The position numbers and the translations under genes are program-made. The notes below the pieces were generated by a model, which ran no database searches, was not told the origin of the DNA, and was given only the letters and a program-made list of their open reading frames with translations. Positions 1-64,000 of a stretch of DNA of 64,000 bases are shown here, in pieces; positions within the stretch are counted from its first letter, which is position 1; every line of letters starts with the position of its first letter. The DNA comes from Scyliorhinus canicula. Its lineage: Eukaryota. The DNA is taken from assembly GCF_902713615.1 (NCBI RefSeq), contig NC_052157.1, positions 56,881,790 through 56,945,789 of the forward strand, read 5' to 3'.

Positions 1-250
1 TCCCCTTTATCCCCGTAAGCCAGTAACCCCACTTAACCTTTCCTGGACACTGAGGGAAATTTAGAATAGCCAATCCACCTGATCTGCACGTCTTTGGACT
101 GTGGGAGAAAACCGCAGCACCCGGAGGAAACCCACGCACACACGGGGAGGATGTGCAGACTTCGCACAGACAGTGACCCAAGCCAGGAATCGAACTGGGA
201 CCCTGGAGCTGTGAAGCAACCGTGATAACCACTGTGCTACCATGCTGCCC
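1..250 (-). mobile_element. HE1-type shark SINE
   Basis: Reverse complement begins gggcagcatggtagcacagtggtt..., with B-box-like gttcgattcc and the core gggtttcctccgggtgct. Confidence 0.9.
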
Positions 251-254
251 TAAC

Positions 255-1075
255 CTCTACCTTCCCCTCACATACCAACCTGCTGTTTTGGTACCCTTTA
301 ACCATTATACCTCTTGTAGCTTTACTGTTCCCTTCCACCCCACTTGCTAGTTGAAAGTCCTATTTATCCTTTCCACTAGAACACTGGTCCCAGATCAGTT
401 CAGGTGGAGACTGTCCCAATGGTGCAGATCACTCCTGTCCCAATGCTGATGCCAATGCCCCATGGAATGGAACCCCTCCTCCCCTCCTTCCCTCACCATT
501 CCTTTAGCCACGTGTTTACTTCCTTAATTTTCTCATCCCTATGCCAATTTGCAAAGGTCTTGGGTAGTGATCCACAGATTATAACCCGTGAAGACCTGTT
601 CTTTAATTTTGTTCCTAGTTCCTGATAATCCCCAAACAGGTCTTCTTTCATAGCCTTGCCTATATTGTTTGTCCCAACATGGACCACAATAACTGGATCC
701 TCAAGCCGGTTCAAGCCAGTTGGAGATGTTTGTCACCCTGGTTCCGGGCAGGCAGCATGTCACGCGGCACTCTGGGTCCTGTTTGCAAAGGATGCTATCA
801 GTTCCCCTAATTATATAATTCCCTCAACTATTATCTTTTTGCACCTCCACCGTCTCCGCTGCTTGAATGGCCACCCCTACCATGGTACAATGGTCGGCTC
901 GCTCATCCTCCCTACAGTCCTTTTCCTCACCTACAAAGGGAGCAAGGTCCTCATACATGTTGGACAAGGTCAAGAGCTGAGGCTCTTCCATTTCTGAATT
1001 TAGGATCCCTCCATCTGCCTCACTCACAGTCACACTCTACTGTTAACACACTGCTGTCCCTGACCACTGGCTGAA
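255..1075 (-). mobile_element. CR1 LINE ORF1 fragment (SGNH esterase-like), degenerate
   Basis: Minus-strand VIVVHVGTNNIGK...LGTKLKNRSSRVIICGSLP...VNTWLKEW; homologue at ~57935-58755. Confidence 0.8.
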
Positions 1076-1479
1076 TTTGAGGTACTTAATTGGCAGGATG
1101 CGAACACCTGACTGTTTCAGCCCTCCCTCCTCCTCCCCTTAACACATCATCCCACTAATTGGGATCTGACCATCTGACTAAGGTTAAGCACAATATCTCT
1201 CATTATCTACTCCCCAGGAGACCTTCTTTCTGTCAAGAAAGTTCCATTAGCTGTACTTCAGCAAACAATATCCACGGCTGGAATGAATTATGATCTGACT
1301 TTTATGGTGCTTTAATTGCACCTCTGTAGCCCCAAACTCTAGCTGCCTTTCAACCCAGGATTCTTTTAAAACTATTACTGCAGCAGTCAGATACACACCC
1401 GATCTCAGACTTTTAACCATTAATGTCCCAGCTGCGTACGATATAATCTATGTGAAATTCCTACATTCATCAAAGCACA

Positions 1480-2030
1480 TCTTCCACATGTCTTGTGGGA
1501 TTTTGGGATTCAAGTGCGGGCATCAACAGTTGGAGTTGTCCCGAGGGCCTGTAACCATCATCAGCCTGCAAGGATCCCTTCATACTTATGTCCATCCTTG
1601 AGAAGCTCTTCGACGCTACACGATTTGGACCTGTCTAGCAGATCTTCTTGGACACTTCCAGGGGAGTGGATGCGATCACCAACTCAACAATTCTGTCTGC
1701 TCGCTCTGCGTTTGAAAATTCACAGTATGCACTCTTTTCTCTGCACCTGTTGACAACGTGGTCTACAGATTATATAGGCTGCTGGCGAAATAACAGGAAA
1801 TCTGACCAATAAATACAGAATTTTAACTTGAATTTGATTCAGTCTTCCAATGTCGCCCATGCCTTTTGGGGATGGTTTCACTCTTCTGCTGTTATTCCCC
1901 ATGTTTCAGTCTGTGTCGACCTTCGTTCCCAATTGCTGGATGAGCTTTAGTGGCTTGCCCGTCTGGTTCAGACACACCTGAATCAAGAAACCACAATGTC
2001 TAAACATTTTGAATCAGGATGTTGCACCTC
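1480..2030 (-). pseudogene. Gypsy-type gag relic
   Basis: With stops and frameshifts: AIGNEGRHRL..WGITAEE...FRQQP..SVDHVVNRCREKSAYCEFS..RADRIVELVIASTP; duplicated at ~59160-59710. Confidence 0.6.
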
Positions 2031-2440
2031 AAACTTGGGTCTGACTCGCATTACGGAAACTCTAAAATTAGCGTACAAACTTGGGTCTGACTCGCATTAC
2101 GGAAACTCTAAAATTAGCGTACAACCATCCCCTTTATTATATCTTTCCAGATGACCCCAAAAGTATAAAAACACCGCTATATAGGGTATCAGAAGCTCTG
2201 TCGCACACAGTATCAAATACCGTCCTACACAAGGCACCAAAAACTCACGGCTTGGACGTAAATACCACCCGTTAAGAGGCAATGTGATCTGACTCCCTCT
2301 TGGTGGATCCCAATGTCCTCTCTGAGTCCTGGACCTAGGGTCTGGCTTCTTAAGATGGTCATTCCTGCAGTTTATCATTCCAGAACGTCCGTTGTCTCTC
2401 CTTCTTTTACGGATCTTTCTCACGCTTCCAGTTGAGATTA

Positions 2441-2790
2441 ATGTAGGAATTTCAGAGATATTGTTTTATAGGTATTTGGTGCAGTAAGGGTTACAAACCT
2501 GGGTTAATATGTGGGTGTGTGACTGCTGCGGTAGTGTTTATAAAGAATCCGTGTTTGAAAGGATTGGGAGTCAGAAGTGCAATTAAGCCATCATAAAGTT
2601 TGGGCTAATGGGGTTTTGATTGGATTAAGGGGGGTTCCCTGAGGAGATGGTAGGATACAGCTTGATAAGATGATGTAATTAATGGGAGGAGCTAAGATAT
2701 CAGGCATTTTGCAGAAAAGCAGTTTTAGTTGAGTTTTAGATTGGGATGTGAGCAGGAATCAAACACAGGAAGTAGTTGAGGTAAAAACGT
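2441..2790. mobile_element. LTR-like sequence; a diverged inverted copy lies at ~1100-1475
   Basis: Starts tgtaggaatttca; the reverse complement of 1300-1475 shares tgtaggaatttca, tgactgctgc.gta, aaagaatcc and cag.agtgcaatta. Confidence 0.5.
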
Positions 2791-3341
2791 TGTGCGATTT
2801 CAAGCAGGAGTTAGATATAGCTCTAGGGGCTAAACGGAACAAGAGATATGGGGGGAAGGCGGGATCAGGATATTGAACTTGATGATCAGCCATGATCATA
2901 ATGAATGGTGGAGCAGGCTTGAAGGGCCGAGTGGCCTCCTCCTACTTCTATTTCTAATGTATGTTTCTATGTAAGGATGCTGCGGGGACTTTAGGAGAGG
3001 ATGCGGAAGTGGAGTTGAGGCAGAGGGTCGGCCCTGATGGTATTGGATGGGGGAAGATGTATGGAGGGGGCGAATGGCCTCCTCCAGCTTTTTGTTTGTT
3101 CACGTCCATTTCACCGGAAGTGGGCATCGCTGGGCCAGGAAAGCATTTATTTCACATCCCCAATTGTCCGTTGAAGGGAGTGATTCTCTGGGCCATTTCA
3201 GGGGGGGAAGTTGAGTCGACCTCATTACCATGTGGGTATGGAATCAAGTATAGGCTAGACCAGGGTAAGGATGGCAATTTCCTTCTCCTAAAGAGACGTG
3301 AGTGTACCAAATGTGTCTTTATGACAATCCATGATGGTTTT

Positions 3342-3682
3342 GGGCAGCACGGTAGCATGGTGGTTAGCATAAATGCTTCACAGCTCCAGGGTCCCAGGTT
3401 CGATTTCCGGCTGGGTCACTGTCTGTGCGGAGTCTGCACGTCCTCCCCGTGTGTGCGTGGGTTTCCTCCGGGTGCTCCGGTTTCCTCCCACAGTCCAAAG
3501 TGCAGATTAGGTGGATTGGCCATGATAAATTGCCCTTAGTGTCCTAATAGTAAGGTTAAGGGGGGGAGTTGTTGGGTTGCGGGTATAGGGTGGATACGTG
3601 GGTTTGAGTAGGGTGATCATTGCTCGGCACAACATCGAGGGCCGAAGGGCCTGTTCTTTGCTGTACTGTTCTATGTTCTATG
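3342..3682 (+). mobile_element. HE1-type SINE
   Basis: gggcagcacggtagcatggtggttagc head, conserved core, (ttctatg)n tail; copy B at ~61026-61366. Confidence 0.9.
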
Positions 3683-3834
3683 TTGTCACAGTCGCCTTGA
3701 CAGTCCCGGGTTTCATGTATCGAACTTTAAGTTCCTCAGCTCCATGTTCCACATGCTGTTATGTAACTGGACGTCTTTGCCAAAGGCAATCCCTCAACCA
3801 GACCACTAACCGCCACCGGCTCTCCCTTCCACAG

Positions 3835-4137
3835 AACCTCTGGTCCTTACTCCTCCTCCCAATTGCTCGTGTGATGCTCCGCAGCGACGTTATGTTTCCT
3901 GTGGGACTCGGGTTCCAGTTGGGGATGTCGCCCGGATCGACTGGCTGAGAAACGGCGAGGAGGTGAGGCGGGAGAACCGGACGCAGTTGGTCAAACCTGC
4001 CGGCGATGGTTCCGCGAGATTGGAGAGCCAGGTTCCATTACCCGTGCCCAGCCCAGGCACTGAGGTGAATTACACATGTATGTTGACCCACACCTCCGGC
4101 GGCATCATCGACTGGAGGCAGTACATAGCAGTGAGCG
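3835..4137 (+). CDS. Ig-superfamily C1-type domain exon (copy A)
   Basis: Acceptor ctctcccttccacag|AA, donor G|gtaagt, 303 nt, phase 1-1, no stops: (E)PLVLTPPPNCSCDAPQRRYVSCGTRVPVGDVARIDWLRNGEEVRRENRTQLVKPAGDGSARLESQVPLPVPSPGTEVNYTCMLTHTSGGIIDWRQYIAVS. Cys-x13-Trp, 58 aa between canonical Cys, DG..S..L and YTC..H C1 hallmarks. Confidence 0.9.
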
Positions 4138-4394
4138 GTAAGTGTCCTGTTCTCCAATCCCTCCCCGGTGGGCTCACTGGTGCGATTAGCGTCCTGCCAG
4201 CTGTGGCTCATTGGCTCTTACGCTTTCTCTTTCCCTTCTGGGTCACCAATTTAAGACCACTCCCAAAATTGAAACCCCATAAGCACAGGCTGAAACTCCC
4301 AGTGCCAGCCCAAAGAAGCGCTGCACTGTCGTGGGCCAGTGTGAAGGGAGCATTATCGGAGGCTCAGTAATGAGGGAGCACCGTACTGTCAAAG

Positions 4395-4710
4395 AGGGTA
4401 CTGAGGGAGTGCTGCACTGTCAGAGGGTCAGTACTGAGGGAGTGCTGCACTGTCAGAGGGTCAATTTTGAGGGAGTGCTGCACTGTTGGAGGGTCAGTAC
4501 TGAGGGAGTGTTGCACTTTCAGAGGGTCAGTACTGAGGGAGTGCTGCACTGTCAGAGGGTCAATTTTGAGGGAGTGCTGCACTGTTGGAGGGTCAGTACT
4601 GAGGGAGTGTTGCACTTTCAGAGGGTCAGTACTGAGGGAGTGTTGCACTTTCAGAGGGTCAGTACTGAGGGAGTGCTGCACTGTCAGAGGGTCAATACTG
4701 AGGGAGTGTG
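4395..4710 (+). repeat. 33-bp tandem repeat in the C1-TM intron
   Basis: Unit gtactgagggagtgctgcactgtcagagggtca; copy B (~62087-62303) is exactly 99 bp (3 units) shorter. Confidence 0.95.
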
Positions 4711-4933
4711 TATACCTGTGCCTGCCTATGTAATCATTGTACGTGGGAACCACTTTCATCTCTCCTCTCTGGGTTCGCGATGCAGGATTTTTTTCTAACC
4801 AACCCTCACAAGCGGTGGATTGGGATTTAGACAAGGGAGATGATTGGATCGTGTGACAGAGATTTACAGATGTCAGAAAATTATGATTAATCACACTGAG
4901 CATTATAATCTCCTAATATCTCTCTCGTTTCAG

Positions 4934-5049
4934 AATCCCCCGGACACCCCGTGCTCTTGTATGTTCTATTGATCGTAAATTCAACCATAATTCTGCTGTT
5001 GGTTATGGCCGTTGGTCTGAAAAAACCTTCCGTGTGCAGCCGCTGCTAA
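4934..5049 (+). CDS. Transmembrane plus short cytoplasmic tail exon (copy A), terminal coding exon
   Basis: Acceptor tctctcgtttcag|AA in phase 1, matching the C1 exon donor; (E)SPGHPVLLYVLLIVNSTIILLLVMAVGLKKPSVCSRC*; ~23-aa hydrophobic run followed by KK. Confidence 0.85.
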
Positions 5050-5666
5050 GCTCACTGATGTCTATCCACTCTCTCTCGCTATCTCTCTCTGTCTCCCCAT
5101 CCATGAAGTCACTGCATGTACAAGACCCTGGCTGCTGAAATCAGCAACCCCCCTTCAAACCTCCAACCGCCTACCCTTCAATGTGAGCTCGGTCCATCAC
5201 CCCCCACCTCCCGCCCACCTTCCACCTCAAGCTTCTGGACTCTTCACCTCGGAATCAACAATTGGGCGACAATTTCGGAGTTGGGAGTCAGCATCGGGAG
5301 GTGGACCCATCATTCTCGAAACTCTGCCTTGCGTAATGTTAAGCACAATCCTGGGACTGTTCAAAATTAAATTAATCTTACTCCATCAGCTTAGGGAGTT
5401 TTACGGCTTTGAAGAACAGGAAATATATCCTGAACCCATGTGAGTTGAACGAATTTCCAAATTTGACCTTATTTACCAGCTTGCTTTGCAAGACCAGGTG
5501 TTGAAATGTGAAAAAACAATCTACTTAAAGCTGCAGACTGCTTCCTCGCAGATGAACAAGAACCATTGGACTGCGAAAGGGAAAGAAAATGCACTTGAAT
5601 CCCACAGTCACAAAAAGCGTGTTAAACTCAACATTTGGCCAATGTTTCATGTGGTGTTCAATGGTT

Positions 5667-5672
5667 AATAAA
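5667..5672 (+). terminator. Candidate polyadenylation signal of the IgSF gene (copy A)
   Basis: AATAAA ~620 nt after the stop codon, followed by a GT-rich tract (tttgaatgtgttggtctgtt). Confidence 0.5.
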
Positions 5673-6034
5673 TCACCGTTTGAATGTGTTGGTCTGTTCG
5701 CTGATCCACGTTCACTGTGCTCAATTCATCACATCTACAAACAGAACTCGAGAGCGCAAGGAACTGACGGCAGAGGATGTTCCGGATTCTGGGCGGAGAG
5801 CATTTGTTCATAAATCCTCTAATTCCTGAGATATTTTAGAGGACCATTTAATAAGCCTATTGTAGATCTAGAAACAGCATCACCTCTGCAGTGCTGGGAG
5901 ATAAATCGGAACTCTGCAGCCTTGTGATTGTCTGATCCTGCTTGCAGCACACCCTTGCCCATGGCTTTCCCGGGAACGTGTGGCGGTTTCAATGGAAAAT
6001 GTTGAGTGTGTAGCATTCTGAAGGTTTGGTACAA

Positions 6035-6600
6035 TAGAGGAACATAGAACATAGAACGATACAGCGCAGTACAGGCCCTTCGGCCCACGATGTTGCACCG
6101 ACATGGGAAGTCAAAAACTAAAGGTCATCTAACCTACACTATGCCATTATCATCCATATGCTTATCCAATAAACTTTTAAATGCCCTCAATGTTGGCGAG
6201 TTCACTACTGTTGCAGGTAGGGCATTCCACGGCCTCACCACTCTTTGCGTAAAAAACCTACCTCTGACGTCTGTCCTATATCTATTACCCCTCAATTTAA
6301 GGCTATGTCCCCTCGTGCTAGCCACCTCCATCCGTGGGAGAAGGCTCTCACTGTCCACCCTATCTAACCCTCTGATCATTTTGTATGCCTCTATTAAGTC
6401 ACCTCTTAACCTTCTTCTCTCTAACGAAAACAACCTCAAGTCCATCAGCCTTTCCTCTTAAGATTTTCCCTCCATACCAGGCAACATCCTGGTAAATCTC
6501 CTCTGCACCCGTTCCAAAGCTTCCACATCCTTCCTATAATGAGGCGACCAGAACTGTACGCAATATTCCAAATGCGGCTGTACCAGAGTTTTGTACAGGA
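6035..6600 (-). mobile_element. CR1 LINE 3' end
   Basis: Minus-strand LFSLERRRLRGDLIEAYKMIRGLDRVD...RFFTQRVV plus (catagaa)n tail. Confidence 0.9.
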
Positions 6601-6659
6601 GACAGCTGTGTAATGGTGAGGCCACTGGGTTAATAATCTCGTACCTGCACCCTAATGCT

Positions 6660-6793
6660 CCTGGATACTGCCGATGCTGGAAATCTGAAAGAAAGACAGA
6701 AAAGGTTGGAAAACAAAGTCAGCAGGTCTGGCAGCATCTGTGGAGAGAGAAACAGAGTTAATGCTTCGATTCACTGTGACTCTTCTTCAGAGA
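6660..6793 (-). mobile_element. Penelope-type terminal repeat fragment with hammerhead-like core
   Basis: Same family as 27057-27261; minus strand reads CTGAAGA-agagtcacagtgaatc-GAAGC. Confidence 0.55.
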
Positions 6794-6794
6794 T

Positions 6795-8400
6795 GAACAA
6801 AGAACAAAGGAAAGTACTGCACAGGAACAAGCCCTTCGGCCCTCCAAGCCAGCGCCGACCATGCTGCCTGTCGAAACTAAAATATTCTACACTTCCAGGG
6901 TCCGTATCCCTCTATTCCCACTCTATTCATGTATTTGTCAAGGTGCCCCTTAAATGTCACTATCATCCCTGCTTCCACCGTCTCCTCCGGCAACGAGTTC
7001 CAGGCGCCCACTACCCTCTGTGTAAAAAACTTGCCTCGTACATCTCCTCTAAACCTTGCCCCTCGCACCTTAAACATATGCCCCCTAGTAATTGACCCCT
7101 CTACCCTGGGAAAAAGTCTCTGACTATCCACCCTGTCTATGCCCCTCATAATTTTGTAGACCTCTATCAGGTTGCCCCTCAACCTCCACCATTCCAGTGA
7201 GAAGAAACCGAGCTTATTCAACCGCTCCTCATAGCTAATGCCCTCCATATCAGGCAACATCCTGGTAAATCTCTTCTGCACGCTCTCTAAAGCCTCCACA
7301 TCCTCTGGTCGTACGGCGACCAGAATTGAACACTGTACTCCAAGTGTGGCCGAACTAAGGTTCTATACAGCTGCAACATGACTTGCCAATTCTTATACTC
7401 AATGCCCCGACCAATGAAGGCAAGCATGCCGTATGCCTTCTTGACTACCTTCTCCGCCTGTATTGCCCCTTTCAGTGACCTGTATACCTGTACATCTAGA
7501 TCTCTCTGACTGTCAATACTCTTGAGGGTCCTACCATTCATTGTATATTCCCTACCTGTATTAGACCTTCCAAAATGCATTACCTCACATTTGTCCGGAT
7601 TAAACTCCATCTGTCATCTCTCCCCCCAAGTCTCCAGATGATCTAAATCCTTCTGTATCCTCTGACAGTCCTCATCGCTATCCACAATTCCACCAACTTT
7701 TGTGTCGTCTGCAAACTTACTAATCAGACCAGTTACATTTTCCTCCAAATCATTTATATATGCTACGAACAGCAATGGTGCCAGCACTGATCCCTGCGGA
7801 ACACCACTATTCACAGCCCTCCAATCAGAAAAGCACCCTTCCATTGCTACTCTCTGCCTTCTATGACCTAGCCAGCTCCGTATCCATCTTGCCAGCTCAC
7901 CTCTGATCCTGTGTGACTTCACCTTTTGTATCAGTCTGCCATGAGGGACCTTGTCAAAGGCCTTACTGAAGTCCACATAGACAACATCCACTGCCCTACC
8001 TGCATCAATCATTTTTGTGACCGCCTCGAAAAACTCTATCAAGTTAGTGAGACACGACCTGCCCTTCACAAAACCATGCTGCCTCTCGCTAATACATCCA
8101 CTTGCTTCCAAATGGGAGTAGATCCTGTCTCGAAGAATTCTCTCCAGTAATTTCCCTCCCACTGACATAAGGCTCATCGGTCCGTAGTTCCATGGATTAT
8201 CCTTGCTACACTTCTTAATCAAAGGAAAAACATTGGCTATTCTCCAGTCCTCCGGGACATCACCTGAAGGCAGTGAGGATCCAAAGATTTCTACCAAGGC
8301 CTCAGCAATTTACTCTCTTGCCTCCTTCAGTATTCTGGGCTAGATCCCATCAGGCCCTGGGGACTTAACTACCTTAATATTTTTCAAGACGCCAACACCT
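6795..8400 (-). mobile_element. CR1 LINE, reverse transcriptase to 3' end, degenerate
   Basis: QHGFVKGRSCLTNL, DFSKAFDKVPH, GVPQGS, KFADD and RPHLEYSVQFWSP motifs. Confidence 0.95.
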
Positions 8401-9710
8401 CATGAAGAGGGGGGAGGGATGTGATGGATTATGTATAAGAGGCAGCGGAGCAACTTGGGCAGAGCCGGAGTTCAGTGAGTGGTGGGAGCTGGGAGAGATA
8501 TATCGATAAGTGACAGATGGCCCGGTGGGGGGAGGGGTGGGATTGTCTTTTTATACTGGGACTAAAAATATTTTGGATATTGAAGAAACCAGTCAAGGTA
8601 GAGCAGAAAGGTCACAGACTAATTGAACCTATCACTGATTGTTGTAAAAACCAATCTGGTTCATTAACACCCTTTAAGGAAGGACATCTGCTGTACTTAC
8701 CCAGTCTGGCCTACATTTTGCTGTGCCATGTGACTGAACAGCAAGCACTGACCACACAAATGGACCTGGGTAAACTCAAACATGGTTTTCTTATTCATGA
8801 AGGTAAAGCAGGGCGTGTACATTCTCAGAGTGCTTGATGTCATGCCTCACAAGAGAGTCTGCACACTGCTGACTACCTATCATGTGATAAACTATATCGT
8901 TTTCGATCTGTTGATGGCATCTGTCATAGCCACACCTATTTCAAGGTTTACCACAAATGGAAAGTCACACCAGACCCACAGCAATTTTGTTGCCGATTAA
9001 CAAATCCCACCTCTGGCGTGCAGCCAGTCACTCAGTGGCAGCAGAAACCACGACAGGACAGGTCAGATCAGGTCCACTGCGGCTGACCAGAACGTATGTT
9101 CACCACCAGGGCAATGAGGGGCAAGGCAGCAAATGCCACCTTCGCCAGCGACGCCAAGCACACATGGAAAATACAAGTCAACGCCTGCCTGCAAGCAGTA
9201 TCGAAGTGAGATTTCGACCAATGGTTGGCAAGCCAGCGAATGGTGGAGGTAGGCATTCTGAACGTTGGCCAACGAACAGGCATCTAGGTGTCCGAAGGGA
9301 AGGGTTATGGGTGAGGCGAGGGGTAGGCATTGCAGAGGCTCGATCAATCGAGGGTGGAATATATGGGTGGAAGCTCTGGAGGTTGGTCGGGGGTCCATTG
9401 GAGGAATTACCCAGCGGATGGCATTTTACTGGGCAGCATGGTCACGTCAACGTGATGTCCTGTTTGCTATTGAGGGAAACAAAGGTAGAAAAAGTGATTC
9501 GCGAAGGAACCTCCTGGGTATTCTTAAGGAGAGACATGTTGGCTGAAATCAGCAGATCGTCTATGAGCATAAAGGCAAAACATCTCGGAGACTGGAATCT
9601 GAGATCAAAAGATCCAAAGTGCTGGACACACCTTGCAGGTCTGCGAGTGTTGGTGGAGAGGGAAAGAGGGGGGGAGGAATTTTCACCCCACCCCCACGCA
9701 TCGTACTTAC

Positions 9711-9790
9711 CGGCGGACAAGGTGGCTCGCTTATCATAGTCAGTGGGAACTAGCTGACGTCTTCGCCATTTTGGGTGGATCGTTTCGCCT
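9711..9790 (-). promoter_or_regulatory. Candidate promoter / non-coding first exon
   Basis: Minus strand: AAAATGGCG (YY1-like, 9764-9772), TGACGTC (CRE-like, 9755-9761), and a consensus donor GCCG|GTAAGT at 9711/9710 in CpG-rich sequence. Confidence 0.45.
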
Positions 9791-10194
9791 CACAGTATGG
9801 AGGGTGGGGGTGTAACGCCTTCGGAGGGATCGGAAGACCCTGCACTGGTGGGATGGGCCGGAACATTCTCTCCCAGAGTTCACGTTTCGAGTCCCATGTG
9901 GTTTTTCCAGACTGTCACATTCCACCCCGGACGTACACTCTGTTTTTACTCCCTCTCACTGCCACATCTGCTGAACTCGTCCAGAATTAATTTTGGGTCA
10001 TGCTTTAACCGTTATCTGTGCGTGTTTTAACCTTCAAATAGCTATTATTGCTTCTCTTGCAGTGTTAGTAGAGCTAACTTTAGACCATGTCATTGCAGTG
10101 TTTTTGGAATCTAATTTGACATTCCCAATAAAATCTCACAGGGGGAACTTGTGTGTGTGTCTTACGTAATATCTCCTGAATCTCGGGGAATGGA

Positions 10195-10537
10195 ATCATA
10201 GAAAACCTGCAGTGCAGAGGGAGGCCATTTGGCCCATCGAGTCTGCACCAACCCTCTGAAGGAGCATCCTAACCACTCCCACTCCCCCACTGTATTCCCG
10301 TAACCCCACCTAACCTGCACAGCTTTGGGAACTCAGGGGCAATATAGCACAGCCAATTCACCTAACCTCCACCTCTTTGGGCTGTGGGAGGAAACTGGAG
10401 CACCCGGAGGAAACCCACGCACACACAAGGAGAAAGTGCAAACTCTACACAGAGAGTCACCCGAGGTCGGAATTGAACCCGGGTCCCCGGCGGCGTGAGA
10501 AAACAGTGCTAACCATTGTGCTAGCGTGCTGCCCAAG
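10195..10537 (-). mobile_element. HE1-type SINE
   Basis: Conserved core ggaggaaactggagcacccggaggaaacccacgca on the plus strand; a partial copy follows at ~10660-10840. Confidence 0.85.
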
Positions 10538-11205
10538 AATGACGAATCAGCTCTTTCCATAACATAACGGTCCCAATCCTAACCCCCAAGAGGGCGGATT
10601 CTTGTGAACCAAACGCGGAACTCAACCTCAACTAGGATTAACCTCGAACTTTCTGTGAATTAGAGAGTCCCTACAGTGCAAGAGGCCATTTGGCCCTTCA
10701 AGTCTGCTTCGGCCCTCCGAAAGAGTACCTTGCCCAGGCTTACTCCCTAACCCTAACCCTGAAACCCCACCTAAGATACGGGGAGAAAGTGCAAACTCCA
10801 CACACAGTTGCCCGAGGCTGGAATGAAACACGGCCCCCTGGCTCTGTCAAGTCTCGTATTGTATTTGACACTCCAAATAGAGAATGTTTAACAGAAAGGT
10901 GACAAATGTTGTACGGATTGGGTCTGTCCTGGAACAGTGGACAGGAACAGCTGGTTCTTACTGAGACAAGCGTAATGTTCACGCCCCTTAATCAGTAAGA
11001 AATTGTTGAGGTTTCTCTGGCACTCAAAGTCTTCTCCGCTTCTCGTTCAGAGTAATTTCACAAATTTAACTCCCGCCCGATGACATCAATGTGAGTGTGT
11101 TTTATCCGACTGTGTATCCCGGACGTGTTCCCAGTTACCCAAGTGCTCAGCTGGACCTCATCAGATATTCACCCAATCACTCAAATCGATTTGGATTCTT
11201 CACTG

Positions 11206-11769
11206 TGTTATGGGCCAGGGTTTTGAGACCCCAAAGTGTATCATGGAGTTCACCTGACCCACAACTTTGAATAGATTGTGGTTATGGGGAGCATCACTCT
11301 GCGGGTGTGATGCAACAGAAATCTACAGTACTTTAAAATTAAAACACTGTTTATTTATGAAACCGGTTAACACTTTATAAACCCACAGTAAACATCTTAA
11401 CAACTATCAACACCAATAAGTAACTCTTAATCTTTCCTTGCAACATCAATAAGACAAAAATAACCCTCTTTACAGAAAGACATCAGGTTTAACTTCACTA
11501 CTGAGAACAGTTACCACTTTGAAATCACCAAATGAACATTCTTTAGCTTGCAGAGTTTCATACACATCTTGCTGTGATTGCAGCTTCTCCAAGTGTAAAA
11601 CAAAACTAAACACACCTTGTAGCAAACAGCCTAAAGTGAAAGTAAAAGCAGACAGACAGCCCAGTTCCACCACACTCTGTCATCACTGGTAAACACCCAT
11701 TTCTTAAAGGTACATCCACAGCAGATAATTTTATAAACACCTATTTCTTAAAGGTACTCTCACATGACA
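11206..11769. mobile_element. Solo LTR
   Basis: TG...CA ends (tgttatgggccaggg...cacatgaca), near-TSD actg/acta; same family as 25193-25819. Confidence 0.75.
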
Positions 11770-11954
11770 ACTAGTTTCAATTCTTGAGTCACAGATATAG
11801 CAAAGGGCGGGGCCATTTGGCCCATCGTGTCTGTGCTGTCTATTTGAAAGATCTTTCTGATCTTTCTCAGTGCAGTGCAGCCCTCGCTCAGTACTGACCT
11901 TCTGTCAGAGCAGCACAACCCACTATTAATTTATCTATAACCCATCTGACATTG

Positions 11955-12485
11955 CTCGATTAGATTCCAGTCTGGAACTCACTCCCGGGTATCTGTTATT
12001 CTGTATATAAACCATCCCGAACTTCTCGATTAGATTCCAGTCTGTAACTAACTCCCGGGTATCTGTTATTCTATATATAAACCATCCCGAACTCCTCGAG
12101 TCGATTCCAGTCTGTAACTCACTCCCGGGAATCTGTTATTCTATATATAAACCATCCCGAACTCCTCGAGTCGATTCCAGTCTGTAACTCACTCCTGGGT
12201 AACTGTTATTCCTTATATAAACCCCCTGAAATGCTCAATTAGACTCCAGTCTGTAACTCACTCCCTGGTATCTTTTATTCTATATATAAACCACGCTGAA
12301 CCCCTCTGTTAGATTTCAGTCTGTAACTCACTCCTGGGAATCTGTTATTATATATATAAACCACCCGGAATCCCTCTATTAGATTTCAGTCTGTAACTCA
12401 CTCCTGGGAATCTGTTATTATATATATAAACCACCTCGAATCCCTCTATTAGATTTCAGTCTGTAACGCACTCCTGGATATCTGT
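11955..12485 (+). repeat. ~69-bp satellite array
   Basis: Repeated tagattccagtctgtaactcactcccgggtatctgttattctatatataaaccatcccgaac. Confidence 0.95.
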
Positions 12486-12489
12486 AACA

Positions 12490-12947
12490 GGTGCAGCGCA
12501 ACCTCTGGGAAGCTGTGGGAGTGACGGGTGGGGGCCCTGAAAGGGGGGAGACTGTCAGGGGGCATCGGGAAGCCTAAAGAGGGGGGGTGCTCCCACCATC
12601 CCATAGCGGGTTGTCCTCACTTGGGGTGGGGGTGGGGTAGTGCCCATGGGTATGGGGTTGACATTGCCCATGGGTGGTGAGGACTGGGGCACCCTTTCAA
12701 AATGGCTGCCTGATCCCTGAGTTCAGCTCCACAGTTCTGAAAAATATTCTAAGTGTGGGCTAAACCGATGAGAAATTCCCCAGGGCAAAACAAAAGTGAC
12801 ACAGGGTGAGATTCAGTTCCCTCATTGTGCTCGAGCAAGAGCGTGGTGAGGCTGATAAATAGCGAGAGAGGCCAAAAATGAGAACTGTGCCAAACCGTTC
12901 GCAATGCAACCAGCCCTCTCTTGTCGGCAAAATCAGGATCCAGTCGT
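12490..12947. mobile_element. Harbinger-derived terminal fragment
   Basis: Ends in ...aaaatcaggatccagtc, resembling the gagaatccagccc termini of other Harbinger copies in this window. Confidence 0.4.
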
Positions 12948-12975
12948 AGTGTGGTGAGAAACAAACAAACGCCAT

Positions 12976-13280
12976 GGGCGGCACGGCAGCACAGTGGTTA
13001 GCACTGTTGCTTCACAGCACCAGGATCCCAGGTTCGATTCCCGGCTTGGGTCACTGACTGTGTGGAGTCTGCACATTCTCCCCGTGTCTGCGTGGGTTTC
13101 CTCCGGGTGCTCCGGTTTCCCCCCACAAGCCCCAAAAGACGTGCTGTTGGGTGAATTGGTCATTCTGAATTCTCCCTATGTATATCCAAACAGGCGCTGG
13201 AGGGTGGTGACTAGGTGCTTTTCACAGTAACTTCATTGCAGTGTTAATGTAAGCCTACTTGTGTCAATGAATATTATTAT
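12976..13280 (+). mobile_element. HE1-type SINE (gaagttactgtg/ttcacagtaacttc subfamily)
   Basis: gggcggcacggcagcacagtggttagc head and conserved core. Confidence 0.85.
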
Positions 13281-13859
13281 CATTTAAGACTATTTCCATA
13301 CAATTTGCGGGAGCCACCCCATATTTAAAGGGATCCTGTGATTCATCCACCTCCCCAACAAGTGGTCATGCTGCCGCTGATTCATACTCCTTTTTAAAAA
13401 GTGAATCTGGTGGAAGGGCTGTTGCGGGGTGCCGAGGAGGGGAGTAGCCCATCTTCGCTTGCAGGCAAAGAGCCCAAGGGCACTGGGGATGTTGTCCCTG
13501 TGCTCAAAGGGGAGTGGGGGGGGGGGGGGGGGGGGGCAGAAACCGGATGGGCCCCAGCCCCATGGACATGTCCGTGGCCAGGGGATGGATGAATGCAACA
13601 ATGAAGGGACCTCAACCCGATCCAGGTAATGTTCCGTTTGGGTGTCTGTGGTGCAGGGTGTGGGGGTCCAGTGAGCAACGGCCCCTGCTGTGACTGGGTG
13701 TGCGTGGACAGGGTATGCTGGGTTGGGGGGGGGGGGGGGGGGGGTGACGGAGGTGGGGAGCAATGAGGAGACTGGAGGGTCCCGAGGTGGGAGACATCAC
13801 TCACACCCTTTCCCAATTCCTTACAAATATTGAACGGTATGGACAATACTTTGGACCCC

Positions 13860-15242
13860 GCTGAACCTGCCCTAGTGGTGTTTTTGGCAGGCAAGGTAGC
13901 CAGACGACGGAGAAGGCGGCGGCAGCTGCAGTGTCAACTGAGATCACGAGGCAGTGACCCATGTGCAGGGTCCCTACCCACACCCTGAGGACCCGGCCAG
14001 TGTGACACCCAGAGGGAGAAGCCCACGGCGGCCCAAGGTGCACAGCGCATGCCGCAGGAGGCTCCGCCTCAACAAGGGGTTGGTGCAGCACCTGTGCCAT
14101 GTCTTTGCGAACTCCGGGTGGAGTTGGAGGACACCCGCTCCCGGTGGCCGTCAATGTCACCGCAGCCCTGATCTTTTATGCCTCAAGGACATTTCAGGGC
14201 TCGAGAAGGGACCTGTGTGGCATCTCTCAAGATACAGCCCACAGGTCATCCGACAGGTCACAGATACCCTATTTGCTCAGACAGCAAACTATAAAAACAT
14301 GGACCAAGCCCAACCAGATGCCCGGTCAGCAGGATTCTCCGCCATCGCTGGGATGCCCCAGATCCAGGAGCCAATAGATGGCTTTGTGCGTACCGGGCCA
14401 TCTGGGAGTGCCGCACGTCAACAGGGAGGGGTTCAATTCCTTGCACATTCAGCTTGTGTGCAACCACCACATGTAGATCATGTACATGTTGCACGCTTCC
14501 CGGGGAGTGTGCACGACAGCGACATCCTGGGGCAGTCAGACATCCCCGGCCTGTTCGAGGATCACCCCAGGATGGCCAGTTGGCTCTTCGGGGATAAGGG
14601 GTACCCACTGAGGACCTGTCTAATGACGCCAGGACAGAGACTAGTGACTGATACGGAGACCTGACACAATGAGGCTCATGCGCCCACCCAGGTTGTCATT
14701 GCTCAAAATGTGGTCCCGAGGCCTTAACTGCTCCGGTGGTACGCAGCAGTACACCGCCTAGAGGACTGGATTTGTTTATTGTCACATGTACCGAGGTACA
14801 ATGAAATGTATTTTTCTGCGAACAGCTCAACAAATCATTAAGTACATGAAAAGAAAAGGAAATAAAAGAAAATACATAATAGGGCATCACAAGGTACACA
14901 ATGTAACTACATAAGACCAGCATCGGTGAAGTATACAGGGGTGTTGTGTTAATCAGGTCAGTCCATAAGAGGGTCGCCCACCTTGTGGGGGTCTGTGCTA
15001 TCCTCCACAACCTGGCACAGCAGTAAGGTGATGCAGTGGAGGTGGAGGAGGAGGATGAACATGTGCCCACCTCAGAGGAGGAGAAGGAGGAGGAAGAGGA
15101 GGTGAGGAGAAGGTGCTGGACTAGGAGGGACTGGGGGATGATCCTGGAGAACCAGCCAGAGGCTGGAGGACAGGCAGCAGCAGCGAGGATCTGGCAAGCC
15201 CGGAGGGCTAGGGAGGCCCTCATCAATGCCTGCTTCACGTAG
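13860..15242 (+). pseudogene. Harbinger (HARBI1-like) DDE transposase relic, interrupted by a Rex1 3' fragment at ~14770-14965
   Basis: CRRRLRLNK, LPVAVNVTAALIFYAS, AGMPQIQEPIDG, ARFPGSVHDS, LFGDKGYPL, acidic tail ending ARRAREALINACFT*; frameshifted. Confidence 0.9.
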
Positions 15243-15404
15243 CAATTAGGCTAGTCCGTAATCGAAGCCACTCCCCCCTCCCTCCCCCTCCTCCATCCCT
15301 TTGAACTCCCCCACCCTCACCATCCTCTCCTCCTCCCCCCTGACCCTCCATTTTCCATCCTCCCAGGGTCTGTGTCACATCAATCCAGGGTGCTGGGACT
15401 GTGT

Positions 15405-16948
15405 CAGCACTGTCAGCGGGTCACTGTCAGCGGGTCACTGTCAGCGGGACACTGTCAGCGGGTCAGCGGGTCACTGTCAGCGGGTCACTGTCAGCGGGTC
15501 AGCGGGTCAGCGGGTCACTGTCAGCGGGTCACTGTCAGCGGGTCACTGTCAGCGGGTCACTGTCAGCGGGACACTGTCAGCGGGTCAGCGGGTCACTGTC
15601 AGCGGGTCACTGTCAGCGGGTCACTGTCAGCGGGTCACTGTCAGCGGGTCACTGTCAGCAGGTCACTGTCAGCGGGTCACTGTCAGCGGGTCACTGTCAG
15701 CGGGTCAGCGGGTCACTGTCAGCGGGTCACTGTCAGCGGGTCACTGTCAGCAGGTCACTGTCAGCAGGTCACTGTCAGCGGGTCACTGTCAGCGGGTCAC
15801 TGTCAGCGGGTCACTGTCAGCGGGTCACTGTCAGCAGGTCACTGTCAGCGGGTCACTGTCAGCGGGTCAGCGGGTCACTGTCAGCGGGTCACTGTCAGCG
15901 GGTCACTGTCAGAGGGTCACTGTCAGCGGGTCACTGTCAGCAGGTCACTGTCAGCGGGTCACTGTCAGCGGGTCACTGTCAGCGGGTCACTGTCAGCGGG
16001 TCAGCGGGTCACTGTCAGCGGGTCACTGTCAGCGGGTCACTGTCAGCGAGTCAGCGGGTCACTGTCAGCGGGTCACTGTCAGCGGGTCACTGTCAGCGGG
16101 TCACTGTCAGCGGGTCACTGTCAGCGGGTCAGCGGGTCACTGTCAGCGGGTCAGCGGGTCACTGTCAGCGGGTCACTGTCAGCGGGTCACTGTCAGCGGG
16201 TCACTGTCAGCGGGTCAGCGGGTCACTGTCAGCGGGTCACTGTCAGCGGGTCACTGTCAGCGGGTCACTGTCACTGTCAGCGGGTCACTGTCAGCGGGTC
16301 ACTGTCAGCGGGTCACTGTCACTGTCAGCGGGTCACTGTCAGCGGGTCACTGTCACTGTCAGCGGGTCACTGTCAGCGGGTCACTGTCAGCGGGTCACTG
16401 TCAGCGGGTCACTGTCAGCGGGTTACTGTCAGCAGGTCACTGTCAGCGGGTCACTGTCAGCGGGTCACTGTCAGCGGGTCACTGTCAGCGGGTCACTGTC
16501 AGCGGGTCACTGTCAGCGGGTTACTGTCAGCAGGTCACTGTCAGCGGGTCACTGTCAGCGGGTCACTGTCAGCGGGTCACTGTCAGCGGGTAACTGTCAG
16601 CGGGTCACTGTCAGCGGGTCACTGTCAGCGGGTCAGCGGGTCACTGTCAGCGGGTCAGCGGGTCACTGTCAGCGGGTCACTGTCAGCGGGTCACTGTCAG
16701 CGGGTCACTGTCAGCTGGTCACTGTCAGCGGGTCACTGTCAGCGGGTCACTGTCAGCGGGTCACTGTCAGCGGGTCACTGTCACTGTCAGCGGGTCACTG
16801 TCAGCGGGTCACTGTCAGCGGGTCACTGTCAGCGGGTCACTGTCAGCGGGTCACTGTCAGCGGGTCAGCGGGTCACTGTCAGCGGGTCACTGTCAGCGGG
16901 TCACTGTCAGCGGGTCACTGTCAGCGGGTCACTGTCAGCGGGTCACTG
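15405..16948 (+). repeat. 14-bp minisatellite (GGGTCACTGTCAGC)n, roughly 110 units
   Basis: Directly visible; variants are 6-nt deletions (GGGTCAGC), CACTGT duplications and single substitutions. Confidence 0.98.
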
Positions 16949-16949
16949 T

Positions 16950-18900
16950 TGTGGGCAGGGGGGCTGATGATAACCCGCAGATGCTCCACAATCTGTGCCA
17001 TCGTCTGACTCCTGCCTGTCTGCTGAGTGCTCGCTTACACCCATCACTCCATGTCTGGGGAGATGGGGCATGGATTTGTTGGTCGGCCTGCACTGCAGAA
17101 GGAAGTGCCACAGGCGTCGTATTGGTTGTGGTGAAGGGTTTTTAATGTATCTCAAAGAAGTATCCACCAATTCCCTAGTCACCCGAAGATGCCACCCCAC
17201 TCTCGCCACCACCCCTCACCCTCACACCCCCCAAGGTACAAACCCCCCCTCACCCCCTACCTACCCCTCACAGTGACCATCGACATGCTTGGCCTTCCAT
17301 GCTGAGAGCGGTTCATGTCCCGCAGAACCCCATCAAGGTCAGCCTGGTACTGGGTCACATTCACAAGCGAATCGGATATCCTGCCGAGACTCTCAGCCAT
17401 GGCCGTCACCGATTGCGCCACACCTTGGACACCTTCACTAATGATGCCGATGTCGTGGACCAGGCTCTCCACTGCGGTCACCACCCTAGCATTGTTGGCC
17501 TCGGTGATACGCATTGCCAGCGACACTCCTGCACCTGTAGTCTCTGGGACTCCTCCAATCGGCCATGGGCCTGCTGGAGTGCCGCTGACATCTCCCTCTG
17601 AATGTCCTGACCGCTCCCTATCATCTCCACCAGCTCTGGGTAATGCTGTACCACAGGCTCAGCATCAGGCTGGCACCCTGCTGGGTCCCGGGATCCAGGA
17701 GACCTCTGACTACTGTCTCGCCTGGGCTTCCTGCCTCTACCTGATGCACATTAGCAACTTTGTGGTAGCCACCAAAATGTACCACAGAAGCTTAACCGCT
17801 ACCGTCGCCCACTGAGTTGGGTGTTCCTGCACTGTTGGAGGGTGGAGATGACAGCTGTGATGCATCTATGGTGGTCTTCTCAGGAGCTCTCCTTGGAACT
17901 ACTCTCATGGGAGGTTGGGGGTGGGGGTAGGGGTGGGGGTGCGGGGTGGAGGGGGGGGGGTGACACCACTCCGGATTGGCTGGCGCTGTCGGCTGGGTTT
18001 CCTGTGGGAAAATGGACCTGTGGTCAGTAGGAGGGATGGGGCAGTCAGTACGGCAATAACCACTCCAGTTTAAGTCCATCTGGGTGGGGCCCAGTGGATC
18101 CTCACATCAGCATTGTACGCTGACCTCCGTGTTGGTGACCGTTCTGTCCTCAGCGGTCCCTGTATTCTCCAGGTACCGTTCCTCGAAGGTGGTGAGAATT
18201 CTGATGTCTGGGACCTCACCACCTTTCTGGTCCCTTTCCCGATGGTTGTGGGACAACTTTTCCTGCGGAGACACAAAAGGCACATTGTTAGCCGTATGCA
18301 TGGTTCATCATGCGGAGGAGAGGGGTGAGTTTCGGAGGGTAGTTTGAGGAGGAGGATTGGGGTGGGGATGATCCGCATAGGGTGGGAGAAGGATTTGGGA
18401 GGGGATTGGGAAGGGGCAGCATGGGCAGCATGGGTGGGATAGGACATGGCATGGTGCTGGGCGGGGGCAGTGCCAGGCGCATTGCTATGGGGACGCGGGT
18501 GCCGGGGGTCGGGTGCCAACTCACCCATGCAGCCCAGTGTAGGTCATTGACCTTCTTACGCAGGTCAATGCGGGCCGGTCCTCCTGGTCACACTGCCCGA
18601 GTTGACGGTCGCTGTCACTTCCTTCCAGGTGGCATGGCTGCCCTGTGGCTGACCCTCTGGGACCCTCAGGGGAATAGGACATCCCCCTTGGCCTCGGCTC
18701 CATGGCTCCAAGCTGTGGAGTTGACGTGCAAGAGCAATTTACTGTTGTTAGCGGGGGACTGACAGGGAGAACGGGCCGTGGGGCCAGGGTATCTCCGCAA
18801 AACAGACCCCACCCCTGCACCCCACCCTCTGGCATACCACCCCCCCAACTTGCCACCACCCTCTGGCAGGGCATCACGTGGCCCACCCAAAGGCAACGCG
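16950..18900 (-). pseudogene. Harbinger Myb/SANT-like second ORF relic
   Basis: Minus-strand fragments AEAKGDVLFP...LRKKVNDL and QEKLSHNHRERDQKGGEVPDIRILTTFEER, divergent from the transposase at 19.15 kb. Confidence 0.65.
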
Positions 18901-19149
18901 CACAGTAGCCCCTACAGGGGGGGGACCAGACTGGAGCACCAGAGCGTACCACTGGCAAAGGCTCCGTCAGCCAACGATACCCCTGGCAACAGGGACGGGC
19001 GCTAGGGCAGAGGTCAGGGCTGGGGGGAGGTTGGGGGGGGGGGGGGGGGGGGGGGACGACATGCAGGAGCATAGACCGCTATGTCAACTGGGGCCACTGT
19101 GTAGCCTGTTGGACCTGGTTGGGTATGGGGGTACACAGCATGCTAACAT

Positions 19150-20010
19150 GTCGACCTTTCACCCCCTGCAAACAATGGCTATTGGAATTCAACCAAAATT
19201 GGTGGCCTTTCTCCTAGTTGTCGCAATCCTGGATGATGCACTGTGGCTGTCAGAGCTGGAGTTTCTCAAGGAGGAGGAAGCTGCAGAAGCGAAGCAAGCC
19301 ACAGGGGAACAGGAGGCAGCCACTGAAGAATGGAGAGCCGACTGCCCAACAGGCTGAGGAGAAGGAGGTGTTAAGAAGGCCTTGAGTGTACTGGGAGTGC
19401 CTGTCATTCAAGGACCCGCCGGACCGGGCATACCGTCCAAAACTCCTGCTGTGCAGGGGGACGGTGTGACATATCTGCCAGATCATAGCGCAACTGGCAC
19501 TGCAGGGTATGGCGGAGGGCACCTGCTCCGGGTGGCCACCCAAGTGACGGTCGCCTTGAACCTTTACACCACGGGATCCTTCCAGGCACCGAGTGGGGGC
19601 TTGTCCGTGATCTCCCATATCGGTGCACAGGTGCATCCATGCAAACACGGAGGTCCTTTCTGCCCAGTCGGCTCAAAACATCCATTTCAATGTGGGCTGA
19701 ACCCACCAGGATGCCCCATCACCAACATGGCCTGGGTCCAGGGGGTGATTAGTAGGGTGCACGTTGCTGTAGGAGCACCTGCAAATGACAGGCCGCTCTA
19801 CACAAGCCGAAAGAGATTCCCCTCGATGAACTTGCAGCTGATTTGTGACCATCAGCTCCTCATCATACATGTCTGTGCCCGATACCCAGGCAGTGCGCAC
19901 GTCGCCTTCATCCTGGCACACTTGATGATTCCTGACATTTTTGAGGCCCACCCAGGGCTGGGGGGTTTGCTCCTGGGCAACAGGGGTTATCCAATGGCCA
20001 TGGCATATAT
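19150..20010 (+). pseudogene. Second Harbinger transposase relic (5' two-thirds)
   Basis: QVTVALNLYTTGSFQ, RKRFPSMNLQLICDH, CARYPGSAHVAFIL, LLGNRGYP. Confidence 0.9.
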
Positions 20011-20067
20011 CTGTCAATTACCAACTGGGTACAGACATTCAGTCGGATTCTCCGTTCCTGAGACTAA

Positions 20068-20545
20068 TGGCTGGATTCTCCGATCCTGCGGCTATGTCCG
20101 GACAATCTCATGCAACATGGCGCCGGCTGCGCGCCGACACGGTCTGCCAAAAATATCACCCCCGCAACCAGCCTCGCCTCATCTGGACCACCCCCCACCA
20201 GCCCCCTAGCCCCCACCGAAGGCCCCCTAGCCAGTGGAATGGCTCCACTCCCAACTGTGGCAACGCTGGACAAGTGCGCAGCCGCCAGACAAGGTCCCCG
20301 AACGGTATGACCACATGCGAGCGAGGCCATCGGGGACTCGGCCCATTGGGGGCGGAGCATTGGGGGAGGGCCTTTGGTGACGTCCTGAGGCCGTCCATAC
20401 AGCATGCAGTGTACTCCCCAAGTATGGCATTTTTGAGGGGGCGGAGCGTCGCAAAAACACCCCCGCCCCTAAATCCAGCATAAACATTAATACTCCGGCC
20501 GATCGCGAATGCGATTTTGGCATTGACGATCGGAGAATCCAGCCC
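20068..20545. mobile_element. Harbinger-derived MITE inserted in the terminus of another Harbinger relic (~20040-21420)
   Basis: TIR (t/g)ggctggattctccgatc / gatcggagaatccagccc with TAA TSD (20065-67 and 20546-48). Confidence 0.85.
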
Positions 20546-21449
20546 TAAGTGTTGGCGCCGGGGGACAAATCGTGGAGTTCCATGACAGCAAAAATGGCGC
20601 CACACCTCGATCTGTTCAGTGACTGTAACCCTATTGGCACCACATGGAACACAACCGATTCTAGTGAATACCGGTGTCTGATTCGCCGGACCCATGATTG
20701 ACACTCAGGAAGCTGATAAACTACAGCCCCATATACACACTTCACTCCCGACTCACACCATCCCAGCCAACAAGGTGGCACTGGTTGCACTGCACTGCAG
20801 GGCACCCATCCCACTAATGGGTCACTGGGGTCAGAGAGCACTTAGAGGCGTGGCCTGGAGGGCACCCATACGGCCCATGGCACTAAGCTCACGGTGGGCA
20901 GTCAGCGGCACCCGCAGCTGCAGTGTTGCCTTGCAGGCAGCAGCAATGGTGTTCCATGCCCGTTCACCATGACCCCACAGCCTACCTCCTGGCCACTCCT
21001 CACTACTTCCCCCGGACCTGGCAGAATGCCCCACGACCAGTGGCACAACGGTAGGCACACTATGACAATGTTGGACACTTTCCGTACGCCCTCTCTCTCC
21101 CTCTGAAGCCACAGCGCTTATTTCATGATTTTTAAAAGTACAATCATCATAAGAATCTGGGGGTGGGGGGTAGATGGGCGGACATTGGGTGTGGGCTTGG
21201 GCCAGGGACTCCAGTTCAGCCAGCGCTTACCGCCCCGGTGACCCAGACCCATCCTGTTCCACTTCACACCGCACCACCTCCCCACCCCACCTTCCCCTCT
21301 CACCCGACCACCCCGAGGGTTCGATGGGACCGTGTGAAGTGATTGGGTGGGATGGGATGACCATGCCTTTGACTGGGCCCCGAGTCAGTGAACCTGGAGG
21401 TGACTAGAGCATCCCGTGCGCATCAGCCTAGACGCACATGTTAATAGTA

Positions 21450-21724
21450 ATAATTATTATTATTATCACAAGAAGGCTTACATTAACACTGCAAAGAAGT
21501 TACTGTGTAAATCCCTTACTACGGCGTCGGGTACATGGAGGGAGAATTCAGAATGTCCAAATTACCTATCAGCACGTCTTTCGGGACTCGTAGGAGGAAA
21601 CCGGAGCACCCGGACGGAACCCACGCAGACACGGGGAGAAAGTGCTGACGCCGCACAGACAGTGACCCAAGCTGGGAATCGAACCTGGGACCCTGGCACT
21701 GTGAAGCAACAGTGCTAACCATTG
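21450..21724 (-). mobile_element. HE1-type SINE
   Basis: Conserved core on the reverse strand. Confidence 0.85.
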
Positions 21725-22030
21725 TGTTACCAAGATGGTGGCGGCAGACACACCATGCAGTCTTTGGACCAAGGTCATGTGACCTGTGACTCCGAAATAA
21801 GGAGAGACCCATCCGGCTATCTTCAGAAGAAGATTGCGAGGGTAATAAGATGTATATGTGAATGGTCAGTGCTAGGTGCAAGTTCCAGAGGAGTAATTAG
21901 CAGACTCCATGATAACCTGCTCTGTATCAGACTGCTGTCTTAGCACATCAGACTCAATAAAAGATCCTGGTTTGGACAAGTCGCTGTGTTTGGTGAGTTC
22001 CTTCATGAAGTACAAAGGACCAAACACAAC
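21725..22030 (+). mobile_element. Probable solo LTR
   Basis: tgttacc...cacaaca ends, internal aataaa; no clean TSD found. Confidence 0.5.
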
Positions 22031-22299
22031 ACTCCACCTCCGGGTGAACCCACACCCCCGCTTTTGGCAGCTCCAAGTCCCGCCAACCTAACACAATCCG
22101 TCTCCGGGCTATCAGGGAGGTAAAGGCCAAAACATCGGCCTCTCCCACCTGGACTCCCGGGTCTTCTGACACACCAAATATCGGCACCTCCGGACTCGGA
22201 GACACCCTCACACCCAGCACCTCAGGCATTACGTCCGAGAACCCCTGCCAGAAACCCTTCAGTCTTGGATACTCCCAGAGCATGGATTGTATTGGATTG

Positions 22300-23990
22300 G
22301 CTTTTGTTTATTGTCACCTGTACCGAGGTACAGAGAAAAGTATTTTTCAGCTCAACAGATCATTAGGTACATGAAAAGAAAAGGAAATAAAAGAAAATAC
22401 ATAATAGGGCAACACAAGGTACACAATGTAACTAGATAACACCGGCATCAGGTGAAGCATACAGGGGTGTAGTGTTAATAGGTCTGTCCATAAGAGGGTC
22501 GTTTAGGAGTCTGGTAACAGTGGGGAAGAAGCTGTTTTTGAGTCTGTTCGTGCATGTTCTCAGACTTTTGTACCTCCTGCCCGATGGAAGAAGTTGGAAG
22601 AGTGAGTAAGCCGGGTGGGAGGGGTCTTTGATTATGCTGCCCGCTTTCCCAAGGCAGCGGGAGGTGTAGATGGAGTCAATGGATGGGAGGCAGGTTTGTG
22701 TGAAGGACTGGGCGGTATTCACGACTCTCTGAAGTTTCCTGCGGTCTTGGGCCGAGCAGTTGCCTTACCAGGCTGTGATGCAGCCCGATAGGATGCTTTC
22801 TATGGTGCATCTGTAAAAGTTGGTAAGGTTAATGTGGACATGCCGAATTTCCTTAGTTTCCTGAGGAAGTATAGGCGCTGTTGTGCTTTCTTGGTCAACG
22901 TGGGTGGACCAGGACAGATTTTTGGAGATGTGTACCCCAAGGAATTTGAAACTGCTAACCATCTCCACCTCGGCCCCGTTGATGCTGACAGGGGTGTGTA
23001 CAGTAATTTGCTTCCTGAAGTCAATGACTAGCTCTTTAGTTTTGCTGGCATTGAGGGATAGATTGTTGTCGCTGCCTCACTCCACTAGGTTCTCAATCAC
23101 CCTCCTGTATTCTGACTCGTCATTATTCGAGATCTGGCCCACTATGGTCATATCATCAGCAAACTTGTAGATGGAGTTGGAACCTAATTTTGCCACGCAG
23201 TCGTGTGTGTATAGGGAGTATAGTAGGGGGCTAAGTACGCTGCCTTGCGGGGCCCGGGTATTGAGTACTATTGTGGAGGAGGTGTTGTTGTTTATTCTTA
23301 CTGATTGTGGTCTGTGGGTTAGAAAGTCGAGGATCCAGTTGCAGAGTGAGGAGCCAAGTCCTGGGTTTTGGAGCTTTGATATGAGCTTGTCTGGGATTAT
23401 GGTGATGAAGGTGGAGCTGTAGTCAATAAATAGGAGTCTGATGTAGGAGTCCTTCTTGTCGAGATGCACTAATAATAACAATGGCTTATTGTCACAAGTA
23501 GGCTTCAATGAAGTTATTGTGAAAAGCCCCTAGGGATGAGTGTAGGGCCAGGGAGACGGCGTCTGCTGTGGACCGGTTGCGGCGGTATGTGAACTGCAAT
23601 GGATCAAGGTGTTCTGGGAGTATGAAGGTGATGCGCTTCATGACCAACCTCTTGAGGCACTTCATTACGGCTGATGTCCAGGGCCACCAGACGGTAGTTA
23701 TTGAGGCACGTTGCCTGGTTCTTCTTTGGCACCGGTATGATGGTGGTTTCCTTGAAGCAGGTGGGGACCTTGGAGCGGAGTAGGGACAGGTTAAAGATGT
23801 CCGTGAACACATCTGGCAGCTGGTCTGCGCAGGCTCTGAGTGCACGACCAGGGATCCCGTGCGGACCCTTCTCCATCCGTCCTTCCGAGGGTTCACTTTC
23901 AGGAAAGCCGATCTGACTTTGGAAGCTGTGATGGTGGGTATGGGTGTGTTGTTGGCTGCTGGGGCACTCGACAGTGGATCATTGATTCGT
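22300..23990 (-). mobile_element. Rex1/Babar-type LINE, 3' half
   Basis: [59 protein letters not shown]. Confidence 0.92.
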
Positions 23991-37541: not shown

Positions 37542-40500
37542 TGTTATATCTTGTACAGAGACAATTACTGAGTCAGCGTACTAAAGAACATTTGGTTCAA
37601 GACTAGTCAATTTGATTATAGTATAGGGCAGCATGTGGCGCAGTGGTTAGCACTGGGACTACGGCGCTGAGGACCCAGGTTCGAATCCCGGCCCTGGGTC
37701 ACTGTTCGTGTGGAGTTCGCACATTCTCCCCATGCCTGCATGGGTTTCACCCCCATAGCGCAAACATGTGCAGGTTAGGTGGATTGATCACGCTAAATTG
37801 CCTCTGAATTGGGGAAAAAATAATTGGGTACTCTAAATTTAAAATAAAATATTATATTATAAAATAATAAACTGTAGATAGGAAATCCTTGAGATTTCGA
37901 AGAAAACATATGATGCATTATTTCAAGAAATATTACAGATGATATGCATAACAATGTATTTTACATCATGTACAGTTGTATTGTCCATTCACAAATCCAG
38001 CCGTTCCGATTTCTTTCGGTTTCTTGTTGATCGTCTCAACTTTGGTGAAGCTGGTGAATCTGTGTGATATTTCTGAAATCTGTTTGTACATCTACTGTGC
38101 TTGTATCATTGTTCTGAACATCATTCTGTATATTGATATTTAACTCGTTCACTGCTTGTGTAAGTTTCGATGAATGTAAACTTTTATATACATCCTCGTC
38201 TTGCTGTTCAGCAACAGGTTGTTTCACTTTTAGGAGTGCTCGTCTATTTCCCCTCAGAACTTGTCCTTTTTCAGTTATCACAGTATCTGATCTTGGACCT
38301 GTTTTCTGCAATACCTTAGCACGTTTTGACCAGCCATCAGGATCCTCCACTTTCACCATGTGATCTAGTTTCAAAGGTTTCAAACTCCTGGTAGACTTGT
38401 CATAATATTCCTTTTGTTTCTTCTTCTGAGGTTCCATTTGATCTCTTATCTTCTCATTTACTCATTGCTTGGTATGGCGTGGAAGAGTTGTTCATAGTTT
38501 CCGACTCATCAACATTTCTGTTGGTGATAAACCACAACTTAATGGAGATGTTAGATACCTTAGAAGTGCTAAATATGGATCATCTTTACTGTCCATAGCC
38601 TTCTTCAGTAACTGCTTGACTATCTGAACCCCTTTTTCTGTTTTGCCATTTGATTGTGGGTTTAATGGACTTGACGTTCCATGCTTAAAATCATATTGCT
38701 GTGCAAATTCCTGCCATTCTTTACTGTTATAGCATGGTCCATTATCACTCATAACTACCTCAGGTATTCCATGTCGTGCAAACGTTGCTTTTGTGTGCAT
38801 GATTACACAATTTGATGATGAGCTAGATAATTGTGCTACTTCTGGATAATTTGAGTAATAGTCTACTACTAGAGAATATTCTTCACCCTCAAGGTAGATT
38901 AGGTCTAGCCCAACCTTTTGCAAAGGAACTGATACAATTTTATCTATTTCAATCGGTTCCTTTGCTTACCGATATTGATGTTGTTGACAAGTGGTACATT
39001 TTTCCGCCATGTTCTGTATGTGTTTATTTATTCCCAGCCAATATACAGTATCTCACATTCGTCGCTTGCATTTCTCAATTCCAAGGTGACCCTCAAGAAT
39101 CTTTTGCAGTATTTCCTTGCACAGAGACTGTGTAATTACGATTCTCTATTGCCTCAGTAACAAACCATTTGCCAAACCTGGCTCTGATCGTATGTGATGA
39201 TAGTTAGAACATGAACCTTTCGGCCATCAATTGTTGAGGTTGTGTATCACCATTTGTAATACTTAATCCTTCTCTGTTTCTTCTACAATCAGTTTTGACT
39301 TTGCATCCGACACTGGTAGTGTTTCCGTAATCATATCTACATGAACCTGCATATCCTCTCCCATGGAATTGTCATCTGGTGCTGTTGTAGCTCGAGACAA
39401 CGCATCTGCTACTAGAATGTGCTTGTCTGATGTAGAGATTAATTCAATGTCATATCTCTGACGTTTCATCATTAGACATTGAATACGAGATGACCTATCA
39501 CTGAGATTCTTCTTGATTATTGCAACCAGTGGTCTATGATCTGTCTCGGCAATGAACGTAGGTAGACCATATACGTAGCTATGGAATTTCTCCAAAGCAT
39601 TCACTAGCCTTAAATACTCTTTTTGTATTTATGTATAACGACATTCAGAGTCTGTCATAGATCTTGAAGCATATGTTGCTGGTTTCCAATCACGACCATT
39701 TTCCTGTTGCAGCAATATTGCACCTAGATTATCCTTCAATGCAACTGTTGAAATCTTAGTATTTTTTGTTGGATCGAGAAAGGTTAATACTGGTGTTGTT
39801 GTTCGAGCTTTCTTTAATGTGATCCATTCTTGTTCATACTGTTCAGCTTAAGTGAAGTTATTCACTTTCTGCAGGATATCTTGATGACATACTGTCTTTG
39901 CTGAGAGATTTGGTATGAACTTTCCAATGAAGTTGATCGTGCCCAGTAGTCTTAGTACTCCCTTTTTATCTGTAGGTCAAGGCATATTTATGATGGCTTG
40001 TATCTTCATGTCATCAAGTTCTATTCCTTGACCAGATAATCTGTGTGCTCAGAACGTTATTTCCTTTACACCAAACTGACATTTGGCTTATTGAGTCGTT
40101 GCCCATTTCTTTTGACATTTTGCAATATCCTAATTAGCCTGTTATTGTGATCCTCTTGGATGTCATCGCTGTATACTCAAACACCCTGAATGCCTTCAAC
40201 AATGTGGTATTCATCCAGCGGAGCTGCTGATTGGCTGTTGCGGGGAAAATATGCATCAGTGCATTGCGGTCACCGTATCTTAAAGGTGGTATGTGGAGGA
40301 GCTGTTGTTAAGTGACGGTTATTGGATAGGCACATGGAGCACATCAGAATGACAGGGAGTGGGATAGCTTGATCTTGGTTTCGGACAATGCTCGGCACAA
40401 CATCGAGGGCCAAAGCGCCTGTTCTGTGCTGTACTGTTCTATGTGTTCCATCGTCTGTGGAATATTTCAACACTGAGCTTCTGCCAAAGGACATACAAAA

Positions 40501-42424
40501 AAAGCAATATTGACCAAATAGATTATTGAACGCACAGTACTTGGTACTTTCTTCATCTTGCTTAAGCGGCCAGAATCCTTGCAAAGCATCAAGTTTGTTG
40601 AAATATCTTGCACCAGACATCTCACTTGTGATCTCCTCTCTTTTAGGTATCGGATATTGTTCTCTTTTCATATTTTCATTTAAATCTTTGGGATCCATAG
40701 ATATTCGAAGATATTGTTTATTTTTTTTAACATATACCATCGAATGACCCAATCTGTCAGCTTTTCAATCTTTTTTATAATGCCAAGATATGTCACCTTG
40801 TAAAATTCTGCCTTTAGGCGGTCATGTAATGGTGCTTGAACTCTTCTCGCAGCATGTATCACTGGTTAAGCAGCATTTTTTACTTGAATCTTGTAAGTGA
40901 AAGGTAAAACACCAAAACCCTGGAATATTTCTGGAAAAGCTTGCACAATGGACTCCACCGATCCACTGTGTGTGCTCAGTGCACAGTCAGTGCTATACAT
41001 TATTTTACCATTTCCAGTGCTTTACACACTTCATCACCTAATAGCGGCTTATGATCTTCAGCTACTATCGAGAATTTTACTTTGTGAACTTTATCTTTTA
41101 CTTGGACATCCAATTCACACATTCCCATGTGTCAATTTCCTGACCATTATCGTCCTTCAAGAAGATCGGTTTGTTCAATATTCTCGGTTTTAATTGCATT
41201 GTCTTGATATCACTGATGCTTACGAGATTTGCTCTTGTTCCTGTGTCTAACTTCACAATGGTAAGCGATCGATTTATCAACAAAGAAACTGTCCATTTGT
41301 CTTTTGTCACTGTTGCATTATCATTTTTATCACTTTTTGTCCTTGTAAGCAACATTTTATTCTTTCTGGCTGTGTTTGTCTTGTCTTCATCCGAGTCGAC
41401 ATCAACAAACAAAGGTCTTCCAAATTAATGTCATCAAATGTATTAATTGACTTCCTTGCATTAACCTTTTTGCTTGTGAAACATTGTTTCGCAAACTGAT
41501 TATTTTCTTTGCACTTTTGTGCACATTTACCAACTGCTGGACATTGCCTCGGTAGGTATCTTCTCAATTAAATTCATTCTCCCGTAAGAGACGTTCACGC
41601 ACCTTATCATCATTTACTCCAAAGTCAATTTAATCCCGAATCAGTGAGGATTTAAAAGTCGCAAACTTCCATGTTTGTGCTTTTAACTTGAGGTTGGCAA
41701 GAAAGCTATCAAAGGACTTGTCCGTCTTCTCCATGCGCATTCTAAATATATATCGCTCAAAAGTTTCATTCATTTTCAGCGTGCAATGTTCATTTTTTTT
41801 ATGAGGTCATCAAAATCTTTACTATCATCCTCTTCTTCATATAAATATCAATCGCCTGCAGGACTGCCACCGTTAGCAACAACGCAATCTTTCTTTCATT
41901 TGGCTGCACCTGCAATCCTATAGCTTCTACATATAGTGTAAACTGTTGTTTAAATGCGCACCAATTGCCACCAATATTACCGGTTACTCAAAGTTGTTCA
42001 GGAGTTTCTAAACTTTCCATCTTCTTCTTGCACTGGATTTGCATGTCCTTCGATAGCCATGTTTTCCTTGTAGTGCCATTCCACCAAATTTGAAGACTGT
42101 GTCCTTCAAATCTCCCCACTTCTGATCTTTTAGCTTTTGATCATCACCCCTGGTACCATGTTATGTTCTGGCACAGGGACAATTACTGAGTTGGCGCACT
42201 AAAGAACATCTAGTTCAAGACAAGTTGATTTTATTATAGTATAATAAACTGTGGGTAGGAAACTAATGCCATATAACTGGAACTAATACAAATATGACTT
42301 ACCACGACGATTGTTCCCTCAGACTGCCCCCAGATTACAGTGTCAAGTGCTAATACTTGCCTGGCACCTACTGGTCAGAGGCTATACCTATTTTCACACT
42401 CACTTGCTTTTGCATATCATTACA
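37542..42424 (-). mobile_element. Gypsy LTR retrotransposon, near full-length but degenerate
   Basis: 5-bp TSD CCCTG; 5' LTR 42159-42424 followed by a PBS tggtaccagg (tRNA-Leu(UAA)-like); gag ~41450-42110; protease KLDTGTRAN; RT YFNKLDA; RNase H ETDHRPL; integrase VVDYYS/SDNGP/NGKTEKGV; partial 3' LTR 37542-~37885 containing a SINE (37626-37850). Confidence 0.92.
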
Positions 42425-42464
42425 CCCTGGGGATCCTGAGTTTCAAGCTTCTCCCTGCACAGAA

Positions 42465-44355
42465 TAACAGATAGCCGGGAGTGGGTGACAGACTGAAATT
42501 TAATCAAGGGGTTCGGGGTGGTTTACATATAGAGTAACAGATATCCAGGAGTGAGTTACAGGATGGAATTTAATAGAAGGGTTCGGGTTGGTATAAAATA
42601 TACCCGGCAGTTAGATACAGACTGGGATCTAATTGAGGGGTTCAGTTCGGTTTATATATAAAATAACAAATACCCAGGAGTGAATTACAGAATGGAATAT
42701 AATCAAGGGGTTATACAGAATAACAGATACCCGGGAGTGAGTTACAGACAGGAATCTAATTGAGGTGTTTGGGATGGTTTACATATACCATAACAGATAC
42801 CCGGGAGAGAGTTACAGATTAGAAATCTAATTGAGGGATTCGGGATGGTTTATATATAGAATAATAGATACCCGGGAGTGAGTTACAGACTCGAATCTAA
42901 TCGAGGGGTTCAGGGTGGTTTATATACAGAACAACAGATACCCGGAAGTCAGTTACAGACTGGAATCTAATCGAGGGGTTTGGGGTGATTTATATATAGA
43001 ATAACAGATACCCGAGAGTGAGTTACAGACTGGAATCTAATCGAGGGGTTTGGGGTGATTTATAGAATAACAGATACCCGAGAGTGAGTTACAGACTGGA
43101 ATCAAATCGAAGGTTTTGGGTTGGTTTATATATAGAAAAACAGACACCCGGAGTGCGTTACAGACTGGAATCTAATCGAGCGGTACGGGGTGGTTTATAT
43201 ATAGAATAACAGATACCCGGGAGTGAGTTACAGACTGGAATCTAATCGAGGGATTCAGGGGGGTTTATATGTAGAATAACAGATGCCCGGGAGTGAGTAA
43301 CAGACTGGAACCGAATCAAGGGGTTCAGGGTGGTTTAAATATAAAATAACAGATACCCAGGGGTGAATTACCCCTGGAAATTCTGGAATCTATTAAAGGA
43401 GTTTGGGATGATTTAGATATTGAACAACAGATACCCGGGAATAAGTTACAGACTGGAAACTAATTGAGAGAATCTCGGTGGTTTACAGATAGAATAACAG
43501 ATATCCAGGAGTGACTTACAGACTGGAATATAATCAAGGTGTTATGGGGGGTTTATATATAGAATAACAGATACTCGGTAGTGAGTTACAGACTGGAAAC
43601 TAATCAAGAGTTTCGGGATGGTTTACATATAGAATAGCAGATACCCGGGAGTGAGTTACAGACTGGAACCTAATCGAGGTGGATGGGATGGTTTATATAT
43701 AGAATAACAGATACCTGGGAGTGAGTTGTTTTGTTACCTGTAGAGATGGTAACTCAGTTACAGTAGACGCTCTGGAAAGAAGGCTAGAAGTCGTCCAGAA
43801 GTTTGATGGTAGGTTTATTGAGCAACACAACTTAAATAACTGCGTGAGCTCTTACTTAAAGAACTGCACTTGTAAATGAGGTTACAACTTTTCTATGCTC
43901 TGCAACTAGGCCTGACCACACTAGCAGCCCTGAGCTAAATTTCTGTTCCTGTTCCCCTCACAGTCACATCAGCCAAAGTCCAGGGGCAGGGCCGTCGGCG
44001 TCACTTTTATACATGCCCGTGCTGGCCCCTGGTGGTCTTTCCATTACCCATCAGCCCCGTCTGTACAAACTCAAGTCAGGATCACTACATGAGTTACAGA
44101 CTGGAATCTAATCGAGGGGTTTGAGGTGGTTTATATATAGAATAACAAACTCCTGGGAATGAGTTACAGACTAGAATCTGATCGAGGGGTTTGGGCTGGT
44201 TTATTCACAGAATAGCAGATACCCTGGAGTGAGTTATTGACTTGAATTTAATCGAGGGGTTCGCAGTGGTTTATATATAGAATAGCAGATACCAGGTAGT
44301 GACTTATTGACTGAAATCTAATCAAGAGATTTGGGTGGTTTCTATGTAGAATAAC
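42465..44355 (-). repeat. ~69-bp satellite array (reverse orientation to 11955-12485)
   Basis: Repeated gtttatatatagaataacagatacccgggagtgagttacagactggaatctaatcgagggg. Confidence 0.95.
43727..44089. mobile_element. Solo LTR inserted in the satellite
   Basis: TG...CA (tgttttgttacc...cactaca) with 5-bp TSD TGAGT (43722-26, 44090-94). Confidence 0.88.
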
Positions 44356-44384
44356 AGAGACCTGGGAGTGAGTTTCTGATGCGC

Positions 44385-46230
44385 CTGGAGAGCTGCCTGC
44401 CAGGAGTGATCGCAGAAGATCAGACCGGGTTTGTGACGGACAGACAACGAACAGCGAACATCAGATGCCTGCTGAACGTAATAATGACCCCATCCGGGAT
44501 GATGACACCAGAGGTGATCATCTCCCTGGATGTGAAAAAGCCTTTAATCGAATAGAATGGAGGTACCTCATGAAGGTGCTTAAATGGTTTGGGTTCGGAG
44601 CAGGGTTCAACGTATGGGAGAAACCTCTGTACAGTTCTCCCATGGCGGGCAGACGGATGAACAGCAGCAGCTCTGAGTATTTTCAGTTGCAGAGGGGAAC
44701 GAGGCAGGGGTGCCCATTATCCCCGCTCCTGTTGAGCCACTGGCCATCGCCCTTAGATCAGCAAAGTGGTGGACAGGCATTCAGAGAGGGGGCAGAGAGC
44801 ATAGAGTTCACTCGATGCGGATGGCCTGCTCTTCTACTTGAACCTCCAGGCCGCACGGGAAAGATAACAAAACTCCTTAGAGAGTTCGGAGCCTTCACAG
44901 GTTACAAACTCAACCTGGGCAACAGCAAAATGTTCCCAGTGAATTCCCAAGAGGGAGGAGCAGAGCTGGAGGAACTACCGTTTATTATGACCCAAACCAA
45001 ATTCAAGTAACTGGGGATACAGATAGCTCACAAATGACCCTCTCCAACCTGACTCATTCCCTCTGTTCCTTGCGCAAAGGGTAGAGACGGTCAAAATGAA
45101 CATGCAGCCCAGGTTCCTCTTCATATTCAAACCGCTCCCGATCTTCATCAAGGACATGTATGAGGACAGTAGAGTAGCATCCTGGGCGAACTATCGGAGA
45201 AATTCGGAAAGGAAGCAGACTCCGAAACTTGCAGCCGTGAAATTTTCTCCGCAAGGAGACCAAAACATTCCCTCAGCTGCCCGGTTTACTCACTTTTAGA
45301 TACGATGCCAACACCGGACGCTTGGGGAGAGACAAATGTGGCGACATATTTGGAATTTTGGAAAAAGTCAGGGCCCCACTGGACGAAAGGCAATGGAAAT
45401 AGGGGGGAAGCTGGGCGTGGAGATAGGGGGAGGACTCTGGATTGAGGTACTGCATAGGGTCAACTCCACCTCCTCTTGCGCAGGACTAAACCGAATGCAA
45501 CTCAAGGGTAGTGCACGGATTGCACCTCACCAAGACACGGATGAGGGGATTCTTCCTGAAGGTAGAGGGCAAGTGCAAGCAGGGTCAGGGGGGTCTGGCC
45601 AACCACACCCACATGTTCTGGTCACGCCCCTGACTTAATGAGTGCTGGGCAGCCTCCTTCGAGGCCATGTCCGAGGTGGTCGGGGTTGAAATGGAGCCAT
45701 GCCCATTTGTGGCGGTCTTCGGAGCGGCAGAACACCCAGAGCTCTTCACAGGGAGAGGAGCGGTTACTCGAGCGGTCACCTCCCTGATTGCTGGTGGAGT
45801 CTTCTGCTTGGGTGGAAGTTGGCAACTCCACCCAAGGCCTCCGTAAGACACAGGAGCAAAATTAGGCCACTTGGCCCATCGAGGCTGCTCCACCATTCAA
45901 TCATGGCTGATATTTTTCTCATCTCCATTCTCCTGCCTTCTTCCCATAACCCCTGACCCCCTGGCTCTCCGACCTGGCTGAATTCACAAAGTCGAAAAAA
46001 ATAAAATTGATAATCAGGGGATCCGAGGAGAGATTCTCCTGCATGTGGATAAAATTTACCAGCCCCTTTGGAGACCTGCTCGTAACCAGCATCTGCGGGG
46101 GGGGGGTTAACAGAACAAAAAGGAGGGGGATATGGGAGAGGGGAGGGATGGTGGAGGGGGTAGGGGGGCGAGGAGGAACTGCCAAAGGGAAGGGGCAACG
46201 TACACAACATAGAGAAAAAAAGAGGAAGTA
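44385..46230 (+). mobile_element. Tx1/L1-clade LINE ORF2 3' part, degenerate
   Basis: EKAFNRIEW, RGTRQGCPLSPLL, FGAFTGYKLN, WLSDLAEF C-terminus. Confidence 0.88.
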
Positions 46231-46519
46231 GGCCCTGCACTTGGAGGGGCACAGCCATCCCACGCATTAAGAAACAGGGAAACAGATGTCCTTCCTCATC
46301 CTTTGTATTCAGTTATCGGAGTTTCTATATGACTCTCTTCGCCACTGTAAATAATATGTTCTCTTTTCCTCAGCATGTATGATCGACCCTGCATGATGTA
46401 AAGCTTGGTTCCCTAACTGTTATATTTTCCACTTCTTTCAGCAACAGCTATTTATACACAGTCCCTAATATCAGTTACTCACCAACCAGTCAGCTCACCG
46501 CTTGTCTCTAATGTTACTG

Positions 46520-49500
46520 GAGATTTCTGGCCCAGGAGAACTGCTGCATCCTTTCCCCAGTGTAGGCCCAACTAGGTCCTACAGATCCGACCACGTGACC
46601 TGTCCCAACCACGTGTTATTCAGCCTCTCCATCATCCTGAAGCACCTGAAGGAAGAAAAGGTAAACGACGGGACCTTTCCGGACCCCCACCAAGGCCAAC
46701 CTCAGCGTGACTAGGCCGCGGGAGCACGGGGCCTCACCAACGAAGTGGGAATGCCGAGCCAACCCCGGAGCGACAGGTACCTGCCCGTCCCCACCGGAAG
46801 GTGAACCCAACCTCACCACCCCATGAGACCAGACCGGCCGACCCACAGCCCCCTCCAGTGACCCTGACACCGCCACCATCATCCACGAACCCGTCGAGCG
46901 CAATCACCTACCTTACGCAAAGCCAGCCCTGCCAGCCGAGAGCAGCCGTCGACCCAGGAAGCGGGGGAAACGCGCCAGCCTGAAGGTGAAACTTAAATTA
47001 CGCGGCTTCATGACTCCTCTCCCCAGTGTACTCCTGGCAAACGTCCAAACGATTGAAAACAAGCTGGACGACCTCAACGCTAGACTTACCTCCCAGAGAG
47101 AAATGAGAAACTACTATGTGCTCTGCTTCACCAAGACATGGCTCACTCTGGCCACACCAGACTGCGCCATCCAACCCGAAAGTTTTTCAGTCCACCGAAT
47201 GGACTGCACGAAGGCCTCAGGCAAGTCGAAGGGCGGGGGTGTTTGCCTCCTGGTGCTCGGACGTGGTGTCCCTCACGTGCCATTGCTCCCCAGACCTAGA
47301 ATACCTAACCATGAAGTGTCGCCCCTTCTACCTCCCATGTGAATTCACCTGTGTACTTATCACAGCAGTCTACAGCCCACCCCAGGCGGAAGTGAAGAAA
47401 GCACTTGACGAACTACATTCCACCATCAACAACCAAGAAACAAATCACCCTGAAGCCCTGACAATCGTGGCTAGAGACTTCAACCAGGCAAACCTCAGGA
47501 AGGTCCTACCCAACTCCATCAATATATCTCCTGCTCCACCAGAGGTGTAAACACCCTGGACCATTGCTACACGAGCATCAAAGGTGCCTATCGCTCCATT
47601 CCCCGACCACACTTTGGCAAATCCGACCACAAGTCAGTATTCCTACTTCTGGCTTACAAGCAACAACTCAAGCATGCTGAGGCAGTCAAGAAAACCATGC
47701 AGTGCTGGTCCAAGGCATCAGAGGGCATTCTCCACGACTGCTTAGAGACTGTGGACTGGTCCATGCTCAAGGCCATGGCAGCTAACCTGGATGAATACGC
47801 AACCATCATCACAGACTTCATCAGTAAGTGTGTTGAGGAGTGTGTACCAAAGAAGACAATACGGGTATTCCCCAATCGGAAACCCTGGCTCAACCAAAGT
47901 GTTCACTCCCTGCTGGAGTCCTGGACGGAGGTGTTCAAGTCTGACGACCCTGACCTATATAGGAAATCCAGGCACGACGTACGGAAAGCCATCAGGGATG
48001 CAAAAAGACAATACCGCATCAAACTAGAGTCCCAGGCCAACGACACACGCCCACGACGACTATGGCAGGGCCTACACAAGATCGTAGGCTATAAAGCAAG
48101 GCCAAGCGGAATATCTGGGGCTGGAGCATCCCGACCCGATGATCTGAACAAGTTCTGTGCCCGCTTTGAGCAGTCAGCCAATGTATCAGTGCCACCCACC
48201 CCTACAGCCCTGGACACACCCATATCCACTATTACTGCCTCAGAGGTAAGAGCTGCCTTCTTGAAAGTGAATCTGCGGAAAGCAGCGGGCCCCAATGGAG
48301 TCCCTGGGCGAGCACTCAGAGCCTGCGCAGACCAGCTGGCGAGTGTATTCGCAGCTATCTTCACCACCTCACTCCCCCGATCTGAGGTCCCCACCTCCTT
48401 CAAGAAGACCACCATAATACCAGTACCAAAGAGGAACAAGGTAGCCTGTCTCAACGACAACTGACCGGTGGCCCTAACGTCTGGTGTCATGAAATGCTTC
48501 GAGCGGCTAGTCATGAGACGGATCACTGCCAGCCTCCCAGACGGTCTCGATCCACTGCAGTTTGCCTATCACCCCAACCGGTCCACGGCAGATGCTATCT
48601 CCCTGGCTCTATAATCAACATTCGAACACCTCGACAACAAGGACACCTATGTAAGACTGCTGTTCATAGGCTACAGCTCCGTCCTCAACACCATTATCCC
48701 AACAAGACTAATAACCAAACTCGGCAATTTTTGACTTGACCCTTCCCTGTGTAGCTGGATCCTCGACTTCCTCACCAACAGACCGCAATCTGTCAGCATA
48801 GGCAACAGCACCTCCTCCACAATAGTCCTCAACACCGGAACCCGCAAGGATGTGTGCTCAGTCCTCTACTGTACTCCCTATACACACATCACTGTGTGGC
48901 AAGATTTAACTCCAACTCAATCTATAAGTTTGCGGATGATACGACTGTAGTGGGCCATATCTCAAACAAAGACGAATCAGACTACAGGAGGGAGATAAAT
49001 CACTTGGTTACATGGTGTACTGAAAACTCTCTCGAAATGTTGGAAAGACCAAGGAACTGATCATCGACTTCAGGAAGCGCAGCACAACACACACTCCCAT
49101 CTGCATCAATGGCTCCGAAGTGGAGATGGCTTTAAGTTCCTGGGGGTGACCATCACCAACAGTCTGTCCTGGTCCACTCGCGTTGATGCAACAGTCAAGA
49201 AAGCCCAACAACGTCTCTACTTCCTACGGAAGCTGAAGAAATTTGACATGTCTGTATCGACTCTCACAAACCTCTACAGATGTGCCATAGAGAGCATCCT
49301 ATCCAACTGCATCACAGCTTGGTATGGCAACTGCTCGGCCCAAGATCGCAAGAAACTGCAGACTGTGATGAACTCAGCCCAACGCATCACACAAACTTTC
49401 CATCCCTACATTGATTCTGTATACACCGCCCGCTGCCTCAGGAAGGCAGGCAGCATTATCAGAGACCCCTCCCACCCAGGCATTGCCTTCTTCCAGACCC

Positions 49501-50040
49501 TTCCATCAGGCCGAAGGTACAGAAGCCTGAAGACTCACACATCCAGACATAGGAACAGCTTCTTCTCCATGGCTACAAGACTCCTCAACGGCTCCCCCTC
49601 AGACTAATCTGTTCCCTGTAAGAACACTGTTCACGACGCCCTATGCTGCTCTTGCTCATGTATTTGCTTTGTTTGGCCCCTTGTTCCGCACTGTAACCAA
49701 TCACTGTTTGTCGATGTACCATTTGTCAATGTACTCTGTCGATTATTCTTTTTGAAATGAATGGAAATTGCTTATTGTCACAAGTTTCAAATGAAGTTAC
49801 TGTGAAAAGCCCCTAGTCACCACATTCCGGCGCCTGTTCGTGGAGGCTGGTATGGGAATTGAACCATGCTGCTGGCCTGCCTTGGTCTGCTTTAAAACCA
49901 GCTCTTTAGCCCTGTGCTAAACCAGCCCCTACTATTGTCTACTATGTCCGTACTGTGTACGTTCCCTCGGCCGCAGAAAAATACTTTTCACTGTACTTTC
50001 GATACATGTGACAATAAATCAAATCAATCAATCAATCAAT
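46520..50040 (+). mobile_element. Rex1-type LINE, near full-length with stops and frameshifts; SINE at ~49755-49930
   Basis: LLANVQTIENKL endonuclease, [37 protein letters not shown], (aatc)n tail; 5' boundary uncertain. Confidence 0.92.
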
Positions 50041-51545
50041 TTCCCTCTATTCCCATCCTAGTCATATAATTTGTCAAGATGTCCCTTAAAAATCACTGTC
50101 ATATCTGCTTCCACTACTTTCCTTGGCAGCGAGTTCCAAGCTCCCACCACCCTCATGGCGTGGCTGTTCCACCATAAAGTCTTTGCTCCCAGTCTACCTT
50201 AGCTAGTTCTTCTCTCATCCCATTGTAATCTCCTTTGTTTAAACACAAAACACTATTATTTGATTTTACATTCTCACCCTCCATCTGTATTTTAAATTCC
50301 ACCATATTGTGATCGCTCCTTCCGAGAGGATCCCTAACTATGAGATCATGAATCAATCCTGTCTCATTACACAGGACAAGATCTAGGACCGCTTGTTCCC
50401 TCATAGGTTCCATTACATACTGTTCTAGGAAACTATCGTACATTCTATAAACTCCTCCTCAAGGTTGCCTTGACCGACCTGGTTAAACCAATCGACATGT
50501 AGATTAAAATCCCGCATGATAACTACTGTACCATTTCTACATGCATCAGTTATTTCTTTGTTTATTGCCTGCCCCACCATAACATTACTATTTGGTGGCC
50601 GATAGACTACTCCTATCAGTGACTTTTTCGCCTTACTATTCCTGATTTCCACTCAAATGGATTCAACCTTATCCTCCATAACACCGATGTCATCCCTTAC
50701 TATTGCCCGGATGTCATCCTTAAATAACAGAGCAACACCACCTCCCTTACCATCCACTCTATCCTTCAGAATAGTTTGATACCCTCGGATATTTAACTCC
50801 CAGTCGTGACCATCCTTTAACAATGTTTCAGTAATGGCCACTAAATCATAGTCATTCACGATGATTTGTGCCATCAACTCATTTACTTTATTCCGAATAC
50901 TACGAGCATTCAGGTAAAGTACACTTATAGAACATAGAACAGTACAGCACAGAACAGGCCCTTCGGCCCTCAATGTTGTGCCGAGCCATGATCACCCTAC
51001 TCAAACCCACGTATCCACCCTATACCCTTAACCCAACAACCCCTCCCCCCTTAACCTTACTTTTATTAGGACACTACGGGCAATTTAGCATGGCCAATCC
51101 ACCTAACCCGCACATCTTTGGACTGTGGGAGGAAACCGGAGCACCCGGAGGAAACCCACGCACACAGGGGGAGGACGCGCAGACTCCACACAGACAGTGA
51201 CCCAGTCGGGAATCGAACCTGGGACCCTGGAGCTGTGAAGCATTTATGCTAACCACCATGCTACCCTGCTGCCCCAACTTATGATGGTTTTTTTTACCTC
51301 TGTTTTGAATCTTAACATCTCCAGTTTTATTCCTTTTAGTATTACTGGGCCTATTCACTGAGCTCCCCTCAGTCACTGTACCTTGTACTGTCGCCCTTAT
51401 TGATTTTTGACTTTGTCTTCTCTGCCTTGCACTTTTCCCCTTACTTCCTTTTGCTTCTGTCCCTGTTTTACCACCATCCAACTTCCTGCCACATTAGTTT
51501 ATACCCTCCCCAACAGCTCTAGAAAACATCCCTCCTAGGACATCG
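50041..51545 (-). mobile_element. CR1 LINE endonuclease/ORF1 fragment with a SINE at ~50928-51272
   Basis: LYLNARSIRNK, VAITET, GVVYRPP, LGRSDHNMV. Confidence 0.9.
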
Positions 51546-52717
51546 GTTTATGCTGGGCTAATAGACTGCCTCTCTTGTGAGTCGTCTCATTGGACCTATG
51601 ACCATGTACGAGTAATGAAGTAGTTGAAGAATATCAGATCACAAAAATTCCGGTGTGAGGACCTGCCTGCCTTTAAAGATGATTCCCCGGGAGATGCCGA
51701 GCTCGTCCCGATAAGGTCAAAATTGGTCTCACACATTTCGGGACATGCTGGATTGAATCTGGTCATCCTTTGATGACGGTTTTCGACATTTTCTGTGATG
51801 TGGAACTTTTTGCTGCTCCTGCGTGAAACTGCCGGCCCTTGAATTGTGCAGAAATGCGGCAGATCAATGGACAGACTCGCATTCTCCTGCAAGCGTAATG
51901 TCACAATGCCCTTGAAACTGCCAACTTTGGCGACATATTCCAAACGCGCCGAAACGTCATGAAACGAGGATGAGAGGAGTGGTTTCTGAGGTTGACCCGC
52001 CTTTGTGAGATCTGGCGAATTCCAAGGATTGTGACTAATGCGAGGTCACGTCATGCCAGTAGAGTTGTGACCACCGGATCTTTAATCTCTAGAATATCAG
52101 TGATACCCGGGAGCACTCCAGCACTGAGAGACCCAAACCCCACAACACAAAGATGTGCAGGGTACGGGGATTGGACATGTCAAATTGCCCCTTAATTGGA
52201 AAAAAAACAAATTGGTAGCTTAAATTTATAAAACTTAACAATTGCGAGACCCGGGCATGGAATTAGCGAACCGCTATGCATTGTAAGTTTCACAGCAGTA
52301 GGTTTCGTTGTGGCCTCCAGCGTCTATAGTGCATGTCTTGTGGAATTCATGGGGACGTGGGTGGAGAGAAGGGGAGTATGTTGACACTCACCACCATGTC
52401 AATCTTGGCCAATCTTGTCAACTTTCTTCGGGCAGATAATTTGAATCTTGGTGACCATTTGGACAGTGTGATGGTATCCCTTTTTGTACTGGATTCACGG
52501 CGTGAGATTGTCAGGCGATTGCAGCATGCACAGTTGTCGCGCAGACTTCAAGTGATATATTCAGTTCATTCAGTATGCCCGGGTTGACTGTCGCAGATAG
52601 CAGTTCATGACTTGTTGGTCAACCATTTCAGGATCTGAGTGAGAAGTGGAATATTGATCGACCCTCGCCAACTCATCGGGCACGTCAAATTCGGGGTCTA
52701 GATTGTCAATTGTCTCA

Positions 52718-54025
52718 TGCAAATTTACCACCCTGTGCGAGAAGTGGTTCCTCCTTTTCTCAGTTCTAAATCTACCACCTCTGAACCCATATCTATGACC
52801 TTGCATTCTAGATTGCCCCACAAAGGGGAACACTTAGTCTATTTACTTTATCAATTCCTTTTAGCATTTTGTAAATCTCATACAAATCCCCTCTCATCCT
52901 TCTAAACTCCAGCGAGTATAAACCCAAACTGCTTAACCTCTCCTCATACGTCAATCCTTTCATCCCCAGAATTTATCTGGTGAACCTCCACTGAACTGCC
53001 TCAAATGGCACCACATCCTTCCTCAAATAAGGAGACCAAAACTGGACACAATACTCCAGATGTAGCCTCACCAACACACTATACAATTGCAACAACACTT
53101 CCCTACTTTCAAACCCCAGTCCTTTTGCAATAAATGCTAACATTCCATTTGCCTTTTTAATTACATGCTGTACCTGCATGCTGACTTTTTGTGATTCATG
53201 AACAAAGACACACAGATCCCTCTGCGCAGACGCATTTTGAATCTGCTTTCCATTTAAATAATAATTTGCTTACCTATTTTCAAAATAGATAACCTCATAC
53301 TTATCTATATTAAACCCATCTGCCAGATTTTGGCCCAATCTCCGAGCCTATCTATATCCATCTGTAAACTCTTTATCTCCTCTCACTGCCTGCTTTCTCA
53401 CCTATTTTAGTATCATCCATAAATTTTACTATGTTACCCTCTGTCCTTACTTGCAGATCATTTATATAAATTGTAAACAGTTGAGATTTGAGGACTGACC
53501 CCAGCGGACTCCCGCTAGTAATAGTTCATCAACTAGAGAAGCTTCCATTTATCCCGACCCCCTTTCTGTCAATCAGCCAATCCTCAATCCAATCCAGTAC
53601 TCTCCTCCAATCCCCTGCGATCTCACCTTCTGGATAAGTCTTTTATGCAGCACCTTGTCAAACACCTTCTGGAACTCTAGATATACCACATCCACAGGTT
53701 CCCCATTATCCACCTTGCTGTTTACTTCATCAAAGAACTCAAGCTAGTTTGTCAGGCATGATTTACCCTTCATAAAACCATGCTAACAATGGTGGATTGA
53801 GCTTTGTCTTTCCAAATGTTCAGTCATCTTCTCCTTAATGATTGGTTCCAGCAACTTCCCCACCAAGCTAACCGGTCTATAGTTTCCTACTTTTTGCCTC
53901 TCTCCATTTTTGAATAGGGCATCACATTAACGTGTTTCCAATCCACCGAGTCTCTTCCAGAATCCAGGGAATTCTGAAATATCATAACCCATGCATCCTC
54001 TATCTCTGCTGCCACCTCCTTAATC
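52718..54025 (-). mobile_element. CR1 LINE RT region
   Basis: VRLHLEYCVQFWSP, RRNHFSHRVVNL. Confidence 0.88.
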
Positions 54026-54375
54026 ATAGAATCATAGAATCATAGAATCATAGCATCACTAAAGTGCAGAAGGAGGCCATTCGGCCCATTGAGTCTACAC
54101 TGACCATCTCAAAGAACAGCCTACATATGCCCACGGCCCACCCTATCCCTGTAACCCAATAACTCCACCTAACCTTTTGAGCACTAAGGGGCAATTTAAC
54201 ATGGCCGATCCACCTAACCTGCACATCTTTGGAATGTGGGAGGAAACTGGAGCACCTGGAGGAAACCCACGCAGACACGAGGAGAATATACAAACTCTAC
54301 ACAGCCAGTGATCCAAGGCAGAAATCGAACCCGGATCCCAAGTTCTGCGAAGTAGCAGTGTTAACCACTGTTGCA
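54025..54375 (-). mobile_element. HE1-type SINE
   Basis: (atcatag)n tail and conserved core. Confidence 0.85.
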
Positions 54376-54389
54376 CGTTTTGCTATGGG

Positions 54390-55149
54390 TGTAAAACGCG
54401 TTTATTGGGGTGTATTAACTTGCCTGTGTTAAAGGCCGTGTGCTTAACACCACTAGGCTCTGTCTATGTATTTTCAGCTCAGGAGTCGCCAGTTGCCATA
54501 TAGACAACTCACATATATTCCAAGGTCAGGTTCAAAGTAATAAAACGATACACCGATTAGTAAGTTCCAAACGATCAATATTTATTATACAATTATAATA
54601 AATACGCATGCACACACTAAGGGACTAAGCTATGACTAAACTAAGCAAACAGAATACTTAACTACACAGGAACAGGCAAGGTCAGGGAGCGAGGCCTTCG
54701 TCCCGGTCTTGGTCTGCAACCTTCAGAAAGCGTGCTGGTCACTGGGGGTCTAGCGGGCTTGGTTCGCGTAGCGAGCGTCGTATTGGCGGCTGGTGCTCAA
54801 CGGCTGGAGTCAGGATACACGTTGGAGGTCTTGGTCAAAACTGGAGCACGAAACAACAGACAGGACCATGTGTGGGGGTCTATATTTATAGGGGTCCCCA
54901 ATGTCCTTCCCTCTTCCTGGGCGGGCTTTACCTTTAGGTATCGATTGGATCGCTTCCAATCGATATCTTTTGAATTCCTCCAATGTAAGGGTCTTTCTCG
55001 ATGGTGGGGGCGGTTTCTATGGTGGATACTTCTGGTGCCGCTCTGTCTGGACATCCACTTAAAGTATCTTATTCAAACCCAAATGTTGCCATTGTGTGTG
55101 CCTAGATCTGGACTGCCTCATTAGTATGTAGAACGTTCTGCCATTATCA
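54390..55149. mobile_element. LTR-like insert
   Basis: Ends ...ctgccattatca, internal tttatt/ctatatttata signals; interrupts CR1; left boundary and TSD not resolved. Confidence 0.5.
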
Positions 55150-55336
55150 CCTTTGGTTGGAGATCTTCCACCTGGCCAGAAACTGGTTTTGCTGCTTGCA
55201 AAATGCTAATGAGTGTTTGCAGGCTGTTTGCCTTGGTTAAACTGTTTTTCCCTACAGTCTTAGCGATTCTCCATTTTGTTTGGTTCAGTGTCCATTTTAG
55301 GTGGCTACAGTGGCTACACCACTGTGCCACTGTGGG

Positions 55337-57530
55337 CAGACCATCAGGTCCCATGGACTTATCTGTCTTAAATCCCGTCAGTTTTTTCAATACTGTCCCC
55401 CTAGTGATGGTTAATGCACCATGTTCCTCTGCATTAACTGTAGTTGTTGGAAAATCTTTATTGCCTTCTGCCATGAAGTCAGAGACAACATATTGGTTCA
55501 TTGCCTCTGCCATCTCTGTGTTCCCCATTATTACCTCACCAGTATCATCCTCTAAAGGGCCAACATTTACTTTCGCTGTTCTCTTCCTCTTTATATACTT
55601 ATAGAAACTCTTGGTCTTGGTATTAATGTTTTCTGCTAGTTTCCTTTCGTAGTTCATCTCAGCTCTTTTGATTTTATTTTTAGTAGGCTTTTGTTGAAGC
55701 TTAAAGTTCTCCTAATCCCCCACCTTAACACGAGCCTTTGCAGTATGGTATTCCATAATTTTGGGCTTTTATGTTTTCCTTGACTTCCTTGTTCAGCAAT
55801 TGAACATTTTTCTCCCTTTTACAATTCCTCTTCTTTTCAGGAATATAGGGCGCGATTCTCCCAAAACGGGAGAAATCGTAAGGCTGGCGTCAAACCCGGG
55901 CGGGTTTGACGCCAGCGCTCCCCTTCCCGACCGGGAACCGATTCTGGTCCCCGGTTGGGGCTAGCAGCCCGACGCCGTAAGCTCCGGCATCACAGGCTTA
56001 ACGAATTTCGTTAAGCCCGCTTGCCGGAGTTAGCGCCGGCTGACGCGTCATATGACGTCAGCCGCGCATGCGCGGATTGGAAGACTCCAACCCGCGCATG
56101 CGCGGATGACGTCATCGCGTATTTGCGCGAAACCCGCGCATGCGCGGGCCGGGATGCCCCTCAGCCGCCCCGCGAATGGATACTGCGGGGCGGCGGAAGG
56201 AGAAATAGTGCGCGGGCATCGGGCCCGCTGCCCGCGATCGGTGCCCACCGATCGTGGGCCCATGGCACCCTTGGCACGGCCGTGGTACTACCGTGCCAAT
56301 CGGTGCCATGGTTATAAAAAGCGAGTTGTTCCCGCCGTTTTTACGAACGGCCAGACCAGGTGTGTTTGCCGTTCGTAAAAACAGCGTAAAGGGCTGGGAC
56401 TTCGGCCCATCTATCAGCTGTGAATCGCTGCCGGCCGTAAAAAAACGGCGGCAGCGATTCGTGTCGGGAGTTGGGCGGGGGGGGGGGGGAGAATAGCGGG
56501 AGGGCGGGAAAAATGTCGGGAAGGCTCTCCCGCTATTCTCCGACCCGTCGTGGGGGGCGGAGAATCGCGCCCATACTTTATTTGAGAGGTGTTTAATATC
56601 TCCCTGAACATCCGCCATTGTTCCTCAACTGTCCAACCCTCAATTATTTGTGCCCAGTCTACTTGGGCTAACTCTTTCCTCAGGCCTGTATAATTACCTC
56701 GGCCCCACGCTAAAACTCTGTCCTCTCTCACTCAATCTGAATTTGAAATTCTAGCATGCTGTGATCACTCCATCCAAGAAGATCCTTAACACAAGACTAT
56801 TTATCAACCCTTATTTGTTACATAATACTAAATCTAAAATCGCCTGCTCTCTGGTTGTCTCCATAACATATTGCTTGAAGGAACAATCCCTCATACACTC
56901 TATGAAATCTTCCTCGTGCTACCCTTGCCAATTTGAATAGTTCAATCAATATGCATCTTAAAATCGCCCATGATTACTTTTGTGCCCTTCTCACAAGCCC
57001 TGGTTATTTTTTGATTTATACTATGTCCCACTTTGGAAGTATTGCTCGAAGGCCTATAAATTGCACTACCAAGAAGATTTTCCCTTGTTTTCTATTTCCA
57101 CCCAGATCGATTCAACATTTTGGCCCTGAGTGCCAACATGATTTCTTAATGCAGCCTTGGTGTAATCTTTAACAAATAAAACAACTCTACCTCCTATTCC
57201 ATCCTGTCTATCCTTGCGGAATGCTGAGTACCGTTGGGCATTCAACTCCCAGTCCTGGTCCTCCTGCAGCCATGTTTCAGTGATCCCCACCAAATCATAC
57301 CCATTTGCCTCTTTGTGCCCTCAGCTCATTGAATTTATTCCGAATACTGAGTGCATTAAGGTACAAGGTTTATAAATATGTCCTACTGATTTGCCTTCCC
57401 CTTGCAGGATTTTTTTGTGCACTCCACTTTTCAGACATTCTGACCTCCTTTATTAATCTCTGTTAACACTCAGCATCATCCCTAAATTTTGCTCTCACAG
57501 TCTCCTTAGATTTTGATTTTTTACATTTTG
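55337..57530 (-). mobile_element. CR1 LINE ORF2 5' half
   Basis: KSFYKYIKRKR, DKSMGPDG, GITETWLQE. Confidence 0.85.
55848..56572. mobile_element. Harbinger-derived MITE inserted in CR1
   Basis: TIR gggcgcgattctcc / ggagaatcgcgccc, 3-bp TSD ATA, CpG-rich internal palindromes. Confidence 0.92.
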
Positions 57531-57589
57531 TATCCCCTCTGTAGTCGTTAGACTGGCCCTGCCTGTTTATCCTATTAACATTTCACAGC

Positions 57590-57930
57590 ATTTACAGTGC
57601 AGAAGGAAGCCATTCAGCCCATCGAGTCTGCACCGGCCCTTGGAAAGAGCACCCTACTTAAGCCCCGTGCCTCCACCCTATCTCCTTTATCCCCGTAAGC
57701 CAGTAACCCCACTTAACCTTCCCTGGACACTGAGGGAAATTTAGAATAGCCAATCCACCTGATCTGCACGTCTTTGGACTGTGGGAGAAACCGCAGCACC
57801 CGGAGGAAACCCACGCACACACGGGGAGGATGTGCAGACTTCGCACAGACAGTGACCCAAGCCAGGAATCGAACTGGGACCCTGGAGCTGTGAAGCAACC
57901 GTGATAACCACTGTGCTACCATGCTGCCCT
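57590..57930 (-). mobile_element. HE1-type SINE (its right part corresponds to 1-250)
   Basis: Conserved core and tail. Confidence 0.9.
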
Positions 57931-60900
57931 AACCTCTACCTTCCCCTCACATACCAACCTGCTGTTTTGGTACCCTTTAACCATTATACCTCTTGTAGCT
58001 TTACTGTTCCCTTCCACCCCACTTGCTAGTTGAAAGTCCTATTTATCCTTTCCACTAGAACACTGGTCCCAGATCAGTTCAGGTGGAGACTGTCCCAATG
58101 GTGCAGATCACTCCTGTCCCAATGCTGATGCCAATGCCCCATGGAATGGAACCCCTCCTCCCCTCCTTCCCTCACCATTCCTTTAGCCACGTGTTTACTT
58201 CCTTAATTTTCTCATCCCTATGCCAATTTGCAAAGGTCTTGGGTAGTGATCCACAGATTATAACCCGTGAAGACCTGTTCTTTAATTTTGTTCCTAGTTC
58301 CTGATAATCCCCAAACAGGTCTTCTTTCCTAGCCTTGCCTATATTGTTTGTCCCAACATGGACCACAATAACTGGATCCTCAAGCCGGTTCAAGCCAGTT
58401 GGAGATGTTTCTCACCCTGGTTCCGGGCAGGCAGCATGTCACGCGGCACTCTTGGTCCTGTTTGCAAAGGATGCTATCAGTTCCCCTAATTATATAATTC
58501 CCTCAACTATTATCTTTTTGCACCCCCACCGTCTCCGCTGCTTGAATGGCTACCCGTACCATGGTACAATGGTCGGCTCGCTCATCCTCCCTACAGTCCT
58601 TTTCCTCACCTAGAAAAGGGAGCAAGGTCCTCATACATGTTGGACAAGGTCAAGAGCTGAGGCTCTTCCATTTCTGAATTTAGGATCCCTCCATCTGCCT
58701 CACTCACAGTCACACTCTACTGTTAACACACTGCTGTCCCTGACCACTGGCTGAATTTGAGGTACTTAATTGGTTGGATGCGAACACCTGACTGTTTCAG
58801 CCCTCCCCCCTCCTCCCCTTAACACATCATCCCACTAATTGGGATCTGACCATCTGACTAAGGCTAAGCACAATATCTCTCATTATCTACTCCCCAGGAA
58901 ACCTTCTTTCTGTCAAGAAAGTTCCATTAGCTGTACTTCAGCAAACAATATCCACGGCTGGAATGAATTATGATCTGACTTTTATGGTGCTTTAATTACA
59001 CCTCTGTAGCCCCAAACTCTAGCTGCCTTTACACCCAGGATTCTTTTAAAACTATTACTGCAGCAGTCAGATACACACCCCATCTCAGACTTTTAACCAT
59101 TAATGTCCCAGCTGCGTACGATATAATCTATATGTGAAATTCCTACATTCATCAAAGCACATCTTCCACATGTCTTGTGGGATTTTGGGATTCAAGTGCG
59201 GGCATCAACAGTTGGAGTTGTCCCGAGGGCCTGTAACCATCATCAGCCTGCAAGGATCCCTTCATACTTATGTCCATCCTTGAGAAGCTCTTCGACGCTA
59301 CACGATTTGGACCTGTCTAGCAGATCTTCTTGGACACTTCCAGGGGAGTGGATGCGATCACCAACTCAACAATTCTGTCTGCTCGCTCTGCGTTTGAAAA
59401 TTCACAGTATGCACTCTTTTCTCTGCACCTGTTGACAATGTGGTCTACAGATTATATAGGCTGCTGGCGAAATAACAGGAAATCTGACCAATAAATACAG
59501 AATTTTAACTTGAATTTGATTCAGTCTTCCAATGTCGCCCATGCCTTTTGGGGATGGTTTCACTCTTCTGCTGTTATTCCCCATGTTTCAGTCTGTGTCG
59601 ACCTTCATTCCCAATTGCTGGATGAGCTTTAGTGGCTTGCCCGTCTGGTTCAGACACACCTGAATCAAGAAACCACAATGTCTAAACATTTTGAATCAGG
59701 ATGTTGCACCTCAAACTTGGGTCTGACTCGCATTACGGAAACTCTAAAATTAGCGTACAAACTTGGGTCTGACTCGCATTACGGAAACTCTAAAATTAGC
59801 GTACAACCATCCCCTTTATTATATCTTTCCAGATGACCCCAAAAGTATAAAAACACCGCTATATAGGGTATCAGAAGCTCTGTCGCACACAGTATCAAAA
59901 TACCGTCCTACACAAGGCACCAAAAACTCACGGCTTGGACGTAAATACCACCCGTTAAGAGGCAATGTGATCTGACTCCCTCTTGGTGGATCCCAATGTC
60001 CTCTCTGAGTCCTGGACCTAGGGTCTGGCTTCTTAAGATGGTCATTCCTGCAGTTTATCATTCCAGAACGTCCGTTGTCTCTCCTTCTTTTACGGATCTT
60101 TCTCACGCTTCCAGTTGAGATTAATGTAGGAATTTCAGAGATATTGTTTTATAGGTATTTGGTGCAGTAAGGGTTACAAACCTGGGTTAATATGTGGGTG
60201 TGTGACTGCTGCGGTAGTGTTTATAAAGAATCCGTGTTTGAAAGGATTGGGAGTCAGAAGTGCAATTAAGCCATCATAAAAGTTTGGGCTAATGGGGTTT
60301 TGATTGGATTAAGGGGGGTTCCCTGAGGAGATGGTAGGATACAGCTTGATAAAATGATGTAATTAATGGGAGGAGCTAAGATATCAGGCATTTTGCAGAA
60401 AAGCAGTTTTAGTTGAGTTTTAGATTGGGATGTGAGCAGGAATCAAACACAGGAAGTAGTTGAGGTAAAAACGTTGTGCGATTTCAAGCAGGAGTTAGAT
60501 ATAGCTCTAGGGGCTAAACGGAACAAGAGATATGGGGGGAAGGCGGGATCAGGATATTGAACTTGATGATCAGCCATGATCATAATGAATGGTGGAGCAG
60601 GCTTGAAGGGCCGAGTGGCCTCCTCCTACTTCTATTTCTAATGTATGTTTCTATGTAAGGATGCTGCGGGGACTTTAGGAGAGGATGCGGAAGTGGAGTT
60701 GAGGCAGAGGGTCGGCCCTGATGGTATTGGATGGGGGAAGATGTATGGAGGGGGCGAATGGCCTCCTCCAGCTTTTTGTTTGTTCACGTCCATTTCACCG
60801 GAAGTGGGCATCGCTGGGCCAGGAAAGCATTTATTTCACATCCCCAATTGTCCGTTGAAGGGAGTGATTCTCTGGGCCATTTCAGGGGGGGAAGTTGAGT

Positions 60901-61518
60901 CGACCTCATTACCATGTGGGTATGGAATCAAGTATAGGCTAGACCAGGGTAAGGATGGCAATTTCCTTCTCCTAAAGAGACGTGAGTGTACCAAATGTGT
61001 CTTTATGACAATCCATGATGGTTTTGGGCAGCACGGTAGCATGGTGGTTAGCATAAATGCTTCACAGCTCCAGGGTCCCAGGTTCGATTTCCGGCTGGGT
61101 CACTGTCTGTGCGGAGTCTGCACGTCCTCCCCGTGTTTGCGTGGGTTTCCTCCGGGTGCTCCGGTTTCCTCCCACAGTCCAAAGTGCAGATTAGGTGGAT
61201 TGGCCATGATAAATTGCCCTTAGTGTCCTAATAGTAAGGTTAAGGGGGGGAGTTGTTGGGTTGCGGGTATAGGGTGGATACGTGGGTTTGAGTAGGGTGA
61301 TCATTGCTCGGCACAACATCGAGGGCCGAAGGGCCTGTTCTTTGCTGTACTGTTCTATGTTCTATGTTGTCACAGTCGCCTTGACAGTCCCGGGTTTCAT
61401 GTATCGAACTTTAAGTTCCTCAGCTCCATGTTCCACATGCTGTTATGTAACTGGACGTCTTTGCCAAAGGCAATCCCTCAACCAGACCACTAACCGCCAC
61501 CGGCTCTCCCTTCCACAG

Positions 61519-61821
61519 AACCTCTGGTCCTTACTCCTCCTCCCAATTGCTCGTGTGATGCTCCGCAGCGACGTTATGTTTCCTGTGGGACTCGGGTTCC
61601 AGTTGGGGATGTCGCCCGGATCGACTGGCTGAGAAACGGCGAGGAGGTGAGGCGGGAGAACCGGACGCAGTTGGTCAAACCTGCCGGCGATGGTTCCGCG
61701 AGATTGGAGAGCCAGGTTCCATTACCCGTGCCCAGCCCAGGCACTGAGGTGAACTACACATGTATGTTGACCCACACCTCCGGCGGCATCATTGACTGGA
61801 GGCAGTACATAGCAGTGAGCG
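61519..61821 (+). CDS. Ig-superfamily C1-type domain exon (copy B)
   Basis: Same splice sites; protein identical to copy A; two nucleotide differences, both silent (AAT/AAC, ATC/ATT). Confidence 0.9.
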
Positions 61822-62526
61822 GTAAGTGTCCTGTTCTCCAATCCCTCCCCGGTGGGCTCACTGGTGCGATTAGCGTCCTGCCAGCTGTGGCTCATTGGCT
61901 CTTACGCTTTCTCTTTCCCTTCTGGGTCACCTGGTCACCAATTTGAGACCACTCCCAAAATTGAAACCCCATAAGCACAGGCTGAAACTCCCAGTGCCAG
62001 CCCAAAGAAGCGCTGCACTGTCGTGGGCCAGTGTGAAGGGAGCATTATCGGAGGCTCAGTAATGAGGGAGCACCGTACTGTCAAAGAGGGTACTGAGGGA
62101 GTGCTGCACTGTCAGAGGGTCAGTACTGAGGGAGTGCTGCACTGTCAGAGGGTCAATTTTGAGGGAGTGCTGCACGGTTGGAGGGTCAGTACTGAGGGAG
62201 TGTTGCACTTTCAGAGGGTCAGTACTGAGGGAGTGCTGCACTGTTGGAGGGTCAATTCTGAGGGAGTGCTGCACTGTCAGAGGGTCAATACTGAGGGAGT
62301 GTGTATACCTGTGCCTGCCTATGTAATCATTGTACGTGAGAACCACTTTCATCTCTCCTCTCTGGGTTCGCGAAACAGGAATTTTTTCTAACCAACCCTC
62401 ACAAGCGGTGGATTGGGATTTAGACGCGGGAGATGATTGGATCGTGTGACAGAGATTTACAGATGTCAGAAAATTATGATTAATCACACTGAGCATTATA
62501 ATCTCCTAATATCTCTCTCGTTTCAG

Positions 62527-62642
62527 AATCCCCCGGACACCCCGTTCTCTTGTATGTTCTATTGATCGTAAATTCAACCATAATTCTGCTGTTGGTTATG
62601 GCCGTTGGTCTGAAAAAACCTTCCGTGTGCAGCCGCCGCTAA
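62527..62642 (+). CDS. Transmembrane plus short tail exon (copy B)
   Basis: (E)SPGHPVLLYVLLIVNSTIILLLVMAVGLKKPSVCSRR*; GTG/GTT silent change and TGC/CGC in the last codon relative to copy A. Confidence 0.85.
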
Positions 62643-63265
62643 GCTCACTGATGTCTTTCCACTCTCTCTCGCTCTCTATCTCTCTCTCTGTCTCTCCATC
62701 CATGAAGCCACTGCATGTACAAGACCCTGGCTGCTGAAATCAGCAACCCCCCTTCAAACCTCCAACCGCCTACCCTTCAATGTGAGCTCGGTCCATCACC
62801 CCCCACCTCCCGCCCACCTTCCACCTCAAGCTTCTGGACTCTTCACCTCGGAATCAACAATTGGGCGACAATTTCGGAGTTGGGAGTCAGCATCGGGAGG
62901 TGGACCCATCATTCTCGAAACTCTGCCTCGCGTAATGTTAAGAACAATCCTGGGACTGTTCAAAATTAAATTAATCTTACTCCATCAGCTTAGGGAGTTT
63001 TACGGCTTTGAAGAACAGGAAATATATCCTGAACCCATGTGAGTTGAACGAATTTCCAAATTTGACCTTATTTACCAGCTTGCTTTGCAAGACCAGGTGT
63101 TGAAATGTGAAAAAACAATCTACTTAAAGCTGCAGACTGCTTCCTCACAGATGAACAAGAACCATTGGACTGCGAAAGGGAAAGAAAATGCACTTGAATC
63201 CCACAGTCACAAAAAGCGTGTTAAACTCAACATTCGGCCAATGTTTCATGTGGTGTTCAATGGTT

Positions 63266-63271
63266 AATAAA
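63266..63271 (+). terminator. Candidate polyadenylation signal (copy B)
   Basis: AATAAA at the position homologous to 5667. Confidence 0.5.
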
Positions 63272-64000
63272 TCACCGTTTGAATGTGTTGGTCTGTTCGC
63301 TGATCCACGTTCACTGTGCTCAATTCATCACATCTACAAACAGAACTCGAGAGCGCAAGGAACTGACGGCAGAGGATGTTCCGGATTCTGGGCGGAGAGC
63401 ATTTGTTCATAAATCCTCTAATTCCTGAGATATTTTAGAGGACCATTTAATAAGCCTATTGTAGGTCTAGAAACAGCATCACCTCTGCAGTGCTGGGAGA
63501 TAAATCGGAACTCTGCAGCCTTGGGATTGTCTGATCCTGCTTGCAGCACACCCTTGCCCATGGCTTTCCCGGGAACGTGTGGTGGTTTCAATGGAAAATG
63601 TTGAGTGTGCAGCATTCTGAAGGTTTGGTACAATAGAGGAACATAGAACATAGAACGATACAGCGCAGTACAGGCCCTTCGGCCCACGATGTTGCACCGA
63701 CATGGGAAGTCAAAAACTAAAGGCCATCTAACCTACACTATGCCATTATCATCCGTATGCTTATCCAATAAACTTTTAAATGCCCTCAATGTTGGCGAGT
63801 TCACTACTGTTGCAGGTAGGGCATTCCACGGCCTCACCACTCTTTGCGTAAAAATCCTACCTCTGACGTCTGTCCTATATCTATTACCCCTCAATTTAAG
63901 GCTATGTCCCCTTGTGCTAGCCACCTCCATCCGCGGGAGAAGGCTCTCACTGTCCACCCTATCTAACCCTCTGATCATTTTGTATGCCTCTATTAAGTCA

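What the first reader, a model, noticed from the sequence alone, without database searches (positions are those of the whole stretch)
1..64000. The receptor locus recurs at a ~57.7-kb period (possible multi-copy cluster)
Seen: 1-6401 is repeated nearly identically at 57681-64000, and both copies run off the window edges. Inference: the simplest model is a tandem array with a ~57.7-kb unit carrying one receptor gene each. This would be reminiscent of the cluster-type duplication known for shark Ig loci, but here for a TM-anchored single-C1 gene. The window cannot distinguish a full-unit tandem repeat from a shorter (at least 6.4 kb) dispersed duplication, or from two haplotypes assembled in series.
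Basis: partly seen in the sequence, partly recalled or inferred. Interest (0 to 1): 0.7.

Follow-up and report, generated by a model that had tools for sequence, protein, structure and literature searches.

The report
Partial duplicate of a catshark receptor gene
A 6.4-kb block holding only the last two coding exons of an already annotated catshark antibody-like receptor gene appears again 57.7 kb downstream, so this is an ordinary young partial gene duplication (or possibly an assembly error), not an array of complete receptor genes.

Summary
Window 1-6401 and 57681-64000 are direct copies with 53 base differences and 8 indels (99.2% identity over aligned bases). Both copies run off the window.

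The block is the 3' part of Scyliorhinus canicula XP_038670304.1 ("immunoglobulin lambda-1 light chain-like", 293 aa, gene range 37.1 kb). It carries the C1 exon, the TM/short-tail exon and the 3'UTR. The leader and V exons lie upstream of the window.

A protein-versus-DNA search finds no leader or V exon in the 51-kb spacer, which is filled with transposable elements. So "one receptor gene per 57.7-kb unit" fails, and copy B is a C1-TM fragment.

A real gene cluster exists at an older level. A full paralog, LOC119974972, has the preceding RefSeq accession numbers on the same chromosome, and the same pair occurs in S. torazame.

The window has no N. A scaffold-level haplotype duplication would need its gap inside the window, so that artefact is unlikely; a contig-level one is not excluded.

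Public runs gave contigs only. Spliced RNA contigs are almost purely copy-A type, and DNA depth was inconclusive. The true extent of the duplication is unresolved, whether a two-copy 57.7-kb tandem starting in intron 2 or a short dispersed copy.

The scan has noted this kind of V-C1 receptor gene elsewhere in this genome. It has not noted this duplication.

The parts
1..6401 (+). Copy A of the duplicated block. It holds the end of intron 2, the C1 exon, intron 3 with a 33-bp minisatellite, the TM exon, the 3'UTR, and the start of a LINE fragment. Its left end is cut by the window.
57681..64000 (+). Copy B of the block: 53 base differences and 8 indels from copy A. Its right end is cut by the window.
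3835..4137 (+). C1-type Ig exon of XP_038670304.1 (residues 155-255), 303 nt, phase 1-1. Acceptor ..CCACAG|, donor |GTAAGT.
   Evidence: Pfam C1-set scores only 18-19 bits, below the cut-off of 21. The Heterodontus ortholog scores 36.8 bits.
4934..5049 (+). TM and short-tail exon of copy A (ESPGHP...GLKKPSVCSRC, stop TAA at 5047-5049). The 3'UTR follows, with AATAAA at 5667-5672.
   Evidence: RNA contigs of runs X1 and X4 begin exactly at the acceptor, 4933/4934.
61519..61821 (+). C1 exon of copy B. Splice sites are identical to copy A. It has 2 synonymous differences (A positions 4070 and 4109).
62527..62642 (+). TM and short-tail exon of copy B. It is intact, with one synonymous change. The last residue is R instead of C, the state also seen in the S. 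torazame ortholog (...SRR).
1926..4069 (+). Low-divergence tract between the copies: 2 differences in 2,144 bp, against about 1.2% elsewhere. It covers the end of intron 2 and most of the C1 exon.
   Evidence: permutation P about 5e-5
4359..4708 (+). 33-bp minisatellite in intron 3: 10.7 units in copy A and 7.7 in copy B (62051-62301). This accounts for the 99-bp indel. It belongs to a very high-copy family.
6402..57680 (.). Spacer between the copies. It contains no leader or V exon. It is made of LINE RT/EN fragments, SINE copies, a Harbinger-type DDE ORF, LTR-retroelement pol pieces, and 14-bp and 70-bp satellites.
57582..57933 (.). SINE-like repeat that straddles the first aligned base of copy B. 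Its copy-A counterpart is cut by the window at 1-254. This shows that 57681 is a window effect and not the duplication boundary.

Best explanation
This is a young, direct segmental duplication of at least 6.4 kb. It copied only the 3' part of the annotated small-spotted catshark gene for XP_038670304.1, a non-rearranging leader / V(J) / C1 / TM-short-tail membrane receptor. The copied part is the end of intron 2, the C1 exon, intron 3, the TM exon and the 3'UTR, and it now sits 57.7 kb downstream. Copy B has intact exons and splice sites but no leader, promoter-side or V exon of its own within 51 kb. It is therefore a gene fragment: most likely inert, at most a spare C1-TM cassette. It is not a second receptor gene. 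The left breakpoint lies in intron 2, less than 9.6 kb left of the window start. The right end is unknown. The event may be a two-copy tandem duplication of a 57.7-kb unit that starts in intron 2, or a shorter copy placed 51 kb away. Shown here: the repeat, the exon content, the absence of V and leader exons, and that copy A is the transcribed copy. Inferred: that the duplication exists in the animal rather than only in the assembly, and its extent.
For: Repeat and identity.

Gene identity: the C1 exon is 100% identical to XP_038670304.1. The gene range is 37,102 bp.

Exon content: only residues 155-293 map to the window, and they map twice. Nothing maps for residues 1-154 even at E up to 10. 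A motif scan finds no V/J-like ORF.

Copy B integrity: identical splice sites and only synonymous changes, apart from the last residue.

Assembly context: there is no N in the window. For any tandem-type false duplication with this period, the junction must fall between 6,320 and 57,681, inside the window. A scaffolded haplotig would have a gap at its left end before reaching a V image. Neither is present.

Population comparison in 4933-6068: three other samples differ from copy A at 0.1-0.6% of sites. Copy B differs from copy A at 1.3%. Copy B is therefore an outlier sequence, as expected of a paralog.

Reference animal: its own Illumina contigs that run through copy-A-specific sites have word depths of 6.2 and 5.5. 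Unique contigs 3-5 kb downstream have 3-5.5. That is above what a single haplotype should give.
Against: Divergence is within the species' allelic range. The A/B difference is 0.84%, while the Atlantic and Mediterranean assemblies are only 98.3% identical (PMC11979771). Contigs of other animals differ from the window by 0.2-1.2% at 8.3-10.1 kb.

The differences are strongly patchy. This is natural for two alleles, whereas paralogs would need a gene-conversion tract of about 2 kb.

No laid contig is copy-B type throughout.

In DNA run X10, a 708-nt contig crosses five differing sites at depth 4.89, equal to 4.7 downstream. So there is no twofold depth in that animal. This fits absence of the duplication there. 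It also fits a duplication that extends beyond 10 kb.

The reference animal's contigs break at the differing sites, as they do at heterozygous sites.

Only contigs were available, not raw DNA reads, at about 4-6x depth. All depth arguments are therefore weak.
Confidence: 0.62

Rival explanations
1. Assembly artefact. Copies A and B are the two haplotypes of one locus in the reference male, and the Falcon-unzip contig laid them in series. The genome would then have a single C1-TM block.
For: The 0.84% divergence is within between-individual variation in this species. The differences are patchy, as between recombining alleles. Contigs of the reference animal drop out at the differing sites. Run X10 shows single-copy-like depth and one contig that mixes A and B letters. 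The assembly came from noisy CLR reads with purge_dups.
Against: There is no gap in the 64 kb. The usual haplotig or contig-overlap duplications sit at contig ends, next to N runs. With this period, the junction would have to be inside the window. Copy B's upstream sequence loses homology to the gene (no V image) within continuous sequence. Copy B is further from A than three other animals are. Depths of 6.2 and 5.5 on copy-A-specific contigs of the reference animal exceed what one haplotype should give. A contig with A letters at 4781-4782 but the B letter at 4788 hints at a third sequence type in that animal.
Confidence: 0.24
2. One reading: a tandem array with a 57.7-kb unit, each unit carrying a complete receptor gene, in the style of shark Ig clusters.
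For: The copies are in direct orientation with a constant offset, and both run off the window. The family does have two neighbouring full genes, with ranges of 37 and 47 kb, in two Scyliorhinus species.
Against: No leader or V exon occurs anywhere in the unit between the copies. The place where the V image should fall is a LINE ORF. Only two annotated genes of the family were found in the S. canicula protein set, and neither is encoded by copy B.
Confidence: 0.03
3. Copy B is the remnant of an older third gene unit of the cluster. Its C1-TM region was recently overwritten by gene conversion from copy A, and its V and leader exons were lost.
For: The cluster is old, since the paralog pair is shared with S. 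torazame. The near-identical 2.1-kb tract suggests sequence exchange between the copies.
Against: Homology runs unbroken for at least 6.4 kb through introns, SINE and LINE fragments and a minisatellite, with the same insertions in both copies. That is far longer than usual conversion tracts. No trace of V or leader exons is left.
Confidence: 0.06

Closest known systems
Young segmental (tandem or nearby) duplications that create partial gene copies in vertebrate genomes
   Same: Direct orientation, about 99% identity and a repeat-rich setting. One breakpoint lies inside an intron, so only some of the gene's exons are copied. No new transposon insertions have occurred in either copy since the event.
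   Different: Neither boundary is visible in the window. The size (6.4 kb up to about 57.7 kb), the mechanism, and whether it is fixed in the species are all untested.
Retained haplotype (false) duplications in long-read assemblies, the class that purge_dups targets
   Same: About 1% divergence, patchy differences and a CLR/Falcon-unzip assembly.
   Different: There is no adjoining gap or contig end within 64 kb. The copies are separated by 51 kb of continuous unique sequence. Homology stops inside an intron without a break in the assembly.
Shark immunoglobulin cluster organisation (many V-D-J-C or V-J-C mini-loci; from my own knowledge of the field)
   Same: An Ig-superfamily gene with a light-chain-like V(J) and a C1-type domain. 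The best solved-structure matches are antibody light chains over residues 45-242. More than one copy of the C exon is present.
   Different: The protein is membrane-anchored. The second unit has no V. Only two copies are seen, and the spacing is 57.7 kb of transposon sequence.
Duplicated constant-region cassettes behind shared upstream segments (TCRB C1/C2, IGL J-C repeats; from my own knowledge)
   Same: Only the constant and transmembrane part is duplicated, downstream of a single V.
   Different: There are no J segments and no rearrangement to choose a cassette. The two cassettes encode the same protein apart from the last residue. RNA contigs carry copy-A letters at 12-13 of 14 differing sites, so there is no sign that copy B is used.
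The older paralog pair LOC119974972 (XP_038670302/303) and XP_038670304 in S. canicula, matched by XP_072324991 and XP_072324989 in S. torazame
   Same: Same gene family and same chromosome, with consecutive accession numbers. This is a genuine multi-gene cluster of complete V-C1-TM genes.
   Different: The paralogs are 74% identical as proteins and predate the split of the two species. The repeat in this window is 99% identical, partial, and much younger.

Membership tests
Tandem array of complete receptor genes (cluster-type organisation) | Each repeat unit holds all the exons of the gene (leader, V, C1, TM). | tested here: not met
   tblastn of XP_038670304.1 and 9 relatives finds only the C1 and TM exons, at 3.8-5.0 kb and 61.5-62.6 kb. 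Nothing matches residues 1-154. A motif scan is also negative.
Tandem array of complete receptor genes (cluster-type organisation) | Homology is continuous over the whole period, with three or more units. | not testable with these tools
   The window shows only 6.4 kb of overlap. DNA outside the window could not be fetched.
Real segmental duplication | Two long, near-identical copies lie in one continuous sequence with no assembly gap between them or at their edges. | tested here: met
Real segmental duplication | Read depth is about twice that of the flanks, and both copy types are present in every individual. | tested here: inconclusive
   Only Logan contigs were available, at about 4-6x. Reference-animal contigs at 6.2 and 5.5 versus 3-5.5 downstream lean towards a duplication. 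Run X10 at 4.89 versus 4.7 does not. No contig is copy-B type throughout.
False haplotypic duplication | The copies lie at a contig end or next to an N gap. | tested here: not met
   There is no N in 64 kb. With a 57.68-kb period, the junction of a tandem false duplication would have to lie at 6,320-57,681.
False haplotypic duplication | Divergence is in the species' allelic range and each copy has half depth. | tested here: inconclusive
   The divergence part is met: 0.84% against 98.3% identity between two assemblies. Depth is unresolved.
Non-rearranging V(J)-C1-TM receptor family (annotated 'immunoglobulin lambda-1 light chain-like') | A V-set domain, then a C1-type domain, then a single TM segment with a short tail, conserved among sharks. 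| tested here: met
   V-set scores 41.5 bits. C1-set scores 19.3 bits in the catshark, below the cut-off of 21, but 36.8 bits in the Heterodontus ortholog. Antibody light chains are the best solved matches. Orthologs occur in Scyliorhinus torazame, Mustelus, Heterodontus and Carcharodon. The exon structure and TM segment were read directly.

The most novel reading that the evidence does not exclude
The duplication is real and is a 57.7-kb tandem event that starts in intron 2. A non-rearranging V(J)-C1 receptor gene would then have one V exon followed by two C1-TM cassettes, as in TCR-beta C1/C2. Read-through transcripts, which already extend more than 5 kb past the stop codon, would sometimes splice V to the distal cassette. 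It might also be a copy-number polymorphism between catshark populations.
Probability: 0.07. Interest if true: 0.4.

Novelty: new member of a known kind. Interest (0 to 1): 0.15.

Why it matters
It matters mainly as a correction. Anyone counting antigen-receptor-like genes in the catshark should count one complete gene here, plus its neighbouring full paralog LOC119974972, and a C1-TM fragment. They should not count an Ig-style array. The place is also a concrete spot where the sScyCan1 assembly should be checked with its own long reads. If the copy is real, it is a small example of how constant-region cassettes can be multiplied behind a single V exon. The two cassettes encode almost the same protein, so no functional novelty is expected.

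Tried and rejected
Reading outside the window failed.
- The search of earlier findings refuses places before 1 or after 64000.
- The look-up of encoding contigs located the gene and its relatives on chromosome-scale records but returned no DNA, because the files were too large. Isoform X2 is not on record.
- I therefore could not make the 200-kb dot-plot or compare with S. torazame DNA.

Both run searches found only Logan contigs for DNA, with no raw DNA reads. The single read-laying run therefore could not give true depth or allele shares. Copy-B-type short contigs with clustered differences may also have failed the 95% likeness cut.

Other negative or set-aside results:
- Rfam found nothing in the window.
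- Pfam on other ORFs inside the block gave only a weak GDSL/OSK-like hit at 496-732 (-). I take this to be a LINE-derived fragment.
- I considered gene conversion of an older third unit and rank it low (see rivals).
- I considered using predicted proteins from Logan contigs to recover transcripts. The protein searches returned only NCBI and UniRef entries for this family, so I dropped that idea.
- No published heterozygosity figure for S. canicula was found.
Full report
**Observation.** The window has no N and no masked letters. Self-BLAST shows that 1-4610 matches 57681-62302 at 99.0% (bit score 8270) and that 4497-6401 matches 62090-64000 at 98.0%. Both matches are in direct orientation. A global alignment gives 53 single-base differences (33 transitions, 20 transversions) and 8 indels. 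The largest indels are a 99-bp difference in a 33-bp minisatellite, an 8-bp insertion and a 6-bp insertion. Both copies are cut by the window ends. A SINE-like repeat at 57582-57933 straddles copy B's first aligned base. So 57681 is a window effect, not a boundary, and 6.4 kb is a minimum length.

**What the block is.** The ORF at 3810-4367 contains a phase 1-1 exon at 3835-4137 (acceptor CCACAG|, donor |GTAAGT). It gives a weak Pfam C1-set hit. A database search with it returned a 100% identical S. canicula protein, XP_038670304.1 ("immunoglobulin lambda-1 light chain-like", 293 aa), on a 165,189,515-bp chromosome of GCA_902713615.2, with a gene range of 37,102 bp.
- The protein has a leader, a V-set domain with a built-in J-like strand (GAGTRLFV), a C1-type domain, a TM segment and a nine-residue tail (KKPSVCSRC).
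- Antibody light chains are its best solved-structure matches, over residues 45-242.
- The second exon in the window is 4934-5049 (ESPGHP...KKPSVCSRC, stop at 5047-5049), followed by a 3'UTR with AATAAA at 5667.
- tblastn places residues 155-255 and 254-293 at these two exons, and again at 61519-61821 and 62527-62642.

**Why the "one gene per unit" model fails.** No part of residues 1-154 (leader and V) matches anywhere in the window, even at E up to 10. This was tested with ten family members as queries. A motif scan of all ORFs of 40 aa or more finds no V- or J-like exon. I could not read that DNA.
- If homology ran on to the left, the V exon's image would lie at about 48,070-48,423. That stretch is inside a LINE ORF, 47475-48461.
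- So the duplicated segment begins inside intron 2, less than 9.6 kb left of the window start.
- Copy B has no leader or V exon of its own in the 51 kb upstream, although the whole gene spans only 37 kb.
- The spacer consists of LINE RT/EN fragments, SINE copies, a Harbinger-type DDE ORF, LTR-retroelement pol pieces, and 14-bp and 70-bp satellites.

**State of copy B.** Its splice sites are identical to copy A's. The C1 exon differs at two synonymous sites. The TM exon differs at one synonymous site and at the last codon (TGC Cys in A, CGC Arg in B). The S. torazame ortholog also ends in ...SRR, so B keeps the older state. Neither copy has gained a transposon insertion since the event.

**The real cluster.** S. 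canicula has a full paralog, LOC119974972 (XP_038670302.1 and XP_038670303.1; 301 and 264 aa; gene range 46.8 kb). It is on the same chromosome, and its accession numbers immediately precede XP_038670304.1. S. torazame has the same pair (XP_072324991.1 and XP_072324989.1). Single relatives occur in Mustelus, Heterodontus and Carcharodon.
- The paralogs are about 74% identical, so that duplication predates the split of the two catsharks.
- None of the paralog's exons lies in the window.
- The idea of a multi-copy locus is therefore right at this older level. That level is not what the 99% repeat shows.

**Real or artefact: the assembly.** The assembly came from 63x PacBio CLR with Falcon-unzip, purge_dups, 10x, Bionano and Hi-C (PMC11979771). 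Haplotype duplications of the usual kind sit at contig ends next to gaps.
- With a 57.68-kb period, the junction of a tandem false duplication must lie at 6,320-57,681, inside the window. A scaffolded haplotig would show a gap at its left end.
- The window has no N, and homology to the gene stops inside continuous sequence.
- This argues against scaffold-level artefacts. It does not exclude contig-level ones.
- The 0.84% divergence does not help. The Atlantic and Mediterranean assemblies are only 98.3% identical. Contigs from other animals differ from the window by 0.2-1.2% at 8.3-10.1 kb.
- The differences are very patchy. There are 2 in 1926-4069, where 17.8 are expected (permutation P about 5e-5). 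This fits recombining alleles, or a roughly 2-kb conversion tract between paralogs.

**Real or artefact: public runs.** Only Logan contigs were available for DNA. I laid four runs on 4400-10399.
- Runs X1 and X4, from a 2021 study, give contigs of 1,468 and 2,070 nt at depths of 198 and 23. These fit from exactly 4933, the TM-exon acceptor, to 6068, and have 332 and 935 further letters upstream that do not fit the intron.
- DNA run X25 has a contig that runs straight across the acceptor (4679-4994).
- X1 and X4 are therefore spliced RNA, so the gene is expressed. The transcripts carry copy-A letters at 13 and 12 of the 14 differing sites in that stretch.
- The same two runs also cover 8263-10139 at about half that depth. 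Transcription therefore continues well past the stop codon.
- Copy-B letters appear singly in otherwise A-type contigs: 5330 in three samples, 5548 in X4, 5636 in X10, and 4788 in X25. No contig is B-type throughout.
- In the reference animal (X25), contigs through copy-A-specific sites have depths of 6.2 and 5.5, against 3-5.5 downstream. This leans towards a true extra copy.
- In X10, a contig across five differing sites has depth 4.89, against 4.7 downstream. This fits no duplication in that animal, or a duplication that also covers 8-10 kb.
- At 4-6x coverage, with contigs only, none of this is decisive.

**Verdict.**
- I put about 0.62 on a real, young partial-gene duplication of unresolved extent. 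It could be a two-copy 57.7-kb tandem starting in intron 2, or a shorter copy 51 kb away.
- I put about 0.24 on a contig-level haplotype artefact.
- I put about 0.06 on an old third unit overwritten by gene conversion.

Either way, the finding is ordinary. The gene is already annotated, the second copy encodes nothing new, and the Ig-cluster analogy does not hold. The earlier notes on this genome describe many non-rearranging V-C1 receptor genes on other pieces. Within the look-ups I made, none describes this duplication.

Noticed in passing
window 8263-10139: Two RNA-type runs (X1 at depth 107, X4 at depth 13) have long contigs here, at about half the depth of the receptor's 3'UTR. Transcription therefore seems to continue more than 3 kb beyond the stop codon and the AATAAA at 5667. 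This could be a very long 3'UTR, read-through, or a separate transcript.
   Followed up: no
window 11955-12485 (+) and 42461-44374 (inverted): Arrays of the same 70-bp satellite unit lie in opposite orientation about 30 kb apart, at 80-84% identity between arrays. They may be the ends of a large element, or just a dispersed satellite family.
   Followed up: no
window 13000-21000: A GC-rich block (58-61% GC) holds a 14-bp minisatellite of about 111 units (15408-16949) and a Harbinger-type DDE_Tnp_4 ORF (19358-20206, Pfam E 1.6e-8).
   Followed up: partly
window 31973-34426 (-) and 38039-41424 (-): These are broken pol pieces of LTR-retroelement or endogenous-retrovirus type: RNase H plus an integrase start at 32465-33823, and an integrase core at 38495-38965.
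   Followed up: partly
window 4359-4708 and 62051-62301: The 33-bp minisatellite in intron 3 differs by three units between the copies. It belongs to a very abundant family, with summed word depth above 1e6 in whole-genome contigs.
   Followed up: no
outside the window: LOC119974972 (XP_038670302.1/XP_038670303.1) and Carcharodon LOC121274018: The neighbouring paralog and the white-shark relative each have an annotated X2 isoform. It reads past the C1 donor and ends without a TM segment (...VVRDFDF), which would be a possible secreted form.
   Followed up: no
window 5044 (last codon of the receptor): Copy A has TGC (Cys) and copy B has CGC (Arg). The S. torazame ortholog ends in Arg, so the Cys of the expressed copy is the derived state, from a C-to-T change at a CpG. 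RNA contigs from two other animals also carry it.
   Followed up: partly

What the first reader, a model, noticed from the sequence alone, without database searches (positions are those of the whole stretch)
3835..5672. Hidden antigen-receptor-like IgSF gene: C1 exon + TM exon with very short tail
Seen: two phase-compatible exons that splice to ...C1 domain-VSESPGHP-VLLYVLLIVNSTIILLLVMAVGL-KKPSVCSRC*, with three N-glycosylation sequons (NCS, NRT, NYT) and two extra Cys (CSC) in the A strand. Established: C1-set domains are largely confined to Ig, TCR, MHC, tapasin, SIRP and non-rearranging VJ-C1 molecules such as PRARP. Inference: the sequence does not match the shark TCR, IgL, IgH or MHC constant and TM regions as I recall them, so it may be a non-rearranging VJ-C1/PRARP-like or unnamed receptor. 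The ORF track shows only half of it.
Basis: partly seen in the sequence, partly recalled or inferred. Interest (0 to 1): 0.85.

Follow-up and report, generated by a model that had tools for sequence, protein, structure and literature searches.

The report
Catshark non-rearranging V-C1 membrane receptor gene
The two exons are real, spliced and expressed, and form the 3' end of a catshark gene for an antibody-like surface protein found only in sharks, which databases mislabel as a "lambda light chain-like" gene and no paper I could find describes.

Summary
Exon A (3835-4137) and exon B (4934-5049 coding, 3'UTR to at least 5792) are joined GT..AG in RNA contigs of four runs from three samples. 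In one contig the 30 letters before exon A encode EGAGTRLFVH, a J-like G strand.

The genome is Scyliorhinus canicula. The exons are the last two of RefSeq XP_038670304.1 (293 aa), auto-named "immunoglobulin lambda-1 light chain-like". The product has a signal peptide, a V domain with a J-like motif, one C1 domain, an uncharged TM helix with a central Asn, and a 9-residue tail.

The C1 call holds at family level from Pfam, a PDB profile search and a fold search. Orthologues were found only in seven shark species. The V domain is more conserved than the C domain, and its CDR3-like loop is invariant. A second catshark gene of this family, probably adjacent, keeps about 90% of the V domain but has Lys where this gene has Asn in the TM helix, which is a paired-receptor pattern.

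It is not an Ig light chain, a TCR chain, an MHC chain or UrIg2. SIRP-alpha is the nearest named natural protein. PRARP orthology could not be tested.

A 99% identical second copy of both exons lies 57.7 kb downstream, with no V exon in the 55 kb before it. I rate it a new member of a known kind, of moderate interest.

The parts
3835..4137 (+). Exon A (copy 1): one complete C1-type Ig domain, phase 1/1. It encodes residues 155-255 of XP_038670304.1 and carries C-x-C in the A-strand region, the canonical Cys-Trp-Cys, and YTCMLTH.
   Evidence: RNA contigs; fold matches.
4138..4933 (+). Intron of 796 nt with GT..AG ends. It holds a 33-bp tandem repeat at 4359-4708 that is abundant in transcriptomes as a genome-wide repeat.
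   Evidence: skips 796, GT..AG; TRF.
4934..5049 (+). Coding part of the last exon (copy 1): connecting peptide ESPGHP, a 23-residue TM helix with a central Asn, the tail KKPSVCSRC, and a stop at 5047-5049.
5050..5792 (+). 3'UTR as covered by the 1706-nt X1 contig. AATAAA lies at 5667-5672. X3 contigs run on to about 6076.
   Evidence: table 8.
61519..61821 (+). Exon A, second copy. It differs from copy 1 by two silent changes.
62527..62642 (+). Coding part of the last exon, second copy. It has one silent change, and the last codon reads Arg instead of Cys. Stop at 62640-62642.
57681..64000 (+). Duplicate of window 1-6401 (98-99% identical), cut by both window ends. No V or leader exon occurs anywhere in the window.

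Best explanation
Shown: the two exons are the last two exons of a transcribed Scyliorhinus canicula gene (RefSeq XP_038670304.1, 293 aa). Its product is a type I membrane glycoprotein. It has a signal peptide, one V domain whose G strand carries a J-like G-x-G-T-x-L-x-V motif, one C1-type constant domain (exon A), and a short connecting peptide. These are followed by an uncharged TM helix with a mid-membrane Asn and a 9-residue basic, Cys-containing tail (exon B). It belongs to a small family found so far only in sharks.

Inferred: the chain is a non-rearranging surface receptor. Its V domain binds a fixed, conserved ligand, because the CDR3-like loop C-Y-I-S-F-L-V-G is invariant across seven species. 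Because C1 domains normally act as pairing modules, and because of the conserved C-x-C next to the V-C junction, the chain probably sits in the membrane as a homo- or heterodimer. The tail has no signalling motif, so any signal must pass through a partner recruited by the polar TM residue.

In catsharks a second gene of the family, LOC119974972, whose consecutive RefSeq numbering suggests it is the neighbour, keeps a nearly identical V domain. It has a diverged C domain and Lys in place of Asn in the TM helix. That is the classic layout of paired receptors, as with SIRP-beta (Lys, DAP12-coupled) against SIRP-gamma (no charge, no signal). In that reading the window's gene is the non-charged member of such a pair.
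For: - Splice junction in RNA.
- J-like EGAGTRLFVH directly upstream of exon A in an RNA contig.
- Identity to XP_038670304.1.
- Pfam on the full proteins: V-set 41.5 bits. C1-set scores 19-20 bits in the catshark protein and 32.6 bits in the Heptranchias orthologue. Seven of 9 family C domains hit C1-set at E<=0.01.
- C-domain profile against PDB returns only C1 domains: IgM Cmu2, UrIg2, IgE, SIRP-alpha d3, CL.
- C-domain model (pLDDT 81.6) best matches IgG CH2, IgNAR C2/C3, IgM C2/C4 and CL at Z 11-12.7, and MHC II beta2 and TCR C-beta.
- Full-length profile against PDB: SIRP-alpha ectodomain at 3e-18, with V and C1 aligned in one stretch, on a par with Ig light chains.
- Orthologues only in sharks.
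- Identity of the catshark paralogues to this protein: V domain 89-92%, C domain 63-67%.
- Asn and Lys fall in the same TM column.
Against: - There are no functional data of any kind.
- The V and leader exons lie outside the window, so a single VJ exon without RSS was not verified here. Only an unchecked scan note says so.
- The window's own C domain is just under the Pfam C1-set cut-off (20 against 21 bits), and 4 of 9 family members also hit CD80-like C2-set_2.
- The V domain in the full-length AF2 model is poor (pLDDT below 50).
- Dimerisation, adaptor coupling and the receptor-versus-ligand role are inference. Only catsharks are known to have the Lys paralogue, so the pairing may be a recent local feature.
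- Tissue of expression is unknown, because run identities are coded.
Confidence: 0.6

Rival explanations
1. It is the shark orthologue or co-orthologue of the PRARP genes, the non-rearranging VJ-C IgSF pair described in chicken and other non-mammalian bony vertebrates, and so not a new lineage.
For: The overall layout matches as I recall it from memory: VJ, one C domain, TM, and linked paralogues. PRARP is listed among VJ-type IgSF genes in PMC11599192 and PMC10751288.
Against: No non-shark protein reached significance in three word-seeded searches and one exhaustive phmmer run. PRARP sequences and the Fu et al. 2019 paper were not obtainable here, so nothing was tested directly.
Confidence: 0.15
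2. It is a true SIRP-family member, a shark SIRP that has one C1 domain instead of two.
For: SIRP-alpha is the best natural PDB match for V plus C1 in one stretch (3e-18), and SIRP-alpha d3 matches the C profile (2e-9). NCBI named the Heptranchias orthologue SIRP-alpha-like. A Lys-TM paralogue mirrors SIRP-beta.
Against: Ig light chains score about the same. There is only one C1 domain and no ITIM tail. No SIRP appeared among significant hits of the C-domain phmmer run. The similarity is at the level shared by all VJ-C1 proteins.
Confidence: 0.12
3. It acts as a cell-surface ligand or counter-structure (B7, B7-H6 or CD200 style V-C-TM protein with a short tail), not as a receptor that signals through a partner.
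For: The short motif-less tail and V-C-TM layout fit. Whole-model fold hits include CD276, CD80, CD200 and butyrophilins. Atlas feature neighbours include B7-H6-like and OX2 clusters. Four of 9 C domains also hit CD80-like C2-set_2.
Against: The J-like G-x-G-T motif and light-chain/SIRP-like V domain are not typical of B7 V domains. The mid-membrane Asn/Lys alternation between paralogues suggests TM partner recruitment. The whole-model fold hits have TM scores of 0.34 or below and rest on a poor model.
Confidence: 0.12
4. It is what RefSeq calls it, an immunoglobulin lambda-type light chain gene (possibly germline-joined). Or, as exon A alone first suggested, it is an MHC class I alpha3-type exon.
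For: Light chains are top fold and profile hits. Exon A alone best matches MHC class I alpha3 in PDB (E about 5e-4).
Against: A TM exon is spliced to the C exon, and a V domain lies upstream instead of alpha1/alpha2. The CDR3-like loop is invariant across species. Identity to CL or alpha3 is about 15-20%.
Confidence: 0.01

Closest known systems
SIRP family (SIRP-alpha/beta/gamma; PDB 2wng)
   Same: Non-rearranging V domain with a J-like motif followed by a C1 domain, in a type I membrane protein. Family members differ in TM and tail while keeping the V domain: Lys-TM in SIRP-beta, no charge and a tiny tail in SIRP-gamma. It is the best natural profile match.
   Different: SIRPs have two C1 domains, and this protein has one. 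There is no ITIM-tailed member in this small family so far. Sequence similarity is no higher than to Ig light chains. The family was found only in sharks.
UrIg / UrIg2 (shark non-rearranging antigen-receptor-like genes; PMC12227049, PDB 9dmx)
   Same: Shark-restricted, with a non-rearranging VJ-type V domain joined to C1 domains. UrIg2, too, is auto-annotated as a light chain. As in UrIg, the V domain is more conserved than the C domains.
   Different: UrIg has several C domains, and nurse-shark UrIg2 has nine C1 domains plus a TM region. This protein has a single C1. Catshark UrIg2 is another gene, XP_038644097.1.
PRARP-A/B (Fu et al. 2019, J Immunol; not readable here)
   Same: As I recall from memory, these are a VJ plus one C domain plus TM layout, with linked paralogues.
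   Different: PRARP is described in bony vertebrates, and I recall its tails being longer. There was no detectable sequence hit outside sharks in my searches. Not tested directly.
Ig light chains / TCR chains
   Same: V(J)-C1 architecture, phase-1 exon boundaries, and C1 fold.
   Different: No somatic diversity is implied by the invariant CDR3-like loop. Light chains lack a TM exon, and this protein has one. TCR chains have basic TM residues and a connecting-peptide Cys, and this protein lacks both.

Membership tests
Ig C1-set domain | Scores at or above the Pfam PF07654 gathering cut-off (21 bits) | tested here: inconclusive
   The window's domain scores 19.9-20 bits. The Heptranchias orthologue scores 32.6 bits. 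Seven of 9 family members hit at E<=0.01, best 1.7e-9. Four of 9 also hit C2-set_2.
Ig C1-set domain | Seven-strand A-B-E-D / C-F-G fold, closest to Ig, TCR or MHC constant domains | tested here: met
   The AF2 model of the C domain (pLDDT 81.6, seven strands) best matches IgG CH2, IgNAR C2/C3, IgM C2/C4 and CL at Z 11-12.7, and MHC II beta2, TCR C-beta and MR1 alpha3. This is a predicted structure, not a solved one.
Ig C1-set domain | Canonical Cys...Trp...Y-x-C-x-V/L-x-H signature | tested here: met
   VSC...IDW...YTCMLTH in exon A. Cys, Trp, Cys, Leu and His are invariant in the family.
Non-rearranging VJ-C1 receptors (SIRP, PRARP, UrIg kind) | V domain whose G strand carries the J motif (F/x-G-x-G-T-x-L-x-V), joined to C in the germline-encoded transcript | tested here: met
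   E-G-A-G-T-R-L-F-V-H is read in an RNA contig immediately before exon A and in the genome-derived RefSeq protein. The two Gly residues, the Phe and the final Val are invariant in 9 sequences. The first position is Glu instead of Phe or Trp.
Non-rearranging VJ-C1 receptors (SIRP, PRARP, UrIg kind) | V and J encoded in one exon with no RSS | not testable with these tools
   The V exon is outside the window, and no DNA could be fetched for this assembly. An unchecked scan note places a 354-nt single VJ exon 9.6 kb before the window.
SIRP family | V-C1-C1 ectodomain | tested here: not met
   Only one C1 domain lies between V and TM (293 aa).
SIRP family | ITIM tail (alpha) or Lys in the TM helix (beta) | tested here: not met
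   The tail is KKPSVCSRC and the TM helix has Asn. The catshark paralogue LOC119974972 has Lys at that position.
Immunoglobulin lambda light chain (RefSeq name) | Secreted V-J-C chain without a TM region | tested here: not met
   The C exon is spliced to a TM/tail exon in RNA.
UrIg / UrIg2 | VJ followed by three or more C domains; catshark UrIg2 = XP_038644097.1 | tested here: not met
   A single C domain and a different accession.
TCR chains | Basic residues in the TM helix for CD3 assembly and a Cys in the connecting peptide | tested here: not met
   The TM helix has no charged residue, and the connecting peptide ESPGHP has no Cys.
PRARP | Sequence or phylogenetic clustering with chicken or teleost PRARP-A/B | not testable with these tools
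   No PRARP sequence or paper was obtainable. No non-shark relatives were found.

The most novel reading that the evidence does not exclude
The family is a third, so far undescribed, shark-retained lineage of non-rearranging antigen-receptor-like VJ-C1 genes beside UrIg and UrIg2, in the minimal one-V, one-C1, TM format of a TCR or Ig chain. It works as a dimeric innate receptor with Asn/Lys-TM paired forms. It would then be another living candidate for what a pre-RAG antigen-receptor chain looked like.
Probability: 0.2. Interest if true: 0.75.

Novelty: new member of a known kind. Interest (0 to 1): 0.5.

Why it matters
Single-exon VJ genes joined to C1 domains are actively sought as relics of the gene that the RAG transposon split to create Ig and TCR, as with UrIg in 2023 and UrIg2 in 2025. 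This family has the minimal chain format V-C1-TM. It is conserved across both shark superorders, with an invariant binding loop, and in catsharks it shows a paired-receptor style Asn/Lys TM switch. It is currently hidden behind automatic names ("lambda light chain-like", "SIRP-alpha-like", "uncharacterized"). Placing it in V- and C-domain trees and on MHC-paralogous synteny maps is directly doable. That would either add a lineage to the antigen-receptor origin story or extend SIRP or PRARP back to cartilaginous fish.

Tried and rejected
- MHC class I-like gene. Exon A alone best matched alpha3 domains through a P-A-G-D-G...Y-T-C motif. I rejected this once the full protein showed an upstream V domain.
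- Upstream exons in the window. I looked for V and leader exons ahead of the second copy with a regex ORF scan and tblastn with three family proteins. There are none anywhere in the window.
- Fetching genomic DNA of the gene, its paralogue and orthologues.
- Whole-protein AF2 model. The V domain was poor, and fold hits were diffuse across B7, butyrophilin, nectin, TAPBPR and light chains at TM 0.34 or below. I used it only as an architecture-level hint.
- Alignment-seeded homologue search. It found no members beyond sharks.
- Literature searches for PRARP, UrIg, and SIRP in cartilaginous fish. No description of this gene turned up. The UrIg 2023 paper was not held.
- Protein atlas neighbours. 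They gave only generic V-C1 clusters such as B7-H6-like, TAPBPR-like and OX2.

Full report
**1. What is in the sequence**

Exon A spans 3835-4137. It is preceded by a pyrimidine tract and CAG, and followed by GTAAGT. It is phase 1 at both ends. It translates to a 100-residue Ig-like domain with VSC...IDW...YTCMLTH, three sequons (NCS, NRT, NYT) and a C-x-C near its start.

Exon B starts at 4934. It reads (E)SPGHP, a 23-residue hydrophobic helix with a central Asn, then KKPSVCSRC and a stop at 5047-5049.

**2. Transcription and splicing**

RNA-run contigs laid on 2600-6400 show a GT..AG joint from 4136/4137 to 4933/4934 in runs X1 and X3.

A 1706-nt X1 contig has 543 nt that lie outside the stretch. 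These are followed by exon A with no mismatch, then exon B and 3'UTR to 5792.

Depth in the unique intron parts is near zero, while the exons are covered.

Laid on the second copy, X16 and X2 show the equivalent joint. In the X16 contig the 30 letters preceding exon A translate to E-G-A-G-T-R-L-F-V-H.

So a J-like G strand is spliced directly onto this C exon. The AATAAA at 5667-5672 is not the only end, because contigs run to 5792 and about 6076.

**3. Which gene it is**

A word-seeded search with the read-through ORF found a 100% match to RefSeq XP_038670304.1 of Scyliorhinus canicula. This protein is 293 aa, is auto-named "immunoglobulin lambda-1 light chain-like", and lies on a 165-Mb chromosome of GCA_902713615.2. 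The annotated gene spans 37 kb.

tblastn places residues 155-255 and 254-293 on the two exons. It finds no V or leader exon anywhere in the window. An unchecked scan note puts a 354-nt single VJ exon 9.6 kb before the window start. That size fits residues ~37-154, but I could not read that DNA.

**4. Architecture and domain types**

Pfam finds V-set (41.5 bits) at residues 47-154. It finds C1-set at 187-242 with 19.3 bits, just under the 21-bit cut-off. Exon A alone gives 20 bits.

At family level the C1 call is firm, on four lines of evidence:

- The Heptranchias orthologue scores 32.6 bits.
- Seven of 9 C domains hit C1-set at E<=0.01.
- A profile of the 9 C domains hits only C1 domains in PDB: IgM Cmu2, UrIg2, IgE, SIRP-alpha d3 and CL.
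- An AF2 model of the C domain (pLDDT 81.6, seven strands) best matches IgG CH2, IgNAR C2/C3, IgM C2/C4 and CL at Z 11-12.7. It also matches MHC II beta2, TCR C-beta and MR1 alpha3.

The full-length profile hits the SIRP-alpha ectodomain (2wng, 3e-18) with V and C1 aligned in one stretch. That is on a par with Ig light chains.

**5. The family**

Orthologues were found in S. torazame, Mustelus asterias, Heterodontus francisci, Carcharodon carcharias, Rhincodon typus and Heptranchias perlo. Their automatic names are "uncharacterized", "lambda light chain-like" or "SIRP-alpha-like".

Nothing outside sharks reached significance. This held in an exhaustive phmmer run with the C domain and in an alignment-seeded search.

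In the 9-sequence alignment the following are invariant:

- the V-domain canonical residues;
- the whole CDR3-like stretch C-Y-I-S-F-L-V-G;
- the two J-motif glycines.

Mean column identity is 76% in V and 62% in C.

Catsharks have a second gene of the family, LOC119974972. Its RefSeq protein numbers run directly before this gene's, so it is probably the neighbour. Its V domain is 89-92% identical to this gene's, but its C domain is only 63-67% identical. It has Lys where this gene has Asn in the middle of the TM helix.

**6. Interpretation**

Shown: this is a transcribed, conserved, non-diversified V(J)-C1-TM chain with a 9-residue tail.

Inferred:

- It has a fixed ligand specificity, because the binding loop is invariant.
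- It is probably dimeric, because C1 domains are pairing modules and a conserved C-x-C sits at the V-C junction.
- Any signalling depends on a partner recruited through the polar TM residue.
- The Asn/Lys paralogue pair has a shared V domain and a diverged C/TM region. That is the pattern of paired receptors such as SIRP-beta and SIRP-gamma.

None of these four inferences was tested.

**7. What it is not**

- It is not an Ig light chain, because it has a TM exon.
- It is not a TCR chain, because it has no basic TM residue and no connecting-peptide Cys.
- It is not MHC class I, although exon A alone best matched alpha3.
- It is not UrIg2, which has several C domains and in catshark is XP_038644097.1.
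- It fails the SIRP definition of two C1 domains.
- PRARP could not be tested, because neither its sequences nor its paper were obtainable.

**8. The second copy**

Window 1-6401 recurs at 57681-64000 with 98-99% identity, cut by both window ends.

Copy 2 of the exons lies at 61519-61821 and 62527-62642. It is intact, with three silent changes, and the last codon reads Arg instead of Cys.

The 51 kb between the copies holds RT, RNase H/integrase and Harbinger-type DDE ORFs plus satellites. It holds no V exon.

RNA contigs of X1, X3, X15 and X16 carry copy-1 letters. X2 and X8 have contigs carrying the copy-2 Arg codon, the 6-nt insertion and nearby copy-2 letters. X2 comes from the same sample as X1. 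Several contigs are mosaics of the two states.

So both 3' variants are expressed. I cannot tell whether copy 2 is a real partial duplicate, an alternative 3' end, or a retained haplotype in the assembly.

**9. Novelty**

The kind of gene (non-rearranging VJ-C1 IgSF receptors) is known, and the gene model exists in RefSeq. I found no paper describing this family.

Other first-stage notes list several further VJ-C1-TM genes in this genome, so catshark may hold many such genes.

I rate it a new member of a known kind, of moderate interest.

Noticed in passing
window 1-6401 and 57681-64000: A segmental duplication at least 6.4 kb long and 98-99% identical, with a 57.7-kb period, cut by both window ends. 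It carries the C and TM exons but no V exon. Letters of both copies appear in RNA contigs, partly as mosaics, so it may be a real duplicate with gene conversion or a retained haplotype.
   Followed up: partly
window 4359-4708 and 62051-62301: A 33-bp tandem repeat inside the intron, with 10.7 copies in copy 1 and 7.7 in copy 2. It has very high depth in every RNA run, so it is a genome-wide transcribed repeat family.
   Followed up: partly
window 15408-16949: A 14-bp minisatellite (CACTGTCAGCGGGT) with about 111 copies in a GC-rich block (58-61% GC across 14-20 kb). It is open in three frames, giving spurious 430-535 aa ORFs.
   Followed up: no
window 13954-14664 and 19382-20209 (+): Two ORFs with DDE_Tnp_4 (PIF/Harbinger-type transposase) matches, flanking the minisatellite block.
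   Followed up: partly
window 31970-33823 and 38036-40752 (-): Retroelement remains: RNase H plus integrase core in one ORF, a second integrase core, and RT-like ORFs. A LINE-type RT also lies at 7614-8297 (-).
   Followed up: partly
window 11953-12485, 42712-43727, 44090-44374: A 70-bp satellite present in both orientations at three places in the window.
   Followed up: no
P0003 and P0025 (outside the window): The catshark paralogue and the Heptranchias orthologue have RefSeq isoforms that end just after the C domain without a TM region. Secreted forms of this family may therefore exist. In the window, read-through of the 4137 donor stays open to 4367, but RNA depth there is low.
   Followed up: no
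P0001 residues 1-27 (outside the window): There is an unusually long, conserved N-terminal stretch (P-H-x-Q-I motif) before the hydrophobic signal core in most orthologues.
   Followed up: no
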